IMG/VR virus record: IMGVR_UViG_3300042505_000324
Coordinates: 1-62,368 of that record
DNA from: a virus
Lineage: Duplodnaviria; Caudoviricetes
DNA length: 62,368 nt
Direction: 5' to 3' (one strand)
Under the pieces are notes generated by a model, which was not told the DNA's origin, searched no databases, and was given only the letters and a program-made list of their open reading frames with translations. This document shows positions 1-62,368 of this stretch, piece after piece; positions within the stretch are counted from its first letter, which is position 1, and every line of letters begins with the position of its first letter. The position numbers were made by a program, and so were the translations under genes.

Positions 1-286
1 TTATGAAATATAAATGTACTTTTGGTCTTTATAATGAGGTAACTTATGAAATTATAATGACAGCGCCAAATGAAGAGGTATTACGAGATGCTTGTAACTT
101 ACATGCAGTGTCAAATAATGCTTTATTTAAATATTATGAAATAATAGAATCCCTGCAGGATAGTTAGATATAGCAAGCTATCGGTTTAATACCCGACAAT
201 CAAGTATCTAGCCTATAACACATAGATGGATGTTGTCCGTGCGTGAATGTGTTATGGAGTAAGTATTTAAACAAAGGAGAATAAAG

Positions 287-439
287 ATGACTTGTAATAA
301 CGACTGTAATCAAGGAAGATGTTGTAACTGTAGTAGATATACCGATAGAGCCGCAGTAGTAATTGTAGTGCTGTTTGCCGTGATGGCAGGGGCAATGGTC
401 TATGGAGTATGGAAATTACTTAGTGGGGCGATGTTATGA
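287..439 (+). CDS. small membrane protein with N-terminal CNxDCNQGR motif (50 aa)
   Basis: Translated by hand (below track cutoff): MTCNNDCNQGRCCNC...VVIVVLFAVMAGAMVYGVW; AAGGAG SD upstream; ATGA overlap with next ORF. Confidence 0.7.
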   Translation: MTCNNDCNQGRCCNCSRYTDRAAVVIVVLFAVMAGAMVYGVWKLLSGAML

Positions 440-588
440 ATAAAAAAGAATTCAAAGAGCGCATATACGAATTGGCTTTTGGTGATGACGCAATCAATAA
501 AGGCTATTCCGATAAAGAAGTAATTGCCATACTACGAGAGTTTTCTGATAAGGCACTTGAACTTGATGCGATTGAACACGGAGATTAG
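436..588 (+). CDS. hypothetical protein (50 aa)
   Basis: Hand-translated ORF MNKKEFKERIYELAFGDDAINKG..., tightly packed with neighbours. Confidence 0.6.
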   Translation: MNKKEFKERIYELAFGDDAINKGYSDKEVIAILREFSDKALELDAIEHGD

Positions 589-590
589 AA

Positions 591-773
591 ATGAAAGAAC
601 TACCGAAAACAACATTAGAGCTAATAAAAGAATGGCTACAAAGTGAAGCAAATAGTCAGCCCGATTTAAACAATGAACATGATATAGATAATGAAGATGA
701 CGCACTTTGCTATGGCAGGAAAGAGTGCGCTAAAGGTTTATTAGATTACATTAACTACCTTGAAGGAGAATGA
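591..773 (+). CDS. hypothetical protein
   Basis: ORF track; GGAG SD; ATGA overlap with next gene. Confidence 0.6.
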   Translation: MKELPKTTLELIKEWLQSEANSQPDLNNEHDIDNEDDALCYGRKECAKGLLDYINYLEGE

Positions 774-1009
774 AGATGCCATGTAACGGAGATTGCAACC
801 AAGGTCGTGAGTGTATCTGTGAGTGTATGGATAGACCTAAAATGTCAATATACACACCGCCAGTATATTCAGAGTGGAATTGTCGCCTGTTTGGTTCTGC
901 AGGGAATGATGGCATACATTACCGCCCCGTAAAAGGTCGTGTACCTAACCGCTTTGTGCGTTGGATGATGAAAGTATGCTTTGCTTGTACTTGGATAAAG
1001 GATAAATGA
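770..1009 (+). CDS. hypothetical protein with N-terminal CNGDCNQGRxC motif
   Basis: ORF track; AAGGAG SD; shares Cys motif with 287..439. Confidence 0.65.
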   Translation: MKMPCNGDCNQGRECICECMDRPKMSIYTPPVYSEWNCRLFGSAGNDGIHYRPVKGRVPNRFVRWMMKVCFACTWIKDK

Positions 1010-1266
1010 TGACTAACAAAGAACAGTTTGAAGCGTATTGGGCTAGGCTAAATGATGTCAAATGTTATGGTGAAGAATGTCATACGCGAATAGCAGAAAC
1101 AGCATGGCAAGCACGAGGTGAACTAGATGCCAAGCGTATTACTGAGTTGGAAGCCAAACTCACCATAGCTATTGATGCGTTTGAAGCTATTAAAGAATGT
1201 AGCGGCACAAGCCAAAGGCAATGGCATCTTGCAGATGAAGCCTTAACCAAGATTAAAGGAGAGTGA
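1006..1266 (+). CDS. hypothetical phage protein (QFEAYW...AWQAR type)
   Basis: ORF track; coupled to neighbours. Confidence 0.6.
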   Translation: MMTNKEQFEAYWARLNDVKCYGEECHTRIAETAWQARGELDAKRITELEAKLTIAIDAFEAIKECSGTSQRQWHLADEALTKIKGE

Positions 1267-1269
1267 GTG

Positions 1270-1419
1270 ATGGGTAGCAAATACATGGTTTTTACGTTTC
1301 ACATTGATGATGGTAAACAGTACTTCGGTGGGTATCAATCACTAGCTCTTGCTCTATTAGATTTGTGGAGATTGTATCGTATGAAGCATTTCGGATGCCT
1401 ATATTTGGAGATTAGATAA
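1270..1419 (+). CDS. hypothetical protein (49 aa)
   Basis: Hand-translated ORF filling the gap; SD upstream; TAATG overlap with next ORF. Confidence 0.5.
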   Translation: MGSKYMVFTFHIDDGKQYFGGYQSLALALLDLWRLYRMKHFGCLYLEIR

Positions 1420-1694
1420 TGGATATTGTAGATAGATTAAATACAGTATGGTCTAGCAATTATAAGTTACAACCAACTTCGGCAGAAGAAAGACAATGCG
1501 TAATTGAAATTCAACAGTTGAAAAAAGATGCCGCTAAAGAAGTTACGGAACTACGCCAACAAGTAACAGCACTTGAAGCTAGGAACAAAGAGCTGGTTGA
1601 GGCGTTGGAAGGTGTAACAGACTCGCTAGGTGGTAGCTATGAGCAACACGCTATCCGTAAAAGAATTCAAGACCTATTGGGGGAAGTGAAATGA
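1419..1694 (+). CDS. hypothetical coiled-coil protein
   Basis: ORF track; MDIVDRL...AAKEVTELRQQV pattern. Confidence 0.6.
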   Translation: MDIVDRLNTVWSSNYKLQPTSAEERQCVIEIQQLKKDAAKEVTELRQQVTALEARNKELVEALEGVTDSLGGSYEQHAIRKRIQDLLGEVK

Positions 1695-1876
1695 CTAAAG
1701 AAACATTATTAAAATATATGTGGGTGATAATTTTTATTGCCGATATTTGGGGTGGTTGTTGGGTTTTGTTTGAAAAATGCGCTGTTAATGATTGGTGGAC
1801 TTTCCCATCTTTATTAACCATTCTTGGTATAGGTGGACTTTCATTTTGTCAATCTGTTGAAAGATGGCTGAAATGA
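1691..1876 (+). CDS. small 2-TM membrane protein
   Basis: ORF track; two hydrophobic segments. Confidence 0.55.
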   Translation: MTKETLLKYMWVIIFIADIWGGCWVLFEKCAVNDWWTFPSLLTILGIGGLSFCQSVERWLK

Positions 1877-2301
1877 CTAAACAAACAGAAGCTCTTGAGA
1901 TGGCGATTGAAGCGTTGCCTGAATTGATTAGCACAACACAAAACGAATATGAAAGACAAGCAGAAGCATACAACGGCTATCCTAATATGGCGTATCGCTA
2001 TTCATACCTAAAGGATATTGCAGACAATGGCACAAAAGCCCTTAACGCCTGTAAAGAAGCACTAGCAGAACAACCAACACAAGAGCCAATGATAGTTAAG
2101 CAAGATAATGGAATAGTGCTAAAACTAGGGTATGACGATTTACCCAATGGAACACCTTTCTACACCCACCCACCAAAACAATGGCAAGGACTGAGTGATG
2201 ATGAGATAACAAGACTTTATGTAACTTTAAGAAATGGTTCTGACCATAAAGATTTTGCCCGTGCTATTGAAGCGAAGTTAAAGGATAAGAATAATGGCTA
2301 A
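1864..2301 (+). CDS. hypothetical protein with C-terminal WxGLSDDE...ARAIEAKLKDKN module
   Basis: ORF track; module shared with next ORF. Confidence 0.65.
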   Translation: MAEMTKQTEALEMAIEALPELISTTQNEYERQAEAYNGYPNMAYRYSYLKDIADNGTKALNACKEALAEQPTQEPMIVKQDNGIVLKLGYDDLPNGTPFYTHPPKQWQGLSDDEITRLYVTLRNGSDHKDFARAIEAKLKDKNNG

Positions 2302-2530
2302 ATTACTAGATGCAGACCTATATAAACCTGTTAAAGAATGGGAGAGTCTGAGTGGAGAGGAATTTGTTGCAATTGCTAAATCTATATGGGGTGACAATCT
2401 AGGTATGGGTGATGGGTATGGATACACAGTAGCTTGGGCATCTAGTTACGCAACAATAGAGCCGTCTAGCAAGATGTTACTTTTACTTCAAGCGATTGAC
2501 AAGGCTTTAAGGGAGAAGAACAATGGGTAG
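2294..2530 (+). CDS. hypothetical protein, paralog of the C-terminus of 1864..2301
   Basis: WESLSGEE...AIDKALREKNNG. Confidence 0.6.
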   Translation: MAKLLDADLYKPVKEWESLSGEEFVAIAKSIWGDNLGMGDGYGYTVAWASSYATIEPSSKMLLLLQAIDKALREKNNG

Positions 2531-2701
2531 ACTATGGGATTTATTGATATATGGTTGCTGGCACACATGGGAAGAAGATAAGCGATTTAAGGTAACAAGT
2601 ACCAAGACTTCTGACTATGTGGGTGAAGCTGTTTTTTGCACTTGCACTAAGTGTGGTACACCTAAACGATTTGATTTGTACTAGTATTAGGAGAAGAACG
2701 C

Positions 2702-2869
2702 ATGAAACTTAGATTTGTAGAAAGAGAAATTCATACACCTGTTGATTGTATGACACCAGACATAATGCAACGGAAAGTAGTAAAAATATTGCAGTATTGG
2801 AGCCCTGTAAACGACTGGAGTGAAGACGGTAATTGGATTGATGTACCTTTAGAAATTGAGGAGAGTTAA
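2702..2869 (+). CDS. hypothetical protein (55 aa)
   Basis: Hand-translated MKLRFVERE...ILQYW...WIDVPLE; AGGAG SD. Confidence 0.6.
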   Translation: MKLRFVEREIHTPVDCMTPDIMQRKVVKILQYWSPVNDWSEDGNWIDVPLEIEES

Positions 2870-3030
2870 TGTTAAATATTTTTAAACGTAATAAGAATCC
2901 AATAACAGAATCCGAATTAGAAATAGATAGATTAATAAAAGAACGTACTAAATTAAAGTTACAATTAAAAGCTATCGTTAAAAAGATAGAACAACAATTT
3001 GAAATAATTAATAAATTAAAAGGAAGATAA
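2869..3030 (+). CDS. hypothetical basic coiled-coil protein (53 aa)
   Basis: Hand-translated; GAGGAG SD; TAATG overlap. Confidence 0.55.
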   Translation: MLNIFKRNKNPITESELEIDRLIKERTKLKLQLKAIVKKIEQQFEIINKLKGR

Positions 3031-3031
3031 T

Positions 3032-3265
3032 ATGGAAAAACAATATTGCTATACTGTCGTCCTAAGTAAGCAAAAAGGTTCTAATATAGGTATTATAACG
3101 GTTGGTGAGGGTGGATACTCTACTACAGATTTAGATTGGGGAAATGCAAATGAGGCACAAGCCATAGTTCGTCATGCAAATGAAGTACGTGGTATTGATG
3201 CTAAAACACAACTAGAGTATGAAATGAAATCTATGTTCGTATGGGGTAAGGAGAATAAAGCATGA
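3032..3265 (+). CDS. hypothetical protein
   Basis: ORF track; SD present. Confidence 0.6.
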   Translation: MEKQYCYTVVLSKQKGSNIGIITVGEGGYSTTDLDWGNANEAQAIVRHANEVRGIDAKTQLEYEMKSMFVWGKENKA

Positions 3266-3468
3266 GTATATTATGTCGTTTAGGTTTTCACAAGTGGAAT
3301 TTTAGAGCTATAATAGATGTTGATTACTTTAAAGTGTTCGTTAAAGAGTCAAATACTTTAGAAGTAAAAAGATGTATACATTGCAGAAAGTGGAATATTC
3401 CTGTGCAATGTTTAGGTTTATCTAATTCCGATATAGCCAAATTAGAGGAAAAATCAAATGTTACTTAA
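3262..3468 (+). CDS. small Cys/His protein (LCRLGFHKW...CIHC), putative zinc binder
   Basis: ORF track; motif typical of small phage Zn-binding ORFs. Confidence 0.6.
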   Translation: MSILCRLGFHKWNFRAIIDVDYFKVFVKESNTLEVKRCIHCRKWNIPVQCLGLSNSDIAKLEEKSNVT

Positions 3469-3643
3469 AGTACAAGATATGGTAATTAACTTAAATTATG
3501 TAACAGATGTTTTCAAAAGAGGCGACCAATATACTATTCGCTTAGCACACGGTGGCGATTACGACATACCTGAAAGCGTTTTACCAATGGAAACTTTTAT
3601 AATCAGATGGATGGAAGCAATTAACAAAAGGAGAGTTAAGTGA
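3458..3643 (+). CDS. hypothetical protein
   Basis: ORF track. Confidence 0.55.
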   Translation: MLLKVQDMVINLNYVTDVFKRGDQYTIRLAHGGDYDIPESVLPMETFIIRWMEAINKRRVK

Positions 3644-3804
3644 AAATAGCATCTTGGGATTTAGAGATAGAATGGGAGAATGGTACTAGGGAACTTCTTA
3701 GGAATATTCCAAATCATCTAGCTACAGCAATAGATGAACACCTATGCACTGTAGAAACTAAAGCAGATGAAATGACTAAGGAATTATTCAATGAAGAACC
3801 CTAA
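3640..3804 (+). CDS. hypothetical protein (54 aa, GTG start)
   Basis: Hand-translated ORF; AGGAG SD; fills the gap. Confidence 0.5.
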   Translation: MKIASWDLEIEWENGTRELLRNIPNHLATAIDEHLCTVETKADEMTKELFNEEP

Positions 3805-3979
3805 TGATTGTGAAGATTGCGGATATCACGATAGAATGTATCAAGAAAGACATTGCGAACTATTCAAAAAGAAACCTAAAACTACCTGTGTACAAAATAC
3901 CAAGTTAAGTATTAAGTTTCAATTAAATAAATTATTCGAGGGTTTAATTAATGTTAATAATAAGGATCAAGATAAATAG
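3791..3979 (+). CDS. small Cys-rich hypothetical protein
   Basis: CEDC...HC...C pattern. Confidence 0.55.
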   Translation: MKNPNDCEDCGYHDRMYQERHCELFKKKPKTTCVQNTKLSIKFQLNKLFEGLINVNNKDQDK

Positions 3980-3992
3980 ATGGTGTAAGGAG

Positions 3993-4202
3993 ATGTATTT
4001 AGATTTACCAAAAGACCCAACATTTCTAGGATTAGAATATGAAGATTGTAGTATAATATTGAATTATTTAGTAACAGAAGAGCTAGTAGAGAGAGTAAGA
4101 ATAGGTTTTCAATCGTTTAGATCTAACGCAACGATCCCTGAAGAACCTAGAAAATATTTAGGTATGATAGAGGGTTTTTATATTTTTCAAAAGGAGAACT
4201 AA
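3993..4202 (+). CDS. hypothetical protein
   Basis: ORF track 3951..4202; start moved to the ATG after TAAGGAG. Confidence 0.55.
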   Translation: MYLDLPKDPTFLGLEYEDCSIILNYLVTEELVERVRIGFQSFRSNATIPEEPRKYLGMIEGFYIFQKEN

Positions 4203-4203
4203 A

Positions 4204-4683
4204 ATGCACATTAATACAGTAGGTGTTTCAACAAAGATAGCTCACGCTGTACCAGTAAGCTTAATACCAATCGGTGGAGGATTTCACCAAAATAATACAA
4301 CATTAGTAAGAATTATCCCAGCAGGCAGAGTAGCTCATGCTTTAAGCGATAGTGAGGATATCTACGGTCATTGCTTAGCTTCAGGTAGGTTCTATGCTTT
4401 AAAAGAAGATCATATGGTAGTACCAGTAGAAATTCAACAAGTAGCAATATATCGTAATGGTCGATTGACATTAAATGCTATTGAAGGGAGATTCAGATTA
4501 TTAGATGATCGTTCAGGTAGAGAATATACTAGAATTAAAGATCTAAGTGGAGTCTTAGATAACATTAATTTAATGTCCAATGTATTAAACAGAGGTGATT
4601 GTATAGTATTAACCCCTGAGAATAAACTAGAGGTAATGCGTGGTGATGTTCCAGTAATCGCTTGTGGAGCTAATCATGTATAG
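4204..4683 (+). CDS. hypothetical protein
   Basis: ORF track; AAGGAG SD. Confidence 0.65.
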   Translation: MHINTVGVSTKIAHAVPVSLIPIGGGFHQNNTTLVRIIPAGRVAHALSDSEDIYGHCLASGRFYALKEDHMVVPVEIQQVAIYRNGRLTLNAIEGRFRLLDDRSGREYTRIKDLSGVLDNINLMSNVLNRGDCIVLTPENKLEVMRGDVPVIACGANHV

Positions 4684-4867
4684 ACTTAGTGCAACTATGG
4701 CAGCATACTTAATAAGACTAGATACTGAGTATAAAGGTCATCCATTAACAATGGAAGAAGCTGAATGCCATTGTGATATACTAAGGAAGATTCGTGGTAT
4801 TTATACATTACATAACGGAGATATTATATCATACCATGACCATTCATGGAGAGTAACACATCTATAA
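4676..4867 (+). CDS. hypothetical protein
   Basis: ORF track 4664..4867; start moved to the ATG after GGAG. Confidence 0.5.
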   Translation: MYRLSATMAAYLIRLDTEYKGHPLTMEEAECHCDILRKIRGIYTLHNGDIISYHDHSWRVTHL

Positions 4868-4877
4868 CTAAACTATC

Positions 4878-4962
4878 CCAGATATACACAAGCTTATTTA
4901 TTTATCCCTAATCGGATAAGTATTTAAGCTTGTGTATATCTGGTTTTTTTTTTTTTTTTTTT
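4878..4962 (+). terminator. strong intrinsic terminator: 19-bp perfect stem plus T19
   Basis: CCAGATATACACAAGCTTA (4878-4896) is the exact reverse complement of 4925-4943; T run at 4944-4962. Confidence 0.85.
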
Positions 4963-4992
4963 CAAGTAAATATTCACCTATTTCCTTCTCGA

Positions 4993-5010
4993 AGCTGGTT
5001 AAATTAAAGA
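4993..5010 (+). promoter_or_regulatory. putative phage-RNAP promoter, class B copy 1 (packaging/structural operon)
   Basis: AGCTGGTTAAATTAAAGA, identical 18-mer at 45572; 13-bp core also at 52079. Confidence 0.7.
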
Positions 5011-5359
5011 AGATTAACACAAACGTTAAGCTAACGCTTTCTAAACTATATATTTCTTACACTAGCTTAGCATTATGCTACAAGTAGTAAGGGTATTGCA
5101 CCGTAAGGTGCATTGTATAGATAATAAAATAAAATAAAATTAGGAAAGCACTAGCTATGAGACTACACCCAATTATTGACTTAACTATATCTATAATTAT
5201 AACTATAGTAATCTGTAGCTTAGCCTATGTATTATACAATTTATTATGCTTTAATTATATTTATTTTTGAAGAATAAAGTGAACATTAAACTATGCTGGT
5301 GAGAAGCGTTAAGTGCTTGAATTAGCAGAGAGTTTTTAATAAAAATTATTGGAAAAATT

Positions 5360-5863
5360 ATGACTGAGGACAATGAATCTCAAACTGATATGATGCCTTC
5401 AAAAAAGAGAGGTAGAATAGCAGGCACTAAAAATAGAATAACAGCTAAGAGCAGTTTAAGGACACTTGCGAAACTAGGATTCGATCCCATTGTAGAGATG
5501 GTGAAACTGAATGACAGCCTAGACGCAGAAATGTTCTTAACAAGATATGATGTGAATGGTGAACTCAAAGTTAAGTATTCCCAGATGGCTTATGCACAAT
5601 TATTAGCAACTAAGAAAGCATTATTAACAGATTTATTACGATACAGTTATGCCAGAGTTTCTGAAACAGTTATGATTGACGATCAAAGGTCTACAGGATT
5701 AGTGGTGAATCTTACTAAAGAGGGTGAACCTGTAGTTGATGCCAGTTATGAAATGTCTGAGTTCGCCTTAGACTTAAATGAAGATGATGAAGATGATGAA
5801 CCCGACCATATTGATGAACAAATCTCAGCTATAGCAAAGTTGCGCTTAAATGTTCGTTCATGA
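5360..5863 (+). CDS. terS: terminase small subunit (putative)
   Basis: GRIAGTKNR (GRxxGxxN) motif, helical body, acidic tail; upstream of TerL. Confidence 0.65.
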   Translation: MTEDNESQTDMMPSKKRGRIAGTKNRITAKSSLRTLAKLGFDPIVEMVKLNDSLDAEMFLTRYDVNGELKVKYSQMAYAQLLATKKALLTDLLRYSYARVSETVMIDDQRSTGLVVNLTKEGEPVVDASYEMSEFALDLNEDDEDDEPDHIDEQISAIAKLRLNVRS

Positions 5864-6158
5864 AAAGCGAAAAGTAATAATATTTGCTATTGATGCTAAA
5901 ATAGCTGAGACATGTGCTATGGATAATGCTTTGGATTCTTTCTTATTCTATGAGAAGTTAAGTGGTTTTGGTGAAATGTGTAGTAATGGTGAGATTAGAC
6001 CTGATACACATACTGTGTGGATACATCCTAGTGCTAATCTAAGACCCGATTTATTCATAATAAGAATAATTTCAGAGAACTATGGTTTTCAATTAACATT
6101 TAAAGATAGTTATGATGTATATGCAAATCTATTAGATACACATCCTAATTTACAATGA
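5850..6158 (+). CDS. hypothetical protein
   Basis: ORF track; lies between terS and terL. Confidence 0.5.
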   Translation: MFVHEKRKVIIFAIDAKIAETCAMDNALDSFLFYEKLSGFGEMCSNGEIRPDTHTVWIHPSANLRPDLFIIRIISENYGFQLTFKDSYDVYANLLDTHPNLQ

Positions 6159-6165
6159 GAATATT

Positions 6166-7515
6166 ATGAGCAATATAAGCTTACATCCTACACAATCAGA
6201 TGTGTATAGGGATTTCTTTGTAGAAAAATTAAAAAGATTTATTGTAGTGGTGTCCTCACGTGGATGGGGCAAATCATTCTTTGCTGCTACTGCTGCAGCT
6301 ACCGCAGTCCACGAATTACTTTTGTTAAATCCAAGAGTTCCCCATAAGGTTGTGTATGTTATTGCACCTACTTATTCACAAGTGACAGATATTTACTTTC
6401 CATTACTAGCCTATGATTTAGGACTAGCTTCTATTTGTATAAATTCCTCAAGAGCAATGGGTCGGTTTTGGTTTCATAATGACGTAGAGTTACGCTTAGT
6501 TTCTTACGAAGCAGTAGAAAGATTACGTGGTATGGGTGCTTACTTTGTTGTATTAGACGAAGTAGAATCTTGGACTAAAGGTGTTGGATTAAAAGAAGCT
6601 TGGGAAGGTATTATACAACCCTGTATAGCAACTCGATGGTCTCCTAAAAGAGCTGAAGCATATAGGTCTCCTAATGCTGGTAGAGCTTTAATTATCGGTA
6701 CACCTAAGGGTTACACATACTTCTATGACATGTATAATCGTAAAGATGTTGATTCTGATTGGGGTGGTTACCATTTCGATTATAAACAATCTCCATATTT
6801 AGACCCAGAAGAAATAGAACGCATTAGACATACCATTGACCCATTGGATTTTGGTCGTGAGTATCTTGCTTCATTTAGTGAATCTGGTAATAGTGTTTTC
6901 CATTGCTTCAATCGTAATAAACATGTTAGAGCTGACTTAGAAGACTTTATTAATACTAGTGATTATAAAGAAGATGTGCATATTGGCATCGACTTCAACG
7001 TTGGTATTCAAGCTTCATCTTGTTTCGCTGTAAGAGGTGGACAAGTACATTATCTTGATGAATTCAAAGGTCATCCAGATACAGATACATTAGCTAAAAT
7101 AATTAAAGCTAAATATATCGATAAGGGACATAAAGTACACGCTTATCCAGACCCTAGTGGACGTTCAAGAAAGACTTCTGCAGCTGTAGGTGTAACAGAT
7201 TTCAGTATTTTAACTCAATATGGTATTAATTGCCATGCACCACTTAAAGCTCCAGCATTAGTAGATAGTGCTAAATGTGTCAATCGTATGTTAGAGACAG
7301 CTGCTGGTGAGATTAATATGTATGTGCATCCTAGATGTACAGGTACTATTGTTTCATTAGAACGCACTATTTGGACTGATACCAATCCAGATGTTGCTAC
7401 TATTGACAAATCAGAAGGTGTAGAACACTTCTCAGACGGCATTAGATATTCAATATCTCACTTGTTTCCGATTAATGTTGGTCAGAAACGTATTGCTAGA
7501 GGCTTCAAATTTTAA
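6166..7515 (+). CDS. terL: terminase large subunit
   Basis: Walker A SRGWGKS, LRG, Walker B VVLDE, GTPKG motif III, nuclease GIDFN and HFSDGIRY. Confidence 0.95.
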   Translation: MSNISLHPTQSDVYRDFFVEKLKRFIVVVSSRGWGKSFFAATAAATAVHELLLLNPRVPHKVVYVIAPTYSQVTDIYFPLLAYDLGLASICINSSRAMGRFWFHNDVELRLVSYEAVERLRGMGAYFVVLDEVESWTKGVGLKEAWEGIIQPCIATRWSPKRAEAYRSPNAGRALIIGTPKGYTYFYDMYNRKDVDSDWGGYHFDYKQSPYLDPEEIERIRHTIDPLDFGREYLASFSESGNSVFHCFNRNKHVRADLEDFINTSDYKEDVHIGIDFNVGIQASSCFAVRGGQVHYLDEFKGHPDTDTLAKIIKAKYIDKGHKVHAYPDPSGRSRKTSAAVGVTDFSILTQYGINCHAPLKAPALVDSAKCVNRMLETAAGEINMYVHPRCTGTIVSLERTIWTDTNPDVATIDKSEGVEHFSDGIRYSISHLFPINVGQKRIARGFKF

Positions 7516-7525
7516 AGGAATTATT

Positions 7526-7714
7526 ATGATTTTCGAACACGTACCAGAGGCACAAGTAGCAAATATGCCTGAACCAAATAATGCTGTATTACAACCTAAT
7601 GGGTTATACACAGTATACACGCATAAGCATTACACAGCACCATTATCTATGGATTTGGCTGATACAGTATCTGTTAGTGAAGAACCTAAAGTTAAGAAAC
7701 AACGGAGAGCGTAA
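7526..7714 (+). CDS. hypothetical protein
   Basis: ORF track 7475..7714; start moved to the ATG after AAGGA. Confidence 0.55.
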   Translation: MIFEHVPEAQVANMPEPNNAVLQPNGLYTVYTHKHYTAPLSMDLADTVSVSEEPKVKKQRRA

Positions 7715-7896
7715 TGCCGATTTATAATGCAAAATGCACTGAGTGTGGTAAGGTCCACGAATACTCAAAAAGAATTGCAGAAAGAGACGACACACCGACT
7801 TGTTGTAATTTACCAACAGAAAGATTTTTAGAAAAAGCACCTATGGGATTTGTTGATAATCCTGCGTTTATGTCTAAATATCGTAAAATGTATTAG
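7714..7896 (+). CDS. FmdB-like zinc-ribbon protein
   Basis: MPIYNAKCTECG...TCC signature (MPxYxYxCxxCG family). Confidence 0.75.
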   Translation: MPIYNAKCTECGKVHEYSKRIAERDDTPTCCNLPTERFLEKAPMGFVDNPAFMSKYRKMY

Positions 7897-7905
7897 GAGA
7901 GCAAT

Positions 7906-7941
7906 ATGGGCTGTAAATCTAAAAAACCACCAAAAAAGTGA
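7906..7941 (+). CDS. possible 11-aa basic micropeptide MGCKSKKPPKK
   Basis: AGGAG SD at normal spacing; fills the intergenic gap. Confidence 0.35.
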   Translation: MGCKSKKPPKK

Positions 7942-7948
7942 GAACAAA

Positions 7949-8368
7949 ATGAGAGATATGCCGATGATGGAGAAATCCAAAGATTTATGCCCATTACCAA
8001 CTATGTACCCTGCTATTAATATTGCTAATCATTTGCAATGTATTCAATTAGCAGCACTTGGACCACCAGATCCTAGAGAGCCTAGTAATGTATTCTGGGC
8101 AGATAAAGCTACTAAGTGGCAAGTACCAGAAGGTGAGGCACGTTCACGCTTATGTATGAATTGTGAGCATTACGATGATTCTGAAGAAAACATTCAATGT
8201 ATCAAAGAAGGTAAAGGTGGTCAAATCAAACCATCAGGATTACCTGTAACACCTAAATGGGCTGATATTGCTGGTATGCCTTCAGCTGTATGCACTCGCT
8301 TTAATATTACTTGTTCTAGTATTAGAACATGTGATGATTGGGAAGAGAAGGTGAGCTTCTATGGCTAG
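7949..8368 (+). CDS. Cys-rich hypothetical protein
   Basis: ORF track 7850..8368, likely start at 7949; CMNCEHY...C...CxxxRTCDDW. Confidence 0.65.
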   Translation: MRDMPMMEKSKDLCPLPTMYPAINIANHLQCIQLAALGPPDPREPSNVFWADKATKWQVPEGEARSRLCMNCEHYDDSEENIQCIKEGKGGQIKPSGLPVTPKWADIAGMPSAVCTRFNITCSSIRTCDDWEEKVSFYG

Positions 8369-8954
8369 ATCGAGCTTAACTACTATCGTAGATGATTTAA
8401 TCGAAGACACTGGTAGTGTTTTATGGTCATTAGTAAAGGGTGAACAATTAGAATTTCCAATTACACTTAATTTTATTGAAGGTTTTCCTACAGCTTATAT
8501 TTTTGAGGCTGTAGTTGTTGAAGCACTTAATGTAGCTGGGCAAACAGATAAGCCTACTTTAATTAAGCCTAGTGGTGTTCAAACAGTGCTTACTGTCAGA
8601 AAGCCTACTAATAGAGGTACTTGGGATTCTGCACAAGCTTACAATAAAGAAGAGGTAGTACTTTACAATGGAATCTATTATAAATTATCTGCTGGTGTTG
8701 CTAGGACAAATGTTACAGTTCCTTCGTCAGATTCTACTTGGATCGTAACTGTTCCTAATAAAGTTTATGTTCAATTCTTGAATACATTAGCTTCAACTTG
8801 GGCTGTAGCACCTATTGTAGATTGTCCTAGTTATGGCTTCTTCGAATTACGTGTAACAGAACCTACCGATGCAATCTTTAGTCATACTTGGAAACCTGTA
8901 AGAGGTATGGTAGAAATTCTATTTAGCCCTACGGATATCGTAGCCGACGTTTAA
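8361..8954 (+). CDS. virion structural protein (baseplate/fibre-anchor-like) with a CBM5/12-like motif
   Basis: Beta-rich; GTWDSAQAYNKEEVVLYNGIYY; located in the fibre block. Confidence 0.55.
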   Translation: MARSSLTTIVDDLIEDTGSVLWSLVKGEQLEFPITLNFIEGFPTAYIFEAVVVEALNVAGQTDKPTLIKPSGVQTVLTVRKPTNRGTWDSAQAYNKEEVVLYNGIYYKLSAGVARTNVTVPSSDSTWIVTVPNKVYVQFLNTLASTWAVAPIVDCPSYGFFELRVTEPTDAIFSHTWKPVRGMVEILFSPTDIVADV

Positions 8955-8963
8955 GGAGGCTCT

Positions 8964-10088
8964 ATGACCAAAGAAATTAGAGTTACGGCTAAACCTATAG
9001 TCATTAATAATATAGAAACTAATAATATTACTAATGTCTCCGTACCAAGTATAATTACTAATATAGATACAACGTTAAACGAGTTAACAAGTGTAGTACC
9101 TTTAGATTTTGATGTGATTTTAAGTGGTATGGGCGAGGAAGCTACATTAGAGCCTAATCTATTTAAATATTTAGAAGAGACTTTAAATAAATTAGAACGT
9201 ATTAGTTTATCACCTGATAAAATTATTGCGGATACTTTTAGTTCTTCCGAGATTAAATCATTTATAGTTAGTAAGGGTATAACTGATACTAAAAGTACTA
9301 GTGAAACTATTATATTGACTAGTGGGTTCAATAGAATATTTAATGATGTTCTCACATATGCTGAGTCTATCTTAATTTCTATAGGTCATAGCCGTGTATT
9401 TTCGGATATAATTGGATATGTTGATACGTTATTAATCTTACTAGATAAGGGTATTATAGATACATTATCTAAGACGGATTTAATTAGTTTTAATATAACA
9501 AAAATTTATAATGAAACTTCATCTGTAATTGAGAATATCTCTTTAGTTTTGTCTAAAATATTTAATGACAATAATACTATACAAGATAGTCAAATAATCA
9601 CTATTGGTAAAAATCCTGTTGATACTGTTATTACTAGTGAATTAAATTCGTTTGATATTGGACGAGGTATCATAGATACTTTAGTAGCCACAGATGACGT
9701 ATTAGGTAACGCCAATGTAGACGACGATCAGACTGTTTGGTTTGATAAAACATTAAAAGACAATATTTATTCTTCTGAAGTATTTGATAGAACTGTGTCT
9801 TATGATAGACAATTAATAGACCCTACTATTTTATCCGAGATAATTTCTAATAATTTAGATTTATTTAAGACAGAAACACTAAGTAAAGCAGATATTTACG
9901 AAATATTAGTGGGTAGAAACATTACAGATGCAATAACTTTAAATGAGCAAATTACAATATTATTAGCACTTAATAGAATATTTCTCGAGACTGTAAATAA
10001 AACAGACAGTGGTAAAATAAACAATCAAAGTTATTTCGCAGCTGATTATGCAGCAGATGACTATGCAGGTACAACAATAACTTTTTAA
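8964..10088 (+). CDS. repetitive fibre-like virion protein
   Basis: Roughly 19-aa periodic K/R-x-I/F-x-D/E-T repeats; C-terminal YFAADYAADDYAG. Confidence 0.55.
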   Translation: MTKEIRVTAKPIVINNIETNNITNVSVPSIITNIDTTLNELTSVVPLDFDVILSGMGEEATLEPNLFKYLEETLNKLERISLSPDKIIADTFSSSEIKSFIVSKGITDTKSTSETIILTSGFNRIFNDVLTYAESILISIGHSRVFSDIIGYVDTLLILLDKGIIDTLSKTDLISFNITKIYNETSSVIENISLVLSKIFNDNNTIQDSQIITIGKNPVDTVITSELNSFDIGRGIIDTLVATDDVLGNANVDDDQTVWFDKTLKDNIYSSEVFDRTVSYDRQLIDPTILSEIISNNLDLFKTETLSKADIYEILVGRNITDAITLNEQITILLALNRIFLETVNKTDSGKINNQSYFAADYAADDYAGTTITF

Positions 10089-10098
10089 GGAATAAAAA

Positions 10099-10557
10099 AT
10101 GTTTACAGAAGAACTTAATGCAACAGGTCTTGTTCAATTAGTTTTGACAGACGAAAATGGTAATATCAAACTTAAAGAAGAGCATAACTTAGTAGTAAGC
10201 AGTGGTCTATCATATATTACAAGTCGTATGAAAGATGCAACTGCTGCGGCAATGGGTTGGATGGCAGTAGGCACTGGTACTGTGGCTGCAGCTGCTGCTA
10301 ATACGTTATTAGGTGCGGAAGTAGCTCGTGTAGCTGTAACTTCAGCAACAGTCGTTACTACAACTGTAACTAATGACTCTATCCAATATGTAGCTACATT
10401 TCCAGCTGGTACAGGTACTGCAGCTATTACTGAAGCAGGTATCTTTAACGTAGTTACTGCTAATACTGCAACCATGTTAGCACGTACTGTATTTGCTGTA
10501 ATTAATAAGGGCGCATTAGACACTCTTACTATTACTTGGAAAATCACAATCGCTTAA
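10099..10557 (+). CDS. tail-fibre/collar-associated structural protein
   Basis: NLVVSSG...MAVGTG...LGAE...ITEAGIFN...MLARTVF...LTITW pattern. Confidence 0.7.
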   Translation: MFTEELNATGLVQLVLTDENGNIKLKEEHNLVVSSGLSYITSRMKDATAAAMGWMAVGTGTVAAAAANTLLGAEVARVAVTSATVVTTTVTNDSIQYVATFPAGTGTAAITEAGIFNVVTANTATMLARTVFAVINKGALDTLTITWKITIA

Positions 10558-10574
10558 TAATTAGGGGGACTTAG

Positions 10575-13500
10575 ATGGCTACTATTGTAACAAGAGAGTT
10601 AGGAGCTACACCGAAAGGAAGTCCTCTAACTAATGCAGAAATTGATCAAAACTTTATTAATTTAAATAGTGCAATTACAGGTGGAGATATTACAGGTGGT
10701 TCTAGTTCTATTGATAATGCTATTGTTAGATATAATGGAATTACAGGTAAAATAATTCAAAATTCTGGAATTACTATTGATGATAATAACAATATAGATC
10801 AAGCTAATGCGATTACATTTGATGTAACTCCAGCTACATTACCTACAACACCAGGCACTCTTTATTGGGATAGTGCTGATGGTAATCAGACGTTAAGTTT
10901 GATAATGGCTGGCGGTACTGCCACACAACAAATTGGTGAAGAACTATATTATAGAATTAAAGCATCCGCACCAATCACCAACGGGCAAGTGGTTATGTTT
11001 ACGGGAACGGTTGGCGCAAGTGGGGCTTTAACAGGCGCACCAGCAACGGGATTAACTGCCGCAACCGCTTCTTATGTCATGGGGATTGCAACGCAAGATA
11101 TGGCGACTAACGATTGGGGATATGTAACTTCATTCGGTTTAGTTCGTAACATTAACACTTCGGCTTTTACGGCTGGCGATATTTTATATTTTAATCCATC
11201 TGTAACGGGTGGCTTAACAACAACAATTCCAACCGCACCAAACGCAAAAGTTCAAGTTTGTGCAGTCATATATTCAAGCGCAACCGTTGGTTCATTATTT
11301 GTTCGCCCATCATTTGGTGGCATTTTAGGTCAATACGAAGGTGATGTTAATTTTACAAGCATAGCAGCTGGAAACTTAATCTGTAGAAACGCAGGCAACA
11401 CTGCTTGGGAAAACGTTACAGCAATACCAAATACACAAGTATCTGGTCTTGGTACAATCTCAACACAAAATGCAAACAATGTAACTGTTACTGGTGGATC
11501 GATTAATGGAACAACATTAGGCGCTACAACTCCAAGTACGGTGGTGGCTACTACGGGTAATTTCACTGGTCCAACTCCAACAGGCAATGCTGTAGTTGTA
11601 AGAACTACGGGTGGTGACGCAGTATCTATTACCACCAGAGCAACTGGGTTAGGTGGCGTAATCTCAGCTACAGATACTACATTAGCTACTTATGCCAATC
11701 TAGATATTATATGTAATGGAGCTTTTATTAAGGCTAACAATGGTGCAACAGTACTTACAATTAATAGTACTGGGTTAGCCGTAACAGGGAATTTAAGTGC
11801 AACAGGCACTCTAACAGGTGTAACAGACCTAACAACTACAGGTAACACTATCTTAGGCAATGCCTCTACCGATACATTAAACGTAGGTAATGGGGGGTTG
11901 GTTAAAGATGCTAATGGAAAACTATTGCTTGCTGCAACTTCTACAGGAATAATGTTTGATATATTAAGTACTAATCAGCAAACAAACGGTATTGATGTAA
12001 TTAAAGCAAGTCCTTATACTTATACAGATATTTACGGTTGTGGTACTGGTGGTACTTGGCAAGGTGTTATACGTTTCTACACATCTAATAATACAGCAGC
12101 TGTGGAACGTATGCGTATTGACTCCGCAGGTCAATTAGGTGTAGGAATGACTACAAGCTATGGAAAAGTATCCATAGCAAATACAAATGCTAGTGGTGGA
12201 TTACATTTATCAAATGGAACAACAGATACAGGAGGCTACCTAAATTCCACAGGGACAACTGAACTTATGGTGTCTGCTGGCGCAAGTTATAATAGCTACT
12301 CTGCCCCTAATTTTGTAATGAATGCTAAATCTACTATAGCAAGTGGTATTTATTTTGGTGGTGGAGTTACATCATTTTGGAATAATACAGGATTAACTGC
12401 AGGTACTACATTTAACCGAACAGAACGTATGCGCATAGATTCCTCAGGCAACGTAGGGATTGGTATAACACCAACAGCTAATACGACATGGGCTGGCGGA
12501 ACTGTAATTCCAGCCTTAGATATGGCGAAATCTTCACAATATAATGTTATCAATCTTAAATCTTATTCCACAAATGCTAATTCTTGCGGTATACTGGTTT
12601 TAAGTCACTCAAAATCCGCAACAATAGGTACACAGGTAGCAACTGCTAATAATGATTATTTAGGTTGGCTTGCTTTTGAAGGTGTAAATAGCTCTAATAC
12701 TATAGCTGGTGGCGCTGTGATTGGTGCATATCAAGAAGGTGCTGCAGGAGTAACTTACGTACCAAGTCGATTAGTGTTTTGGACATCAAATGGGACAACT
12801 GCACCAACAGAACGCATGCGCATTGACTCCAATGGAGTTGTAAGTGTAGGAGCCAACGTAACTACTGTTCAATCTGGGTGGGCAGGGTCTGGTAATAAGT
12901 TACAAATAAGCAATGCTGGTGTATCTACGACTACTCAACAAATTATTAAAACTTATTCTGCTTCTACTAGCTTTGCTGGGGGTCTCTCTCTTGGTAAATC
13001 TGGAAGTAATACACTTAATACATTAGCTATTACTGGTACAGAAACTCTTGGATTTCTTACATTTGATGGTGTAAATAGTTCTAATACTGTATTCTCTGCT
13101 TCCGCTATTACAGGCAATGGTACAGCAACACCTGGTGCATCTTACGGTGCAGGGGCATTATTATTCTGGACTAGTAATGGTGTTTCATCTGCTGCAGAAC
13201 GGATGCGTATAGATTCCTCAGGCAATGTAAATATATCAGGGCTTACCGCTTCACAAATAGTGATGACAGATGCAAATAAGAATTTAGTATCCTCTACTTT
13301 ATCTTCAGCTAATATAGCATCACTTAATGCAGCACAAACATTTACTGCGCCTCAACGTGGTTCTGTAACTACTGCCAATACTGCTGCCTTTGATGAAAGT
13401 GTAACTAATAACTTCCAATGTACACCTGCCGCAACAGTTGCGTTAACTTTTTCTAATCATACTGCTGGTCAATCAGGCTATGTATTACTTATTAATACTG

Positions 13501-13643
13501 GTGGGTATGCAATTACAGCTGCAGCTACTACTAAATTAGGCGCTGGTACATTAGCAGCAATTAGTACTGCAGGAACTTATTTATTAAGTTATTTCGATAA
13601 TGGTACAAATGCATACGTTACAGCATCGGGGGCATTAGCATGA
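10575..13643 (+). CDS. long tail fibre
   Basis: N-terminal KGSPLTNAEIDQNF; four ERMRIDSxG repeats; G/T/A/S-rich. Confidence 0.85.
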   Translation: MATIVTRELGATPKGSPLTNAEIDQNFINLNSAITGGDITGGSSSIDNAIVRYNGITGKIIQNSGITIDDNNNIDQANAITFDVTPATLPTTPGTLYWDSADGNQTLSLIMAGGTATQQIGEELYYRIKASAPITNGQVVMFTGTVGASGALTGAPATGLTAATASYVMGIATQDMATNDWGYVTSFGLVRNINTSAFTAGDILYFNPSVTGGLTTTIPTAPNAKVQVCAVIYSSATVGSLFVRPSFGGILGQYEGDVNFTSIAAGNLICRNAGNTAWENVTAIPNTQVSGLGTISTQNANNVTVTGGSINGTTLGATTPSTVVATTGNFTGPTPTGNAVVVRTTGGDAVSITTRATGLGGVISATDTTLATYANLDIICNGAFIKANNGATVLTINSTGLAVTGNLSATGTLTGVTDLTTTGNTILGNASTDTLNVGNGGLVKDANGKLLLAATSTGIMFDILSTNQQTNGIDVIKASPYTYTDIYGCGTGGTWQGVIRFYTSNNTAAVERMRIDSAGQLGVGMTTSYGKVSIANTNASGGLHLSNGTTDTGGYLNSTGTTELMVSAGASYNSYSAPNFVMNAKSTIASGIYFGGGVTSFWNNTGLTAGTTFNRTERMRIDSSGNVGIGITPTANTTWAGGTVIPALDMAKSSQYNVINLKSYSTNANSCGILVLSHSKSATIGTQVATANNDYLGWLAFEGVNSSNTIAGGAVIGAYQEGAAGVTYVPSRLVFWTSNGTTAPTERMRIDSNGVVSVGANVTTVQSGWAGSGNKLQISNAGVSTTTQQIIKTYSASTSFAGGLSLGKSGSNTLNTLAITGTETLGFLTFDGVNSSNTVFSASAITGNGTATPGASYGAGALLFWTSNGVSSAAERMRIDSSGNVNISGLTASQIVMTDANKNLVSSTLSSANIASLNAAQTFTAPQRGSVTTANTAAFDESVTNNFQCTPAATVALTFSNHTAGQSGYVLLINTGGYAITAAATTKLGAGTLAAISTAGTYLLSYFDNGTNAYVTASGALA

Positions 13644-16108
13644 GTTTTCTACAAAATTCTAACGCCATTAATGGTGAAATTAATTATCAGATTACCAATT
13701 CTTTGAGATTTCAAAGTGCAAATAGTCAATATATGAGTAGAACTCCTTCTGTAAGTGGAGATTTACGCAAATGGACGTATTCTGTATGGTTAAAAAGAGG
13801 ATTAATTTCACCAGCTACTCAATATCCTACCATAATTTCTGCTACATTAAGTGCTTCTTTTAATGACTCTGTATACTTCACAACTACAAGTGATGTTATT
13901 ACTTGGAATATAAGTAATACAGTAATATTGTTACAAACAACTAATGTATTTAGAGATCCTTCAGCTTGGTATCATGTTTTACTTGTTTGGGATACTGCTA
14001 ATGCAACTGCATCCAATAGAGCTAAGATATATATAAATGGTATAGAATGTGTGTATACTACTGACAATAGGGCAACATATCTGAATAGAGATTCTACATG
14101 GAATAGAGCTGCAATAATAAATTACGTAGGTGGTTCATCTAACGCTGTTCTTGATTATGATGGTAACCAAACTGAAATAAATTTCATAAATGGACAAGCA
14201 TTAACACCATCATCTTTTGGAATAACAGCTCCTGCTACTGGACAGTGGGTTGCAATAAAATATACTGGAACCTATGGTACTAATGGTTTTTGTTATAAAT
14301 TTACCAATGGTACTTCTACTGCAACATTAGGAACAGATTCAAGTGGTAATAATAATACTGCTACATTAACTAGTTTTACTAGAGTTGCTGGTGTAGCCGA
14401 TTGTTGGACTACCGATGTTCCTAGTGGTAATAGTTTCTATGGAGTTCAACCTAATAGTAATTACGCAGTTTTAAATCCGTTATGTAGCAATGCAAATATT
14501 TCAAATGGTAATCTAAAAGTTGCTAACGCAGCAACATCTATACAACACAATGCTATAGCAACTATAGCAATAACCATACCTACATATTTCGAACACACTG
14601 TTGGAGTAGTTCAAGGTGCTGGACAAAACGTTTATTTTGGAGTAGGTTCTAGTGAGCTTTTAAGCGCATATCCTAGTTATTTAGGTGCTTCTTCAAATGG
14701 ATGGGCAATGTGGTACGGTTCTGGTTTCACTGGAAAAATGTACAACGCTGTGGGAACGAATCTAGTAACAGGGGTTCCAGCTGTAGGAGATATTTTAATG
14801 ATAGCTGTAGATCCAGCTAACGGTAAGATATGGTTTGGTAAAAACGGTACATGGCTAGGTAGTGGAGATCCAGTTGCAGGAACAAATGCAGGATATACAG
14901 GATTACCTAGCAAGGTTTATGGTGTATTTGGCGTATATTACGCAGGGGCTGCTGGTGGAAATTATTATAATATGAATTTCGGACAAAGAACATTTTCATA
15001 TACACCACCTTCAGGATATAAGGCACTTTGCACATCTAATCTACCAAGCAGTCCTATTTCACAAGGCTCTGATTTTATGGATGTCAGCGCATGGACTGGT
15101 ACTAATGGGACTAGAACATTCACTACAGCAAAAGGATTTCAACCAGATTTGGTTTGGGTAAAGGGTAGAAACGCAGGATGGGACCATGTTCTATATGATA
15201 GTGTCAGAGGCGCAGGCAATACTAAAGAACTCGTTTCCGATTTAACTGCTATTGAAGGCTCGTTAAATTCTGAAGGATATGGGTATGTATCATCTTTCAA
15301 CTCTAATGGCTTTACTGCAACAGTTGGTAATGATGTTACTTATCCAGCACTATATTTCAATCTATTAACATATAACTATGTAGGATGGCAATGGAAAGCT
15401 GGAGGTTCTACGGTCTCTAATACTAATGGTACTATAACATCGCAAGTTAGTGCAAATACTACAAGCGGTTTTAGTATTGTAAGTTATACTGGTACTGGTG
15501 TAAATGCAAGTATAGGGCATGGCTTAGGTTTTACTCCAGATTTTATAATTGTTAAGAAAAGAAGTGCTACAGGTAATTGGATCGTATGGCATTCTTCTAT
15601 AGGCGCTACACAATACTTAGCTCTTAACTTAACGATAGCTGCTACAACAAATGCAATAGTATTTACCAGTGCTCCTACAGCTACAGTATTTAATATAGGC
15701 ACAGATACGGATATGAATGTCTCTGCACAAACATTTGTAGCCTATTGTTTTAGGGGTATTGAAGGGTATAGTAAATTTGGCAAATATGTAGGAAATGGGA
15801 GCGCTAATGGTCCGTTTGTATATCTCGGATTTAAACCAAAATTTATTATGTGTAAAAGCATATCTATTGGAGGTGTAGGTTATTCGTGGTTTATAAGAGA
15901 TTCGGCTAGGGAATCAATGAATGTAACTACTTCTGCATTGTGGGCGGACTCAGCATCTGTAGAAACTGCAAATGCTTCATATGCAATTGACTTTCTTTCT
16001 AATGGTTTTAAATTAAGAGGTGTAGATGCTGGAGAAAATGCTTCGGGACAAACTTTCATTTATATAGCTTTTGCTGAATCACCCTTTGCTTCAGCTAATG
16101 CTCGTTGA
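13640..16108 (+). CDS. receptor-binding/fibre protein with ConA-like and SPRY-like domains
   Basis: SLRF...WTYSVWLKRG, FRDPSAWYH, GKIWFGKNGTW, PPSGYKAL, FQPDLVWVK, SNGFKLR motifs. Confidence 0.8.
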   Translation: MSFLQNSNAINGEINYQITNSLRFQSANSQYMSRTPSVSGDLRKWTYSVWLKRGLISPATQYPTIISATLSASFNDSVYFTTTSDVITWNISNTVILLQTTNVFRDPSAWYHVLLVWDTANATASNRAKIYINGIECVYTTDNRATYLNRDSTWNRAAIINYVGGSSNAVLDYDGNQTEINFINGQALTPSSFGITAPATGQWVAIKYTGTYGTNGFCYKFTNGTSTATLGTDSSGNNNTATLTSFTRVAGVADCWTTDVPSGNSFYGVQPNSNYAVLNPLCSNANISNGNLKVANAATSIQHNAIATIAITIPTYFEHTVGVVQGAGQNVYFGVGSSELLSAYPSYLGASSNGWAMWYGSGFTGKMYNAVGTNLVTGVPAVGDILMIAVDPANGKIWFGKNGTWLGSGDPVAGTNAGYTGLPSKVYGVFGVYYAGAAGGNYYNMNFGQRTFSYTPPSGYKALCTSNLPSSPISQGSDFMDVSAWTGTNGTRTFTTAKGFQPDLVWVKGRNAGWDHVLYDSVRGAGNTKELVSDLTAIEGSLNSEGYGYVSSFNSNGFTATVGNDVTYPALYFNLLTYNYVGWQWKAGGSTVSNTNGTITSQVSANTTSGFSIVSYTGTGVNASIGHGLGFTPDFIIVKKRSATGNWIVWHSSIGATQYLALNLTIAATTNAIVFTSAPTATVFNIGTDTDMNVSAQTFVAYCFRGIEGYSKFGKYVGNGSANGPFVYLGFKPKFIMCKSISIGGVGYSWFIRDSARESMNVTTSALWADSASVETANASYAIDFLSNGFKLRGVDAGENASGQTFIYIAFAESPFASANAR

Positions 16109-16122
16109 TTAAAGGAAATAAT

Positions 16123-16599
16123 ATGTTTTATTGCAATATAAATGGTCAATATATTAATGAAGGTACTCAGTTTGAGATTGAAGGGGTTACTTATCCACCA
16201 CAATGGCTTAATCAATCCACACCTGAACAAAAAGCCGAAATAGGTTTAGAAGAAGTAATTGCAACTAATGAACCATATAATCCTATTTATTATTGGACAG
16301 GTGAGATTTTAGAGGCAGCGACATTAACTTATACAGGTACAGCAAGAGATTTGATTGAAGTACAATCTACTGCTATAACAAGTATTAATAATATTGCCTA
16401 CTCATTATTATTACCTTCTGATTGGATGGTGGTAAAATCAGTTGAAACTGGTATTAATATTTCGAACAATTGGAATGTTTGGCGAACGTCTATTAGAAAT
16501 ACTGCAACTTCTATTAATACACAACTAAAATTAACGGCTAGTGTGGATGAAGTAGAAGCTATTATGTATTCAATTAATTGGCCAAGTATGCCTATTTAA
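16123..16599 (+). CDS. tail fibre assembly chaperone-like protein
   Basis: YPPQWL...LLPSDW...WRTSIR...WP; follows the fibres; start at the ATG after AAGGA. Confidence 0.7.
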   Translation: MFYCNINGQYINEGTQFEIEGVTYPPQWLNQSTPEQKAEIGLEEVIATNEPYNPIYYWTGEILEAATLTYTGTARDLIEVQSTAITSINNIAYSLLLPSDWMVVKSVETGINISNNWNVWRTSIRNTATSINTQLKLTASVDEVEAIMYSINWPSMPI

Positions 16600-16654
16600 A
16601 TACAGGTAATTAATCTGCCTTCTCAGATTAAAGTTAATATAAGGAAAACACGAA

Positions 16655-16873
16655 GTGGCAAAAGATAAAGAACCCCAAATCGTTAAGATTGATGATGTAG
16701 AGTATGATGCTAATAATTTCAATGAACAACAGGTAGTTTTGTTTAATCATTGTTTAGATTTAGATCGTAAGATTGGTAGCACTAACTTTCAATTACAACA
16801 ATTAAACGTTGGTAAAGATGCTTTTATTAAGATGCTTAAAGATGCATTAACAATAAAAGAAGTAGAGCAATAA
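16655..16873 (+). CDS. small coiled-coil fibre-associated protein
   Basis: IDDVEY...DLDRKI...QLNVG; GTG start with SD. Confidence 0.6.
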   Translation: MAKDKEPQIVKIDDVEYDANNFNEQQVVLFNHCLDLDRKIGSTNFQLQQLNVGKDAFIKMLKDALTIKEVEQ

Positions 16874-17158
16874 ATGGAAAATCTATTACATTTCCTTAAT
16901 TATTGGTTAGGTAAGCTCTATATTAAAAATCCTTATGTACTTGCAGATAAGCAGATGCATCTTATAAGTGGTATTATTCTGGGTATCATATTCTCGCTAG
17001 TTATGGGATTATATTCTATATTACCAGTGGCTATAATAGCTTATCTTAAAGAGCTATATGATTATAAAAATAGTACTATTCATACGCCAGATTTTTGGGA
17101 TTGGTTTGCTACTACCTTAGGCGGTGTAATAGGTTCATTAATTGTTGTATTAGTTTAA
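16874..17158 (+). CDS. small multi-TM membrane protein (DKxxH...KELYD...D motif)
   Basis: Hydrophobic segments with DKQMH and KE motifs. Confidence 0.6.
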   Translation: MENLLHFLNYWLGKLYIKNPYVLADKQMHLISGIILGIIFSLVMGLYSILPVAIIAYLKELYDYKNSTIHTPDFWDWFATTLGGVIGSLIVVLV

Positions 17159-17171
17159 AAAGAAGAAAAAT

Positions 17172-17558
17172 ATGGTTGAATACAATAGAAGGCATGATGA
17201 TGGTGGTAGAACCGAAATAGATGATTTGATCAAACAAGAAAATGACCCAAAGACACGGGCAATTTTACTGGTTTTGCAGAACATCAATGTTTCACTTATG
17301 GCAAACACCCAAGCGGTAAATGATACCGATACACAGTTAAAAGCACACATGGTTGAAGTCCAGCGTCAAGCAGAAAAGAATAATGCCTTAATCAACAAAG
17401 GCAAAGGAATGTGGAATGTCATCAGTATTTTATTAGCTGTGGTTCAAGCTGGCTTGGTTTATTTTATGACAATGTATTTAGCCGACATTAAGAATTTGCA
17501 TAATGATGATATTGACTTAGATAAAAGAATTACCGTATTGGAACAACATTCAAAATAA
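17172..17558 (+). CDS. coiled-coil protein with one TM segment
   Basis: ORF track; TM VISILLAVVQAGLVYFM. Confidence 0.6.
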   Translation: MVEYNRRHDDGGRTEIDDLIKQENDPKTRAILLVLQNINVSLMANTQAVNDTDTQLKAHMVEVQRQAEKNNALINKGKGMWNVISILLAVVQAGLVYFMTMYLADIKNLHNDDIDLDKRITVLEQHSK

Positions 17559-17567
17559 GGAATTATT

Positions 17568-17756
17568 ATGGCATTAGCTACACAACAAAAACCATTAGTA
17601 ACTCCACAAGTTGCTTTAACACCAGCAGAACGTGGTACTAATAATTGGTCTATCTTTGCAACAGAAACAGAAGGCGTAATTAGAGCACGTAATAACGTTT
17701 CTCAACGTACTTTCGAAGGTACAATCTCTGATTTTAATAAACTAAATAGAGGTTAA
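17568..17756 (+). CDS. hypothetical protein
   Basis: ORF track; TAAGGA SD. Confidence 0.6.
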   Translation: MALATQQKPLVTPQVALTPAERGTNNWSIFATETEGVIRARNNVSQRTFEGTISDFNKLNRG

Positions 17757-17757
17757 T

Positions 17758-19335
17758 ATGCAGGTCACAAACGCTATCCAAAACACAAAAACAGTAGCAG
17801 ATCCAATCGCTGCATATGAATCAATGAAGGCAATATGGTTGAAAAATAAGGCTGTCTGTAGTGGAGAGCGGTTCGTAAAGACATATGATACTTTCTTAGA
17901 TGTATTTACGTTCACGAATCTATTAATTCCATTCTCACCATCAATGACGCCTCAGCAATATGATTTTTATAAGACAGAAGCTGAGTTTCCTGGTATTACA
18001 TCTCAGTATTCTAAACTACTTGTAGGTGGTTTATTAAGAAAACAACCTATACTTAAGTTACCCAAAGATGCACCAGCAGATGCTATGCAATGGATTATGG
18101 ACGGTTTCGGTCAAGATAGTTCGCCTTTAATTTCTTTCTTGGATTCAGCATTATGGGAAGAAGTACAAACAGGTAGAGCATGGATAGCTTTAGACTATCC
18201 TAAATTAACTGATAAGCAATTAAATGAGATGTCACGTCCTGAGTTTTTAGCTCTAAAACCTTATCCAATCTTAATTAGTGCTGAGTCAATAATTAACTGG
18301 AAAGTTGCTGTATCTGCTAACGGTACGCAAGAATTGACACAATTAGTCATTCGAGGTTTTGAACCCGATTTTACACAAAATGAATTTCACGCTAATCAAG
18401 TTGCTACTGTATGGGTTCATGAAATTGTAGATGGTAAATACCAAATACGAACATATAGAAAGACTTCAGCTGAACAACAAATTGCTGTAATTAACGGTAG
18501 GGTACAAAAAGATTTTAACTTACAACGTGAAGTCTTTGAATTAAAAGAGACTAATACTAATATTCTTATTAATGGTGAAAGAATGAATACCATACCTATG
18601 TGGCCACTAAATGGTTCAATAGATATAGTAGAACCAATGATTACACCATTCGTAGATAGAGAGATTAGTCTGTATAATAAATTAAGTCGTAGAAATCATT
18701 TGTTATATGGTGCTTCTACATATACACCAATCATATCCTCTGATATGTCTGATGATGAATTCGATACTATTACCTCAGCTGGTTTAGGTAGTTGGATACG
18801 CTTACGTCAAGGTGATGAAGCTAAAGTATTAGAAACACCTACTGCAGCTTTACAAGATATGGACAGAGCAATTGCTGCTACTGTAGAAGATATGGCTAAA
18901 TTAGGTATGCGTATGTTATCACCAGAAACAGCACAATCAGGTGTAGCATTAGATATTCGAAATGCAGCACAGACAGCTCAATTAGGTACATTTAATATTA
19001 AAGTATCTAATCAAATGGCTGATATTATTGCATTTATGCTTAATTGGAGATATTCAAAAGAATATACTTCTGCTGATATTGAATTCAGTTTATCTAACGA
19101 CTTCTCTAGTGTATCTATGGATTACAACTGGTTACGTCTTATTACTGAATGGTATCAAGCTGGTCTATTACCTAGAACTGCTTGGTTACAAATTCTAAAA
19201 CAAAATGATGTAATGCCACCTGATTATAACGATGATGATGGCAAGTTAGAGATAAATAAGGATGATATAATTAATACTCCACCGATTACACCGAGTGATA
19301 CTAGTTATATCGATAAACTTCAAGCCGTTGGATAG
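17758..19335 (+). CDS. portal protein (DUF4055-like)
   Basis: 525 aa; YxxYKxxAEF, GRAWIALDYP, AESIINW motifs; precedes MuF, scaffold and capsid genes. Confidence 0.85.
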   Translation: MQVTNAIQNTKTVADPIAAYESMKAIWLKNKAVCSGERFVKTYDTFLDVFTFTNLLIPFSPSMTPQQYDFYKTEAEFPGITSQYSKLLVGGLLRKQPILKLPKDAPADAMQWIMDGFGQDSSPLISFLDSALWEEVQTGRAWIALDYPKLTDKQLNEMSRPEFLALKPYPILISAESIINWKVAVSANGTQELTQLVIRGFEPDFTQNEFHANQVATVWVHEIVDGKYQIRTYRKTSAEQQIAVINGRVQKDFNLQREVFELKETNTNILINGERMNTIPMWPLNGSIDIVEPMITPFVDREISLYNKLSRRNHLLYGASTYTPIISSDMSDDEFDTITSAGLGSWIRLRQGDEAKVLETPTAALQDMDRAIAATVEDMAKLGMRMLSPETAQSGVALDIRNAAQTAQLGTFNIKVSNQMADIIAFMLNWRYSKEYTSADIEFSLSNDFSSVSMDYNWLRLITEWYQAGLLPRTAWLQILKQNDVMPPDYNDDDGKLEINKDDIINTPPITPSDTSYIDKLQAVG

Positions 19336-19343
19336 GAATCTAA

Positions 19344-22300
19344 ATGACACCGAACGCTAATACACAGATTTATAATAAAGCTGTAGATCGTGCCGCTATG
19401 ATAAGACTATATGAAAGACGACTAAATGGGAAGATAGATATAGTGCTTCAAGGACATCATGTAAAAGTGGCTGACCTAGTAGCTAACGCTAATCTATCTC
19501 CTAAAGGTTTTGAATTGCTTAGAGAAGCCGTAGATTCACAATTAGTTAGTACCTTTAAAGAAGTACGTAATATTCATAGTTCATCACTATTAGATTTAGT
19601 GAGTGACCAAATGTCTTATACATATCAGAATATAGAAAATACCGTAGGTAAGATATGGAGAACACAGAAACCGAATAGACGTATTTCTGAGGACATTGTT
19701 TTGAATCAACCTCTTCATAATAATCGCACATTATTTGAGGGGTGGTTAGGGGTCAGCTTAGGCGAACGAAAACGTTTGGAGAGTGTGATAAGAAAGGGTA
19801 TAGCCGATGGTAGTTCGGTGGACGAAATCGCTTTAGCCGTCAGGAAAGGAAATGTGTTCAATATTACTAGAGCTCAATCTAAAGCTTTAGTGATTACTTC
19901 CATTACTTCCGTAACTGCTCAAACAGATCACGCTGTTTATAAGGCAAATGAAAAATCATTACAAGGGTGGCAATATGTTGCGGTACTTGATTCAAGAACT
20001 TCAGAACTTTGTGCGCATAGGGACGGAACTGTTTATGATGTTGGTGATGTTATTCACCTTCCTCCTGCTCATTATAATTGTAGGTCTACCACGGTACCTG
20101 TCGTTAAGTCTTGGGAAGATTTGTCGAGACTTGAAGGTGTGGCTCAAATCCGTAAAAGGAATTTAAAAGATTTAAGTCAGAAACAAATACAATTCTATGA
20201 TGGACAATTACCATTAAAAGAGTCTTACAATGATTGGCTCAAGAATCAACCTTCTGAAGTACAATTACGACACTTAGGTGATTATAATAAATTAGAAGCT
20301 TTTAGAGCTGGACAATTACATTTATCACAATTTACTAATGATTCAGGAAATTCCATAGGTATAAAAGAACTTAGGATGTTAACTGATTCAGGTTATGCTG
20401 TACCTGGTGATACTAGAAGATTTGCTGTAGCTAAAGAGAGATTAGACACTATAAAATTAGGTGCTTCTAGTCCAGATGATTTTATTAGTGATAAAGAATT
20501 ACAAAAATCACTAAAAGAATATTATATCTTACAGGCAGGTGAATTAGACGGTCAATTATCATATACTAACTATCGTGGTGCATTGATGGGCACTAAACGT
20601 TCTATGAAGAATAAAGTATTAACAACACCTCCAACTGAGGATAATACAATATTTAATCCTATAACAGGACGTTATGAAGATTCCAGAATGTATCAACCTA
20701 GTTTAGAAACATTAGATAATAATCTTAAATTAGTAAATGAAAGTACAAGATTACTCCCTAGAGATAAAGAGTTTATAACTAAGTTTATAACCGATTTAGA
20801 AGGGAATATGAGTGTAAATGAAAGAGCTGTAGTTACAGATAATCTTAGAATTATATTTGGTCATAATAGAGCTAATCCAGAACCGTGGGTTAATTTTAAA
20901 GCTGTATCTAATGCTCAAATAAAATTCGATGTAATGAACGTATCTGATTATATGGAAACCCAAATAAGAAAAGATACTGATTTATTAAAGAAACTTAAGA
21001 TAGCTAATTACGTAGACCCAGTTCTTGGACCAGTGCAATTACAAGATCTTCATGATACATTTCTAGATAGTATTAAAACTAGAAATAAATGGGAAGATAA
21101 AGTTGCACCTAAGATAGCTAGAGAACTACGTAACATTCTGGATTATAAACTGCCTGTTAAATTAAAGAGTAGAATAGATGATAAAGATATTGAAAATTTT
21201 TATCTTAGATTTGCACAAAGATTAGCATTAGCAGATTCTCCAGATAGAGACCAATTAGCAATATCACTAGGTCGTGACCTATATAATATGGCTAATTTTA
21301 AAGGTTCTCGAAATGAATGGTATAAAGTAGGGATTAAGATATTAGATGATGCAGATTCTAAAGGCTTCTATAAATTAGAAACTTTTGGAGTACAAAAGAG
21401 ACGTATGAAAAGTCGTATGAGTAATAATTACTTTGGACCGTATTATGATACATTCTCTGTTAATCTTCGTATTGTAGATCCACGTATTCAAGAATATTCT
21501 CAACTAACTAGAAAGATAGACTTAGGTCTTAGAGTTAGTGTAGTTGATGATAAGAATCGTTTAATCATTCGAGAAGGTTACAAAACATATTTTATCGATG
21601 ATGGCATATTAGGTTATACTGATACTAGAATCCCTATTACAAGTACTAGTAGTTTTAGTAATTTTCCAGTAGAACTAGTAGATAAGGATTTAGCAGATGC
21701 ATTAAATTGGTCTGCTAAAGCCAGATATAAAGTCGATAAAGATTTTTACGAATTTATAAATAAATTAATAAACTTTGAAGATGATAAAGGTAAAGCTAAA
21801 TACTATCACGATTTAAACTCTTATAGAGAATATATGATCGGTAGAGGTGATGCTTATGAACGTTTAAAAGCTATGGAATGGTTAAATACCAATAACTATA
21901 GTTTCAGTAATACACCATTTCTAGACCATAGAGCTCGTATCTATGATAGGGGGCTTATTGGTCCACAATCTGGTGAAACGTTTAGACCTTTCTTAAGCAC
22001 GGAAGTTGAAAAAGCATTTAGTGTTGATGATTACTACAACTTACAAGACCAAATAGGTTCATTCTTAGGTGGTTTAAGTGATACATTAGAAGGTTCATAT
22101 AACTCGTTATCTATAACTGGTAGACAGAAAATAGCTGATAAGTGGAAACCTGAACTAATAAAAATCGGTAATCATATGTTAAGAGGCAAACCTAATGATA
22201 TTAGAACTATTTTAGAATCTTCATTTATAGCGGAAATAGACGGTGAAGAACAAGGTAAAGTATTAAGATTTGCTTTGGAAATGGCTAAAATAGATAATCA

Positions 22301-23828
22301 CCTAAAAGGTAATTATGATTTAAATAATCTTAAGACATTAACAACTTACAAAACAGCCTTAGCTTTAGAACAAGATGCGTCTTCAAGTGGTGCGCAGATT
22401 ATCGCATTAACAACTAAAAATAAACAGTTAGCTGAACTTTCAAATGTTGTACCTACCGATTACAAGAAACGCTTATACGATGAGATTGCTGGACTTACTT
22501 TTAACGACCCTAGATTTAGAGAATTAAATATTAAACTAGGATTAACGGAAAAAGATTTAAGGAAAGCTGCTAAAGCTCAGAATATGGTAAGTTTCTATGG
22601 TGCAGGCGAACGTACAGGTATTTTGAATGTTGAAGGTAAGTTAGCTAAAGCTTTAAACAAAGAAGATGGTGTATTAGTAGTGAAAGCTGCTGACAGAGAT
22701 ACTGTATTAAGTGAAATATCCGCTAGAATGGCTAGATATGAAACTTTTGATACTGAAGTCTATGATGAATTAAAAGCTCTAAGACAAGATGTTAAAGATA
22801 TCTTCAATAAAGGCTTACAACCTGGTGATGATATAATGGAACAGTTATATTTCTTAGACCCTAAAACAAAAGACTTAGTAGAGAAATTATCTCAATCATA
22901 CGAGAAAGTCGTAACACCAGAAGATTTTGCTACTATCGCAAAGATAATGAGTGAAAACTTAAAGAATCAAGTTCCTATATTACAAGAATTTACTAAGTTT
23001 CATGGAAGACTTGCAGAAGATTTTCTAATAAATGCTAGACCAAAAGATAGCGTAACAGGTCTTTCAGATTGGCTAGCTAAACAAGTATTAGGTGTTCGTA
23101 ATACTAGACCACCTACTATATTAGAAAGAATTCCTAATTATCACCCAAAGAATAGTATTGCTAATTTAGTATATGGAATAAAAGAAGATAAACTACCTAA
23201 AAAATGGACATCAGTACCGTGGATTAATTTTGATGGTAAAACTATTGAACAAAACTTCACACAAACATTTGAAGAAAGACTTCGATATCAAGATAAAGAC
23301 GGTAAATGGATAACTAATATTATTCAGGTAGACCAAAAGACAGACCCTACATGGTGGGAAGCAGTAACTAATAAAGCAGACACGATTAATGATATTGCAG
23401 ATGCTGGTAAGGCTAGAACAGCCTTCGCAGTTAACGGCAATCATAGTAACGATGCTACACTAGTCAAACAATTTCACTTATGGGGTTCAAAGAATAATGT
23501 TGCTACTAGTACAGTACATGATGCGTTCTTTACTAATACAACAGATATGTTGAAATCAAGAGAGGCTCTTAGACAAATTTACGCTAATGCATTAAAGAAT
23601 AATAGTACTAAAGATACATTAGATGAAATGAGAAAGCGTGGATTACCTAGAGAACTATATGATAAATATTTAAATGAAGCTATTGACATTGGACTAATAC
23701 CTGTGGTGGGACGTTCCAGAGTTGGTGGAAGACTTTTAACAGAAACGGATATCTTACGTGAGTCAGATATTCTTAAAATACTTCCTAAAGGTTATAAGAA
23801 TGATTATAGCTTTTATGGAGTCGGGTAG
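19344..23828 (+). CDS. MuF/SPP1-gp7 minor head protein fused to a T7-type single-subunit RNA polymerase (putative virion RNAP)
   Basis: N-terminal WQYVAVLDSRTSELC...PPAHYNCRS (MuF); C-terminal DHRARIY, motif A QDASSSGAQ, motif B RKAAKAQNMVSFYG, NHSNDA, motif C VHDAF. Confidence 0.9.
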   Translation: MTPNANTQIYNKAVDRAAMIRLYERRLNGKIDIVLQGHHVKVADLVANANLSPKGFELLREAVDSQLVSTFKEVRNIHSSSLLDLVSDQMSYTYQNIENTVGKIWRTQKPNRRISEDIVLNQPLHNNRTLFEGWLGVSLGERKRLESVIRKGIADGSSVDEIALAVRKGNVFNITRAQSKALVITSITSVTAQTDHAVYKANEKSLQGWQYVAVLDSRTSELCAHRDGTVYDVGDVIHLPPAHYNCRSTTVPVVKSWEDLSRLEGVAQIRKRNLKDLSQKQIQFYDGQLPLKESYNDWLKNQPSEVQLRHLGDYNKLEAFRAGQLHLSQFTNDSGNSIGIKELRMLTDSGYAVPGDTRRFAVAKERLDTIKLGASSPDDFISDKELQKSLKEYYILQAGELDGQLSYTNYRGALMGTKRSMKNKVLTTPPTEDNTIFNPITGRYEDSRMYQPSLETLDNNLKLVNESTRLLPRDKEFITKFITDLEGNMSVNERAVVTDNLRIIFGHNRANPEPWVNFKAVSNAQIKFDVMNVSDYMETQIRKDTDLLKKLKIANYVDPVLGPVQLQDLHDTFLDSIKTRNKWEDKVAPKIARELRNILDYKLPVKLKSRIDDKDIENFYLRFAQRLALADSPDRDQLAISLGRDLYNMANFKGSRNEWYKVGIKILDDADSKGFYKLETFGVQKRRMKSRMSNNYFGPYYDTFSVNLRIVDPRIQEYSQLTRKIDLGLRVSVVDDKNRLIIREGYKTYFIDDGILGYTDTRIPITSTSSFSNFPVELVDKDLADALNWSAKARYKVDKDFYEFINKLINFEDDKGKAKYYHDLNSYREYMIGRGDAYERLKAMEWLNTNNYSFSNTPFLDHRARIYDRGLIGPQSGETFRPFLSTEVEKAFSVDDYYNLQDQIGSFLGGLSDTLEGSYNSLSITGRQKIADKWKPELIKIGNHMLRGKPNDIRTILESSFIAEIDGEEQGKVLRFALEMAKIDNHLKGNYDLNNLKTLTTYKTALALEQDASSSGAQIIALTTKNKQLAELSNVVPTDYKKRLYDEIAGLTFNDPRFRELNIKLGLTEKDLRKAAKAQNMVSFYGAGERTGILNVEGKLAKALNKEDGVLVVKAADRDTVLSEISARMARYETFDTEVYDELKALRQDVKDIFNKGLQPGDDIMEQLYFLDPKTKDLVEKLSQSYEKVVTPEDFATIAKIMSENLKNQVPILQEFTKFHGRLAEDFLINARPKDSVTGLSDWLAKQVLGVRNTRPPTILERIPNYHPKNSIANLVYGIKEDKLPKKWTSVPWINFDGKTIEQNFTQTFEERLRYQDKDGKWITNIIQVDQKTDPTWWEAVTNKADTINDIADAGKARTAFAVNGNHSNDATLVKQFHLWGSKNNVATSTVHDAFFTNTTDMLKSREALRQIYANALKNNSTKDTLDEMRKRGLPRELYDKYLNEAIDIGLIPVVGRSRVGGRLLTETDILRESDILKILPKGYKNDYSFYGVG

Positions 23829-23833
23829 ACGCT

Positions 23834-23932
23834 GTATAGGGTGCATCCGAAATCTAGAGCCTATACCTCAATAGATTTCGAAAATACAAAGAGTTGTACT
23901 CTTAATTAATTAATAAGGCTGTGCCTTAAGGA
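23834..23932 (+). promoter_or_regulatory. structured leader of the scaffold gene (pseudoknot-compatible stems plus two UGU-triloop hairpins)
   Basis: 23834-40/23860-66 and 23848-56/23872-80 are complementary; AAGAGT-TGT-ACTCTT and TAAGGC-TGT-GCCTTA, the latter overlapping the SD. Confidence 0.5.
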
Positions 23933-23940
23933 AAAATAAA

Positions 23941-24609
23941 ATGTCATCAGATAACAATACACCAGATAACAACCCAGATCAAAATGTTCCAGATAACAAA
24001 CCTAACGAAGGTCAAGATTCAGAACTAATCGCTAAGTTAGTTAAGGAACGTCTAGAGTCAGAATTAAAACCAATCAAAGAAAAACTTGATAGTGCATTTT
24101 CTGCACGTGATGAAGCTCTTCGAAAGATTGCTGAATTTGAACAAAAAGAAAAAGACGAAAATCTCAAAAGACTGCAAGAAGAAGGTAAACATAAGGAAGC
24201 TTATGATTTACAACTAGCAGAAGAAAGAGCTAAGAAAGAAGTACTCGAAAAGAAAGTAACAGAGCTTACACGTGATGTTACTGTACGTGACGTACTAAAG
24301 AGTTACTCTTTCAGGAATGACAATGCTGCTGATATGGCGTATCGCGAGATAGTAAGCCAATTAGTTCAGAATGAACAAGGTGTTTGGGTTCATCGTTCAG
24401 GCGTTTCGATTAGAGAATTTACTGAAAGCTTCGCCAAAAGTGAAGAGCAATCTTTCTTGTTTAAAGTTAAGGGTAATAATGGTAGTGGTGGTGGCAATCC
24501 AAATCAAAACAATGATTCCTCGAATGACCAACCAAAATCTTTATTTGCCATGTCGCAAGCAGAGGTTCTGAAAATGGCTACAGAGGGTAAACTCCCAAAT
24601 AGAAAATAA
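23941..24609 (+). CDS. head scaffolding protein
   Basis: Charged coiled coil, N-rich ends, GSGGG linker; directly before the capsid gene. Confidence 0.8.
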   Translation: MSSDNNTPDNNPDQNVPDNKPNEGQDSELIAKLVKERLESELKPIKEKLDSAFSARDEALRKIAEFEQKEKDENLKRLQEEGKHKEAYDLQLAEERAKKEVLEKKVTELTRDVTVRDVLKSYSFRNDNAADMAYREIVSQLVQNEQGVWVHRSGVSIREFTESFAKSEEQSFLFKVKGNNGSGGGNPNQNNDSSNDQPKSLFAMSQAEVLKMATEGKLPNRK

Positions 24610-24619
24610 GGAATAAATA

Positions 24620-25807
24620 ATGACAGCTATTACAAATTTAAGTGGTGCAAGTAACTTTGTACTACAATCAGCTATTGGTGCATACAGCGATGAAGCATAC
24701 ACTAATGCTAAGAAATTATCAGGTACAGGTATTGTTGGTTCTAATCCAGATATCGATGTAAACACTGAAACATTTATCGGTCAAGTACGTTGGTACAAAC
24801 CTTTAAATGCACAAATCAATGTTGCATCATTGGTTACAGCTGATAATGGTACAGGTACTACTTACAGTTCAGATTTCTTAACTTACATTAAAACTGTTCG
24901 TACACATGGTGCTACTAAAGTAAACATGCAACAAGTAGTAACACAAGTAGATGGTTTAGCTAAAATTGGTCGTGATTTTGCTGAAACACGTTCACAAGAT
25001 GAACACAATGCTATCTTATCTGTATTAAAAGGTGTTGCTTTATCTGAAGCTTTAAACGGTGCAGCTGCTGGTTCAGGTGCTACTGGTCTTGGTGGTCAAA
25101 CATTTGATAATGACCCTACAGATGCTAAATATGGTTTCTATGTTGATCTTGGTACAGCTTCACCAGTTATTGCTGCTACTGCAGCTATTCAAGGTGCTTC
25201 ACGTGCTGAAGGTTTCTTGAATGCTGTTGGTAAAGCATGGAAAGATTACGAACCAGAGTATGCTTATCTTGTTTGCTCACCAGAAGTTATTGCATCATTA
25301 CGTTCAGCTAATTTAGTTGATGAAATGGGCGTTCAAGAAGCTAACATTATGTTTAGCACAATCTTTAATGGCAAATTCCGTTTAATCCAAACTCGTGCTG
25401 CTCAAGGTTTCTCTAGCACTGAATTGACTAAGATCAATACAGGTGCTGGTGTAGATATCGCTGGTGTTAAAACATCATATATCGTATTGCCTGGTTCAGT
25501 AGCTATGGAACAATTAAATGTTCCTGATTCTGTTGAAATCTATCGTGATGGTCGTACTTATAACGGTGGTGGTTCTACAGATATTTGGCATCGTTGGGGC
25601 TACGTGGCTCATCCAGCTGGTTACAACTGGGCTGGTTCTACTGCTGCATTCCCATCTGATGCAGCATATGCTTACGCAGTTGAAGGTTCAACACCAAAAG
25701 CATTAACATCAGTGTCTTCAGGTACATTAGCTTCAACTACAGGTACATGGGGTCGTAAAGCTTCATCTGCATTGGGCTTAGGTATTTTGCCAATTTTCCA
25801 CGCTTAA
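24620..25807 (+). CDS. major capsid protein
   Basis: 395 aa; strongly biased high-expression codons; VEIYRD...GGG...HPAGYNW; position after scaffold. Confidence 0.85.
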   Translation: MTAITNLSGASNFVLQSAIGAYSDEAYTNAKKLSGTGIVGSNPDIDVNTETFIGQVRWYKPLNAQINVASLVTADNGTGTTYSSDFLTYIKTVRTHGATKVNMQQVVTQVDGLAKIGRDFAETRSQDEHNAILSVLKGVALSEALNGAAAGSGATGLGGQTFDNDPTDAKYGFYVDLGTASPVIAATAAIQGASRAEGFLNAVGKAWKDYEPEYAYLVCSPEVIASLRSANLVDEMGVQEANIMFSTIFNGKFRLIQTRAAQGFSSTELTKINTGAGVDIAGVKTSYIVLPGSVAMEQLNVPDSVEIYRDGRTYNGGGSTDIWHRWGYVAHPAGYNWAGSTAAFPSDAAYAYAVEGSTPKALTSVSSGTLASTTGTWGRKASSALGLGILPIFHA

Positions 25808-25823
25808 TTAAAGGGGCTAACTT

Positions 25824-26300
25824 ATGGCATTGACCAAAGGTACAAATGCTTATGTAACTGTAGCTGAGGCAGCTGCTTATATGGCAGACAAATTAGATAC
25901 AGCAGCATGGGTAGACGCTACACCAGAGGCACAAGCCCAAGCCATCGTGACAGCAACTAGAATTTTAGATGATCTGTCATGGACAGGACTTACCATAAGT
26001 GAAGCGCAACCACTAGCCTTCCCTAGACAAGGTGAATACTTTGACCCAAGACTTGGAAAATCAATAAGTCTACCGACTACAGTTCCTAATAGAATTACAC
26101 AAGCTTGTATCGAGCTAGCTTATCATCTTTTAAATAATGATGGTTTGTTAGACGATACTGGTTTGGTGAAAAATATTGGATTAGATGTTATTAATTTAAC
26201 TAATGTACGTAATGCTAATGTTTTACCAGCTAGCGTTAAACGGATGATAAAACCTTTACAAGTAAATCAAGGTGGTTCATTATGGTGGAGGGCTAATTAA
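25824..26300 (+). CDS. head-tail adaptor (DnaT-like family)
   Basis: NAYVTVAEA...ATRILD...QPLAFPR...ACIELA. Confidence 0.8.
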   Translation: MALTKGTNAYVTVAEAAAYMADKLDTAAWVDATPEAQAQAIVTATRILDDLSWTGLTISEAQPLAFPRQGEYFDPRLGKSISLPTTVPNRITQACIELAYHLLNNDGLLDDTGLVKNIGLDVINLTNVRNANVLPASVKRMIKPLQVNQGGSLWWRAN

Positions 26301-26301
26301 A

Positions 26302-26658
26302 ATGAGCCTTTCAGCTAAATTAAAAAGAGAAGTAAGAAATGCTATAAATAAATTAGGTGACTTAGCTATAACCGTAGTATTAAATAAAAAGAATGTTACG
26401 GATTATAACTTTACAACTAATGCAGTTACCGCTACTACATTGATTACCACAACAACTAAGGGTGTTCTTCTAGATGCACATCGTGCAAAAGGGACAGAAA
26501 ATCCTAGTGTAGGTAAAAGATTATTATTAAGCGTAGAAGATATTGAAGATCCAGATATCTATGATACTGTCACAATAGGAAGTGTAATTTGGAATATTGT
26601 GCCACCATATCAAAGTAATGGTTATACAATCACTTTAAACATTGTTAAGGAAGCATAA
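26302..26658 (+). CDS. head closure protein (putative)
   Basis: Size and position after the adaptor; start refined to 26302. Confidence 0.6.
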   Translation: MSLSAKLKREVRNAINKLGDLAITVVLNKKNVTDYNFTTNAVTATTLITTTTKGVLLDAHRAKGTENPSVGKRLLLSVEDIEDPDIYDTVTIGSVIWNIVPPYQSNGYTITLNIVKEA

Positions 26659-27059
26659 TGGGAAAACATACTAATATTAGTAATGATATATTCTCTATAT
26701 TTGCTTCATCAGCTTGGCAATTAGAGCTTGTTAAAACCTTTCCAGAAAACTTCACTCAAACTACTGGTTCTAAGGAATTTATTAGAGTCAGTATTATCTC
26801 TACAACTAATATAAATCAAACAGCTGTATCTGGTGTAATGCTTATAGATATTTTTATTGAAGCAGGGCTTGGTCCTAATAGAGCGAATATTATCGCAGAT
26901 AAATTAGATAAATATTTAGCTGGCAAGACAGTAACTACTATTACTAATTGTAATACACAGTTATTTTCCAGCACATTGGCTACGATAGGTGTCGATCCAG
27001 TGAACGCAAGTTTACAACGATACCGATATACAATACCTTTTAATTACTTTGGAGTTTAA
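26658..27059 (+). CDS. tail terminator protein (putative)
   Basis: FIRVSI...G.MLIDIF..AGLG....IADKL pattern; before the major tail gene. Confidence 0.7.
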   Translation: MGKHTNISNDIFSIFASSAWQLELVKTFPENFTQTTGSKEFIRVSIISTTNINQTAVSGVMLIDIFIEAGLGPNRANIIADKLDKYLAGKTVTTITNCNTQLFSSTLATIGVDPVNASLQRYRYTIPFNYFGV

Positions 27060-27065
27060 ACAAAT

Positions 27066-27656
27066 ATGGCACATATTACATCTATTGGCGCTGGTCTATT
27101 TTCAGACTTAGCCATTGCAGTTCCTTCATCAGCACCAACTTATTCAAGTCTAGATACAGCTGCAGAATTTGCTGCTTTATTTGCAACAGAAATTGAATCT
27201 ATTGGTGGTACTAAAGCTGCTAATACTTTCGTTCGTGTTAAGAACGTTCGTGAATTTCCAGCTATGGGTACACCAGCTAACGTTGTTAACGTTGCTGTTT
27301 ACGGTCAAAAGTCTTCACAACAAGTTCAAGGTCAATCTGATGCTCCATCTATGGAAATCACATTGAACTATGTTCCTGCTGATTGGGCTAAAGATTCTAC
27401 AAATATCTTAGGTTCTATGGTAGGCGACGGTAATCAATATGTTTTCCGTTTCTCACTATTGAATAGTGAGCCAACAGGTACTGGTGCTACAAAACATGCA
27501 ACCACTTCCGCAGGTGTTGGTACAGTAGCTAATAGTCTTTACTATTGGATTGGTAAAGTTGAAGCTCTTATGGTTAACCCACAATTGACTGATGCTAATA
27601 CTGCTACAATCACTATCACTGTACAATCATCATTCTATGGTGCTTATACAATCTAA
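27066..27656 (+). CDS. major tail tube protein
   Basis: VREFPAMGTPANVVNV...GQSDAPSMEITLNY; no sheath gene present. Confidence 0.85.
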   Translation: MAHITSIGAGLFSDLAIAVPSSAPTYSSLDTAAEFAALFATEIESIGGTKAANTFVRVKNVREFPAMGTPANVVNVAVYGQKSSQQVQGQSDAPSMEITLNYVPADWAKDSTNILGSMVGDGNQYVFRFSLLNSEPTGTGATKHATTSAGVGTVANSLYYWIGKVEALMVNPQLTDANTATITITVQSSFYGAYTI

Positions 27657-27740
27657 GTAACTTAACAAGGGGTACTGAGCTTGAAAGGCTCAATATTAAA
27701 CGACCATTATTTGACGTCCCTTCTTATTAAGAATAAAAAT

Positions 27741-27977
27741 ATGACAATAAAATTAGACAAACCATTCAGTCAATCTTATGTTCTTAGAACGACAGCTAAA
27801 CATATGCGTAAAAGCATTGATATTAGTATTCGTAAAACTTTTGAACGTATCAAAGATTTCGATGGTAATCAGGAAAAGTCGAAGGAAGTTTTCGAGACAT
27901 TAGCTAAGTTGCATTCACTTAGAAGTAAGATCGAAGATTTTCAATTACAACATCAAGAAAGTTTTAAAGGTAACTAA
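27741..27977 (+). CDS. hypothetical helical protein in the tail operon
   Basis: ORF track 27681..27977; ATG at 27741. Confidence 0.6.
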   Translation: MTIKLDKPFSQSYVLRTTAKHMRKSIDISIRKTFERIKDFDGNQEKSKEVFETLAKLHSLRSKIEDFQLQHQESFKGN

Positions 27978-28061
27978 TATGAGTATTATGTTAATCTGCT
28001 TTCTAATCAATTATCTTGGAGCGAAATAATGGCAACTCCAGCAATGAGTAAAGGAAATAAA

Positions 28062-28361
28062 ATGAGTATCAAAACACTAGTTGGTAAGAAAATTACTAAA
28101 ACAGTAAAATTCATGAATGAAGATGTTCAAATTAAAAAGTTAAATGTGGATGAGGTAATGGATATTCAAGCTAAGGCTAAGAATATTTCAGAAGACGATT
28201 CACAAGGTTTTGAAGTATTACGTCATGTAATTAAGGTAGCTGTAGAAGGTGCTGATGATCTTTCAGACCAAGATTTCAATGCATTCCCTATGGATGAGTT
28301 ATCTAAATTATCTAATGAGATTATGAAGTTCTCTGGATTAGGAAGTGAAGCGGGAAAGTAA
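28062..28361 (+). CDS. tail assembly chaperone (gpG-like)
   Basis: Position; ends in G GGA AAG TAA slippery site; start at the ATG after AAGGA. Confidence 0.85.
   Translation: MSIKTLVGKKITKTVKFMNEDVQIKKLNVDEVMDIQAKAKNISEDDSQGFEVLRHVIKVAVEGADDLSDQDFNAFPMDELSKLSNEIMKFSGLGSEAGK
28352..28358 (+). promoter_or_regulatory. -1 programmed ribosomal frameshift site GGGAAAG
   Basis: Same heptamer as lambda G-T; the -1 frame is open into 28394..28705. Confidence 0.9.
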
Positions 28362-28705
28362 CACTAACTGCTGAAGAAATAGAAGTATTCGAATTGGCAT
28401 TTCTACTTAGAACACCTGTATATCTACTTAAAGAAATGCCATACGATGAATATTTAAAATGGTCTATATATTTTTCTAAACGTCCTATTGGATGGAGAGA
28501 AGATGATAGAACTATGAAATTGCTTCAAGCACAGGGTGTTAAAGCTAAAGCGACAGATATCTTCCCATCATTAGATATATTGATTAATAGTGGTAGAGAG
28601 AAGTCGGTAGATGGCATGCTTAATATGCGTTCATTTAAGAAATCTACATTATTTAGTAAGTTATTAACTGCTAAAGGAGGGGACACCCTTGCCATTGAAG
28701 ATTAA
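28352..28705 (+). CDS. frameshifted extension of the tail chaperone (gpGT-like)
   Basis: -1 frame reads GKVTLTAEEIEVFELAFLL...MPYDEYLKWSIYF..RPIGWRED. Confidence 0.8.
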   Translation, partial: GKVTLTAEEIEVFELAFLLRTPVYLLKEMPYDEYLKWSIYFSKRPIGWREDDRTMKLLQAQGVKAKATDIFPSLDILINSGREKSVDGMLNMRSFKKSTLFSKLLTAKGGDTLAIED

Positions 28706-29030
28706 AACATTAAATGTTGATAGTGTAATAATAAGTATAAAAGAAAAACTAACGAAAGAAATTACCCGTAATAGTAAGATTATTACTGGTGATATTATCA
28801 ACGAATTAAAAGCTAATACACCTGTAGATACAGGTACGGCTAGAGATGGTTGGCATTTGAAGAATGATACAAGGAATTTGCATATTACGAATGATGTTCC
28901 TTATGTAAACATTCTAAATGGAGGGCATTCAGAACAAGCTCCAGTTAACTTTATAGAGAAGACGGTATTGTCTAATCGAAAAGTAAAGCCAAATGGAACT
29001 ATAGTTCAAATAACATACCCTAACAATTAA
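28689..29030 (+). CDS. HK97 gp10-like tail completion protein
   Basis: TPVDTGTARDGW...NDVPYV..LNGGHS.QAP motif. Confidence 0.8.
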   Translation: MPLKIKTLNVDSVIISIKEKLTKEITRNSKIITGDIINELKANTPVDTGTARDGWHLKNDTRNLHITNDVPYVNILNGGHSEQAPVNFIEKTVLSNRKVKPNGTIVQITYPNN

Positions 29031-29044
29031 TTTTGTTAGGGTTT
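29017..29044 (+). terminator. hairpin (weak terminator/attenuator) before the tape measure gene
   Basis: ACCCTAACAA / TTGTTAGGGT 10-bp stem with a short T tail. Confidence 0.5.
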
Positions 29045-29058
29045 AAATTGGAGATATT

Positions 29059-32000
29059 ATGTCTGGTATCATTATTGATGTAAAGGCTAACTCCGAACAA
29101 GCCAATAGAGATATAGGGAAATTAAATGATTCTCTCAGAAATATAGAGAAAACAACTTCTAGTATGTCAACAGGATTAAAAAGCTTAGCAGTAAGTTTTG
29201 GATCCGTGCTTGCTTCTGGATTAACTGTAAATTATTTAAAGAACGTAGCTGACACCTTCGTTGGAATAAACAATAAGATTAGATTAGTTACTGGAACTAC
29301 TAATCAATTAGTAACTGCGCAAAGAGAACTACTTAAAATATCTAATACTACTAGAAGTAGTTTAGAAGGTTCTGCAGCATTATTTAGTAAATTAGGCTTA
29401 GCATTACAAAAGAATGGTGCATCTGTTGGTAACGTATTAAAAGCTACTGAATCTATTCAGAAAGCTATTGCGTTATCAGGTGCCTCTGCCGATTCTGCTG
29501 CAGCAGCAGTGATACAATTGGGTCAAGGTTTATCATCTGGCACATTGCGTGGTGAAGAATTAAACTCTGTATTAGAACAAACGCCTCGTGTAGCTAAGGC
29601 TATTGCGGATGGATTAAAGATATCTACAGGTCAATTAAGATTATTAGCTGCAAATGGACAAATAACATCAGAAAAAGTATTTTCTGCTATTCTATCACAA
29701 TCTGAACAAATTAATAAAGAGTTTTCTACATTGACTCCAACCCTTTCACAAGGGATGACACAATTAGGTACAGCTACTAAAGTTTTTACAAACGAATTGA
29801 TGAAAGGTTTCAGTTCTGGTGGTGGTGGGTTAGCAACAGTATTCTCTAAACTTGCTGATAAGATATTAGTAGCATCAGATACTATTGCCAGTGATACTAC
29901 AATATTTTTGAATAAACTAAGAGCTGGTTTAAAAATAATTACTATCTTAGCAAATATTTCAGGTGGATTATTCAGTGCGGTAGGTTCACAATTCTTATCT
30001 GCATTACCTTCTATTAAGACTGTTAAAACATTAGCTAAAGATATAGTAAGTACATTTGAAACATTAACAGCCCCTATTACTAAAATATTTACAAATATTT
30101 TTAAAAGTATGGGTAATGCATTTGGCGATGTTTTTAATTTTGATACAGGTGTTGAGAAAGCACTATCAGAAATACGAAGAATAGAATTTGCATTTAATAT
30201 TACTACATTACTAAAATATCAAGTAGCTTTCCAACACTTATCTACAGCTATTAGGGAAAATAGTACTAGTATAGGTGCTTCCGTAAATAGATTTGTAAAT
30301 AGTTTATCTTCTGGATTTGATAGTGTATTACGATATGTAGGCATATTACCAGATACATTATTTACTTTTAGAGTAGGTGACATGGGACCAATGGTAAGTA
30401 CTATTGCCCAAGTATTAAGAAGTCTAACTGGTATTAAAGTAAAAATATGGGAAGTATCAACAATATTATCAGATGTATTTGGTAGCACATTTGCACCATT
30501 ACTTAATTTCCTATCAGATGTCTTGGATTTAACTACATCTAAATTAGGTAAAGCAGCTGATTATATAAAGAATTTTGCTAGTGATATCATCGAATACTTT
30601 AGAGACATTTATGATAAAGTTATTGGTCATTCTTGGTGGACAGATACTATAGATGGTATTGTTAATCAATCTGAAGGATTATTAGCAAGAGTTAAGAAAC
30701 CATTTGAAACATTTAAGAACTTTATATTTACATTATTTAAAGAAATAAATGGAACTAATTTATTAGATTCATTATCTAATGTAGCTTCTAATTTAACAGG
30801 TGGTAAATTATCATTTACTACTGATTTTAATTTTAAAGATAGTCTAAATACTATTAAGACAGAATTTCCAGAAGCATTTAAAACTGCGATATTAGCTTCT
30901 TCTGGATTAGTCGTTGCTATGTTATTTCCAGCTAATGCTATTAAAACAGCATTAATGACAGCTATTATGATTGCTCTAGCTACTACTGGCTCTCTAGCTG
31001 CTGAGCGTTTTGGTAGTGATTTATTTGGTGGTAGCTTTATTACTGATGCTGCTAATGGTATTGGTAAGGCGTTAGGATTTCTTGTAGCGGATTTTATCAG
31101 AAATATCCCCCAATTATTAAATGCACTATTAGGAATAGTGAACGGATTCGTACAGGGTTTTCTATCAGAAATGCCACTGTTATTCGGGACAATATTTAAA
31201 GGTTTATTCTCGATAGCTAATTTCTTAGGATTAGCTGGACCAATGGGTATTTTAGGGTCTATATTATTTGGTGTAGGTGTTTCAAAATTATTAGGTAATT
31301 TCGATACAATCAAAACTGCTTCTACTAAATTAGTGGCAATATATAGTAGTCTTTCAGCATTTGTAAAAGGTGAAGGCGGACTAATATCACAAGGATTATT
31401 TGGATTAACTGGTGGTCCAGTAAGAACATTATCTGGATTAGGTTTAATCTTATCCTCACTAGGTACTTTTGATGGATTATTTGCTAACTCAGAATTAGCA
31501 CATTTAGCTTTAAATGGTGGATTATTATATTTAAGTTTGTTTGGACAAAGAGGTTTAGAAACGATTATTTCTAAAGGTAAAAGTACAATAGCAAGCATAA
31601 CTACAAATTTAAGAGATAGTATGTCTTCATTGGCAGGTACTAGTAGTTCAATGAATCTGTTATACACTTTAATATTTGGAACAGAACAAACAAGGGGTGT
31701 ATTGTTCACTTCTATAAAAGATAGCTTAGCTTCTAAACTTAGCGAATTATATAGTTTTACGGCTAAATTACTTGTTAACTTAACCAGTAAAAGTGTAGAT
31801 GTAATGTCTACATTACTATTTGGCACCGATAAGGAAGCCGTCTATAAAACAATAAAAGATAAGCTTAATACTTTAATCTCATTTATATCAGCACAACTTA
31901 GCACATTTAAGAATAATATCGCTAAGAATGCCAAAATGAGTGCTTTTGATACATTATTTAGGATGCCAAATGTCAAAAATACTGCAAATGATTTAGATAC

Positions 32001-35000
32001 AGTATTAACCACAACATTTAATAAACTAGATATGAGAGCTAAAAAGTTAGCTGGTGAAAAGGGCTTATTAGGTACACTATTTGAAGGGAAGGGTAAAACT
32101 AAATTAATACTTCTCGCATTAGCTGGTATTGCTTTATTTTCTGGCGCTGCTTCAGCTTCTGAATCCTTGAATACTTCGTTAGAAGCTAATGTTACAAACA
32201 CTGATAGATTATTCGAGTCTTTTACTATATTTGTAAAAGATAACCCTATAAAAAGTTTTGCGACTGCCGCAGTCATTGCAATCACATCTATTACTACTGC
32301 TCTAGACATTTTGAATAAGAAACAATTAGGAACTACTTTACTATCTAGTTTAGGCAGTATGGGTACAAATGCAATGCGTGGTGGTGCTATTGGCTTACAA
32401 AGAAGTGCCAGAGGTTCTGCTTATATGGCAGGAGGCGCAGCAGCTATTGGCGGTTATATAGGATACGCTAATAGTGCTCCAAATGCCAGTGGATCTGAGA
32501 AAGCAACTAATATTGCATTAGGCGTTGCAGGTGGTGTGTTTGTAGAACAATTAGTTACTGGTATGCTAAACAAACTTAAAAATGGTGGGTATGCATCTAG
32601 AATTGCTGGATTTCTTGGAGACGGTATTTTATTAGGTTTAAAATGGATAGTTGTTACTGCTGTAGAAACATTGGCAGGTATTGCTGCGGGTTTTATGGCA
32701 TTAAGTTTCCCAATGGCTGCTGCTGTAGTCGGAGGAGTAACGGCAGTTACCTCTGTATTGGTAATTGGTTTAGCAAGTTTGTGGGATAGTATGCGTAACG
32801 GAACTAGTTATGTTAAAGCATTATCTGATAATTGGGATAATGTTAGAATAATGACTGGATTTAGTCCTAATAGATTAGACAGACATCAGCAACTAGATGC
32901 TTCTAAATATACTAAGATACTTCCAGATACTAAAGCTGGTAATATCACTATCGGTGATTTAGGGTTTAAACAAATAGACCAGAAATTATTAACTGCCTTA
33001 GATGACACACAATTAACTAAATCAATGACAGAATTAAAAACACAAGTTGATTCAGCTAATAAAGAGTTTGCATTGACTGGTGAACTAATGCCAGCCACTA
33101 GGGATGCAGTAAAAGCTTCTATTGAAAATGTTAAAAGAGATACTGCTCGCGCTGCTTCTAGGACTAGTCCAGAATTACAACAATCTTTGAAAAATATAAA
33201 TGCTGTAAGTCTTCCAAGTGGCTCAGACTTCCCATTAATGAGACGTTTACAAAATAGAATAAATCAAAGTAGATTAGATAAGTTGTATAATATAACATCT
33301 AGTTTAGGTGAGTCTAGTGATGATTTCTTGATTAAATTGCAAAGTAAAAAGGCAACTGCTTATAGTGCAATGTTACAGAAAACTGACCCACAAACAGAAA
33401 CTCTACAAAAGCTGGCAAATGGTTTAGGTGATATGTCTAGTATTACTAATCAGAAATTGAAAGATAATGTAGAGAAAGCGATGCAGGCTTATATTGATGC
33501 TCGTAAGGATTCTTTAATTCAAACTGATACTTCTGGAAATTGGTTCAATACAAGTGGTACAAAAGAGAGTCAAAAGAAAGCTCAGGAAAATAAGAAACAA
33601 GCATTTAACGCTGCAGTAAGCGCATTAACTGAATTAGATGCATTTGCTAAGAGAGAAAGAGCAGTTAAAGCTTTTAACGAATCGTTAACTGGTTTACAAG
33701 CTGATTTAGCTAAAGCAAATATTACAATTTCAGATAATGTTTTATTTTCTAGAGATCAGTCTTCTTTTGATAAAATAAGAGGTTTTACTACTTTATTAGC
33801 TAAATTACAACTAGATTTAGTGAAAACTAAAGATTTTGCTGAAAGAAACAAAATATCGATACAAATAGAAACTACCACTAGAAATATAAACAATGAAGCT
33901 ACTAGCGGTCAAAACAATATACCATTACCAGAAAGTATTGCAACCCTTAATGCAAGTACAAACTCTGGATTAAATGATGCGCTAATTTCTAAATTAAGCA
34001 CTAGTAAACAAAAGCAAATACTCGGTCAATTACAAGATTTAAGTAGTGTGCAAAACACTATGTTAAATTCTAAATTGGAATTAAGTCCAGAGGCTAAGAG
34101 AGGGTATGAAGTTTATTCGGCATCTGTAAAAAGTGCTTTACAAAATTCTGTTATACTTTCTTTAGGAAGAACGGCTATTGACACTAGTGAATTAATGGGT
34201 GCAGGAAGACCTGTTAGTGCTAAAGGTATTGATGCCAGAGCAGTTTCAATGATTAAACGTGCTAAATTAATGAACGCTATAGAAGTAGCTGCTGTGAAAG
34301 GGTATGGGAATGCTGGTGAATTAGCTCAACTAGAACAGCAACTTATTCAAGTGAATAGAGATTTAAATCCACCAGTTAGAACATTTGAAACTATATTACA
34401 AGAAATTGGAATGGCAGGTACAAATGCCTCTTTAGCACAGTTATTCTACATTCCTAAAGATGTTAGAAGTAGATTAGCTGAAATTGGTAAAGAAATGGCG
34501 GCTATTAACTATGAACTATCTTTTGAAGGAACTGACCAATTATCTAAGAGATCTTTAGAATTAGCTAAACAATCTGCTAAATTACAAAAAGAAGGTGCTG
34601 CATTATCTCTAAAGGCTCAACCTAAAACACTAGCCAATACATTTGAGAAATTAAATGCATTGGGTCTTGACATGACACCTGCTAAATTCGATGCATTAGG
34701 TGGTATGAATAGTGAACTGGCAAAAGCTGTAGAAACGTTAGACTTACTTAATCTAAAGAAAAATCAGGAAGGCGAAGACCAATTTAAATTAAACAAATTA
34801 ATTAAAATCCAAATGGATTTAGTTGATAATTTAAAACTTAAATATGGCACGTATGGTGAAACCGCTAAAACAGTTATAGATATGTTCCCAACTGCTGTTA
34901 TTACACAATTAGAATGGGCGAGTGCAACGGATGAAACTAAAAACGCTTTGATTGGGCTAACTGCAAAATATAAGACATTAAACGATCAAAGTCAATTAGG

Positions 35001-36651
35001 TATTGGAAATTCTTTAGAGAATATGAATAAATTAAGAGCCATATCTGATGAAGCCGAAGCATTGGCTAATAATATGCGTTCACCAATTTCTTTATCTTTA
35101 GCACGTATTAAGAAATCTGGCGGTAATTTATCTGACACAGGATATTTAAACACTACTGAGACTCAAAGAAATTATATTGATAATCAAGCCAGATTGATTG
35201 AAATATTCCAGAAACAATTGGAAAATAATACATTTAAAGATAATCCAGCATTAGAGGCACAAGCACGTAGTATTGTAGACCAAGCTAAGAAGAATTTAGC
35301 ATTAGCAATAGAAGGTGTTTCCGAAGATAAAACTAACTTAGAGAAATATACTAAGGCAGGCGCAAGTTTAAGTCAATCTGAATTAGATAGAATGTCTGGT
35401 GCTATCTTAGAACCTTTAGTATCTATTCGTAATAAAATATTAGAACAAATGGCAGTATTGTCTAAAGCTGATACAACTAATGAAGAAAGAGCAGTAGCAC
35501 AAAATAGTATAGATAATCTACAATTAGGGTTAGAACAAGGATTAGCTATAGCTAAATCTAAAACGCTAAGAGTTCAAGATACATTAGCTTGGAAGGCTGG
35601 AGAAGATTTATCTAATACAATGAAAGATTCTTTTGCGAATGGCTTAAAATCTGTATTAAATAGAACAGCAAGTGTTAAAGACGCAATACTTTCAATGGCG
35701 CAAGCGTATTCAGAAGCAGTAATAAATAGTTTTGTAGATGGTTTGACTAGTTCATTATTTAAAGCTGGTGGAACACTAAGTACAATGTTTAAAAATATGG
35801 GTATGGATGTATTTGGCAAAGGTGCTAGTTTATTAGGCGGTAATAATGAACCGTTAATAATGTCTAACTCATCTTTAGTGGTGGCAATTAATACGCTAAC
35901 AGCTACTATGTCTAGTGCAACATTATCTAACGGATTTGCAGCTAGTAATATATTAGGTAATAACGCATTCATGGGGCCACCAGCACCTACAGAAATTTCT
36001 GCAGATGGTATCGCTATTGTAGCCTCTCAACAGTTGAATACAGATCAAGTTATCTCAACCGAACAGGGCTTCTTTAGTAGTTTAGGCGGAGTGTTCATGA
36101 AAGGGTTAACTGGCTTGGGTAGTCTGCTAAAAGGTGCTTGGCAAGGATTAACTAGTATGTTTAGTGGAAGTTCAGGTAGTGGGATGTTAGGTGGATTATT
36201 TAGTGGAATTAGTGGTTTATTTTCTTCTGGCGGATTTGAAACATTTTCTAACTTCCTTCAATACGGACCAATGACACTAGCCACAGGTGGTCATGTTTCT
36301 GGTGCTGGCACTGGAACTTCCGATTCTATTAGAGCTTTATTATCTAATGGTGAGTTTGTGGTAAATGCTAAAGCTACTAAACAAAATAGAGCATTATTAG
36401 AAGCAATAAATGCAGACGGTATACCTCGCTTTGCAACAGGAGGTATGGTTGATGGTTCTGCTTATAGTGCTTTAAATTCTGCAATAGTCCAACGTGATGC
36501 TAATAATAAAACTTTAAATACGCAACAATCAGTATTTAATATTAATGTTACTGGCGATATCTCACGTCAAACTAGAAATGAAATACAAGCTATGATTCCT
36601 CAAATCGCTGTTGGTGTAAACCAAAATAACAGAGAAAGTGGATATAGATAA
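29059..36651 (+). CDS. tape measure protein (2530 aa)
   Basis: N-terminal QLGQGLSSGTLRGEELNSVLEQTP; C-terminal ATGGHVSGAGTGTSDSIRALLSNGEFVVNA; follows the chaperone frameshift. Confidence 0.95.
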   Translation: MSGIIIDVKANSEQANRDIGKLNDSLRNIEKTTSSMSTGLKSLAVSFGSVLASGLTVNYLKNVADTFVGINNKIRLVTGTTNQLVTAQRELLKISNTTRSSLEGSAALFSKLGLALQKNGASVGNVLKATESIQKAIALSGASADSAAAAVIQLGQGLSSGTLRGEELNSVLEQTPRVAKAIADGLKISTGQLRLLAANGQITSEKVFSAILSQSEQINKEFSTLTPTLSQGMTQLGTATKVFTNELMKGFSSGGGGLATVFSKLADKILVASDTIASDTTIFLNKLRAGLKIITILANISGGLFSAVGSQFLSALPSIKTVKTLAKDIVSTFETLTAPITKIFTNIFKSMGNAFGDVFNFDTGVEKALSEIRRIEFAFNITTLLKYQVAFQHLSTAIRENSTSIGASVNRFVNSLSSGFDSVLRYVGILPDTLFTFRVGDMGPMVSTIAQVLRSLTGIKVKIWEVSTILSDVFGSTFAPLLNFLSDVLDLTTSKLGKAADYIKNFASDIIEYFRDIYDKVIGHSWWTDTIDGIVNQSEGLLARVKKPFETFKNFIFTLFKEINGTNLLDSLSNVASNLTGGKLSFTTDFNFKDSLNTIKTEFPEAFKTAILASSGLVVAMLFPANAIKTALMTAIMIALATTGSLAAERFGSDLFGGSFITDAANGIGKALGFLVADFIRNIPQLLNALLGIVNGFVQGFLSEMPLLFGTIFKGLFSIANFLGLAGPMGILGSILFGVGVSKLLGNFDTIKTASTKLVAIYSSLSAFVKGEGGLISQGLFGLTGGPVRTLSGLGLILSSLGTFDGLFANSELAHLALNGGLLYLSLFGQRGLETIISKGKSTIASITTNLRDSMSSLAGTSSSMNLLYTLIFGTEQTRGVLFTSIKDSLASKLSELYSFTAKLLVNLTSKSVDVMSTLLFGTDKEAVYKTIKDKLNTLISFISAQLSTFKNNIAKNAKMSAFDTLFRMPNVKNTANDLDTVLTTTFNKLDMRAKKLAGEKGLLGTLFEGKGKTKLILLALAGIALFSGAASASESLNTSLEANVTNTDRLFESFTIFVKDNPIKSFATAAVIAITSITTALDILNKKQLGTTLLSSLGSMGTNAMRGGAIGLQRSARGSAYMAGGAAAIGGYIGYANSAPNASGSEKATNIALGVAGGVFVEQLVTGMLNKLKNGGYASRIAGFLGDGILLGLKWIVVTAVETLAGIAAGFMALSFPMAAAVVGGVTAVTSVLVIGLASLWDSMRNGTSYVKALSDNWDNVRIMTGFSPNRLDRHQQLDASKYTKILPDTKAGNITIGDLGFKQIDQKLLTALDDTQLTKSMTELKTQVDSANKEFALTGELMPATRDAVKASIENVKRDTARAASRTSPELQQSLKNINAVSLPSGSDFPLMRRLQNRINQSRLDKLYNITSSLGESSDDFLIKLQSKKATAYSAMLQKTDPQTETLQKLANGLGDMSSITNQKLKDNVEKAMQAYIDARKDSLIQTDTSGNWFNTSGTKESQKKAQENKKQAFNAAVSALTELDAFAKRERAVKAFNESLTGLQADLAKANITISDNVLFSRDQSSFDKIRGFTTLLAKLQLDLVKTKDFAERNKISIQIETTTRNINNEATSGQNNIPLPESIATLNASTNSGLNDALISKLSTSKQKQILGQLQDLSSVQNTMLNSKLELSPEAKRGYEVYSASVKSALQNSVILSLGRTAIDTSELMGAGRPVSAKGIDARAVSMIKRAKLMNAIEVAAVKGYGNAGELAQLEQQLIQVNRDLNPPVRTFETILQEIGMAGTNASLAQLFYIPKDVRSRLAEIGKEMAAINYELSFEGTDQLSKRSLELAKQSAKLQKEGAALSLKAQPKTLANTFEKLNALGLDMTPAKFDALGGMNSELAKAVETLDLLNLKKNQEGEDQFKLNKLIKIQMDLVDNLKLKYGTYGETAKTVIDMFPTAVITQLEWASATDETKNALIGLTAKYKTLNDQSQLGIGNSLENMNKLRAISDEAEALANNMRSPISLSLARIKKSGGNLSDTGYLNTTETQRNYIDNQARLIEIFQKQLENNTFKDNPALEAQARSIVDQAKKNLALAIEGVSEDKTNLEKYTKAGASLSQSELDRMSGAILEPLVSIRNKILEQMAVLSKADTTNEERAVAQNSIDNLQLGLEQGLAIAKSKTLRVQDTLAWKAGEDLSNTMKDSFANGLKSVLNRTASVKDAILSMAQAYSEAVINSFVDGLTSSLFKAGGTLSTMFKNMGMDVFGKGASLLGGNNEPLIMSNSSLVVAINTLTATMSSATLSNGFAASNILGNNAFMGPPAPTEISADGIAIVASQQLNTDQVISTEQGFFSSLGGVFMKGLTGLGSLLKGAWQGLTSMFSGSSGSGMLGGLFSGISGLFSSGGFETFSNFLQYGPMTLATGGHVSGAGTGTSDSIRALLSNGEFVVNAKATKQNRALLEAINADGIPRFATGGMVDGSAYSALNSAIVQRDANNKTLNTQQSVFNINVTGDISRQTRNEIQAMIPQIAVGVNQNNRESGYR

Positions 36652-36716
36652 TTAACAATATACCGTGTATACGATAGATATAATATATCTAGCGGTAATT
36701 TTTATAAGGAATTCTT

Positions 36717-37331
36717 ATGTACGGAGTCTTAAAAACATCCACTAACACTGGATTAGATAGCGAATTACAGTACATATTTTCTGCACCTCTAGCTGTTAGA
36801 AGTAATCAACCAGCTTTTATCTCAGATACATTAAGTCTTAAGAGAAAAACTAATTCTCAAAATGTACAAAGATGGGAAATAGAGGCAGATATTATGCCGA
36901 CAAATGATTCATCAAATTTCTTAGTTCATTCAGTATTGAATGGACATACAAACGTATTCTATTTAAGAATACCACAAGTTTTCACACCAACTAAATTAAG
37001 TCAAACATTGTCATTATCTATGATTAATACTAAAGCACAAGGTTCAAGTACTATTGACTTAACTGGTTTAGGTGCATTAGATTTAACTGGTCAATTTATT
37101 AATTTTGCTGGTGATTCTAAAGTATATTTAATAACAAGTAAAGGCACATCAGGTATTGGGGTTGGTATCTCACCTAGTTTAATTTCTACTGTTACTGCAG
37201 GTACACTATTAGTTACTGGCGATAAAGTAACAATGTATGCTAGGTATGATGCGGATACCCAATTAGGTATCACATATACAGATGGTGTATTATCAAGTCA
37301 AGGTTCTGTTAAATTCATAGAGGCATTATAA
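36717..37331 (+). CDS. distal tail protein (putative)
   Basis: Position after TMP; QRWEIE motif and C-terminal FIEAL. Confidence 0.7.
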   Translation: MYGVLKTSTNTGLDSELQYIFSAPLAVRSNQPAFISDTLSLKRKTNSQNVQRWEIEADIMPTNDSSNFLVHSVLNGHTNVFYLRIPQVFTPTKLSQTLSLSMINTKAQGSSTIDLTGLGALDLTGQFINFAGDSKVYLITSKGTSGIGVGISPSLISTVTAGTLLVTGDKVTMYARYDADTQLGITYTDGVLSSQGSVKFIEAL

Positions 37332-37930
37332 TGAAAACATATAGCGCCAACGTAGCGAACGTAATAGACTCAGATAGTCTATCACCTTACTTTTTAGTTA
37401 AATTAGATTTTAAAAGTGGTTCAGTATATCATACGAATACACCAATGGATGTTACTGTAGCAGGTTTCGGTACTTTTGATTCTGATAATGCGCTATTAGG
37501 TATTGATTCACCAAGACTTTCTTCTGTTGTAGATAGAGAGGCATATAAGATAACTTACTCTGATAATGATTTTGTTTTTAGAACAAGATTTGAGGAAGGC
37601 ATAATTGGTACACCTGTTACTGTATATATTGGTTTCTATAATACAAGTAATTCAGTTATAGATGGTGTATTGCCTGGCTCTCCATTTACTAATTTAGATG
37701 ATTTAGTAATTGCTTATAAAGGCTTTATTGATTCTCATGGATATGCTGCAGATACAGAAGGTCAAGTTACGGCAGTTTTAGAATGTACTTCACCGATGTC
37801 AAGTTTAGATTTAACGAAACCATTTTATACCTCTAGAGATAGTATGAGACAGATAAATGTTTCTGATACTTCCTTCGATGATGTTTATAGCGGTTCTAAA
37901 GCTATTAATCTTTTATGGGGGAAGAAATAA
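37331..37930 (+). CDS. tail tip/hub protein (putative)
   Basis: YKGFID...D.SFD...LLWG; position. Confidence 0.7.
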   Translation: MKTYSANVANVIDSDSLSPYFLVKLDFKSGSVYHTNTPMDVTVAGFGTFDSDNALLGIDSPRLSSVVDREAYKITYSDNDFVFRTRFEEGIIGTPVTVYIGFYNTSNSVIDGVLPGSPFTNLDDLVIAYKGFIDSHGYAADTEGQVTAVLECTSPMSSLDLTKPFYTSRDSMRQINVSDTSFDDVYSGSKAINLLWGKK

Positions 37931-40900
37931 TGATATCGGCTATATTATTTGTAGTAAGTATGGTGGTACAAGTAGCTGCTGCTAAAGCTGCTCGTAAACG
38001 CCAAAAGAAATTAGAAAGAGAAGCAAAAGAAAGAGCAGATGCTGCTAAAGGTTTTCAGATAGCTTCAGAAGGCGAAGCGTCACTTCTTCCTGTACAATAT
38101 GGTAGGGGTTTATTAGGTGGTGTACGTGTGTACCATAATACCAGTAATAATTATGTCAATGCAGGAGTTGCTACTAATAGTGGTGCTACTATATTTCAAA
38201 ATTCATTGGATGCAAACAGAACTGGTGTTAAACATGAATTCTTAACAGTTCAGACCGCATTATGTTTTGGCGATATCCAAAGTTGTCAAATGATTGTAGT
38301 AGATGGTAGAAACTACACGGACACTAAATTCAATAGTGTAGTAGGTGCTAAAGAGTATTTGGACGAAGGTCGTACGATGGGTGGACATAGATTTCACTTC
38401 TATCCTTCTGGTGGATATGCAGACCCTTTATTAACTAGTAACTACTCTATAACAAGACCATTTACAAATACTGCTTATGTAACTGCAGTGTACGCATTAA
38501 ATAGAGATGATTATCAATATAATGGTGTACCAGATGTTAAATTTATAGTAGAAGGTCTAAAAATACATTCCATAGTAGGTGATACTACATTATCCTTATC
38601 TACAACTAAAGCATATAGTAATAATCCTGCATTATGTTTATTAGATTACTTAACCAATACTGTATATGGTAGAGGTTTGGAAATAGAATATATTGATTTG
38701 CCTTCGTTTAAATATGCAGCAGAGCTATGCGATAAAACAGTATTATCCAGCGTACCATTAGAAGGCGAATATTGGTCAGCAAAAGGTGGTACTAGAAGTA
38801 TTAAATTATATGAGTGTAATTTAACGATATCACCATCTAGAACTATTCGAGACAATATTGAGACTATTTTAGAAACAATGGGACAAGCTGAACTAGTTTG
38901 GTCTGGTGGTAAATATAAGATTAGTATTGAGTATCCAAGTATATATGCTAACAATACTTCATACCCTATAGATACAGTTGTTCAATATTCAAACAATTTA
39001 TATAGAGCAAAGATTGCTTCGACATCTCCTTCTTCTCCCTCAGATAATATTACGTATTTGGAAAATAATATATATTGGACACAAGATGTAATAAGTGCTT
39101 ATCTAACAGACGATGATATTATACGTTCTGGTGATAATACTATAGCATGGCCAAATGCTAGTGAACGCTATAATTTCTGTACTGTAAGATTTCTAAACGA
39201 ATCTAAAGATTTTGTAGAAGATTCAGTATCATGGCCATTTAAAGCTGGTTCTATACCTGGTCCAGCAGTAGATAGAGGCGTTTGGAGTTTAACTGGTGTA
39301 TACGGAAGAAGCGATATTGTAACATACTTAGGTATCAAGTATCAATGCGCTGGTAATATTATGTATTCTGGCGATTGGGATCAATCTATTATATATGTTG
39401 CTCACGAAAGAGTATTATATAATGGAAATCAATATACACTTAACACTAATGCACCAGCATTGATAGAAGCATATTATGTAGCACAATTAGCAGCTAATCC
39501 TAGTTATGTTAGACCAGAGTTTCAATATGCACAATTCCCACCTAGTAATGCTACATATTGGACGTTATTAGTAAATCCAACTACTACATTATCACCATTC
39601 GTAGACACTGCATGGGTGCCATATAATGATGCCAATGTATATAATGTTTACCGAGAAGAAGATTCTGGACATCCATTGGAAGCTGATTTCTTTGAAGCTG
39701 GTATTACTGATTATTACCATGCAATGGCAAAAGCAGAACAACGTGTAAGATTTTCTAGAAGTTCTACTGTATATAAGTTTACTATCATTACCAGACATAC
39801 TAACCTAGAACCAGGTGATCTAATAAAAGTATCAAGTAACGTATTAAATATTCCTGGTGAAGTAATGCGTATCGAAGAGATTAAAGTAGACTCTAAAGGT
39901 AATGCTGAAATAACTGCGTCTAAATACGATGCACGAGTATTAGCTTGGAATGCAAATGATAATGAAATAGTTGCACCTCGTATTTTATTTGACGAAGAAA
40001 TTCCTCAGTGTACAGGGTTGGCTTATACTACTACAGGATTATTTAATTCTTTATCCTCTGGTAGATTATCTTGGACTGCTCCTGATAACATACGAATAGA
40101 AGCTTTTGATGTCAAATACACAACTACTGCAATTGGGTCGGTAACAAATACAACTGTTTGGATTGATATTGGGTCTACTTCTAATAATTATTTTGAATTA
40201 CCTTCAATACCCACAGCTACTTATACGTTAACAGTTGTAACAAGAATTAACAATAGAAGTATCGCTCCAAGAAATAATGGATTAGGTTCTCAATGGCCAA
40301 AATTATCAGTAGGTATCAATAGAGCTGTTATCGGTGATTCAATATTTGCTTCTGTGTCGATATTTAAATATTCAGCAACTATTCCAACAATACCAACTGG
40401 TGGAGTTTTTGACTTTGATACAATGACATTAACAACTGTTCCTGTTGGTTGGTCAGTAGTAGCAGGTGAGAGTGTATTGCCTTTATACGTTGCTCAAACT
40501 AGAGCAAGCAAACCAGCGATGAGTGATACAGATACCGCACTTACATGGGTAACTCCTGTGTTATTTAAAGCAGCATTTGTAAAATTATCATCTCCAAATA
40601 TGGTAATAAATATTCCATATGCTGGGGCATCTAATGGTTTTGATTATTCTAATGCAGTAGGCAATTCTGTGCTAATAAGTGGTACTACTGATATAACATT
40701 AAATACGGATGTTTCTTATTCTATTTACAGCTCAGTGAATTGTACAGTTACTATTGATAATACTAATACTGCTAATAAAGGCAAATTCACAGTAACTGCA
40801 TTGTCTGATAAAACGGGTTCCTTTAATATTGCAGCCACATATGTCGGTGTTACTTACTATTTAACTATTTCTTTATTGAAATTAGATATTGAATATATTA

Positions 40901-43900
40901 AAGATTTAACAGCACCACCAATAGCAACTACATTAAATGCAACTGTAGGAGTAAATACTGTATTTGTTAACATAACAACTATTCCTTCCTATACAGCAGG
41001 TCATGGTCATAATTTTACAAGAATATACGCTGCTACTTGGGATGGTATTTCAGCTCTTCCGACATTTAGTGCGGCAACAGTCATAAAAGAATTTTCTGGA
41101 ATTTCAGATACTATTTCTTATCCTACTGGAACTAAATTAAGATTATGGTCTAAAAACGTTTCTAAAGATGGTATAGAGAGTTCATCTGCTTATGGTGGGA
41201 TTAACGGGGTAGCTGTAGCTTTGCCGTTAATTCCCTATGGAATGTTGAATGAAGGAATTTATTCTGTTTATGTAGCCACAATCTATAAACAAGTAGGAAG
41301 TTTACCTGCTACACCAACTGGTGGTACTTATAATTTTTCTACTAATGCAAAAGTTGCCCCTGCTGGATGGTCTTTTACAAAACCTACTAGTTCTACAATA
41401 CCAACATATGCTTGTGAATATATATACTCCACAGCGAATACAACAGCAACTTTAACTGCAACTACATGGTCTACACCAGTAATAATTTCACAAAATGGTG
41501 ATAACGGTGTAAGTGCATTATCAGTAATCCTCTCAAATGACACTCATACGATACCAACAGACAGTGCTGGTGCAAATGGTGTTTATACTGGCTCTGGTAC
41601 AGATATTCATTTGTATGAAGGTGCTACTGAACTTCTTTATGACGGTGTTGGAACTACTAATAGTTCATGGAAAATAGTGGCAACGCCAACTAGTATTACT
41701 ACTGGTTTAATTACCGATGCTGGTGCTTATGCCTCAGTGGGTGTTCATTCATTGATGACTGCAGACACTGCTAATATTAGTTATTTAATAAGTGGTGTTA
41801 GAAGTAATGGCGCAACATTTACATTAACAGTAACTCAAACATTTGCAAAAGCTAAAGCTGGTATATCTGGTACAAATGCAACTCTTTACTATTTAGATAT
41901 CTTAGCTCCTGTTATTTTCAAACAAGAGCCAGATGCAGCTACTATAGGCTTACACACTTCTACCACAATTACTGGAAAACTTTTAATTGGGGCATCACTT
42001 TCTACTTATGGATTTATTACTGTTACAGGTAATGGTGATACAGAAGCTACGACTGCAACTGCAAATACTGTTACATTGTCGCCATTAGCTACTGCAGGTA
42101 GAACTTCTTATACTGTTAAGCTTTATAATCAAGCGACTGTAGCAGGTGCAACCTTATTAGATACTCAGGTAATTCCAGTAGTATTTAAAGGTGCAACTGG
42201 TACGGCTGGTGTGAATGCAATTACAGCTATTTTAAGTAATGAATCACATGTATTTCCTTCAGCAGCTGACGGTACTGTTAATACTTACGTAGGTTCTGGA
42301 ACACAAATAAGAGTATACGAAGGTGCTACTGAATTACTATATGATGGTGTTGGAACGGCTAATAGTAGTTGGACAGTTACAAGTGCTGTTACAAACATTA
42401 CTAGAGGTAGTTTAACTGATTCTGGTGCTTATGTAACTGTAGGTGATCATTCTGGTGTTGCAACAGGCACAGATACATCTTTAATTACTTATACAATTAC
42501 TGGTAAATCTTCTATAGGTACATTGTTCACAATAACTAAAACTCAATCTTTTAGTAAAGCAAAGGCTGGTACTGCAGGAAGCAACGGTACAAATTCAACT
42601 TCATATTGGTTGGTATCATCCGTAGCTGCATTACAAAAAACAATAGGTGGAGTGTTTACTCCGACAACTATTACGTTCTCAGCTATGTCTCAATCGGGAG
42701 TAACTACTCCTGCTATTTATAGTGGTCGTTATAAAATTTATGAAAATGGCAGTGGAACAGCCGCTTATACTTCAGTCGCTGATGAAGCTTCTAAAGTTTA
42801 TACCCCTTCAGGTACAGGTGTTACTTCAATTAAAGCAGAATTATATCTTGCAGGAGGTGTAGTAACTAGGTTAGATGAGCAAACAACGCCTGTAGTTGTA
42901 GATGGTGCAACAGGTGGTGTAGGTGCTAATGGTACTAGTATTTTTGTATTAGAGTTATACTCAACAGGCATTACAGTAGCACCAACATCAACAACAGCTA
43001 CTTATAATTTTAGTACAGATACATTTACTGCTGGTAACTTGACTGCAGGTTGGTCTAGAACAATGCCTAATGGAAGTACGACGGCAACGTATAGAACTTC
43101 ATTTACATTTAGCACAACAACGCCTACAGTGGCAGTGACAGCTGGAATTTGGTCTACGCCTGTAATTGTAGCTCAAAATGGAACTAACGGTACTAATGGT
43201 ATAAACGGTACTAATGGTGCAACGGGTGCTAGAGGTTCTGGCGTATTTTACAGTACAGTGGCTTTGGCGAATTGGGACGATGCTACGGCTACAGCTAGAG
43301 TATTAGCAGTAACTGGGACAGCTAACGTAGAGGGTGATACTGTAACTGAAACATTCTCTGATATATGGAGTATGACTAAGATATGGAGTAGCGGTGCTTG
43401 GGCAATTTCTGGACAAGTAATCGATGGTAATTTAATTGTAACTGGTTCAATAGGTGCGACTAAAATAACTGCAGGTGCAATTACAGCAGGTAGTGCAATT
43501 ATTGCTAATGGTGCAATTGGAAGCGCACAAATCTCTAATTTAACTGCTGATAAGATATTAACAGGCGAATTAAATGTAGCTCAAACTATTAATATGGGTG
43601 GTAACCTTAAACTATCTGGTGAAGGTTGGATAGAATCTTATTCAGCTAGTGCCTATAGTAGATTAGGTGATTATTCTAGAATGGATGCTGGTAACTTTAA
43701 ATTATTCAGATATGTACCTGCGTTATCTCAAACATTTGAATACGCTTATTTAAAACGTAATGAGATGGGAACTGCCGTTAATAATACAAGTGTAACATTA
43801 CCTGGTTATTGGAAAACACAGCCTAAGCTTATAGTGTCTCCTTATAATCTTCAGTTCTATAATACGTTATATAGTGGTCAAAACCAATCTATTCTTTGTC

Positions 43901-44934
43901 AAGCTCTAAATATTGCAGAAACGAGTACAGGTTCTATGGTATGGACATTTTTACCAGTTGCTACACTAAATCTAGCTGCTAATAGCGGAAGTAGCATACA
44001 AAATAAAAATTCTAGTGTAATTAATACAAATACTTATAATTGCGCTACTACAATTACATCTGCAAACTGTACAAGTATAACAGCTAATGTTGATGTAATG
44101 AGCTATCGTGGAAACGGCTCTAATCAATATTTCTATAGACAAGTTAGTTATAGAGTAGGATATAGGATAAGTGGTTCAGGAAGTGCTTATACATTTACAA
44201 CAGCAAGAGTAGTTACAATAGGTGCTGTTACATCAGGTTTAATAACAGATAATATTACTGCATCGTTTCCCTCTGCAAATACTTGGGAATTTTATATAGA
44301 GTATACAGCGAGTGATGTAAACACTAGTGTATTTGGTGCGATAAGCTACAACTATAGTACTGAAGATTTAATACCAATAACTAGTGCAGTTAATGCATTT
44401 AATAGTTTATCATACGGTGCAAATGCTTCGATTACAGTGACAGCTAGTGCAGGTTTATCAGTTTCCTCATTAAATACTTCTTGGGAAATTTATCAGATAG
44501 ATTACACATACACTATTAATTATAGTTGGTCTACTTGGAATTACCCGAGATACCAAACAGGTCTTAGTGTGGTTACTAGAATGAACGGTACTGTAGATTT
44601 AAACTTTGTATGCTGGGCACAAAATTGGTACGCAGGTATTCCTCCATCTTGGGATGGTTCTGTAGCGGCTTATACAGAATATGCTACTAGAACAGGTTCA
44701 AATTTATCTATTACAGCTATTACATTAGAGTCAACAGCTATAAGAAATGTGGATAAGAATTCTACAGTAAATGCTACGATTGGAAGCAGAACGGCTAGAG
44801 TCTATAGACGTAGTTTAGTTACAAATACTACTACACCTTATAATACTTTTAACTTCACTTCATATACTTTTAATCTAACATCATCACAAGTATTGGCTAC
44901 AGGTACTTTAAATTGGATGGCTATTGGAGATTAG
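37930..44934 (+). CDS. central tail tip / host-specificity protein (gpJ-like) with repeated domains
   Basis: LPVQYG, SNNPALCLLDYLTN..YGRG, LEPGDLIKV; FN3-like and duplicated domains; IDGNLIVTGSI coil. Confidence 0.9.
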   Translation: MISAILFVVSMVVQVAAAKAARKRQKKLEREAKERADAAKGFQIASEGEASLLPVQYGRGLLGGVRVYHNTSNNYVNAGVATNSGATIFQNSLDANRTGVKHEFLTVQTALCFGDIQSCQMIVVDGRNYTDTKFNSVVGAKEYLDEGRTMGGHRFHFYPSGGYADPLLTSNYSITRPFTNTAYVTAVYALNRDDYQYNGVPDVKFIVEGLKIHSIVGDTTLSLSTTKAYSNNPALCLLDYLTNTVYGRGLEIEYIDLPSFKYAAELCDKTVLSSVPLEGEYWSAKGGTRSIKLYECNLTISPSRTIRDNIETILETMGQAELVWSGGKYKISIEYPSIYANNTSYPIDTVVQYSNNLYRAKIASTSPSSPSDNITYLENNIYWTQDVISAYLTDDDIIRSGDNTIAWPNASERYNFCTVRFLNESKDFVEDSVSWPFKAGSIPGPAVDRGVWSLTGVYGRSDIVTYLGIKYQCAGNIMYSGDWDQSIIYVAHERVLYNGNQYTLNTNAPALIEAYYVAQLAANPSYVRPEFQYAQFPPSNATYWTLLVNPTTTLSPFVDTAWVPYNDANVYNVYREEDSGHPLEADFFEAGITDYYHAMAKAEQRVRFSRSSTVYKFTIITRHTNLEPGDLIKVSSNVLNIPGEVMRIEEIKVDSKGNAEITASKYDARVLAWNANDNEIVAPRILFDEEIPQCTGLAYTTTGLFNSLSSGRLSWTAPDNIRIEAFDVKYTTTAIGSVTNTTVWIDIGSTSNNYFELPSIPTATYTLTVVTRINNRSIAPRNNGLGSQWPKLSVGINRAVIGDSIFASVSIFKYSATIPTIPTGGVFDFDTMTLTTVPVGWSVVAGESVLPLYVAQTRASKPAMSDTDTALTWVTPVLFKAAFVKLSSPNMVINIPYAGASNGFDYSNAVGNSVLISGTTDITLNTDVSYSIYSSVNCTVTIDNTNTANKGKFTVTALSDKTGSFNIAATYVGVTYYLTISLLKLDIEYIKDLTAPPIATTLNATVGVNTVFVNITTIPSYTAGHGHNFTRIYAATWDGISALPTFSAATVIKEFSGISDTISYPTGTKLRLWSKNVSKDGIESSSAYGGINGVAVALPLIPYGMLNEGIYSVYVATIYKQVGSLPATPTGGTYNFSTNAKVAPAGWSFTKPTSSTIPTYACEYIYSTANTTATLTATTWSTPVIISQNGDNGVSALSVILSNDTHTIPTDSAGANGVYTGSGTDIHLYEGATELLYDGVGTTNSSWKIVATPTSITTGLITDAGAYASVGVHSLMTADTANISYLISGVRSNGATFTLTVTQTFAKAKAGISGTNATLYYLDILAPVIFKQEPDAATIGLHTSTTITGKLLIGASLSTYGFITVTGNGDTEATTATANTVTLSPLATAGRTSYTVKLYNQATVAGATLLDTQVIPVVFKGATGTAGVNAITAILSNESHVFPSAADGTVNTYVGSGTQIRVYEGATELLYDGVGTANSSWTVTSAVTNITRGSLTDSGAYVTVGDHSGVATGTDTSLITYTITGKSSIGTLFTITKTQSFSKAKAGTAGSNGTNSTSYWLVSSVAALQKTIGGVFTPTTITFSAMSQSGVTTPAIYSGRYKIYENGSGTAAYTSVADEASKVYTPSGTGVTSIKAELYLAGGVVTRLDEQTTPVVVDGATGGVGANGTSIFVLELYSTGITVAPTSTTATYNFSTDTFTAGNLTAGWSRTMPNGSTTATYRTSFTFSTTTPTVAVTAGIWSTPVIVAQNGTNGTNGINGTNGATGARGSGVFYSTVALANWDDATATARVLAVTGTANVEGDTVTETFSDIWSMTKIWSSGAWAISGQVIDGNLIVTGSIGATKITAGAITAGSAIIANGAIGSAQISNLTADKILTGELNVAQTINMGGNLKLSGEGWIESYSASAYSRLGDYSRMDAGNFKLFRYVPALSQTFEYAYLKRNEMGTAVNNTSVTLPGYWKTQPKLIVSPYNLQFYNTLYSGQNQSILCQALNIAETSTGSMVWTFLPVATLNLAANSGSSIQNKNSSVINTNTYNCATTITSANCTSITANVDVMSYRGNGSNQYFYRQVSYRVGYRISGSGSAYTFTTARVVTIGAVTSGLITDNITASFPSANTWEFYIEYTASDVNTSVFGAISYNYSTEDLIPITSAVNAFNSLSYGANASITVTASAGLSVSSLNTSWEIYQIDYTYTINYSWSTWNYPRYQTGLSVVTRMNGTVDLNFVCWAQNWYAGIPPSWDGSVAAYTEYATRTGSNLSITAITLESTAIRNVDKNSTVNATIGSRTARVYRRSLVTNTTTPYNTFNFTSYTFNLTSSQVLATGTLNWMAIGD

Positions 44935-44935
44935 T

Positions 44936-45475
44936 ATGTTTAATTATTATAAACCAGAAAAATTAGGTTTACATTTAGAGATACCGAAAACTGATGACGA
45001 CTTGCAATTCATAGCGATGTTATATGCTAGAGAAAATCCAATTGGTATGATACCTATAGATTCTCAGAAGTGCCTAATAGAGTTTAGAAAAGCATTAAGC
45101 TCTGGTTCTTATGTAAGATTAATAAAATTTAATAATGAGATACATGGTTTTATTGCTGGTATGCAAATAAGTACTATGCATTCATCAGAGAAAACTGTGC
45201 AACAAATGTATTATTTCTGCAGATTAGAAGGTATGTTAGCCTTTAGAGCTGTTGTACTTGCTCACGAAGGTTTGATAAAATATGCAGAAGGTCTTAAGGC
45301 AAAGTACGTAATGTCTACTTGTAGTCAACTCTATAAAAATGATAATCTATGTCGTATTTTAAAATTACAAGGGTGGTCGCAATTTGGGTATGTTGCACTT
45401 TGGAACACTTCGCACCATAACTCACCATCTCAGACACCGAGCCGTGAGCATAGTCAAAAGTTAAAATCAGTTTGA
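44936..45475 (+). CDS. GNAT-fold-like protein (putative acyltransferase)
   Basis: IHGFIAG strand, LIKYAEGLKAKYV helix-strand, RILKLQGW end; canonical acetyl-CoA loop absent. Confidence 0.5.
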   Translation: MFNYYKPEKLGLHLEIPKTDDDLQFIAMLYARENPIGMIPIDSQKCLIEFRKALSSGSYVRLIKFNNEIHGFIAGMQISTMHSSEKTVQQMYYFCRLEGMLAFRAVVLAHEGLIKYAEGLKAKYVMSTCSQLYKNDNLCRILKLQGWSQFGYVALWNTSHHNSPSQTPSREHSQKLKSV

Positions 45476-45571
45476 TACCTCACTATCAACCCGCCTAAAA
45501 TTTTTGGTCTTATCTTTGTGTTCTTTCTATAATTAAAAACCATAGGAGGAACACTCGTTAAGCCTTGAAAT

Positions 45572-45589
45572 AGCTGGTTAAATTAAAGA
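45572..45589 (+). promoter_or_regulatory. putative phage-RNAP promoter, class B copy 2 (lysis operon)
   Basis: Exact 18-bp match to 4993..5010. Confidence 0.7.
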
Positions 45590-45705
45590 TTCAAGCCATT
45601 TTCCCCAGTATTATATCTAGAATAAGCTAGAGGGAGACACTAGTAGCTAGCGTGGAACTTTAAGGATGTAGTTAATCTAATATAATCATATCATAAAGGA
45701 ATAGA

Positions 45706-46218
45706 ATGTTACCATTATTAATACCTATTTTATCATCACTAGCCAGCAATGGTTTAAACACTTTAGTAAATGCAATAACAATTAAAGGCAAGGAAATCGT
45801 AGAAGACAAATTAGGAATCAAAATCCCTAATGATGTTAACGATTTAACACCTGAATTATTATCTCAACTTAAAATGAAAGAAATGGAACATGAATCCGAT
45901 CTCTTGGCTATGGCTCTCGAACAAAAGAAACTTGAAATCGAATCAAAAAGAATCGACGCAGATAGTGAAAAAGCAGCCTCAGAAGCAGTGACTGCTAGAT
46001 GGTTAGGTGATATGACTTCAGATTCTTGGTTATCTAAGAATATTCGTCCTATGACTTTGATTTTTATTTTAACTGTATATACTATATTCTCATTGTTAAG
46101 TGCAGCACATATTGATGTGAATGTTGAATATGTCAAATTATTAGCACAATGGGGTATGATTGTTATGTCAGCATACTTTGTAGGAAGAACAGTTGAGAAA
46201 ATTAAGGGAGTAGAATAA
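45706..46218 (+). CDS. holin (GTA/3TM holin-like)
   Basis: DMTSDSWLSKNIRP...TM segments...YFVGRTVEK; coupled to the endolysin. Confidence 0.8.
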   Translation: MLPLLIPILSSLASNGLNTLVNAITIKGKEIVEDKLGIKIPNDVNDLTPELLSQLKMKEMEHESDLLAMALEQKKLEIESKRIDADSEKAASEAVTARWLGDMTSDSWLSKNIRPMTLIFILTVYTIFSLLSAAHIDVNVEYVKLLAQWGMIVMSAYFVGRTVEKIKGVE

Positions 46219-46559
46219 TGAGCCCTTTGATTGAAAATCAACAAGCATTTCTTTTAGACTTCTGTAAGCTTATTGAATTTGCGGTTAGTAAAGGTTTCAC
46301 TGTAACAGCTGGTGAACTCTTAAGAACACCCGAACAGCAAAAGATTTATGTAGATACTGGTCGTAGTAAGACTATGAATAGTAATCATATTAAGAAATTA
46401 GCTGGAGACTTGAATTTCTTTAAAGACGGTCAATATGTTTGTGATAAAAATGTATTAGCACCTCTTGGGGATTTCTGGGAGAAATTAAATGTAAGGAATA
46501 AATGGGGCGGACACTTTAATAATTTTAAAGATATGCCACATTTCGAACGTAATATGTAG
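46218..46559 (+). CDS. endolysin, M15 family peptidase
   Basis: RTPEQQ, SKTMNSNH...AGD, WGG.F...DMPHFE. Confidence 0.9.
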   Translation: MSPLIENQQAFLLDFCKLIEFAVSKGFTVTAGELLRTPEQQKIYVDTGRSKTMNSNHIKKLAGDLNFFKDGQYVCDKNVLAPLGDFWEKLNVRNKWGGHFNNFKDMPHFERNM

Positions 46560-46564
46560 TATGT

Positions 46565-46602
46565 AGCCCTGATATATCATAACTGATATGTTAGGGCTTT
46601 TT
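46565..46602 (+). terminator. intrinsic terminator after the lysis cassette
   Basis: 15-bp stem (2 G-U pairs) AGCCCTGATATATCA / TGATATGTTAGGGCT plus T tail. Confidence 0.8.
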
Positions 46603-46678
46603 AATCGGAAACTTATGATAGATTATTTATTGTGTTATAAAGAAGCATTCTTATATGGGATGGTTTTTGGTTTAATAA

Positions 46679-46710
46679 TTGCGGAAATTAGGGTATCTTA
46701 TATGAAGAAC
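46679..46710 (+). promoter_or_regulatory. putative phage-RNAP promoter, class A copy 1 (early)
   Basis: TTGCGGAAAttagGGTATCTTATATGAAGAAC; matches 48509..48540 except in the 4-nt spacer. Confidence 0.7.
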
Positions 46711-46743
46711 TAAAATATTCTTAATTCAATTAACGGGGATTTT

Positions 46744-47052
46744 ATGATTTACAAAATAGAGGATAAAGAGTACAATGTTAAAATAGTAACAGAACATTAC
46801 ATGACAGATAATAGCCCTGCTCTCTCGTTATATTCTAATGATGAACAAGGTTATTATATGCCATTCTTAAGAATAAGTGTTAGACATGCTATAAGACCTG
46901 CCGAAGGTTGTATTTGGGTTAAGGATTATAGCGAGAATGAAGGTATGTGTAAGTGGTTAGAAGAAAATAATATTGCAGAAGTAACTGGTGTAAAACTCGC
47001 TACGGGGTTCGTAGAATTAATAGAAATGAGATTAAAAGGAGAAATAGAATGA
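46744..47052 (+). CDS. early hypothetical protein (DUF4313-like)
   Basis: VKDYSENEGM..WLEENNIAEVTG motif. Confidence 0.55.
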   Translation: MIYKIEDKEYNVKIVTEHYMTDNSPALSLYSNDEQGYYMPFLRISVRHAIRPAEGCIWVKDYSENEGMCKWLEENNIAEVTGVKLATGFVELIEMRLKGEIE

Positions 47053-47177
47053 AAGACTTTGTACAAATAGTTGAGGAATTAACTATGGGAACACTAATGG
47101 AACAACCTGAAATAGTGGATGAACCAGAGCATTATTCAGAGGAATCTGAAACAACTTTTGAAGAGACGGATGTCTAA
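47049..47177 (+). CDS. very acidic 42-aa early peptide
   Basis: Hand-translated; 14 D/E versus 1 K; AGGAG SD; ATGA overlap. Confidence 0.55.
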   Translation: MKDFVQIVEELTMGTLMEQPEIVDEPEHYSEESETTFEETDV

Positions 47178-47321
47178 GGAGAATTAAAATGATTGATTAT
47201 AAAGATCGAGGATTAGCAACAGAATATGAACCCTCACTTACTATCAAAGCGGGTTGGGTTGTATTATTGGGTATTTCTTTTAGTTTGTTCGTAGTTTATT
47301 TATTTAGTTAAGGGGATTAAA

Positions 47322-47603
47322 ATGACAGCTGTAAAAGCAACAAAGACGCCACCTATGAAGTTAAAAATAGCAGAGCTTGAACAGAAGATTTTTAATTTAA
47401 ACACAAGTTTAGAGTTAGAACGTCAGGACTACTCTGTACTAGAGAGCGAGTTAATGAAATCTACTTTAGAGATCGCTATGTTAAATAAGGAAATCACTAG
47501 ACTCTACTCTCTTAATAAAGCTTTAACATTCTCATTAACTGAAGCTTTAATCCCTGAATCTACATTTACTGCGTTTGTAAAAAGATTGGTAGGGTTAAAA
47601 TAA
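47322..47603 (+). CDS. coiled-coil hypothetical protein
   Basis: ORF track. Confidence 0.6.
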   Translation: MTAVKATKTPPMKLKIAELEQKIFNLNTSLELERQDYSVLESELMKSTLEIAMLNKEITRLYSLNKALTFSLTEALIPESTFTAFVKRLVGLK

Positions 47604-48004
47604 TGACAACTACTCGTAAACGTAATAACTTATCTGCAGATGAAGTACACTCTATTAAACGTTTAATAAAAGAAGGTGTCTCAGATTTTGAGATAGCTGA
47701 ACAATTAAGCGTTCATAAGAGTACTATTTATTCTATAAGATCTGGTAAAATTTGGAAAGATGATTTACATTATAGAAATTCAAAAGATAAAAGTTTTCAT
47801 CCCGAAAACTATCCTGATTCTCTAAAGTTTAAATTCGGAATTCCATTAGCGATTGCGAGTAGTCCAATTAAAGGGCGTACATATGAAATGCAGCATAGAA
47901 AAGAAGTACCTCATAAAACAGTGGTAAGTATTGGTAGTAGCTTTAATACATTGGGTTTTGTTAGTGGTGGTTCACACACCTCTGGAGCTCATTTGTTTAA
48001 TTAA
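47603..48004 (+). CDS. helix-turn-helix DNA-binding protein
   Basis: LSADEVHSIK...SDFEIAEQLSVHKSTIYSIRSGKIW. Confidence 0.75.
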   Translation: MTTTRKRNNLSADEVHSIKRLIKEGVSDFEIAEQLSVHKSTIYSIRSGKIWKDDLHYRNSKDKSFHPENYPDSLKFKFGIPLAIASSPIKGRTYEMQHRKEVPHKTVVSIGSSFNTLGFVSGGSHTSGAHLFN

Positions 48005-48012
48005 GGAGAATT

Positions 48013-48549
48013 ATGCAAATTTCTTTATCAAAACGAAGTCTTGTAATATTAATGTTATTAACTACGTTAATTTTTACGAAATCAACAAAAGATAATGAAG
48101 CGTTTAAAAAACATAATCTAGTAAATAAAGTATCGAAGATAAGTTTAACAAGAAGGGAGTTTAATTGTTTAGTAAAAAATATGTATCATGAAGCAAGAGG
48201 CGAAAGTAAATTAGGTATAGCTTTAGTTGGTCAAGTTACGTTAAATAGAGCGATTAGTTCTAAAAGGGATCTTTGTGATGTTGTATATGAACCTTCACAA
48301 TTTTCTTGGACACTTGAAAAGCCTAAAGAAATTTCTAATGAACAATTAATTATCGTAAATGAAGTAGGTCAGGCTCTGATTCGAAGAGAGTTTGACATAC
48401 CACATCGCTTTTTACACGTTAAATATTTTTATAATCAATTTAAAATACGTGCGCCAATATGGACACGCAAATTAGACGTAGTAGGAAGTGAAGGAAATCA
48501 TATTTTTCTTGCGGAAAAAGAGGTATCTTATATGAAGAACAAGCAATAA
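48013..48549 (+). CDS. SleB/Hydrolase_2 cell-wall hydrolase with N-terminal signal/anchor
   Basis: CLVKNMYHEARGE...VTLNR...CDVVY..SQFSW...GNHIF. Confidence 0.9.
   Translation: MQISLSKRSLVILMLLTTLIFTKSTKDNEAFKKHNLVNKVSKISLTRREFNCLVKNMYHEARGESKLGIALVGQVTLNRAISSKRDLCDVVYEPSQFSWTLEKPKEISNEQLIIVNEVGQALIRREFDIPHRFLHVKYFYNQFKIRAPIWTRKLDVVGSEGNHIFLAEKEVSYMKNKQ
48509..48540 (+). promoter_or_regulatory. putative phage-RNAP promoter, class A copy 2 (early)
   Basis: TTGCGGAAAaagaGGTATCTTATATGAAGAAC; overlaps the end of the hydrolase gene. Confidence 0.7.
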
Positions 48550-48585
48550 CGTTCTTATAGTAATCTAACCAATAGGAGATTTAAA

Positions 48586-48858
48586 ATGTTCAACTTTGTT
48601 ACAAAAACAGGTAGTATAGCACTTTCAATTTTTAAATTCGCAATTTCATCTTTAGTGTGGATTGCATTATGGGTAACCATTACGGCAACAAGTTTTCTAG
48701 GTATATATTTTGTTAGTAGCGCAGCTATGGTAGTGTTTTCTATTGTAGCAGCTATTGCAGGTATTATGTTTGTTGTATGGTTTATTAGTTTCGTTTGGAA
48801 AGTTATCCGTTTCTTTTATCCAAAGGAAGAGACACCAAATGAGCCAATTAGTTCTTAA
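48586..48858 (+). CDS. hydrophobic membrane protein
   Basis: Almost entirely TM; AGGAG SD. Confidence 0.65.
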   Translation: MFNFVTKTGSIALSIFKFAISSLVWIALWVTITATSFLGIYFVSSAAMVVFSIVAAIAGIMFVVWFISFVWKVIRFFYPKEETPNEPISS

Positions 48859-49123
48859 ATGTTTTATATCTAAGGCTAAAGAACCTAAACTCGCTTATAA
48901 CGAGAATTCTTTTACCTTAGATAATTCTTTTGTTTTCACAGTAAGAGAATTTGATTTGCAGAAACTCTTTATATCTGAAATAAAAAAAGTTAAAGGTTCT
49001 ATATTTAATCCAATTTGGGTTAGAGCTATTTTTATAATAGACAGTATAGACCCTACTCCATTTTTTGTAGAAGAAAAATATATTGGTAGTCTTCAAACCA
49101 AATTATTAAGATTTTATCCTTAA
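48839..49123 (+). CDS. hypothetical protein
   Basis: ORF track 48755..49123; ATG at 48839. Confidence 0.5.
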   Translation: MSQLVLKCFISKAKEPKLAYNENSFTLDNSFVFTVREFDLQKLFISEIKKVKGSIFNPIWVRAIFIIDSIDPTPFFVEEKYIGSLQTKLLRFYP

Positions 49124-49127
49124 CACC

Positions 49128-49204
<77 letters not shown>

Positions 49205-49367
49205 CAATAATAAGAAGGTTTGCAATGAATACTGAAGCAACTCACGTTATAATCATAATGTTATTACTTTTAATATTTACTAAGTTATCTTTTGATGCTA
49301 TTATCTTAGGAACTATTTGTATTTACTTGGCACAATTAAAATGGTCGACATAATATTATTGATTATT

Positions 49368-49376
49368 TGTTATAAT
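49368..49376 (+). promoter_or_regulatory. possible sigma70 extended -10 (TGnTATAAT) upstream of the second RNAP gene
   Basis: TGTTATAAT about 40 nt before the ATG; AT-rich context weakens the call. Confidence 0.35.
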
Positions 49377-49414
49377 ATAATTAAACATATTCCAAAACAT
49401 CTTTAAGGTTTATA

Positions 49415-51670
49415 ATGAATTTAACGAGACAAAAAATAGTTGATTCAATAAATAGTAGAATGGATACTGAACTCTCAGCACAGAATCCAGTTAAGATCTT
49501 AAAAACAACCCCGATAGATATCCTCGTAGACACTACCATAAGTGTTACATATCTGTATACTCGAAATTCTAAAAAGAAATCTATACTTCTTTCTGAAGTG
49601 ATTTCAGCTATAGGGCATGGTGTACGTAATAAACAAGAGATTAAAAGAGACTCATCTCTTGCAGCAAAGACAGGTGCATTTCTTTTAAATACATTAGATA
49701 TATTAGGTTTAATATCTGTACAATTAGGTCAAAGTTCGAATGGACATGCTACCTATATCATAACAGTATTAAACGAAGAAGCATTAAGTAGTTTATGGCT
49801 TCAAATACCTATTGAACATACTGAGAAATTACCATCTTTAACTCCGTACGATGATTGGACTTCTACCCAACATTCTACAGGTGTTATGTTAGTTAAAACT
49901 GCTAATAGAGATGTATTAGCTACACTAAAACCTGAAACGCATCCGATAGTATTTAACGTAGTAAATAGAGCACAAAAAGTGGGATGGACAATAGATACAG
50001 ATATCTATGAACTACAAGCTTGGGCATTACGTAATAAAACTGATGCATTCTCTGAAATTTGGGCAATGCAAAATCCACAAGCTAAAATATCTAAAGTGCG
50101 AGAAGCAAAAGCCATTGGCGATATAGCTCGTAGGTTTTTAGATAAAACATTTTATCATTTATATTATTTAGATTTTAGAGGAAGAAAGTATGTAGCTACA
50201 GCATATCTACACGAACAAGGGTGTGATTTGTCTAAAGGTTTATTAAGACGTAAAGACCGTAAAAAGATAACCGAACAAGGTTTCTTTTGGTTAATGGTTG
50301 CTATTGCAAACACTTGGGCAGGTAGTGCAGGTAGAGAAGATGAAGCAAAAACAGATAAAATACCTTTAAATGACAGAGTATATTGGGCGTTGGATAATGA
50401 AGAGATATTATTATCCTATGCAGAGAATCCTAAAGTAAATGTAGGTTGGATGAAAGCAGATAAACCGTGGCAATTTATATCAGCTTGTTTCGAACTAAAA
50501 CGATTTAGAGATTGGCAAAAATTATGCAGTAGATTAATTCAAGAAGAAGAAATTCTTGAATATGATTATCTAACTAATTTTGAAGCTTATATTGATGGCA
50601 GTACTAATGGCAGTCAGCATCTTTCTGCATTAACTAAAGATGAAATAACTGCACCATTAGTTAATTTAGTTCCACTAGACTTGCCAGGTGATCTATATAC
50701 ATATGTAGGCGATCATGTATGGGAAAGTTTAGAGAAACTTAAAAATAACCTTACTAAAGAAGAAATCCTAGATTGTGAAGCAGTAATTGAAATTATCACA
50801 ATGATGAAACAAGACATACAAAAAGCAGAACTTAAAAGTGAGCTTAGAAAGAATCTTATAGAAGCTTTGCGTATGTTTAGAAACGAGAATTTAGAAGTGA
50901 TAAAAAAGGCAGCTGTAGTATTTTGGTTAAGAATTACAGATGCGAAACACAAACGTAAAATTTGTAAAAGAAACACGATGACTATTGCATATGGTGCTAG
51001 TGCATATGGAATGGGTTCACAGCAAGCGGAAGATGCACGTAAACATGGTATTGATCAATTAACTGCAATCGAAACACAATGGGCTACTTTTATGGGTAGA
51101 GCGGTATACGATGATTGTAAGATTAGTTTAAAAAGACCAATGAGATTACTTAGTGTATTTGAAGAAGCAGGTAGAGCAGCTGAAGATAAAGAAGAGTTTT
51201 TATCTTGGACTGTTCCTATTACTAACTTTCCAGCTGTGCAACATTATACAGAAGGTAAGGTTAAAAAGATATGGGTGCAATATGGCGCACCCGTTGGTAA
51301 AAGATTGTCGACTGGTAGATATGAAAATACTTATCAATTAGCAATTTGTCATATAGAGGAGCCGATTTATTCCAAGAGGAAACAAGCACAAGGTGCAAGT
51401 CCAAACGCAATTCATAGTTTAGACGCAGCTCATCTAATGCTAACCGTTAATAAAGCAGAATTTCCTATAACTACTATACATGATTCGTTTGGTGCATTAT
51501 TACCAGACTTACCAGAACTGTTTATTCTAATTAGAGAAACATTTGTAGAATTATATGAAGCAGATCCGTTAATTAAATTGATGGAAGATATTAATGGTGA
51601 TATAAGCCAAGTGGAGATTGGTAATTTGGATATTAAAAATATCTTAGACAGTGAATACGCATTTGCGTGA
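49415..51670 (+). CDS. T7-type single-subunit DNA-directed RNA polymerase (751 aa)
   Basis: LDFRGRKY, DKPWQF, motif A IDGSTNGSQH, motif B RKICKRNTMTIAYG, PNAIHSLDA, motif C IHDSFG. Confidence 0.95.
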   Translation: MNLTRQKIVDSINSRMDTELSAQNPVKILKTTPIDILVDTTISVTYLYTRNSKKKSILLSEVISAIGHGVRNKQEIKRDSSLAAKTGAFLLNTLDILGLISVQLGQSSNGHATYIITVLNEEALSSLWLQIPIEHTEKLPSLTPYDDWTSTQHSTGVMLVKTANRDVLATLKPETHPIVFNVVNRAQKVGWTIDTDIYELQAWALRNKTDAFSEIWAMQNPQAKISKVREAKAIGDIARRFLDKTFYHLYYLDFRGRKYVATAYLHEQGCDLSKGLLRRKDRKKITEQGFFWLMVAIANTWAGSAGREDEAKTDKIPLNDRVYWALDNEEILLSYAENPKVNVGWMKADKPWQFISACFELKRFRDWQKLCSRLIQEEEILEYDYLTNFEAYIDGSTNGSQHLSALTKDEITAPLVNLVPLDLPGDLYTYVGDHVWESLEKLKNNLTKEEILDCEAVIEIITMMKQDIQKAELKSELRKNLIEALRMFRNENLEVIKKAAVVFWLRITDAKHKRKICKRNTMTIAYGASAYGMGSQQAEDARKHGIDQLTAIETQWATFMGRAVYDDCKISLKRPMRLLSVFEEAGRAAEDKEEFLSWTVPITNFPAVQHYTEGKVKKIWVQYGAPVGKRLSTGRYENTYQLAICHIEEPIYSKRKQAQGASPNAIHSLDAAHLMLTVNKAEFPITTIHDSFGALLPDLPELFILIRETFVELYEADPLIKLMEDINGDISQVEIGNLDIKNILDSEYAFA

Positions 51671-51684
51671 AGAAAGGAATAGTA

Positions 51685-52056
51685 ATGATACTCATAAGAC
51701 GTTTGGAAGATGTGGCAAAGATATCGGATAAACTACATTCAAAGGCACTTCATTTATTATTAGAACCATTATCAAAACGTGGTGAAGATTATAATATGAA
51801 ATTTATCTATATCGATTCTGAAGAAGATTATGATATGTTATCAGAACAGGAAAACTTATTTACCGAAGATTGGGAAGAAATAAGTTATTTTGAAAAAGAA
51901 AAGTTTTATGAAATTGTTATAAGCTCGGAAGACGAAGGATATGTCATATTTATTCCATTGAGTTTAACTTCAGAAGAGATTAGTAATCAAATTAATATAT
52001 TTGAAGAAGCCAACACAATAGAAAGATATATTGATATCGTAGAAAGAATTACTTAA
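51685..52056 (+). CDS. acidic hypothetical protein
   Basis: ORF track 51667..52056; D/E-rich. Confidence 0.6.
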   Translation: MILIRRLEDVAKISDKLHSKALHLLLEPLSKRGEDYNMKFIYIDSEEDYDMLSEQENLFTEDWEEISYFEKEKFYEIVISSEDEGYVIFIPLSLTSEEISNQINIFEEANTIERYIDIVERIT

Positions 52057-52076
52057 GTATTATTAACCGTATAATG

Positions 52077-52091
52077 AACTGGTTAAATTAA
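52077..52091 (+). promoter_or_regulatory. putative phage-RNAP promoter, class B copy 3 (replication operon)
   Basis: AaCTGGTTAAATTAA shares the 13-bp core with 4993 and 45572; intergenic. Confidence 0.6.
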
Positions 52092-52143
52092 CCCTAAATC
52101 GCAAATGTAATTTAGGAACTCAAAAATCCAAAAGGAACTTAAA

Positions 52144-52761
52144 ATGGCATTATTAGAAAACGTTGAAATATATTTCGTTAAATTAGAACAAGACCGTCCC
52201 TCTGCTCGTTTCAATAAACTGAATCCTACATGGGAAGTACAAATGCGTACTAGCGACCCTGTACAAATGCAGGAGTGGAAACAATTAAATTTAGCACCTA
52301 AATTAGTGGTACATCCAGATGACCATGAAAATGCTGGTGAAGCAATCTTAACACCAGAAGGTAATAAACAATGGCGTTGTAACTTACGTAAACGTTCCAT
52401 TGATAGTAAAGGACGACCAGCCGATGCACCAACATTAGTAGATGGTAATTTGCAACCAGTAGATCCTCGTACTGTAGGAAATGGTTCTGTAGCTAATATT
52501 CAGATTTATCAATTTGAATATCCAGATCCAAACGGTAAAGGTACAAAAATTGGTACACAAATGCAAGCTGTACAATTACTTAAACATATGGTATATTTAC
52601 AGCAAAATGATGGTGGTTTTACTAAAACACAAACAGAAGTAATTACACCTGCTGCAACTAGCAATAACGGTGATGCAGATAATGATTACGATAATGGTGA
52701 TGACGAAGGTAATTTCTCGGCAACACCTGCTTTAAAACCTAAAGCTAAATCAGTATTCTAA
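52144..52761 (+). CDS. single-stranded DNA-binding protein (T7 gp2.5-like)
   Basis: VGNGSVANI...AVQLLK; acidic tail; C-terminal Phe. Confidence 0.8.
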   Translation: MALLENVEIYFVKLEQDRPSARFNKLNPTWEVQMRTSDPVQMQEWKQLNLAPKLVVHPDDHENAGEAILTPEGNKQWRCNLRKRSIDSKGRPADAPTLVDGNLQPVDPRTVGNGSVANIQIYQFEYPDPNGKGTKIGTQMQAVQLLKHMVYLQQNDGGFTKTQTEVITPAATSNNGDADNDYDNGDDEGNFSATPALKPKAKSVF

Positions 52762-52770
52762 GGGTATAAA

Positions 52771-53421
52771 ATGAAATATACATATGATACATATATACAT
52801 CCCACTTGCCCGAAAGGGCAAGCTAAGAGAATAGATACAACAACAAATTTCTCTGAAGCAGAAGGATTGTTTTTGGATAATTTTCAAAATGGAAACCATC
52901 CCTTCATATTGGTAACAGACAATACAATGAAAGGTTTTAGTAGTAAAATTGAAAACTTGGAAGATTTAGAAGGTTTCAGACTTGGTTTAGAAATGGCGAT
53001 ACAATGGAGAGATAAACCCAAATGGGATCCGCTTAGTGATTTATTAAGTGACTCTCCACAATCGGAAGAGATTGAAGAAACATTTACAGCAGTTGAAGCT
53101 AAAATAGTGACAAAAGACCATATTAATCCTAGTCACTATAAAGCATATTTAGATATTGAAAATAATCCAGATTCTAGTAGTGTAACATTACAATGGTTGG
53201 AATCAATGCAATATTTACCACACTTTAGAAATCCAGAAAATTTTAAAGCAGCTGTAGAATTACAAGTAAGAAAATATTTAGATAGGTCTGGTGGTAAAGA
53301 TTCTGAATTACAAGAAACAAAGAAAGCATTATGGTATTTAAGATTTTTAACGGCTTATATTGCTAATGGCAATACACCAATAAGGATTAGAGATATTCAA
53401 GAACTATTAAAAGGAGACTAG
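52771..53421 (+). CDS. DUF3310/SaV-like (T7 gp1.7-like nucleotide kinase) domain protein
   Basis: DHINPSHY...KYLDRSGGKD...ETKKALWYL. Confidence 0.75.
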   Translation: MKYTYDTYIHPTCPKGQAKRIDTTTNFSEAEGLFLDNFQNGNHPFILVTDNTMKGFSSKIENLEDLEGFRLGLEMAIQWRDKPKWDPLSDLLSDSPQSEEIEETFTAVEAKIVTKDHINPSHYKAYLDIENNPDSSSVTLQWLESMQYLPHFRNPENFKAAVELQVRKYLDRSGGKDSELQETKKALWYLRFLTAYIANGNTPIRIRDIQELLKGD

Positions 53422-55287
53422 ATGTCTAGTTATGTGTTTGATATAGAGTCGGACGGTTTATTACAAACAGTTACGAAATGTTGGATAATATGCGCCTACG
53501 ACTTGGAAACACTTAAACTAAAATATTGGTTGAATGGTGATCTAGGTTGGATGAAGGTATTTAGTGAAGCAGAGCTTCTCGTAGGACATAATATTGTAGG
53601 TTACGATATTCCAGTTCTTGAGAGGCTTTTTAATTGGAAACCAAGCAAACAAACTAAAGTAAATGATACATTAATCTTGTCACAAATTTTAGATTATAAA
53701 CGATTTAAGTCTGGAAGACATAATTTAGAAGAATGGGGAAATTTTCTCAACCACCATAAAGGGGAACATAATGATTGGTCTCAATATTCTGAAGATATGT
53801 TGAAGTATTGTAAGAACGATGTAGAGTTAACAGTAAAAGTTTGGGATTACTTAACAGAAGAAGCAAGTGTTGCTATAGAGAAACAACCGCAATTGGCTAC
53901 TTATATTAGAGCTGAACATTATGTTTCTCGATGGTGCGCTGATGCTGCTTTAAAAGGTTGGCCATTTGATATAGACCGTGCAAGAGAATTGCATGAAACT
54001 ATGTTAACTGAAATGATGGTCGCGTTCGATGCACTTAACTCTAAATTAGGAACTAAGGTAGTTGCTGTAGATAAAAAATTAGGTATAGTAGAACCTAAAG
54101 CTCCAAAATGGACTATGAATGGTTGTTATAATTCTCACACTGCATCATGGTTCGGAATATCTCCAGATACAGGACAAGATGAAGATAGATTGGTAGATGG
54201 ACCATATTCTAGAATAGAAATTGAACCTCTTAAACTTAGTAGTGTACAAGATGTTAAAATATTCTTATTTAGGAACGGTTGGGTGCCAATCGAATACAAC
54301 TACAAGATGAATGAAGAAACAAAAGAGATGGAACAAAAATCACCTAAGATAACTGAAGAAAGTTTGGAATTTCTAGGTGGTGATGGAAAGCTCTATTGTG
54401 ATTATCTTACAACTAGTTCTCGTTATAATAATCTAACCACTTGGATTAATAACACTGATTCTAACGGAAGACTACACGGTGAGTGTATGACTATTGGAAC
54501 ACCTAGTATGCGGTCAAGACATTCAATTATCGTTAATGTTCCATCTGTAGATTCTGTATGGGGCGCAGAAATGCGTGAATTATTTACAGTTTCTAAAGGT
54601 TGGAAATTCATTGGTGCAGATAGTGCTGGTAATCAAGCTAGAGGGTTAGCACACTATTTAGGTTCTGAAGATTATGTTAAATTATTATTAGAAGGTGACA
54701 TTCATCAATATAATGCTGACGTATTAACTGAAGTGTTAAAAGGTATGAAGATAGATCATATTGTACCTCGTGGTATTGCTAAACGTATTCTATACGCATT
54801 TCTATTTGGAGCATCTGGTGCCAAATTATGGGGTTACGTATTTGGCTCTCAAGATAAAAAGAAAGGAAATAAGCTAAAGAATGGCTTTCAGAAAGCAGTA
54901 CCTGGACTAGGTGATCTTCTTGAGAAATTAAGCAATATTTTTGGAAAGACAAGTCAGTATGGAGATGGCTATATCTTTGGTATTGCAGGTAATAAACTAT
55001 ATGTAGATAGCTTCCATAAGTTATTAGTATATTTATTACAAGCTGCAGAGAAAGCTACTTGTAGTGCAGCATTAATGTTAACAATGCAACAATTGGAAGA
55101 AGAGGAAATACCATACCAACCTTTGATTTATATGCATGATGAAATAGATTTCATGGTTCCTACTGAATACGCAGAGCGTGCAGCAGAGATTGCTGTAGGT
55201 TCTTTTAAAGAAGGACCGAAATTATTTGGAGTTATGATTATGGACGGTGGTGTTAAGATTGGTATGAATTGGAAAGAATGTCATTAA
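53422..55287 (+). CDS. polA: family A DNA polymerase (T7 gp5-like)
   Basis: Exo DIESDG, GHNIVGYD, YCKNDV; motif A GADSAGNQAR, B KRILYAFLFG, C HDE. Confidence 0.95.
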   Translation: MSSYVFDIESDGLLQTVTKCWIICAYDLETLKLKYWLNGDLGWMKVFSEAELLVGHNIVGYDIPVLERLFNWKPSKQTKVNDTLILSQILDYKRFKSGRHNLEEWGNFLNHHKGEHNDWSQYSEDMLKYCKNDVELTVKVWDYLTEEASVAIEKQPQLATYIRAEHYVSRWCADAALKGWPFDIDRARELHETMLTEMMVAFDALNSKLGTKVVAVDKKLGIVEPKAPKWTMNGCYNSHTASWFGISPDTGQDEDRLVDGPYSRIEIEPLKLSSVQDVKIFLFRNGWVPIEYNYKMNEETKEMEQKSPKITEESLEFLGGDGKLYCDYLTTSSRYNNLTTWINNTDSNGRLHGECMTIGTPSMRSRHSIIVNVPSVDSVWGAEMRELFTVSKGWKFIGADSAGNQARGLAHYLGSEDYVKLLLEGDIHQYNADVLTEVLKGMKIDHIVPRGIAKRILYAFLFGASGAKLWGYVFGSQDKKKGNKLKNGFQKAVPGLGDLLEKLSNIFGKTSQYGDGYIFGIAGNKLYVDSFHKLLVYLLQAAEKATCSAALMLTMQQLEEEEIPYQPLIYMHDEIDFMVPTEYAERAAEIAVGSFKEGPKLFGVMIMDGGVKIGMNWKECH

Positions 55288-55302
55288 TACAAAGGAGTTG
55301 AT

Positions 55303-55647
55303 TTGAAATATACTAAAGTCTTTGGTATAAACAGTTTGACATATGATACTAACGAAATAGAAACAATGGAAGAGATGGGTCATGCTTTCGGTGATGGGAC
55401 TGAAGAAGGAAAATTTTGTTGTGATAAAACTATAGAAAAATTTATTGGAAGAGCATTCCATCTAAATCAACAAAGTACAGGCGCTTTATATCTTAATGAT
55501 GTAAGGTTATATGCGTATACGATTAAAGATACAGATGGAGATAGTATAAGCAAATCTTCGATAGTATTAGTAAGAATAGAAGATTTATTAATGGATAAAT
55601 TAAAATATGGTTATAGTGCTAACATATTAAGTAGAAGAGGGAAATAA
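55303..55647 (+). CDS. hypothetical protein
   Basis: ORF track; TTG start with AAGGAG SD. Confidence 0.55.
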   Translation: MKYTKVFGINSLTYDTNEIETMEEMGHAFGDGTEEGKFCCDKTIEKFIGRAFHLNQQSTGALYLNDVRLYAYTIKDTDGDSISKSSIVLVRIEDLLMDKLKYGYSANILSRRGK

Positions 55648-55648
55648 T

Positions 55649-56533
55649 ATGTTATTATTAATTGATGGTGATGTAATGGCACATATTGCTTGTAAAGATA
55701 GGTGGCCATGGATTCAGAAAGAAAGAGGCATACCTCATGCAGAGAGAACATTTAAACCACCTGAAGAAGGTATTATATTCTCACCAGCAGAAGGTGCTAA
55801 ATATTTTAAAGAATCCTACAAACATTTTAAATCTCATTTAGTAGATACTTGTTCTGCATTATTTACTAATAATTATTTAATGGCAATGAAAGGCGATGGT
55901 AATTATCGTGATGATATTTATCCTGAATACAAAGCACAAAGAAAGAACAAACCACATGGAAATGAGTTTGTACAATTTGTAAGGGAACTTGCAATTTCAG
56001 AAGAGCTAGCAGTTCCAGCTCATGGAAGAGAGGCTGATGATTATTTAAGAATATGGGCTAAAGAATGTGAGATAGCTGGAATAGACTATATTATCTGCAC
56101 TATCGATAAAGATTTAGATTGTATACCTGGTAAGCATTGGAATTTAAAGAAAAATGAATTAACAGTAGTAACAGAAGATTATGCAATGCGTTTTTATTAT
56201 GAACAATTATTAATGGGAGACCCTACGGATAATATTCCTGGTCTACCTAATATTGGTCCAGTAAAAGCTAAATTATTATTAAGCGATTGTAATACACATT
56301 CTGAATTTCAAAAAGCGGTAATTAATGTTTATCAAACATTCTATCCAGAAGATTGGAAAGGATATTTATTAAGCAATGGTAAAATGATTCACATACAAGG
56401 ACATATAAATGATTATTTTCATTTAGATAGTTGGGGTATTGCTGAAGAGATTAAGCCTAAATTAGCGCCTGTCGAAATTGCAGAGGAAGTTGTTAAATCT
56501 AAAATAGGAAGCATGAAATTAAAAAGTAGTTAG
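55649..56533 (+). CDS. 5'-3' exonuclease (T7 gp6-like)
   Basis: LIDGD, YKAQR, EADD, DKDL, GDPTDNIPGLPNIG. Confidence 0.92.
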   Translation: MLLLIDGDVMAHIACKDRWPWIQKERGIPHAERTFKPPEEGIIFSPAEGAKYFKESYKHFKSHLVDTCSALFTNNYLMAMKGDGNYRDDIYPEYKAQRKNKPHGNEFVQFVRELAISEELAVPAHGREADDYLRIWAKECEIAGIDYIICTIDKDLDCIPGKHWNLKKNELTVVTEDYAMRFYYEQLLMGDPTDNIPGLPNIGPVKAKLLLSDCNTHSEFQKAVINVYQTFYPEDWKGYLLSNGKMIHIQGHINDYFHLDSWGIAEEIKPKLAPVEIAEEVVKSKIGSMKLKSS

Positions 56534-56541
56534 GATATGAA

Positions 56542-56814
56542 ATGATGTCTACAATTTGGGAGAGAATACCAGTGAGTGATAAAGATCCAATAGAGCATTT
56601 AAGAGAATATTATAAAGAAACGTTTAAATTAGATTCATCTTCCTTTACTGTAGATACACATATCTCGGAAACAGGAATAGATTCTTTAGAAGCTTATAAT
56701 TTATTATATGAATTAGAAAATACATATAGTATTAGGTTTGATAGTCACTTCTTGCCAATAACTCTAGGAGATCTCTTAGTTGAGGTGAATAGGTTAAAGA
56801 ATGCTAAAATCTAA
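56542..56814 (+). CDS. acyl carrier protein-like
   Basis: GIDSL phosphopantetheine motif, ELENTYSI, TLGDL; ACP size. Confidence 0.75.
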   Translation: MMSTIWERIPVSDKDPIEHLREYYKETFKLDSSSFTVDTHISETGIDSLEAYNLLYELENTYSIRFDSHFLPITLGDLLVEVNRLKNAKI

Positions 56815-57346
56815 AGTTCCAGCATTTACAATGCCTAAAAAAGAAGCTAAAGTAAAAGTCTCTTTAGAAGGTATTGTTGGTGGAAGAGTTAAAGCCTCAA
56901 ACTATACAGGTAATGGACATTGGCACGCTGATTGGTTAATGGGTGGTGCTGACAAAGTTGGTTTTGTATATATTATTCGTAATAATTTAACAGGAAGATG
57001 TTACATAGGTAAGAAGTCATATAGAGGTAGTGGTAAATTAAATAAAGGTACTAAAAGTAACTGGGCTTGGTATATTTCTTCATCTGTAGATTTATCAGCA
57101 GATATTAAATTAATAGGTAAAGATAATTTCGAGTTTATTTGTTTAGAAGAATACTCATATAAAGGTTCTTTATCATGGGCGGAGACATGGAGTATCTGTT
57201 ACGTAGAAGCACCTTCAAACCAACATATGTGGTATAATCGTCAAGTAAACCAAGTAGGTTGGATTGTGAAAGAACCAGTCACTATTAGACATAAAGAAAA
57301 TTTAGCAGCATTGATAAGGAGATATTTGGATGAAAAAAGTAGTTAG
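56801..57346 (+). CDS. GIY-YIG endonuclease
   Basis: GFVYIIRN...YIGKK...W..Y.SSS...E...YN. Confidence 0.85.
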   Translation: MLKSKVPAFTMPKKEAKVKVSLEGIVGGRVKASNYTGNGHWHADWLMGGADKVGFVYIIRNNLTGRCYIGKKSYRGSGKLNKGTKSNWAWYISSSVDLSADIKLIGKDNFEFICLEEYSYKGSLSWAETWSICYVEAPSNQHMWYNRQVNQVGWIVKEPVTIRHKENLAALIRRYLDEKSS

Positions 57347-57527
57347 AGCATTATTAGGTTTGATATCATTAATAGCAATCACAGGTGCTATAGCATTAAT
57401 CGTGCTTAAAACTGGTAAACTAGATCAAATAGATTTAACTATATTAGCAGTCGCTGGTATTGTATATTCAGCACTCTTTAATGGAGTTGACAATGGGAAA
57501 GATAATTCTAGCGGACCAACCGTGTAA
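57330..57527 (+). CDS. small 2-TM membrane protein
   Basis: ORF track; AAGGAG SD. Confidence 0.55.
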   Translation: MKKVVRALLGLISLIAITGAIALIVLKTGKLDQIDLTILAVAGIVYSALFNGVDNGKDNSSGPTV

Positions 57528-59118
57528 GAAATGTGGTAGTTCAGATGCATTGCAAGTTTATGAAAATGAAACAACCTTTTGTTTCTCTTGTAGAACATGG
57601 GGAAAAGCTGGAGAAGACGTAATGGCATCACCAAGCCTTAGACCTAAAGTTGAATTCGTACCGATACTTTCAATAGATGAAATAAAGAAATTACCAAGTA
57701 AAGGCTTTGCAGAAAGAAAGATTAATCAAATAGTTACTTCATATTATGATGTTAAAGTAGGGTTCGATGAAGATGGTCAAATAGATACACATTATTATCC
57801 GTATATAGATAATGAAAATTTATCATATAAAGTTAGAAAATTACCAAAAGTATTTAGTTCTATTGGTAAATTTAAAGGTATCTTTGGTAAAGATAAATTT
57901 AATGGCGGTGGTAAACGTTTAATTATTACTGAAGGTGAAATAGATGCTTTATCTATCGCACAAGCTTATTATGATAAGTATCAAAAGTTTTATCCAGTCG
58001 TTTCAATGGGTGCAGCATCAAATACTAAACAACTTTTAGAAAATAGAGATTGGATTAGAAGCTTTGGTGAGGTAGTACTATGTTTCGATAATGATAAAGC
58101 TGGAGAAGAGGCTACCGAAGCTGCTATCAAAATAGTTGGTATTGATAAAGCTAAAATTACTAAGCTACCGTGGAAAGATGCTAATGAAGTATTAACTAAA
58201 ATGGGTGGAGATGAGTTACTTCGTTGTGTATGGGATGCTGCTGAATATAGACCAGCTGGTATTCTAACAAAAGAAGAACTCAAAGCTCAAATGCATGATT
58301 TGGAAGATGAACCTTCCGTTCCTTATCCTGCTTGCTTAGCTGGTGCTCAAACTAAATTAAAAGGAATGAGATTAGGTCAAATAGCATTATATATATCTGG
58401 TACAGGTAGTGGTAAATCAACAATAATTAGAGAGGTTATTCTTCATTTATTGGCTACTACAGAAGACAAGATTGGTATTATCAGTTTGGAAGAAACACCA
58501 GGTGAGACAGCTAGAAGTATGGCATCTATGCATTTAAGACGTAACTTAGCTAATGAAGAAATTGCAATGTCTGATTTAGATATAGGTTTTGATAATGTAT
58601 TTGGTAGTGATAGAGTGATTGTATTAGACCATCAAGGTTCTATCAATGATACCTCGATTGTAGACCAAATGGAGTATATGGCATTGATAGGTTGTAAATA
58701 TTTATTTATTGACCATATTACTATTCTAGTATCTGAAGGTGCATCTGAATTAAAAGGAAATGAAGCCATTGATAAAATTATGAACGATTTATTACGTCTA
58801 GTAAAGAAACATCGTGTACATATTGGCTTAGTTTCACATTTAAGAAAGACACAAACAGGCGGTACATCGTTCGAAGAAGGTAGATTACCGTCATTAGATG
58901 ATATTAAAGGCTCTGGTAGTATTAAACAAGTATCATTAGATATTATTGCATTTGCTCGTAATATGTCGGCAGAGGACGAAGCTGTTAGAAACTTTATTAA
59001 AATGGCTATTCTTAAATGTCGTGCAACAGGTCTTACTGGTCCAGTACAAGGTGCCAGATATGATTTTAAAACAGGTCGTATAAGTGCAGCTCTTTTAGAA
59101 GATTTTAAAGCAATTTAA
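57493..59118 (+). CDS. primase-helicase (T7 gp4-like)
   Basis: CKKCGSSD...CFSC zinc finger, TOPRIM EGEIDA and FDND, Walker A GTGSGKST, IDHI, LVSHL, KGSGSIKQ. Confidence 0.95.
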   Translation: MGKIILADQPCKKCGSSDALQVYENETTFCFSCRTWGKAGEDVMASPSLRPKVEFVPILSIDEIKKLPSKGFAERKINQIVTSYYDVKVGFDEDGQIDTHYYPYIDNENLSYKVRKLPKVFSSIGKFKGIFGKDKFNGGGKRLIITEGEIDALSIAQAYYDKYQKFYPVVSMGAASNTKQLLENRDWIRSFGEVVLCFDNDKAGEEATEAAIKIVGIDKAKITKLPWKDANEVLTKMGGDELLRCVWDAAEYRPAGILTKEELKAQMHDLEDEPSVPYPACLAGAQTKLKGMRLGQIALYISGTGSGKSTIIREVILHLLATTEDKIGIISLEETPGETARSMASMHLRRNLANEEIAMSDLDIGFDNVFGSDRVIVLDHQGSINDTSIVDQMEYMALIGCKYLFIDHITILVSEGASELKGNEAIDKIMNDLLRLVKKHRVHIGLVSHLRKTQTGGTSFEEGRLPSLDDIKGSGSIKQVSLDIIAFARNMSAEDEAVRNFIKMAILKCRATGLTGPVQGARYDFKTGRISAALLEDFKAI

Positions 59119-59129
59119 TTGGAAGATAT

Positions 59130-60369
59130 ATGGATAATAATAAGAAACACAAAGGTGTCACGTTCAATAAGACAAGAAACAAATGGACAGCTTCAATTCG
59201 TATTGATGGTATACAACATCATATTGGATATTACGACGAAGAGGCAGATGCTATTACGGCTCACAAATTAGTTTCTGATAGATTATTAGGTATAAATCAA
59301 CCTGTAGCAGAACCAGTAATTCCTGTATCAGATATAAAAGAAGATGATATAGAGACACCATGGTCTACAGTAGGTTATTTAACTTATAAACGAACATATT
59401 CTAGAAAGTTAGATGAAACAGACGTTAATAGTGAAACTGAAGAATTTCCAGAAACAGTCGAGCGGATTATTGAAGCATGTAGTACACAATTAAAAGTAGG
59501 TTTCACACCTGAAGAAGAACGTAGATTAAGAACATATTTATTGAAATTAAAAGGTTCTGTAGCTGGTAGATTCTGGTGGCAATTAGGTACTAAAACTGTA
59601 GATAAGTTAGGTTTAGCATCTTTACAGAATTGTGCATTTACAGTAGTAGATGGACCAATCGTTCCATTTACATGGGCTATGGATATGTTAGCACTTGGTT
59701 CAGGTGTTGGCTATAATATACAGAGAGAACATGTTGAAAAATTACCAGTCGTACGAGAATGGTTTACGGCTCCTACAAGAGTTAGTGACTCGGGAGCAGA
59801 CTTTATTATCCCAGATTCAAGAGAAGGATGGGTTCGATTCCTCGCAAAAACTCTTAAAGCAGCTTTTCTTAGTGAGCGAAAGGAAAAGGGGACTTTTACA
59901 TACAGTACGCAAGCGATTAGAGGAAAGGGGACGCCAATCAAAGGGTTTGGAGGAACAGCTTCTGGTCCAGAGGAACTATGTTGGGGAATAGAACAGATAA
60001 GTCAAATCTTAATTAAACGTAGTGGTAAGAAGATTAGACCAATTGATGCATTAGATATTATGAATATTATTGGATATATCATTGTAGCTGGTAATGTGCG
60101 ACGTTCTGCACAAATAGCTATTGGAGACCCTGATGATGTCGAATATTTATTATCAAAAAGATGGGATATGGGTACAATACCTTCTTGGCGTGCAATGTCA
60201 AACAACTCAGTAGTGTGTGAAAATATTTCAGACCTACATGAATACTTTTGGCAAGGTTATGAAGGTAAGGGCGAACCATTTGGTTTGATCAATTTAAAAT
60301 TATCTCGTGAAGTTGGACGATTAGGTGACTATAATTATCCAGATCCAGGCGTCATGGGCTACAATCCGT
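59130..60369 (+). CDS. nrdJ: class II (AdoCbl) ribonucleotide reductase, exon 1, with N-terminal AP2 domain
   Basis: TYKRTY, AGRFWW, NCAF, VAGNVRRSAQI; ends GYNP plus the T of the Cys codon. Confidence 0.9.
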
Positions 60370-61193
60370 TAAAGCTAGCGGCTTAATACAGTAATGTATT
60401 TCGAATTAAATTATCTAAAAACAGGGAATATCCATATTGGACAATCCTGTGCTAACTCGTTATGAGGAGTGCAACGACTATGATTAAAGATTTAAATAAA
60501 CGTTTATATTACTTTGCAATGTTTGACGGCTGTTTGCAGAGGAAAGAAAATGGAGATGCTAACCTTATTGTAAATATGTTAGAAATAAATAAAGACTATT
60601 TAGAGAAAGTGATTAGTACATTAGAAGAAATACCTTTGGGCTATACTTTAACAGAGCCTGCCATTTATACAAAAGATGGTTTTAATAGAAAACAACAATT
60701 AAGATTACAAACAAAAGTACATCCGATTCTGACTAAAATACATGAAAGAATGTATTTAGATGGTCATAAAGTCTTAGACCCACATATGCTAACTCTGCTA
60801 GATGCTGAAGCTTTAGCCATTGCATTTATGGCAGATGGGAGTAGATATGTGGATAAAAGATGGAGTAATGCTTCGCCTAAGTATCGATTACATACTAATA
60901 ATATTAGTTATGGCGATAATTGGCTTTTTAAGAAAGCATTAAAAGAAACTTTTGATTTAGAATTTAATATTGTTAAAAAAGGTATGAAGTATGAATTAGG
61001 TCTTCGACAAAAAGATAATATACTTTTTGAAGTAACTATAGAAGATTTTATACTACCTTCATTTAAATACAAAATCGGACGATAATCCCCATATAAATAT
61101 GGGTGGTGATATAGTCTGTTCTATATAGTAATATATAGAGGTTAGCAGAAATGTCTAACCCCTTATTCTATGAGAGTAAGAGTAACAATTAAG
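60370..61193 (+). mobile_element. group I self-splicing intron (824 nt)
   Basis: Exon ends in U pairing with IGS GCGG (P1); P3 TTATC/GATAA; P7 GACTA/TAGTC within GATATAGTC; terminal G; splicing restores NPCAE. Confidence 0.92.
60480..61085 (+). CDS. intron-encoded double-motif LAGLIDADG homing endonuclease
   Basis: YYFAMFDGCL and LAIAFMADGS motifs; GAGGAG SD before ATG 60480. Confidence 0.85.
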   Translation: MIKDLNKRLYYFAMFDGCLQRKENGDANLIVNMLEINKDYLEKVISTLEEIPLGYTLTEPAIYTKDGFNRKQQLRLQTKVHPILTKIHERMYLDGHKVLDPHMLTLLDAEALAIAFMADGSRYVDKRWSNASPKYRLHTNNISYGDNWLFKKALKETFDLEFNIVKKGMKYELGLRQKDNILFEVTIEDFILPSFKYKIGR

Positions 61194-62083
61194 GTGCCGA
61201 GCAATCTTTAGATCCATATGAGACTTGTTGTCTAGCTGAAATCTTTTTACCTAATATTACTAGCAAAGAAGAGTTCTTAGACGTAATTACACTGCTTTAT
61301 CGTATTTGTAAACATTCATTAACTTTACCATCACATCATCCTGAGACAGAAGCAATTGTTCATAAGAATATGAGAATGGGGTTAGGTTTAACTGGTGTAT
61401 TACAAGCTACGGAAGAGCAGAAATCTTGGGCAAATGAAGGATATTTACATGTACGCGATTTTGATAAACGCTATTCTGAACTTAATAATTTTAATAAGTC
61501 TATTAAACTTACTACGGTCAAACCGTCTGGGACATTATCATTACTACCTGGTGTTACGCCTGGCGTTCACCCTGGTTATGCTCAGTATATGTTTAGACGG
61601 ATACGTATTGCTGCAGGGCACCCTTTAATTGAAGTCTGTAGAGCTCATGGCTATCCAATTGAGTATCAACAAAACTTTGATGGTTCTGAAGATTATAATA
61701 CAATGGTAGTAACATTTCCATTTAGCTATCCTGAAGGTACTAAACTTGCTAGCCAAATGACAGCATTATCACAGTTGGAAGAAGTTAAGAAATTACAAAA
61801 GAATTGGTCTGATAACTCTGTATCTTGTACAGTATACTATCGTAAGGAAGAATTGCCAGAAATTCGTGCATACTTAGAACGTAACTATAGAGATAATCAT
61901 AAATCATTATCTTTCTTATTACATAGTGAGCATGGATTTAAACAAGCCCCATATGAAGAAGTTACTAAAGAACAGTTTGATGAATTAATGGCTAAAACAA
62001 CGGTAATTACTAAATTAGAAAATATTAAATTAGACTTAGATGCGAGTGACGAGTGTACATCTGGTGCTTGCCCTATTAGATAA
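61194..62083 (+). CDS. nrdJ: class II ribonucleotide reductase, exon 2
   Basis: (C)AEQSLDPYETCCLAEIFL, TTVKPSGTLS, SDNSVSCTV, QAPYEE, C-terminal CTSGACPIR; spliced product 709 aa. Confidence 0.92.
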
Positions 62084-62093
62084 GGAGTTATAA

Positions 62094-62249
62094 ATGAAAC
62101 TTTGGCGTAAGGAAGCAAAACAACATAATGAAGATGCTGGAAGAAAACATCAAGGTCGTGTTAATAAACTAAACTATAATATGAATAGGACAAGAGGTGC
62201 TTCAGGTCTTATTCGATTATTATTTGAACGTGCTGGAATTATAATGTAG
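62094..62249 (+). CDS. small basic hypothetical protein (51 aa)
   Basis: Hand-translated; TAAGGAG SD. Confidence 0.55.
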   Translation: MKLWRKEAKQHNEDAGRKHQGRVNKLNYNMNRTRGASGLIRLLFERAGIIM

Positions 62250-62254
62250 TAAAT

Positions 62255-62285
62255 AGGCGATATCTCTTTTGAGGTGTCGCCTTTT
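62255..62285 (+). terminator. intrinsic terminator
   Basis: AGGCGATATCTC-TTTT-GAGGTGTCGCCT plus T tail. Confidence 0.75.
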
Positions 62286-62368
62286 AAATTAAAGGAAAAT
62301 GTATGCAAAATATAAATATTGTAAAAGCTGAAATTTCAGTAAATGTAGTGAAAATAGGGAATAGACAA

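Follow-up and report, generated by a model that had tools for sequence, protein, structure and literature searches.

The DNA analysed here, hereafter the window (62,368 nucleotides), raises the question of how a phage whose genome encodes two RNA polymerases (RNAPs) orders the expression of its genes. The window is a 62-kb siphophage-type genome with all genes on one strand, and its inventory includes a MuF::RNAP fusion, a separate T7-like RNAP, two copies of a class A motif, three copies of a class B motif and three strong hairpin terminators. On balance, we lean towards reading it as the genome of a lytic siphophage-type virus whose transcription follows a two-step cascade, carried out by two T7-type single-subunit RNAPs of its own. 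At the level of sequence, the comparisons demonstrate that both enzymes are intact T7-type polymerases and that the two classes of motif are genuine and directional and recur at syntenic positions in many relatives. The cascade architecture (two RNAPs, two directional motif classes) is well supported, and from position and conservation we infer that the fused enzyme reads class A and the free enzyme class B.

Two intact T7-type polymerases in one genome

The features that concern the two enzymes are as follows.

19344..23828, + strand: MuF::RNA polymerase fusion gene (1494 aa), candidate virion-delivered polymerase; Pfam PF04233 and PF00940 above cut-offs
19776..20093, + strand: MuF domain (SPP1 gp7-type head protein), residues 145-250; Pfam Phage_Mu_F, E 5.6e-14
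21444..23825, + strand: T7-like polymerase region (fusion residues 701-1494); motifs, model and structure matches
49415..51670, + strand: free-standing T7-like RNA polymerase (751 aa); PF00940 4.5e-59, T7 RNAP 4e-40

The fusion gene is directly preceded by the portal gene (17758-19335). Its RNA_pol match (PF00940) covers residues 995-1432 (4.1e-11; 42.8 bits, cut-off 22), and its catalytic motifs comprise a T/DxxGR-like motif (DHRARIYDRG, residues 861-870), motif A (D1011), motif B (K1077/Y1085) and motif C (H1392-D1393). All four are invariant in 26 homologues (59-74% identity), which argues for an active polymerase under selection; moreover, nearly all of the 409 homologous protein clusters carry both domains. 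The predicted model of the polymerase part (pLDDT 80, pTM 0.79) found T7 RNAP in a Foldseek search at E 6e-16 and aligns with the structures of T7 and mitochondrial RNAPs across some 540 residues (Z 25-26, rmsd 3.5-4.2), with Z 25.8 against T7 RNAP and 14.7-15.8 against the N4 mini-vRNAP (VIA). The fused enzyme thus models as a T7/mitochondrial-type fold, not an N4-type one. It is known that MuF domains can carry enzymatic domains, which are presumed to enter the cell along with the DNA (PMC5512222).

For the second polymerase, the alignment to T7 RNAP covers motifs A, B and C as well as a FAFA-like C-terminal end (EYAFA in the window), and the key residues are D394, K519/Y527 and D690. An earlier sequence-only reading had placed here a second intact RNAP with motifs unlike those of the MuF-fused one; the coordinates hold, and in BLASTP, the two enzymes resemble each other only in short local stretches near motifs A and C (best E 0.001). 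Both polymerase genes lay on the same contig in 12/12 cases examined, namely 7 contigs common to two locus lists and 5/5 further contigs searched.

Two motif classes and the units that they head

Class A is a two-block, double-stranded signal of about 32 bp, tGCGgaAAA-N4-gGTATCTTATATGA, for which no conserved hairpin was found.

46679..46710, + strand: class A copy 1, TTGCGGAAATTAGGGTATCTTATATGAAGAAC; 33 nt upstream of ATG 46744; family-matrix score 43.7
48509..48540, + strand: class A copy 2; family-matrix score 42.0
46744..49123, + strand: gene block presumably transcribed early from class A; encodes an HTH protein (47603-48004), a cell-wall hydrolase (48013-48549) and a DUF4313 protein, along with small ORFs

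Copy 2 overlaps the last codons of ORF 48013-48549 and lies 45 nt upstream of ATG 48586. The two copies are 88% identical over 32 nt (19 nt exact), and the best non-A site in the window scores 1.2 against the class A family matrix. That the window holds two unrelated repeated motifs, as had been claimed, agrees with the counts, since class A was matched twice (0.01 expected, 100 shuffles) and class B three times (likewise 0.01 expected). The description of the class A block as early-type fits its small genes; because the block also encodes the HTH protein and the hydrolase (PF07486), this label is only rough.

Comparison with related genomes also bore the motifs out. In the class A survey (12-mer, at most 1 mismatch), 882 kb were scanned, made up of 55 loci (50 distinct) that surround relatives of the second polymerase. 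At least one class A site lay upstream of the second polymerase, on the coding strand, in 35/35 testable loci (those with >2.5 kb of sequence upstream of this gene). Across the 55 loci, there were 75 such upstream coding-strand sites, at 0.7-7.3 kb (median 2.1 kb), and elsewhere only 2 on the coding strand and 0 on the other. The 12-mer and the 14-nt core are kept across loci of 31-62% G+C, and many copies stand directly after a terminator hairpin, 20-45 nt before a start codon. In structural-module loci (1.09 Mb), there was no exact match on either strand; with one mismatch, a single coding-strand match appeared (L140), together with 13 on the other strand, all at a single place inside the MuF-polymerase gene. 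Judged from its sequence distribution, class A resembles a promoter recognised by a factor that the phage encodes. As class A alone precedes the second polymerase gene, its reader would be needed before that enzyme exists.

Class B has the family form CCCGTTAAATTAACCCt, the consensus being built from 100 distinct sites, and the window form CTGGTTAAATTAA. Around the core GTTAAATTAA, the flanks are CTG.. in the window phage and CCC..CCCT in relatives, and all three window copies share this lineage-specific change, CTG for CCC.

4993..5010, + strand: class B copy 1, AGCTGGTTAAATTAAAGA; heads the packaging/structural module
45572..45589, + strand: class B copy 2; heads holin/endolysin-like genes 45706-46559
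52077..52095, + strand: class B copy 3, CTGGTTAAATTAACCCT; heads the replication module; family-matrix score 18.4
21153..21168, + strand: possible fourth B-like site, CCTGTTAAATTAAAGA; inside the MuF-polymerase gene, codon 605

The exact copies of CTGGTTAAATTAA start at 4995, 45574 and 52079, all on the + strand. Copies 1 and 2 have the 18 nt of AGCTGGTTAAATTAAAGA in common, and copy 3 is the window copy nearest the family consensus. The gene contexts agree with the claim that class B stands ahead of packaging/structural, lysis and replication genes: terminase, portal, head and tail genes follow 4993, and genes for SSB, DNA polymerase, exonuclease, primase-helicase and ribonucleotide reductase follow 52077. 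Downstream of copy 2, a CCCCAGTATTATA block resembles a CCCCTnnTATTAT block at the same place in relatives. The possible fourth site belongs to GTTAAATTAAAGA, which occurs exactly three times in the window (one at 21156; 0.01 expected); it is not conserved, with no class B match within the gene in L071-L150.

In relatives, class B is biased to the coding strand by 63:1 and 71:2 (two locus sets). It occurs within 3 kb downstream of the second polymerase in 37/45 loci and within 8 kb upstream in 16/25, with the order B, A, polymerase in 14/16. In addition, 30/52 loci have it immediately behind the MuF-polymerase stop and ahead of the scaffold and capsid genes, and 7 more have it within 1.5 kb. 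From these positions, class B behaves like a middle/late promoter.

Three terminator-like elements and a small ORF complete the layout.

4878..4962, + strand: terminator-like hairpin (28 pairs) and T19; -42.4 kcal/mol, z -14.8
46565..46603, + strand: terminator-like hairpin (15 pairs) and T5; z -6.5; end of the lysis unit, immediately ahead of class A copy 1
49128..49200, + strand: hairpin, 5-nt spacer and T31; z -5.0; follows the class A operon and precedes the second polymerase gene
49225..49353, + strand: small hydrophobic ORF, after the T31 tract and ahead of the second polymerase gene; read by eye

The first two are the terminators that had been noticed just upstream of the copies at 4993 and 46679; if the genome is read as a circle, the first would close the long unit starting at 52077. 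The T31 hairpin and the B-like site at 21156 are additions to the earlier list. The arrangement of hairpin, spacer and T10 to T33 was present in 20/20 relatives listed, and the small ORF has, by eye, a similar counterpart in relatives.

A proposed cascade and its rivals

In the cascade that we favor, the 1494-aa MuF::polymerase would be made late, built into the head via its MuF (SPP1 gp7-like) part beside the portal, and enter the cell together with the DNA. Judging by position and conservation, the injected fusion would start transcription at the two class A promoters, so that the small early genes are expressed and, where transcription runs through the hairpin-T31 element, the gene of the second polymerase as well. 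The free 751-aa polymerase would then read class B ahead of the replication (52077), packaging/structural (4993) and lysis (45572) genes, and the three hairpin and T-run elements would delimit the transcription units. This layout points to a gene-expression programme largely run by the phage itself. The sequence-only reading had called the cascade fully phage-encoded; the two RNAPs and the early versus middle/late placing of the motifs fit that view, but "fully" goes too far, given the T31 hairpin and a sigma-70-like site, TTGGCA-16-CATAAT (10/12), at 49327-49354, just ahead of the second polymerase gene. No phage-type motif was found between that hairpin and the gene, and the host polymerase may therefore make the second enzyme. 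Further points speak against the cascade. The window form of class B differs from the family form, and the window has no class B before the scaffold/capsid genes, although 37/52 relatives do, so that about 40 kb of late genes would sit behind one promoter.

The host could play a larger part in a T7-like scheme, in which host RNAP reads class A or nearby host-type promoters to express the early genes and the second polymerase, the latter reads class B, and the MuF-fused enzyme has some other task, for instance in priming, DNA pulling or the boosting of late transcription. The sigma-70-like site, lying after a strong terminator, fits this scheme, as does the TATAT inside class A; in L043, TTGAC even stands 17 nt before TATATG, which may allow host-type reading of class A. 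However, class A has GCG(g/c)(a/g)AAA rather than TTGACA as its conserved upstream block, with 14 nt to TATATG in the window, and a 14-nt core that is invariant over such a range of G+C is unlike host promoters. Moreover, the two-block pattern is essentially absent from 185,579 prokaryotic genomes (0, then 2 unrelated single matches), sigma-70-like sites in 44-53 kb are not enriched (35 vs 43.9 expected), and the invariant catalytic motifs of the fusion also speak against the scheme, which we consider rather unlikely.

The assignment could also be swapped, so that class A is the target of the free polymerase and class B that of the MuF-fused enzyme, whether free or in virions. The class A end TATATGA does recall the TATA-G start region of T7-group promoters (T7 promoter in PMC13029058, Table 2), but it is the class B core that has AATTAACCC in common with the binding half of a T3-type promoter (PMC13029058). 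Class B, too, varies together with the specificity-loop region of the free polymerase: where the T7 specificity loop aligns, the window's enzyme has a unique Arg (STGRY) at a position that is Y or H in 33 relatives, and in L053/L054, whose second polymerase has the most divergent loop, class A is kept and canonical class B was not found. The correlation of loop change and promoter variant rests on one lineage. With class A only ahead of the free polymerase's own gene (all 35 testable loci), the free enzyme could not start the programme, and a few injected molecules would be a poor source for bulk late transcription of capsid, tail and replication genes; a swap is therefore very unlikely in our estimate. 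Least likely of all, and only barely credible to us, is that one or both motifs are regulator-binding, RNA-processing, replication or packaging signals. The HTH protein encoded within the class A block and the nearly palindromic family-form core of class B, GTTAA-A-TTAAC, would suit such a role, but the class B flanks are asymmetric (CCC both sides) and the palindrome is broken in 2/3 window copies. Furthermore, both classes are almost strictly coding-strand and lie in gaps before the first gene of a module, often directly after a terminator, and their copy numbers and places fit transcription units, not an origin or pac site.

Comparison with known transcription systems

In N4 (Schitoviridae), the order is virion RNAP, then RNAP II, then host RNAP; the virion RNAP, carried by a podovirus, has about 3500 aa with a central mini-vRNAP and uses hairpin promoters on single-stranded DNA. 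According to PMC4496689, this virion-carried single-subunit-family RNAP transcribes early genes, which supply the second phage polymerase. Judged by its genes only, the window has a head-protein-fused polymerase and a second polymerase in the same logical order. The earlier description, analogous to N4 with different parts, proved apt: the fused enzyme has 1494 aa and a MuF partner in a genome with a tape-measure gene, its modelled fold is nearer to T7/mitochondrial RNAP (Z ~26) than to the mini-vRNAP, class A shows no conserved hairpin, and the second enzyme is one 751-aa chain, whereas N4 RNAP II has two subunits. Since class B, unlike the N4 case, also heads late genes, the host polymerase may be dispensable.

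A second parallel is the Thermus siphovirus P23-45. There, a virion RNAP fused to the tape measure transcribes pre-early genes, including that of a second, non-virion RNAP; two distinct promoter motifs are used, and the fused enzyme's motif is conserved in fusion-bearing relatives (PMC10770324). The window resembles it as a siphovirus genome with a polymerase on a structural protein, a second polymerase and two motif classes. The differences are that the P23-45 RNAPs are two-barrel (cellular-type) and those of the window right-hand T7-type, that the fusion partner is the tape measure instead of a MuF head protein, and that in P23-45 late genes are transcribed by host RNAP and pre-early genes lie at the genome end. 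The jumbo phages phiKZ and AR9 likewise have a packaged RNAP and a later, non-virion one with different promoters, by which they transcribe independently of the host, but their RNAPs are multisubunit and cellular-related in genomes >200 kb, against two single-chain enzymes in 62 kb.

To T7/Autographiviridae, the window is linked by the free polymerase, a clear T7 RNAP homologue, by a short repeated promoter that appears to drive replication/structural genes, and by hairpin and U-run terminators. In T7 itself, the early genes and the polymerase gene depend on host RNAP, and no polymerase is carried in the virion. Also unlike T7, the class B core in the window is 13-17 nt without a conserved TATA-GGG start region, and the polymerase (751 aa) has a shorter N-terminal part.

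The roseophages DSS3_VP1/DSS3_PM1 (Naomviridae) and EBPR siphovirus 1 have the window's gene order, with a single coding strand: terminase, portal, MuF-polymerase, capsid, tape measure, lysis, small genes, second polymerase and replication. They are distant relatives only, with no nucleotide match to the window; MuF-polymerase identity is 27.5% (DSS3) and 54.6% (EBPR), and that of the second polymerase 32%. In the records, the DSS3/EBPR fusion goes by no other name than "head morphogenesis" or "minor head protein-like". Two class-A-like 32-mers form a pair in DSS3_VP1 (35790 and 36237), which also has a motif of its own containing CGTTAAAG in at least 10 copies; in EBPR siphovirus 1, sites like class B stand at 4427, 14131 and 31223. 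In DSS3 phages, dU takes the place of dT (PMC8323127); the window gives no sign of this, and no deaminase was found in it. The DSS3_VP1 genome carries terminal repeats of 127 bp, and a related contig is also classified as bearing direct terminal repeats; if these are true ends, the early region would lie inside the genome instead of at its leading end, unlike in N4, T7 and P23-45, which is a point against the cascade.

We found no published description of such a two-polymerase scheme for this phage group, and the cultured relatives DSS3_VP1/PM1 bring the cascade within experimental reach. Overall, the proposed system would extend the virion/non-virion polymerase theme of N4 and P23-45, and what is new here is that both motif classes are conserved across uncultivated relatives.

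Two predicted T7-type polymerases on a one-strand map

All ORFs of any size in the window lie on the + strand, and the G+C content is about 34%. The features discussed below are arranged as follows.

Gene layout of the window
1-4867, +, small ORFs
6166-7515, +, terminase-like gene
between the terminase-like and portal-like genes, +, large fibre-like proteins
17758-19335, +, portal-like gene (DUF4055)
19344-23828, +, MuF::polymerase fusion
after the fusion, +, head and tail genes, including a 2530-aa tape-measure protein at 29059-36651
45706-46559, +, holin/endolysin-like genes
46744-49123, +, small genes
49415-51670, +, second (free) polymerase
52144-62083, +, genes for SSB, DNA polymerase, exonuclease, primase-helicase and ribonucleotide reductase

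Compared at the nucleotide level with 50,697 phage records, the first 25 kb matched none of them. Rfam returned no match and ARAGORN no tRNA, and neither a terminal repeat at the window ends nor an ORF spanning the joined ends was found. When 20 more ORFs, small or without an assignment, were scanned with PHROGs and Pfam, no sigma factor, deaminase or RNAP inhibitor family turned up, and the majority of these ORFs had no match in either database.

With the PF00940 profile (cut-off 22 bits), the fusion (1494 aa) scored 42.8 bits and the free polymerase (751 aa) 200.9 bits. The fusion also scored 53.3 bits with PF04233 (MuF / SPP1 gp7; cut-off 29.6), and the DUF4055 portal-like ORF stands directly 5' of its gene. 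Alignment of the free polymerase with T7 RNAP (E 4e-40) showed DGSTNGSQH (motif A), RKICKRNTMTIAYGAS (B), TIHDSFG (C) and a C-terminal EYAFA. The catalytic motifs of the fusion, namely a T/DxxGR-like DHRARIYDRG, A (D1011), B (K1077/Y1085) and C (H1392-D1393), do not vary among 26 homologues. Although phmmer, run on PDB sequences with the single sequence of the entire fusion, found nothing of use, the 26-homologue profile reached T7 RNAP (E 0.0024) and N4 RNAP II (0.019), with the T/DxxGR-like, A and C motifs lining up with T7 RNAP. An AlphaFold model of fusion residues 701-1494 (pLDDT 80, pTM 0.79) resembled the T7 and mitochondrial polymerases (Foldseek E 6e-16; VIA Z 24-26 over ~540 residues; for 1s76_D, VIA Z 25.8, rmsd 3.5, 543 residues), and VIA Z against N4 mini-vRNAP was 14.7-15.8. 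In this model the polymerase part is predicted to adopt the right-hand fold with a T7-like N-terminal part. Profile scores, motifs and, for the fusion, the model place both enzymes among the single-subunit T7-type polymerases; promoter-specific RNA synthesis by them is a prediction.

The sequence-only reading had described a second intact RNAP unlike the MuF-fused one, and the comparison agrees with it: both proteins pass PF00940 and their similarity is at motif level only, so they are not recent duplicates. The coordinates it gave for the motifs, terminators and polymerases hold in every case. Homologues of the fusion (E up to 1e-5) form at least 409 protein clusters, and nearly all of the 120 clusters listed have both Pfam domains; in the sources they are named only as 'SPP1 gp7 family putative phage head morphogenesis protein'. 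On each of the 12 contigs that allowed a check, both polymerase genes co-occur. Among named phages, the nearest by protein are EBPR siphovirus 1, whose fusion is 54.6% identical, and the roseophages DSS3_VP1/PM1 (fusion 27.5%, second polymerase 32%), all having the gene order of the window, and the Naomviridae comparison as a whole gave shared synteny at 27-32% protein identity.

Several other features of these genomes were recorded. Insertions are frequent in the polymerase genes of the fusion-carrying group: in EBPR siphovirus 1 (25771-31144) the annotation divides the fusion into gp47 and gp49, on either side of the HNH endonuclease gp48, and several of the free-polymerase relatives L034-L037, L039, L040, L043, L046, L049 and L050 match across ~3 kb rather than 2.25 kb. 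The ribonucleotide reductase gene of the window is split into 59130-60386, which opens with an HNH-like stretch, and 61370-62083, each part matching phrog_367, and the ~1 kb gap contains a LAGLIDADG homing endonuclease ORF (60462-61085). A contig from RNA library X4 connects 60422 to 61071 with 648 nt missing between. This could reflect an intron-like insertion or a strain that lacks the endonuclease; no group I intron was matched by Rfam. A SegE-type GIY-YIG endonuclease lies amid the replication genes (56801-57346), and its PHROGs label, 'NAD synthetase', looks like a carried-over name. The two large proteins at 10575-16108, between terminase and portal, occupy an unusual site for fibre-like genes; one (1022 aa) has 387-nt internal repeats, the other (822 aa) has SPRY and DUF7483 domains, and the equivalent position in DSS3_VP1 holds a 2575-aa 'virion structural protein'.

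The class A motif

Class A is a pair of 32-nt sites at 46679 and 48509, with 19 nt exact, giving 2 matches in the window vs 0.01 expected. Its distribution was surveyed in stretches of up to 25 kb per contig from 55 IMG/VR loci (50 distinct; 882 kb) that carry free-polymerase relatives of 42-67% identity. The 12-mer TATCTTATATGA, with at most one mismatch, occurred upstream of the free polymerase gene in all 35 loci having more than 2.5 kb of upstream sequence. Across the 882 kb, 75 such sites lay on the coding strand 0.7-7.3 kb upstream of that gene, with 2 further coding-strand sites elsewhere and 0 on the opposite strand. The consensus of 57 distinct exact sites is taaantGCGgaAAaanngGTATCTTATATGAaa, in which 14 positions hold ~2 bits, its 3' end reads TATATGA, and its carriers range from 31 to 62% G+C. 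Many copies come after a terminator hairpin, 20-45 nt before a start codon. A class-A-like 32-mer pair is also present in DSS3_VP1, at 35790 and 36237, between the tail genes and the free polymerase.

Outside this setting the motif is scarce. In 1.09 Mb around the fusion gene, the exact 12-mer was absent from both strands; one mismatch gave 1 coding-strand site (in relative L140) and 13 on the opposite strand, all at a single place where the fusion gene has conserved coding sequence. A search of 185,579 prokaryotic genomes for the two-block pattern gave 0 and then 2 single matches in unrelated MAG contigs, about the level of chance, as rough arithmetic expects ~1. Applied to the window, the family matrix scored the two class A sites at 43.7 and 42.0 and the next best site at 1.2.

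Known promoter types were also compared. The early promoters of N4 are DNA hairpins with a 5-7 bp stem and a 3-nt loop, and class A is not of this type: its copies fold weakly (-2.5 and -4.6 kcal/mol, with 20 and 10 of 200 shuffles folding equally well), and the 4-bp TCTT/AAGA pairing is missing in relatives ending ..TATGATAAC. The sigma-54 and Bacteroidetes promoter forms, compared by eye, did not fit.

Related strains differ exactly in the stretch 48311-48561, which includes the second class A copy: contigs from two RNA libraries, X4 and X14, have 242 other letters in its place.

The class B motif, terminators and proposed transcription units

The class B core CTGGTTAAATTAA occurs exactly 3 times in the window, all on the + strand (4995, 45574 and 52079), vs 0.01 expected. 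In many relatives' loci the most frequent long repeat is CCCGTTAAATTAACCCT, and 100 distinct class B sites gave the consensus A.CCCGTTAAATTAACCCt, with an unconserved downstream half (~0.1 bit). The strand bias (coding:other) was 71:2 in fusion-side loci and 63:1 in polymerase-side loci. Class B follows the free polymerase within 3 kb in 37 of 45 loci and precedes it within 8 kb in 16 of 25, with the order B, A, polymerase in 14 of these 16. Of 52 loci, 30 have a copy no more than 60 nt after the fusion stop codon, before the scaffold and capsid genes, and 7 others have one within 1.5 kb; the remaining 15, including L071, the nearest relative of the window, have no copy there. The window likewise has none ahead of its scaffold and capsid genes, and its late module would, judging by these positions, depend on a single class B promoter. 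EBPR siphovirus 1 has B-like sites at corresponding places.

The window carries its own variant, with CTG for CCC in all 3 copies and AGA for CCC further downstream in 2. This variant was found in no other related contig, and the exact 18-nt form occurs in IMG/VR on 2 contigs, neither similar to the window. T7-group promoters span ~23 bp, from -17 to +6, start at the G after TATA and combine a conserved binding half with a conserved initiation half. Class B and a T3-type promoter have AATTAACCC in common (promoter as in PMC13029058).

Some further sites lie near this subject. A possible fourth B-like site, CCTGTTAAATTAAAGA (21153-21168), is located in the fusion gene ~100 codons before the modelled polymerase part; it shows no conservation in relatives and, if active, could yield a MuF-less polymerase. 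Just 5' of the ribosome-binding site of the scaffold-like gene, at 23890-23925, are two tiny TGT-loop hairpins, GAGTTGTACTC and GGCTGTGCC, which recur in relatives without class B at that place (L071, L079, L089, L093, L109, L110, L113, L114, L120, L126-L128 and L147) and may be an RNA operator or processing signal. DSS3_VP1 (NC_055826.1) has the motif ATAGG(G/T)T(G/A)CGTTAAAGA(GGGGG) at no fewer than 10 intergenic places (for example 2332, 6580, 7408, 19202, 19236, 29396, 45925, 46392, 46551 and 59196) and terminal repeats of 127 bp; the main text of PMC8323127 mentions neither this motif nor the 32-mer pair nor the repeats.

The hairpins just upstream of the motif copies at 4993 and 46679, first taken for terminators from the bare sequence, proved to be of very high stability (z -14.8 and -6.5). 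At 49128-49200 is a third hairpin with T31 behind it (z -5.0); this T31 and the T19 at 4944-4962 are the very long T tracts of the window. If the map is taken as a circle, four units appear.

Proposed transcription units of the window, with the map read as a circle
Unit 1: two class A copies, then 46744-49123, the hairpin-T31, a small hydrophobic ORF, the free polymerase and one more ORF
Unit 2: class B at 52077, then the replication genes and small ORFs, to the hairpin-T19 at 4878-4962
Unit 3: class B at 4993, then the packaging, head and tail genes
Unit 4: class B at 45572, then the lysis genes, to the hairpin at 46565

Should the terminal repeats found in DSS3_VP1 and in one related contig be true ends, the early region would be internal. 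Part of 45400-52400 is present in 16 sequencing runs, 4 of them RNA libraries, which were compared as contigs over 44001-62368. RNA-library contigs cover the class A operon (for example X5, 46727-46889, and X4, 46768-47842), the second polymerase gene and the replication genes; they mark presence, not starts, strand or level, the libraries may include DNA, and uncovered stretches (for example 5' of 46727 in X5, X10 and X14) carry no weight.

A proposed cascade and its relation to known systems

Since class A alone precedes the free polymerase gene, its reader must exist at time zero. The sequence of class A, its invariance across very different base compositions and the fact that cellular genomes lack it all point to a reader encoded by the phage, and the MuF-fused polymerase is the sole candidate in the genome. 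Its gene lies beside the portal gene and joins the polymerase to a MuF head domain, a type of domain known to bring enzymatic cargo into the capsid (PMC5512222). We propose that the fusion, capsid-borne via MuF, would read class A first, and that the free polymerase would then serve class B. The free polymerase fits class B because it is a T7-type enzyme and class B varies by lineage as T7-group promoters do. The free polymerase of the window has a unique Arg (STGRY) in the segment that aligns with the T7 specificity loop, and all B copies of the window changed together; in relatives L053 and L054 the loop is most divergent, canonical class B was not found and class A is kept. The apparent co-variation of promoter and loop amounts to a single case (n = 1).

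The region just before the free polymerase gene is a weak point of this scheme. The hairpin-T31 should hinder transcription and a sigma-70-like site is nearby, just upstream of the gene in the window, so the host enzyme may be needed for the free polymerase gene. The hairpin, a short pyrimidine spacer and a T10-T33 tract are kept 150-290 nt before this gene in 20 of the 20 relatives listed (contig L036 begins within the tract), with no conserved motif 3' of it in these 20, and the element may act as an attenuator or a slippage site, or have some other role. In Pelagibacter phage Kolga, which has a MuF gene lacking the polymerase part and no class A-like site, sigma-70-like sites are not enriched upstream of its polymerase; Kolga also lacks class B, and with a free polymerase just 28% identical it is too distant to serve as the fusion-less relative that, in a P23-45-type cascade, would be expected to lack the early motif. 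Returning to the injected fusion as the class A reader, we put forward tentatively, with somewhat less than even confidence, the general form of the proposal: a large siphophage group (at least 409 fusion clusters, with Naomviridae as its cultured edge) transcribes its whole genome without host polymerase, a T7-type enzyme entering as C-terminal MuF cargo, reading a ~32-bp, double-stranded, near-invariant promoter and turning on a second T7-type polymerase for all later genes.

If true, the MuF head-protein fusion would be a further, independent route for injecting a polymerase, here of the T7 type itself, and the first virion-delivered polymerase of T7 type proper. The strategy would be common in nature (409 protein clusters; carriers of 31-62% G+C), and class A with the co-varying class B would offer two new orthogonal polymerase-promoter pairs for biotechnology. 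It would also explain why some members can afford non-canonical dU DNA. The virion DNA of DSS3_VP1 and DSS3_PM1 has dU in place of dT (PMC8323127), and the same architecture in these phages makes the idea testable and may link self-sufficient transcription to modified genomes. We saw no virion proteome in that paper's main text, and 'RNA polymerase' occurs 0 times in the main text of PMC8323127 and PMC12669031. We found no published description of a MuF-polymerase fusion, of such a cascade or of two Naomviridae polymerases, although supplementary tables for DSS3 and P23-45 might name the genes.

To our knowledge, virion-delivered polymerases are represented by only a few models, namely N4, the phiKZ/AR9 jumbo phages, crAss-like phages and P23-45. 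The sequence-only reading had likened the window to N4 with different parts. The order of the cascade fits this likeness, as the gene for a second phage polymerase follows class A both in the window and in 35 of the 35 relatives that could be tested; the fold and the hairpins do not. The N4 polymerase is packaged in the capsid and ejected with the DNA; for the fusion, its MuF domain and the place of its gene next to the portal gene are indirect signs that it may be delivered likewise. The fusion is closer to the T7 and mitochondrial RNAPs than to N4 mini-vRNAP by structural score, neither a single-sequence nor a 26-homologue profile search from the fusion matched N4 vRNAP, and the N4 early promoters are hairpins, whereas class A is not. 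The closest system in logic is P23-45, in which, according to PMC10770324, a tape-measure-fused virion polymerase transcribes the pre-early genes, including that of the second polymerase, from a distinct motif; as judged from position and conservation, class A ahead of the second polymerase gene would follow the same logic. In that account, the P23-45 polymerases are two-barrel (cellular-type) enzymes carried by the tape measure, whereas both enzymes of the window are T7-type and the carrier would be a MuF head protein. Overall, the logic of the cascade is known from N4 and P23-45, and the differing parts are the T7-type enzymes, the MuF carrier and the non-hairpin class A.

Follow-up and report, generated by a model that had tools for sequence, protein, structure and literature searches.

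MuF/gp7 proteins are small head proteins that normally lie inside the capsid at the portal; gp7 of phage SPP1 binds the portal, and a few copies end inside the procapsid. According to published accounts, the portal directs SPP1 gp7 into the procapsid interior, and virions without gp7 are only ~25% infectious; fused toxins are believed to be brought into capsids for delivery by gp7-like MuF proteins (PMC6316719, PMC5512222, PMC12226406). The available text of PMC5512222 describes the N4 virion RNA polymerase (vRNAP) as a 3500-aa protein with a fused metallopeptidase-like domain, not MuF, and as reported only from N4-like podophages. RNA polymerases (RNAPs) were not listed among the MuF fusions in the available portions of PMC5512222 or PMC12226406.

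The MuF-RNA polymerase fusion gene

The stretch of viral DNA analyzed here (62,368 nt, hereafter the window) carries a single uninterrupted ATG ORF of 1494 aa (19344..23828, plus strand). The original prediction had described its product as a MuF protein with a complete T7-type RNAP, encoded between portal and scaffold in a siphovirus, and these elements were confirmed. The MuF/SPP1-gp7-like head module (aa 1-348; 19344..20387, plus strand) contained the Pfam domain Phage_Mu_F (PF04233) at aa 145-250 (5.6e-14; 53.3 bits, cut-off 29.6) and matched PHROG 241, "head morphogenesis," over aa 1-346 (2.2e-61). The single-subunit (T7-type) RNAP module (aa 357-1494; 20412..23825, plus strand) contained RNA_pol (PF00940) at aa 995-1432 (4.1e-11; 42.8 bits, cut-off 22). 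Both Pfam matches were judged by the curated gathering cut-offs and lay above them. Between the modules is a linker (aa 349-356; 20388..20411, plus strand), the sole intermodule stretch with pLDDT < 50 in the AF2 model of aa 1-560 (pLDDT 86.4). The AF2 model of aa 350-1494 had a pLDDT of 82.7 and a pTM of 0.78, with its residues 1-10 also below 50.

The portal gene (525 aa; 17758..19335, plus strand; phrog_145, 5.6e-54; DUF4055) ends 8 nt before the fusion gene. The genes for the head scaffolding protein (23941..24609, plus strand; phrog_206, 1.6e-10) and the major head protein (24620..25807, plus strand; phrog_247, 7e-19) follow the fusion gene in that order. The tail module was of the siphovirus type: it encodes a major tail protein and a tape measure of 2530 aa, and a scan of 20 structural-module ORFs turned up no sheath.

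The resemblance of the fusion to T7 RNAP was far above chance, since both Pfam gathering scores were passed, hhalign gave a probability of 98.9% (E 1.7e-17; T7 residues 397-877), and Foldseek matched the RNAP module to T7 RNAP in the PDB (8dh4_M, E 1.8e-19). There were 74 Foldseek matches at E ≤ 1e-3, the best being elongation and initiation complexes of T7 RNAP, along with mitochondrial RNAPs; the top ten spanned 974-1137 aligned columns, and part of the module aligned with the T7 N-terminal domain. Pfam, AlphaFold, Foldseek, and hhalign together returned the Phage_Mu_F N-terminus and T7 RNAP fold that had been expected from such searches.

Every MuF and RNAP motif named in the original prediction was found, and the MuF motif (LDSRTSELC, aa 215-223, to PPAHYNCRS, aa 240-248; nt 19986-20087, plus strand) lay where it had been placed. 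T7 residue numbers were taken from BLASTP and hhalign alignment coordinates. In these alignments, all on the plus strand of the window, DHRARIY (aa 861-867) was opposite T7 D421-R425, motif A (EQDASSSGAQ, aa 1009-1018; 22368..22397) placed D1011 opposite D537, and motif B (LRKAAKAQNMVSFYGAG, aa 1072-1088; 22557..22607) placed K1077, Y1085, and G1086 opposite K631, Y639, and G640 and was also aligned opposite R627. NGNHSND (aa 1364-1370) was opposite H784 and D787, and motif C (VHDAFF, aa 1391-1396; 23514..23531) placed D1393 opposite D812. These positions belong to the catalytic motifs of single-subunit RNAPs.

Conservation of the fusion

Among the 120 best database relatives, 114 had both domains; five of the remainder had RNA_pol only (short, or on short contigs) and one had Mu_F only. 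Phage_Mu_F was detected in all 28 diverse full-length relatives and RNA_pol in 24 of them (E ≤ 1e-3), and in IMG/VR a relative was encoded on 184 of the 191 stretches taken as candidates. Of 26 related loci examined, 16 had a portal homologue immediately before the fusion gene, and 14 of these homologues aligned at 47-61% identity. Because both domains are kept across relatives this diverse, including the best matches and the IMG/VR stretches, the fusion is ancient and under selection. The design is common to many uncultured phages and to the cultured roseophages DSS3_VP1 and DSS3_PM1.

The chance that an assembly or gene-calling artefact joined a MuF gene to an RNAP gene is close to nil. No support for it was found; the same single ORF occurs in the isolate genomes DSS3_VP1 and DSS3_PM1, as it does in the 114 two-domain relatives and the IMG/VR loci, and contig X4 (974 nt, independent run, 13 differences) covers 19578-20551 and so bridges the junction at 20388-20411. 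Assembly error was refuted by these isolate genomes, the database relatives, and the junction-spanning contig.

Residues D1011, K1077, Y1085, G1086, and D1393 were invariant in the 28 full-length relatives (21-77% identity) and also in a 38-sequence set, and MuF residues D216, T219, C223, P240, P241, H243, C246, R247, and S248 were invariant in 28 sequences. In EBPR siphovirus 1, a group-I-intron-like element containing an HNH ORF splits the fusion gene within motif B; codon 1082 of the fusion corresponds to the intron insertion site in relatives. Homing introns typically insert into the most tightly constrained stretches of genes for essential enzymes. These observations bear on whether the polymerase module might be inert, acting as DNA-binding or structural cargo that, for example, keeps the DNA end packaged last in place at the portal. 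Such a role would fit the strong divergence from T7 RNAP (BLASTP, 20-25% identity in two segments, E 2e-5) and the DNA binding described for SPP1 gp7 in the available parts of PMC12226406 and PMC6316719. It is nevertheless very improbable, given that neither the two catalytic Asp residues nor Lys, Tyr, and Gly of motif B vary down to 21% identity and that a group I intron encoding a homing endonuclease is located exactly in motif B of relatives.

A second RNA polymerase and the transcription units

The window also encodes a free-standing T7-like RNAP of 751 aa (RNAP2; 49415..51670, plus strand; PF00940, 4.5e-59; phrog_414, 2.8e-110), which stands first among the large genes of the replication-side operon. 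RNAP2 was absent from the original prediction. It shared 26% identity with T7 RNAP, which by BLASTP was far closer to RNAP2 (E 6e-50) than to the fused module (E 2e-5). The fused copy is thus not the sole phage polymerase, and the same layout of one fused and one free RNAP was found in DSS3_VP1 and in all four near-complete relatives searched.

Two terminator-like elements separate the blocks of genes. The first (4878..4962, plus strand) consists of a 19-bp perfect hairpin (4878-4896/4925-4943), which belongs to a repeat family, followed by 19 T; it ends a block of small ORFs (1-4867) and precedes the packaging and structural operon. The second (49128..49200, plus strand), in which 31 T come after an imperfect 15-bp hairpin, ends the structural-side block. 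A small hydrophobic ORF starts ~25 nt beyond it, and RNAP2 comes next. The order hairpin, T-run, small ORF, RNAP2 was kept in four of four relatives inspected. In the window and these four relatives, the distance from the T-run to the first ORF upstream of RNAP2 was ~10-90 nt, and this gap held no common motif except the terminator; RNAP2 may therefore depend on host RNAP, as in T7, rather than on the fused enzyme.

Searches of the window found no promoter for the fused enzyme and no early promoter class. A low-confidence candidate phage promoter, GCTGGTTAAATTAAAG, occurs at 4994..5009 (plus strand), before the terminase and structural operon that includes the fusion gene, and in a second exact copy at 45573..45588 (plus strand), before the lysis cassette (holin, endolysin). 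With up to three mismatches there were 6 matches (1.44 expected; none of 100 shuffles reached 6). The candidate was not conserved in four relatives.

Proposed virion delivery and comparison with known systems

We favor, at a probability of about 0.6, the reading that MuF places the polymerase in the procapsid via the portal, that the polymerase is ejected with the DNA and begins transcription, and that RNAP2 then takes over; the phage would probably carry its own polymerase into the next cell. The MuF module would act as an address label for the capsid, joined by an 8-residue, presumably flexible linker to a T7-type RNAP that appears catalytically intact. The fusion protein would be synthesized late, together with the head proteins, and built in at the portal. 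At the next infection it would leave the capsid along with the DNA and transcribe the incoming genome without host RNAP; RNAP2 would be among the products and would then transcribe the replication, structural, and lysis operons. We infer portal binding and ejection of the protein, its packaging as an uncleaved fusion, early transcription from specific promoters, and the sequence of steps in the cascade. A polymerase made only alongside capsid proteins would be most useful if it traveled with the capsid, and the functional reading is strengthened by conservation down to 21% identity, the invariant catalytic residues, the location in the late structural operon, and the separate RNAP, with which the phage has an N4-like pair of polymerases that is seen again in relatives. 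Counting against it, a folded polymerase of ~170 kDa would have to unfold to pass through a siphovirus tail.

The original prediction had put the polymerase forward as a candidate for a portal-tethered, injected enzyme. Its anatomy stood, and portal binding received a hint from complex prediction: portal with MuF (aa 1-350) scored 0.43 (best control, 0.19), with runs agreeing in at least 37% of contacts and a partner pLDDT of at least 79. In reference sets of 80 solved complexes and 110 mismatched pairs, 58 and 2, respectively, attained the mark used; at scores ≤ 0.60, it was attained by only 7 of the 80 solved complexes and by both mismatches.

An action in the producing cell, either marking or opening DNA for packaging while tethered to the portal or procapsid or serving as a late-gene polymerase, or removal of the RNAP part before or in the course of head maturation, is unlikely. 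The gene does lie in the late packaging and head operon, beside the portal and downstream of the terminase, and T7 RNAP reportedly takes part in concatemer processing and packaging, as Zhang and Studier are said to have described in 2004. Some polyvalent capsid proteins, P1 DdrB among them, are processed before packaging according to the available parts of PMC5512222. Against these points, the 30 window ORFs scanned with PHROGs gave no match to a prohead protease family and hence no hint of cleavage, and the MuF-fused cargo of other phages has been interpreted as delivered. As for late transcription, the phage already has RNAP2, and a polymerase encoded inside the operon that it transcribes cannot start that operon.

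Slightly less likely still is that the fusion is packaged and ejected as supposed, with its main task being to pull the genome in or to prime the first round of replication rather than to make early mRNA. Transcription pulls the genome into the cell in T7 and N4, the same anatomical evidence applies to this possibility as to a virion RNAP, host RNAP might in principle express RNAP2, and the searches that found no early promoter class speak for it as well. However, pulling and priming need promoter-directed transcription, and hence early transcripts, which makes this largely a variant of the delivery reading, and the genome encodes its own primase-helicase (57460-59118).

Compared with described systems, the fusion is like SPP1 gp7 and Mu gpF in its N-terminal MuF motifs and in the position of its gene directly after the portal, and like the MuF polymorphic toxins in its C-terminal extension bearing enzymatic cargo. 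Those toxins are paired with an immunity gene in temperate phages, whereas here the cargo is a 1138-aa RNAP that would act for the phage. The polymerase has the T7 RNAP fold and motifs A, B, and C, as well as the DxRxR element and a β-hairpin where T7 RNAP has its specificity loop. T7 RNAP (gene 1), however, is early, free-standing, and non-virion, made after host RNAP transcribes its gene, whereas the fused module is attached to a head protein and comes from a late gene.

The fusion has full-length homologues in the Naomviridae DSS3_VP1/DSS3_PM1 and in EBPR siphovirus 1 (27% and 55% identity, respectively, over 95-100% of the length). In DSS3_VP1 and EBPR siphovirus 1, the genes for portal, fusion, scaffold, and major head protein are arranged as in the window. 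In DSS3_VP1, 19 ORFs matched window ORFs with their order kept, including those for the portal (42% identity), scaffold, major head protein (43%), tail genes, RNAP2 (32%, to an "RNA polymerase"), DNA polymerase, exonuclease, and primase-helicase. The DSS3 phages carry dU-DNA and encode a dCMP/dCTP deaminase (PMC8323127, PMC12697855); a homologue of the deaminase was not found in the window, which may be incomplete. The main text of the paper describing DSS3_VP1 and DSS3_PM1 contains no virion proteomics and does not mention RNA polymerase. Whether relatives were already annotated as virion RNAPs had been left open in the original prediction: their public labels were of the head-protein type ("head morphogenesis," "minor head protein-like protein," "head protein" plus "hypothetical protein," "SPP1 gp7 family"), and none named a virion RNAP. 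Virion RNAPs and MuF-delivered cargo are each already known, and no published description of their combination in a MuF-RNAP fusion was found in the literature searched. The idea is open to direct experiment in the cultured Naomviridae.

The N4 vRNAP (gp50), too, is a single-subunit polymerase of the T7 superfamily, and its gene lies among the late genes for virion proteins; N4 also has a smaller RNAP of its own that serves later genes (RNAPII, gp15/gp16). The N4-like phages are podophages, whereas the MuF-RNAP phage has a siphovirus-type tail module. The fusion had no significant BLASTP match to N4 vRNAP (best E 1.3), hhalign against the N4 mini-vRNAP gave a probability of 1.1%, and in the structure search pieces of N4-like vRNAPs (E 1e-12 to 1e-7) ranked below T7-like RNAPs (1e-20 to 1e-14). 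With the same proposed logic of polymerase injection, early-gene transcription, and handover, the scheme would resemble the N4 cascade in function and would have originated independently.

Domain architecture of the fusion protein

The fusion gene (19344-23828, + strand), a single ATG ORF of 1494 aa, was matched by exactly two Pfam families, each exceeding its curated cut-off: Phage_Mu_F (PF04233; aa 145-250, 53.3 bits vs. a cut-off of 29.6) and RNA_pol (PF00940; aa 995-1432, 42.8 bits vs. a cut-off of 22). PHROG 241 ("head morphogenesis") spanned aa 1-346 (2.2e-61). Around aa 998-1101 there were matches to two RNA polymerase PHROGs, 414 and 2051. The original prediction had described a MuF head protein carrying a T7-type RNA polymerase (RNAP), tethered to the portal and injected from the virion; the motifs quoted in its support were all present and correctly placed. 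BLASTP against T7 RNAP (sequence from NC_001604) aligned two segments, one pairing DHRARIY with T7 DWRGRVY and EQDASSSGAQ with T7 AFDGSCSGIQ (E = 2e-5), and the other pairing NGNHSND...VHDAFF with T7 NFVHSQD...IHDSF (E = 1e-4). A phmmer search of the whole protein against PDB sequences returned nothing meaningful (one match, E = 0.43). A 38-member family profile aligned by hhalign with T7 RNAP residues 397-877 at a probability of 98.9% (E = 1.7e-17), K1077, Y1085, and G1086 standing opposite T7 K631, Y639, and G640 in the profile alignment; D1011 and D1393 (motifs A and C) stood opposite T7 D537 and D812. These five residues were invariant in both the 28-sequence and the 38-sequence sets.

Conservation was followed in 28 aligned full-length relatives with 21-77% identity; Phage_Mu_F was detected in all 28 and RNA_pol in 24 (E ≤ 1e-3). 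Invariant residues were found in the MuF motif (D216, T219, C223, P240, P241, H243, C246, R247, and S248) and in the polymerase (R865, D1011, K1074, K1077, Y1085, G1086, D1370, and D1393). With the catalytic residues kept at this divergence, it is very improbable that the polymerase part is inert DNA-binding cargo.

The AlphaFold2 model of aa 350-1494 (38-sequence alignment; mean pLDDT 82.7, pTM 0.78) had the T7 RNAP fold that had been expected of it. Foldseek returned 74 PDB matches at E ≤ 1e-3. Elongation and initiation complexes of T7 RNAP ranked first (8dh4_M, E = 1.8e-19), and mitochondrial RNAPs of yeast and human were also among the leading matches (T7 and mitochondrial matches, E of approximately 1e-19 to 1e-16; target-normalised TM-scores, 0.43-0.60). 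The top ten matches covered 974-1137 aligned columns. Thus, what follows the linker is equivalent to an entire single-subunit polymerase with a counterpart of the N-terminal domain, not to a palm fragment. Among predicted viral structures, the best match was a 1463-aa protein (27% identity, TM 0.80), probably the DSS3 homologue, from the roseophages DSS3_VP1 and DSS3_PM1. T7-like RNAPs came next (E = 1e-20 to 1e-14), the best two of 762 and 732 aa; the latter agrees, in length alone, with the free-standing polymerase ORF of DSS3_VP1. Pieces of N4-like virion RNAPs (vRNAPs) ranked below them (E = 1e-12 to 1e-7).

A second AlphaFold model, of aa 1-560 (pLDDT 86.4), had one low-confidence stretch, aa 349-356, in agreement with the disordered first ten residues of the aa 350-1494 model, so the protein divides into a MuF module (1-348), a short linker (349-356), and a polymerase (357-1494). 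Searched by fold against the PDB, the aa 1-560 model gave 0 matches at E ≤ 1e-3, and no solved MuF-like structure was found. For the portal and MuF aa 1-350, the predicted complex weakly passed the mark used for such predictions, scoring 0.43 vs. 0.19 for the best control. Of 80 solved complexes, 58 passed this mark, as did 2 of 110 mismatched pairs; scores of 0.60 or less included 7 of the 80 solved complexes and both passing mismatched pairs. By every feature checked, the fusion protein is a member of both the MuF family and the T7-type RNAP family. That it is an active-type polymerase fused to MuF, with activity predicted from these features, is nearly certain.

Authenticity and distribution of the fusion

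A megablast search of the fusion gene against the phage collection gave no match. At the protein level, full-length relatives occurred in four records of this collection, EBPR siphovirus 1 (55% identity) and two of DSS3_VP1 plus one of DSS3_PM1 (27%), and the MuF part alone was matched by approximately 1000 further records. In a collection of 5.8 billion proteins, 461 proteins among 8000 candidates scored reached E ≤ 1e-3. The search for the combined MuF and RNA_pol architecture, proposed with the original prediction, found both Pfam domains in 114 of the best 120 relatives. RNA_pol only was found in five (934-1302 aa, mostly on 4-12 kb contigs), which are probably truncated, and Mu_F only in one. 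In a library clustered at 50% (1.84 billion representatives), aa 350-1494 matched only 171 proteins at E ≤ 1e-3; full-length matches were 1264-2073 aa long, with identity down to 22%. No ordinary T7-like RNAP of approximately 850 aa was present among the 150 of these 171 matches that were listed, which argues that the polymerase module is a distinct, deep branch.

IMG/VR contained 184 stretches encoding a relative, and the group with the fusion includes freshwater and marine phages, the Naomviridae with dU-DNA, and the wastewater phage EBPR siphovirus 1. Public annotations of the relatives were "head morphogenesis", "minor head protein-like protein", "SPP1 gp7 family", or "head protein" plus "hypothetical protein". 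The domain pair was visible in precomputed Pfam annotations; the architecture is therefore not hidden. Two host hints were discarded as unreliable: a phage-sized contig of 74 kb, the sole genome-contig match, binned in a 'Gammaproteobacteria' MAG, and one UniRef fragment labelled Flavobacterium sp.

Contigs of four public sequencing runs were aligned to the fusion gene; an assembly error had been named as a way in which the claim could fail. In the runs X5-X14, sequence words were shared to a small extent only. The contigs of one run, possibly the source run of the window, covered the gene identically, and among the contigs listed for the runs X2 and X3 none bridged the MuF-RNAP junction, so these were uninformative on the fusion. 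A 974-nt contig from an independent freshwater run spanned 19578-20551 with 13 differences and therefore bridged the linker independently. This contig, together with the relatives in isolates and databases and their conservation, excludes an assembly artefact, the chance of which we regard as negligible.

Contigs of these runs also pointed to an insertion site in the polymerase part. In X2 and X4, which are independent runs with contigs 95-99% identical to the window, the match ended after 22589, the end of codon 1082, and resumed at 22593-22596; in one of the two, at least approximately 450 unlike bases lay on each side of the break. In EBPR siphovirus 1, an insert of approximately 0.9 kb with an HNH ORF (9176-10130 of the related locus L001) splits the gene inside motif B, between AQNMV and FYGAG, exactly behind the counterpart of codon V1082. 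At the start of this insert, the whole Rfam group I intron model was matched with 40.5 bits (E = 1.4e-8), under its gathering score of 50. Because the contigs break exactly at codon 1082, a mobile insertion at this motif B position, also the site of the intron-like element of EBPR siphovirus 1, appears to be present in close strains, and the window copy (22587-22596) is the insert-free allele. At another site, aa 987-994, just before motif A, longer relatives (1626-2073 aa; P0007, P0046, P0060, P0073, P0080, P0109, and P0110) had 90-210 extra residues. Pfam found nothing besides Mu_F and RNA_pol in five of the longer relatives, and inteins were rejected as the cause, the inserts having no Pfam match and no intein-like ends.

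Gene order, second polymerase, and candidate signals

All large ORFs of the window were on the + strand, with a G+C content of approximately 30-39%. The portal gene (17758-19335; phrog_145, 5.6e-54; DUF4055) ended 8 nt before the fusion ORF, and a portal gene was also directly upstream of the fusion gene in DSS3_VP1, EBPR siphovirus 1, and 16 of 26 related loci examined. The next gene encoded the scaffolding protein (23941-24609; phrog_206), followed by the major head protein gene (24620-25807; phrog_247) and, in order, the genes of the head-tail adaptor, head closure, tail terminator, a 196-aa major tail protein, a 2530-aa tape measure protein (29059-36651), the distal tail protein, and a J-like central fibre. 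No sheath or prohead protease family was matched among the 30 window ORFs scanned with PHROGs. This order of portal, scaffold, head, and tail genes, with no sheath or protease match, shows that the siphovirus head-module context originally assigned to the gene was right. By the usual length rule, if it applies here, a tape measure of 2530 aa implies a very long tail. A tail-fibre-like protein of 1022 aa (phrog_9942) contained four copies of a repeat of approximately 387 nt (129 aa; 12105-13248; 63-71% identity).

The window encodes a second, free-standing T7-like polymerase, RNAP2 (49415-51670; 751 aa; PF00940, 4.5e-59; phrog_414, 2.8e-110; 26% identity to T7 RNAP, E = 6e-50), which was absent from the original account. 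The fused RNAP and RNAP2 were barely alike, the best E being only 0.002, around motif A; a recent duplication therefore does not account for the fused copy. DSS3_VP1 has, besides the fusion, a 735-aa open frame (PF00940, 1.3e-82) annotated "RNA polymerase", and all four near-complete relatives searched (68-75 kb, CheckV 98-100%) had an RNAP frame of 743-775 aa and a fusion of 1539-1550 aa. In the partial EBPR record, the fused gene was the only polymerase gene found. A set of 19 ORFs, conserved in order, was common to the window and DSS3_VP1 (NC_055826), which places the window within a broad group that includes the Naomviridae (identities: portal, 42%; major head protein, 43%; RNAP2, 32%; DNA polymerase, 35%; primase-helicase, 43%). 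No window ORF matched the deoxycytidylate deaminase of DSS3_VP1 at E < 1e-4. Thus, either the fused polymerase has no fixed link to dU genomes or the window, at 62 kb vs. 68-75 kb in the relatives, is incomplete.

The window is divided by two strong terminator-like elements: a perfect 19-bp hairpin followed by 19 T (4878-4962; T run, 4944-4962) and an imperfect 15-bp hairpin followed by 31 T (49128-49200; T run, 49170-49200); T runs of 19 and 31 are unusually long. Approximately 35 very small ORFs lie at the window start. The terminase, tail-fibre, head, tail, and lysis genes, with some others, lie between the two elements, and the second is followed by a small hydrophobic ORF, RNAP2, and the replication genes (DNA polymerase A, 5'-3' exonuclease, primase-helicase, and class II ribonucleotide reductase). 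The order terminator, small hydrophobic ORF, RNAP2 was kept in four of four relatives inspected, and the hairpin with T run upstream of RNAP2 had a UUCG-type loop in three of them. The class II ribonucleotide reductase region (59130-62083) appears interrupted, with an ORF containing RNR-II domains (59130-60386), a LAGLIDADG endonuclease ORF (60462-61085), and a further ORF (61370-62083). Between the exonuclease and primase-helicase genes lies a SegE-like GIY-YIG homing endonuclease ORF (56801-57346), with a 34%-identical counterpart in DSS3_VP1. The Rfam scan of the window returned no family at the gathering score, group I introns included, and the tRNA search of the window found none.

The 16-mer GCTGGTTAAATTAAAG occurred in two exact copies, one 32 nt past the first terminator-like element and ahead of the packaging and structural operon (4994-5009) and one ahead of the holin and endolysin genes (45573-45588). 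Weaker copies preceded the replication genes (52078-52093) and followed a hairpin near the window end (62279-62294), and a copy with two mismatches lay inside the fusion gene (21152-21167). With up to three mismatches, six matches were found vs. 1.44 expected; in four relatives, the 16-mer was not above the control level. We regard it, with low confidence, as a candidate promoter of a phage polymerase. A scan for sigma-70-type promoters in 44000-62368 was no better than shuffles (94 found vs. 88.7 expected), and a 12-mer enrichment scan gave AT-rich noise only. A 32-nt element, TTGCGGAAA...GGTATCTTATATGAAGAAC, was present in two copies with 88% identity (46679-46710 and 48509-48540), one after a terminator-like hairpin following the endolysin gene and the other at the end of a cell-wall hydrolase ORF.

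Proposed function and comparison with known systems

Judged from gene position and domain content, the polymerase gene would be expressed along with the head genes, and its product would carry a capsid-targeting module. Given this late head-gene context, the capsid-targeting fusion, the kept catalytic residues, and a second polymerase in the same genome, the simplest reading is a virion RNAP: MuF-RNAP would be packaged in the virion, ejected into the next host cell, and there start the infection by early transcription. We give this full chain, which is putative, a probability of approximately 60%; packaging alone, likewise putative, is likely. The interpretation offered in the original prediction was thus strengthened by the new evidence and is plausible as a putative assignment. 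The head-gene context would also suit a role only in the producing cell, in packaging initiation or late transcription, or cleavage of the polymerase before packaging; the capsid-targeting fusion and the presence of RNAP2 favour the virion RNAP, and we consider these alternatives unlikely.

Known MuF proteins and N4 offer precedents for delivery. According to the available text of the sources, the portal directs SPP1 gp7 into the interior of the procapsid; virions without gp7 assemble, with only approximately 25% infectious, and the same route into the host is presumed for gp7-like MuF proteins that carry C-terminal toxins (PMC6316719, PMC5512222, PMC12226406). In N4, as described in the accessible parts of PMC5512222, a T7-superfamily polymerase is packaged, ejected, and transcribes early genes. 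No candidate early promoter was found in the window for the fused polymerase or for the RNAP2-led operon, a result that would also agree with a delivered polymerase serving chiefly in DNA entry or priming; this second use of a delivered polymerase seems rather improbable.

To our knowledge, virion-delivered RNA polymerases are known in few phage lineages, and each known lineage is informative on transcription and protein ejection. If the virion RNAP reading is true, a widespread group of long-tailed phages would be fully independent of the host RNA polymerase, and the MuF tag would deliver a working enzyme of approximately 130 kDa through a siphovirus tail. It would then explain how infection starts in this group, including phages with dU-substituted DNA, make MuF a general delivery tag for large enzymes beyond toxins, and add to the single-subunit RNAPs a new one that is compact, highly divergent, and endowed with a promoter specificity of its own. 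The label 'head morphogenesis protein' would be corrected in hundreds of metagenomic phage genomes. The fusion occurs widely, has been overlooked in cultured phages, and can be tested directly: joining two well-studied modules, it gives a sharp prediction for cultured DSS3_VP1 and DSS3_PM1 (Ruegeria pomeroyi DSS-3).

A literature search, with most subscription journals outside its scope, found no description or interpretation of a MuF-RNAP fusion. The accessible text of the Naomviridae founding paper contains no "RNA polymerase", "RNAP", "MuF", or "minor head", and its gene tables may annotate the gene (PMC8323127); the available parts of later papers on these phages do not mention the fusion (PMC12697855, PMC12390700, PMC12669031). 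A T7-like phage with a second free RNAP, as described in the accessible part of its report, is unrelated (10.64898/2026.06.25.734500).

The MuF polymorphic toxins belong to temperate phages and combine a C-terminal toxin domain with a cognate immunity gene, whereas the C-terminal part of the fusion protein is an RNA polymerase and the next gene encodes the scaffold; a MuF polymorphic toxin was therefore rejected. The N4 vRNAP resembles the fusion protein in its proposed working as a virion RNAP, but the window enzyme lies outside that family. The fused RNAP had a best BLASTP E of 1.3 and an hhalign probability of 1.1% against the N4 mini-vRNAP. As set out in the accessible parts of PMC5512222, the N4 vRNAP has a metallopeptidase-like fusion and the gene neighbourhood of N4-like podophages, whereas Pfam found only Mu_F and RNA_pol in the window protein, which sits in a siphovirus-type head and tail module. 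Membership of the N4-like virion RNA polymerases (Schitoviridae gp50) was thus rejected on sequence and profile match, domain content, and virion type. The survey of MuF fusions and vRNAPs by Iyer et al. (2017), in its accessible portion, places N4-like vRNAPs only in N4-like phages and lists no MuF-RNAP architecture (PMC5512222). We see about even chances that MuF-RNAP is a third, independently evolved route of phage-borne transcription, after the N4-type vRNAP and the virion RNAPs of crAss-like and jumbo phages, in which a T7-type polymerase, possibly a duplicate of the RNAP2 of its own lineage, became fused to a portal-binding MuF tag.

Follow-up and report, generated by a model that had tools for sequence, protein, structure and literature searches.

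The promoters of phages T7, T3 and SP6 (Autographiviridae) are built on a near-invariant block of about 15-20 nt that abuts the transcription start, with an A/T-rich stretch (at about -17 to -13 in T7 promoters) before the specificity block and TA-rich bases at -4 to -1 followed by G. They share the orientation of their genes, depend on a phage-encoded polymerase and frequently give leaders with 5' stem-loops, the T7 phi10 leader being an example; promoters of this group diverge along with their polymerases. In coliphage N4 (Schitoviridae), transcription passes from gp50, with its hairpin early promoters, to RNAPII and then to the host polymerase, and the virion-polymerase promoter carries a hairpin with a 5-7 bp stem and a 3-nt loop upstream of the start. 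According to PMC5512222, the N4 virion polymerase transcribes the early genes, among which a second phage polymerase is encoded; PMC10770324 describes how Thermus phage P23-45 uses a virion polymerase to transcribe the gene of a further polymerase that is not part of the virion.

We analysed a 62,368-nt stretch of viral DNA (IMG/VR record IMGVR_UViG_3300042505_000324; the window), which encodes a free T7-like RNA polymerase, RNAP2, and a second polymerase fused to a MuF domain. It carries a motif, class A, that resembles T7/T3/SP6 promoters in its series of elements before a putative start, in its orientation, in the presence of a phage-encoded polymerase of the cognate type and in the stem-loops of part of its family's leaders. 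Unlike them, class A includes an additional GCG box (-23 to -21), is conserved no further than +2 and has only 2-4 copies per genome, and it is near-invariant even though the accompanying polymerases are 43-67% identical.

A bipartite motif occurs twice in the window

Class A, TTGCGGAAA-N4-GGTATCTTATATGAAGAAC, has exactly two copies, at 46679 and 48509, which form a direct repeat of 32 nt with 88% identity. Copy 1 reads TTGCGGAAA-TTAG-GGTATCTTATATGAAGAAC (46679-46710) and copy 2 TTGCGGAAA-AAGA-GGTATCTTATATGAAGAAC (48509-48540).

46679 to 46687, + strand: class A copy 1, upstream box TTGCGGAAA, at -25 to -17 if +1 is G46704; the box is kept family-wide
46692 to 46705, + strand: class A copy 1, core GGTATCTTATATGA, putative start G46704
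48509 to 48517, + strand: class A copy 2, upstream box TTGCGGAAA
48522 to 48535, + strand: class A copy 2, core GGTATCTTATATGA, putative start G48534, within the 3' end of ORF 48013-48549
46565 to 46598, + strand: terminator-like hairpin and T-run (terminator scan), closing the holin/endolysin unit just before copy 1
46744 to 48549, + strand: genes after copy 1, comprising a DUF4313 protein, small ORFs, an HTH protein (47603-48004) and a SleB-like hydrolase (48013-48549), hypervariable among relatives
48586 to 49123, + strand: genes after copy 2, two overlapping ORFs with no assigned function
49152 to 49199, + strand: imperfect hairpin with a run of about 30 T behind it, separating the class A units from the RNAP2 gene, missed by the terminator scan

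When the window was scanned with the 19-mer at up to three mismatches, only 46692 and 48522 matched, both on the + strand, whereas shuffled sequences gave 0.01 matches on average and two matches in 0/100 shuffles; the repeat reported in the preliminary description is thus borne out. A scan with the core at up to one mismatch also returned two copies only. Further weak copies, sought with the 12-mer TCTTATATGAAG at up to three mismatches, were rejected, the 116 matches in the window comparing with 130.6 expected.

Copy 1 is intergenic, with the terminator-like hairpin 80 nt before it and ATG 46744 40 nt after, and copy 2 lies within the final 14 codons of ORF 48013-48549, 52 nt upstream of ATG 48586. 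Each gene that follows class A has homologues in only 0-8 of 55 RNAP2 loci, compared with 52/55 for ORF 52144, and these genes would thus carry the signature of a fast-changing early region.

The motif is near-invariant among related phages

Contigs of related uncultured phages contain 73 distinct class A copies, picked by the core alone (-11 to +2, at most one core mismatch, + strand), and every one lies on the coding strand; family copies share descent, so these counts are not independent events. The family consensus is TGCG(G/C)AAAAA-N2-R-GTATCTTATATGA, in which ATAT followed by G is invariant; the few variable positions include -20 (G or C) and -10 (T or C). Conservation at -24 to -15, and of a purine at -12 (72/73), lies outside the selected interval. 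Within the upstream box, G-23 and G-21 are each kept in 72 copies, C-22 in 71, and each of A-18 and A-17 in 68; GCG is intact in 69/73, and A occupies each position from -19 to -15 at 47-68 of the 73 sites. Position -25 is variable (T 31, C 21, A 20), and the bipartite element, which had been predicted to reach about -25, extends to about -24. At the other end, conservation stops at +2, beyond which the window has GAAG and many relatives GATA. The GCG box would be an upstream extension of a class A promoter, making the element about 26 nt long.

Proteins of the same loci, the polymerases included, are merely 43-67% identical, against a near-invariant motif. Minus-strand near-matches number only 7; they all represent a single homologous coding site of MuF-polymerase loci, and the box is missing from them. 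Class A precedes the RNAP2 gene by 700-5449 nt, in 1-3 copies, in 35/45 RNAP2 loci; among the other ten, nine extend less than 1.3 kb upstream of the gene, while one (L146) has three copies with two mismatches. Three relatives that are 98-100% complete have 3-4 copies each, all forward. A Shine-Dalgarno sequence and an ORF start follow within 200 nt of 67/73 copies, with a median leader of 39 nt. The lake phages with class A have 34-42% G+C and the roseophage stretch with a variant (see below) 48%.

We weighed whether class A might be some other conserved site, such as an operator of the HTH protein, a recombination hot spot at the borders of exchangeable cassettes, or a mini-ORF (ATG AAG AAC TAA) preceded by its ribosome-binding site, and consider this highly improbable. 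The motif does contain GG-N8-ATG, and the exact 19-mer in one contig (L001) overlaps a real gene start. That contig, the sole exact 19-mer match in IMG/VR, was treated as chance because it lacks the upstream box, overlaps the gene start and has unlike flanks in the part shown. The mini-ORF would vary from 3 to at least 12 codons and in copy 2 is in-frame coding sequence, and a ribosome-binding role leaves the invariant TATCTTAT and the box unexplained; we therefore rejected this version. The HTH protein at 47603-48004 was likewise rejected as reader of the box, its homologues occurring in 3/55 RNAP2 loci when GCG is intact in 69/73 copies. An RNA contig (X5) that joins 48004 to 48510, with its right edge at the box, weakly favours another role (a single contig at depth 2, with 29 letters on its shorter side). 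A cassette boundary is compatible with a promoter role, and strict co-orientation and short leaders suit a promoter.

Class A has the layout of a T7-type promoter

The family alignment suggests an A-rich segment at -19 to -15, RGTATCTT at -12 to -5 and ATAT at -4 to -1, with transcription starting at G. A contiguous near-invariant block thus ends at the putative start, an A/T-rich stretch stands before the specificity block, ORFs lie downstream in the same orientation (73/73 and 67/73, as above) and two candidate single-subunit polymerases are encoded in the same genome; TA-rich bases at -4 to -1 lead into an invariant purine, and the phase of the leader hairpins favours G as the start. We put at about 0.85 the probability that a phage-encoded polymerase uses class A as its promoter. 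As such a promoter it is otherwise ordinary, unusual in its length, box, invariance and likely reader.

The SP6 likeness noted at the outset holds for the general layout. It does not extend to GAAG, which is not a conserved feature because bases past +2 vary in the family. The likeness presumably comes down to TATA-like bases before G and the window's GAAG, and we do not file class A as SP6-type; its -12 to -5 block has no known match in the SP6, T3 and T7 promoters. Nor does class A follow the N4 type, as 52/73 sites are without a stem of at least 4 bp around the box. The window has A/T stems there of -1.2 and -3.3 kcal/mol (z -0.81 and -2.36).

If the host RNA polymerase recognised class A, either through its main sigma factor or once modified by a phage factor, it would use the -10-like TATATG/TATAAT without a -35 element. 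The preliminary description had raised TTGCGG...TATGAA as a weak sigma-70 reading, and the DSS3_VP1 variant contains a perfect TATAAT. However, neither class A copy is among the 20 relaxed matches to sigma-70 hexamers spaced 16-18 nt apart in 45400-49500, a number at chance level (19.2), and the leading T of TTGCGG is unconserved, occurring at -25 in only 31/73 copies. The 14 near-invariant bases span what would be the spacer, unlike in host promoters; the hairpins start right after TATAT, where a -10 element would set the start several bases further on; and the motif is kept from the lake phages to the more G+C-rich roseophage. We regard host recognition as distinctly improbable, and a T7-type element, as first proposed, as the better description.

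Leader hairpins indirectly support a start at G

The preliminary description had placed +1 at the G after ATAT and had transcripts beginning with a hairpin. When 28-nt windows are taken from this G, 24/73 fold at -4 kcal/mol or below, in 19 cases with pairing that starts at +1 or +2; with the window shifted one base later 13 such folds are left, and controls at +29 and +33 give 9 and 8. The mean z from the G is -1.25, versus -0.07 and -0.08 in control windows. Because stable family hairpins begin at this G and weaken without it, they support, indirectly, putative starts at G46704 and G48534.

The hairpin itself fared less evenly. Complementary stretches do follow both copies (AAGAA 46705-46709 with TTCTT 46718-46722; AAGAAC 48535-48540 with GTTCTT 48551-48556), forming the two structures below.

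46705 to 46722, + strand: weak 5-bp hairpin AAGAA/TTCTT in leader 1, by folding no better than shuffles
48535 to 48556, + strand: hairpin of 6 bp in leader 2, AAGAAC/GTTCTT (32-nt window: -4.1 kcal/mol)

Folding gives -1.5 kcal/mol for leader 1 (z +0.35; 119/200 shuffles equal or better), also in its 32-nt window, and -6.5 kcal/mol for leader 2 over its whole 52 nt (z -1.94; 9/200 shuffles equal or better). In the closest relative, L082, the leader hairpin is absent from the class A copies. A hairpin at the start of the transcript is therefore a trait of about a third of the family copies, weak in the window and absent in L082.

Two polymerases could read the motif

49415 to 51670, + strand: RNAP2, free T7-like RNA polymerase, 751 aa (PF00940, E 4.5e-59; T7 RNAP, E 4e-40)
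19344 to 23828, + strand: MuF-fused RNA polymerase, 1494 aa, candidate class A reader (Phage_Mu_F 5.6e-14 and RNA_pol 4.1e-11)

RNAP2 aligns with T7 RNAP such that DGS..G.QH, IHDSFG and the C-terminal YAFA match up. In the MuF-fused polymerase, catalytic-type motifs are invariant in 12/12 sequences. A phmmer search with its C-terminal 795 aa found no match among solved structures, and a profile of the 12 sequences gave weak hits to T7 RNAP and N4 RNAPII (E 0.004-0.006). The MuF domain, on its own, suggests that this enzyme may be packaged and injected. Relatives of the two polymerases are encoded in 184 and 70 IMG/VR stretches; seven contigs are common to both polymerase locus tables, and both genes share one phylogeny. 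All examined relatives have both polymerases, so the family provides no natural knock-out.

The earlier proposal that the MuF-fused polymerase reads class A stands as the most likely assignment, towards which gene order, exclusion and analogy tip the balance slightly. This polymerase would be packaged in the capsid and injected along with the DNA, and would fire the few class A promoters first, these heading short, fast-changing early-gene units just before the RNAP2 gene; extra domains of this large enzyme may perhaps read the upstream box, as the preliminary description suggested. RNAP2 would then read the commoner class B promoters, which stand before replication, structural and lysis genes.

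4994 to 5009, + strand: class B GCTGGTTAAATTAAAG, before the structural module
45573 to 45588, + strand: class B GCTGGTTAAATTAAAG, before holin/endolysin
52078 to 52093, + strand: class B variant ACTGGTTAAATTAACC, 408 nt past the RNAP2 stop, in the same place in relatives

Class B lies 341-3732 nt after RNAP2 in 38/45 loci, and 18/45 loci have an additional class B copy upstream of their class A copies. These positions place the RNAP2 gene in a class A-led unit, with class B after it.

The assignment could also be reversed, RNAP2 reading class A, and the MuF-fused enzyme or another factor class B. RNAP2 is a canonical T7-type enzyme and the class A layout is T7-type; positive feedback would arise if a class A unit ran on into the RNAP2 gene, and a sigma-70-like site (TTGGCA-16-CATAAT, 49327-49354) directly upstream of the gene could supply the first RNAP2 molecules. 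Given this site and the hairpin with about 30 T that precedes it, a host promoter might drive RNAP2, and the argument for a relay would then be weaker. Against the reversal, RNAP2 would be left with only 2-4 promoters before about 2.5 kb of variable small genes, and an injected enzyme would at once fire the promoters of structural and lysis genes. In DSS3_VP1 the class with many copies (11) is the one closest to SP6/T3-type promoters. Moreover, where two-polymerase phages are known, the few earliest promoters fall to the virion enzyme (PMC5512222; PMC10770324). We therefore consider the reversed assignment unlikely.

The proposed order resembles that of other phages

With the MuF-fused polymerase as reader, the phage would be like N4, as described in PMC5512222, in having a packaged single-subunit polymerase, a small set of early promoters and another polymerase encoded among the early genes. 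It differs in that class A is without a conserved DNA hairpin (a stem of at least 4 bp, A/T in composition, is found at the box in 21/73), in the MuF carrier domain as opposed to the gp50 architecture and in its long tail, for which a tape measure protein is encoded; a late host-polymerase stage is not evident here. To P23-45, as portrayed in PMC10770324, it would be alike in the long tail and in a virion-protein-fused polymerase for the earliest genes, including that of the second polymerase. The P23-45 enzymes are homologues of cellular multisubunit polymerases, the virion one fused to the tape measure protein, and those of the window are T7-type with a MuF fusion in one of them.

The closest cultured parallels are found in roseophages DSS3_VP1 and DSS3_PM1 (Naomviridae), which encode both polymerases, at 27% and 32% identity, in the same gene order and with two motif classes in matching places. 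In DSS3_VP1, whose MuF-polymerase is gp108, a class A variant, GCATCTATAATGA, has three copies (35809, 36256 and 67793), and two of these precede the free polymerase gene by 6 kb; the variant's upstream stretch differs (GTGAGAAAA) and is missing from one of the three. The T7/SP6-like ATAGGGTGCGTTAAAGA is present in 11 copies across the genome. Searches within published DSS3_VP1 descriptions brought up no 'RNA polymerase' and a single, unrelated use of 'promoter'. No dU-DNA genes like those of DSS3_VP1 were found among ten ORFs scanned in part of the replication arm of the window. Pelagiphage Kolga encodes a free polymerase along with a MuF protein of 633 aa. Both motifs are absent from it, its class A-like sites do not exceed 11/13, and a repeated non-coding motif is likewise lacking; the phage is too remote to count as a natural knock-out.

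For the lake phages and Naomviridae together, we hold in even balance the proposal that they run a host-independent two-polymerase relay, in which the MuF-fusion enzyme is injected, an unusually long bipartite promoter stays near-invariant despite polymerase divergence to about 45-65% identity, and class A bounds exchanged early cassettes. If the assignment is true, class A would be the first promoter assigned to a virion polymerase with a MuF fusion, and the phage would possess a second orthogonal T7-type polymerase/promoter pair, usable as a transcription part. In related uncultured phages, the 26-nt near-invariant signal would also mark the earliest genes, which are candidates for host take-over and anti-defence functions. 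The relay is directly testable in culture, with DSS3_VP1 on its roseobacter host.

RNA-library contigs cover the region in part

Among the pieces listed, RNA-library contigs (Logan) from three studies cover at least parts of 46727-48961 and of the DNA from 49415 onward; such contigs are blind to starts, ends and strand and may reflect DNA carry-over. The interval 46479-46726 is uncovered among the same pieces, a gap that carries no evidential weight. Two of the records lie downstream of copy 1, X4 record 9 corresponding to 46768-47842 and X5 record 17 to 46727-46889.

The class A pair and its gene setting

The long ORFs of the window lie without exception on the + strand, and its gene content is that of a long-tailed phage. 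Within this content, the promoter-like motif class A forms a 32-nt repeat (repeat finder).

Features of the window (nt; coordinates and strand where assigned)
Encoded in the window: terminase-like protein
Encoded in the window: tape measure protein, 2530 aa
4994-5009: class B, the second motif class, GCTGGTTAAATTAAAG; after a hairpin with a T-run, ahead of structural genes
19344-23828: MuF-fused polymerase (MuF-polymerase), 1494 aa; MuF head domain near the N terminus, RNA_pol domain in the C-terminal third
21152 and 62279: weaker class B matches
45573-45588: class B, GCTGGTTAAATTAAAG; ahead of the holin
45706-46559: holin and M15 endolysin
46565-46598: terminator-like hairpin closing the holin/endolysin unit
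46679-46710, +: class A copy 1, TTGCGGAAA-TTAG-GGTATCTTATATGAAGAAC (read from sequence)
After class A copy 1: DUF4313 protein, small ORFs, HTH protein, SleB-like hydrolase
48509-48540, +: class A copy 2, TTGCGGAAA-AAGA-GGTATCTTATATGAAGAAC (read from sequence)
After class A copy 2: two further ORFs, then hairpin-like sequence with about 30 T
49415-51670: free T7-like polymerase (RNAP2), 751 aa, the second polymerase of the window
52078-52093: class B variant, ACTGGTTAAATTAACC
Downstream of RNAP2: family A DNA polymerase, 5'-3' exonuclease, primase-helicase, ribonucleotide reductase

Copy 1 starts 80 nt past the terminator-like hairpin, and copy 2 lies within the last codons of the SleB-like hydrolase gene. 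The 19-mer of the motif has no third match on either strand of the window at up to 3 mismatches; shuffled versions averaged 0.01 matches, and 0 of 100 contained two, so the pair, as first reported, is real and well above chance level. The two short complementary stretches described after the copies are also present in the sequence.

At the module borders 4923-4962 and 49152-49199, hairpin-like sequences are followed by T-runs of about 20 and 30 T, and similar long T-runs occur at 36829 and 62261 of a relative genome, G002; reads mapped to the window seem cut at 49156-49218. Such sequences may be terminators for phage polymerases. The class II ribonucleotide reductase gene (59130-62083) is apparently split by a LAGLIDADG homing-endonuclease ORF (60462-61085), and a GIY-YIG SegE-like ORF lies at 56801-57346.

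Conservation of an upstream box

All fetched loci of relatives were scanned with the 13-nt core of class A (-11 to +2 relative to the inferred start) at up to one mismatch, and duplicates were merged to distinct contexts. The 102 + strand and 10 - strand matches yielded 80 contexts, 73 on the + strand and seven on the - strand, the latter representing one homologous coding site within MuF-polymerase loci and lacking the upstream box. The 73 contexts were selected by the core only, the box playing no part, yet the box is conserved, with T-24 in 54/73, G-23 in 72/73, C-22 in 71/73, G-21 in 72/73, G or C at -20 in 63/73, and A-18 and A-17 in 68/73 each. Positions -14 and -13 are variable, -12 is a purine in 72/73, and conservation does not extend beyond A+2. 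The element is therefore TGCG(G/C)AAAAA-N2-R-GTATCTTATATGA, about 26 nt long, which bears out the proposal of a bipartite element. The core was absent from a full-text literature search whose coverage excludes subscription journals.

The closest relative found, L082, has one intergenic copy and one within the end of its hydrolase gene (38% protein identity), both placed as in the window, and a weaker third copy. Three relatives that are 98-100% complete contain 4, 3 and 3 copies, forward in every case. One complete relative, G003 (74,179 nt; also L197), has a terminal direct repeat of 126 nt and also turns up as a contig binned in a Gammaproteobacteria metagenome-assembled genome, which either hints weakly at the host or is an artefact of binning.

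Class A is best explained as a promoter of the known T7 type, with an added upstream box, for early genes. A sigma-70 promoter, previously raised as an alternative reading, finds no support, as the 20 sites passing a relaxed scan of 45400-49500 (19.2 expected by chance) include neither copy. For a hairpin promoter of the N4 type, the DNA folds from -30 to +3 offer A/T stems only (-1.2 and -3.3 kcal/mol), and a stem of at least 4 bp around the box is missing in 52/73 sites.

Proposed transcript start and 5' hairpin

The preliminary description placed +1 at the G of the core end (G46704 and G48534) and had transcripts begin with a hairpin. We folded 28-nt windows starting from this G and, for comparison, windows begun one base later and control windows at +29 and +33. 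From G, 24/73 windows reached -4 kcal/mol or better, the first paired base being +1 or +2 in 19 of the 24, against 13/73 when begun one base later and 9 and 8 in the +29 and +33 controls; as the 73 sites share descent, these counts are non-independent trials. Mean z was -1.25 from G versus -0.07 and -0.08 in control windows. This excess supports an RNA 5' end at G or within one or two bases of it, the resolution at which the proposed +1 stands. The stem sequences differ (GATAGC.., GATAAC.., GAAGAG.., GGTATA.., GAATAGGA..), and the hairpins thus appear as separate solutions. A 5'-terminal hairpin is frequent in the family, not obligatory: it is absent in L082 and weak in the window, where leader 1 (-1.5 kcal/mol) does not surpass its shuffles and the 52-nt leader 2 folds at -6.5 kcal/mol (z -1.94).

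Genes behind class A

A Shine-Dalgarno sequence and ORF start follow within 200 nt in 67/73 copies (median leader 39 nt), and 6/73 fall, as copy 2 does, within the 3'-terminal part of a long open reading frame. Gene content behind class A is hypervariable: the nine ORFs at 46744-49353 have homologues in 0-8 of 55 RNAP2 loci each (L104-L158), against 52/55 for the neighbouring ORF 52144-52761. The HTH protein has homologues in 3/55, a distribution on which class A is rejected as its operator. Conserved promoters ahead of fast-changing small genes are a feature of phage early regions.

Near-identical DNA occurs in lake-water runs X1, X2 and X3 (shares of 0.98, 0.41 and 0.33), of which X1 may be where the window comes from. 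Four RNA libraries, drawn from three studies, contain contigs 90-99% alike over parts of the class A units and the polymerase gene; being blind to starts, strand and level, and open to DNA carry-over, these contigs indicate at most the presence of relatives in the libraries. One contig from RNA run X5 joins 48004 to 48510 with 4 other letters between, skipping the hydrolase gene, and the right edge of the join falls at the box of copy 2. This single contig, of depth 2 and with a shorter arm of 29 letters, weakly suggests a relative without the SleB-like hydrolase gene and offers only a hint that gene cassettes are exchanged at the class A promoter.

Two polymerases and two putative promoter classes

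RNAP2 is a canonical T7-type enzyme (PF00940, E 4.5e-59; T7 RNAP, E 4e-40), with DGS..G.QH, IHDSFG and the C-terminal YAFA aligned to T7 RNAP. The MuF-fused polymerase is very divergent: phmmer found no match in the PDB, and its profile reaches T7 RNAP at E 0.004. LEQDASSSGAQII, NMV.FYGAG and HDAFF, invariant in 12 homologues, are, from position and form, putative polymerase motifs A, B and C. IMG/VR relatives comprise 184 stretches with a MuF-polymerase relative and 70 with a free-polymerase relative. In EBPR siphovirus 1, a GenBank relative, the annotation divides the MuF-polymerase frame (25771-31144) in two, and an HNH endonuclease gene separates the halves.

In 35/45 free-polymerase loci, class A is present in one to three copies at 700-5449 nt upstream of the polymerase gene, one locus having an extra copy downstream. 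Nine of the ten loci without class A have less than 1.3 kb of upstream DNA, and the tenth, L146, carries three copies that depart from the core at two positions. The class B sequence CCCGTTAAATTAACCC occurs on the + strand of relatives, at 4-5 copies per genome. In 38/45 loci a match follows the free polymerase gene at a distance of 341-3732 nt, and in 18/45 another precedes the class A copies. Class B probably supplies the promoters of the free polymerase. The usual arrangement opens with class B and the lysis genes; two blocks follow, each made of class A and the variable genes behind it, and then come the free polymerase, a further class B and the replication genes (complete in 18/45 loci). 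Class A therefore heads the unit that contains the free polymerase gene, and class B comes after that gene, an order expected if a pre-existing factor reads class A and the free polymerase reads class B.

In N4 and Thermus phage P23-45, packaged polymerases read the earliest promoters (PMC5512222 and PMC10770324, respectively). From this analogy and the gene order, we put the probability that the MuF-fused polymerase reads class A at roughly 0.55; class A would probably be an early-gene promoter used by this enzyme from the virion. The packaged polymerase would act first, on class A, and the free polymerase, once made, would read class B. Alternatively, the host could transcribe the free polymerase gene, as in T7: a T-rich terminator-like sequence separates it from copy 2, and a sigma-70-like site lies ahead of it at 49327-49354, both of which count against a relay from class A.

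Literature searches, again with subscription journals outside coverage, for MuF with a single-subunit virion polymerase, siphovirus virion polymerases, Naomviridae RNA polymerase and MuF-like or two-polymerase terms returned no description of this system, and 'RNA polymerase' had no match in the available text of two DSS3_VP1 papers, supplements excluded. This cultured roseophage (Naomviridae) has both polymerases (27% and 32% identity) and the gene order of the window. Three of its sites (35809, 36256 and 67793) read GCATCTATAATGA, recognisably a variant of class A. A second sequence, ATAGG(G/T)T(G/A)CGTTAAAGA, occurs 11 times across the genome, among other places ahead of the portal gene, and resembles SP6/T3-type promoters. 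Being cultured, DSS3_VP1 provides a ready experimental model. Several of its sites are followed by G-rich hairpins.
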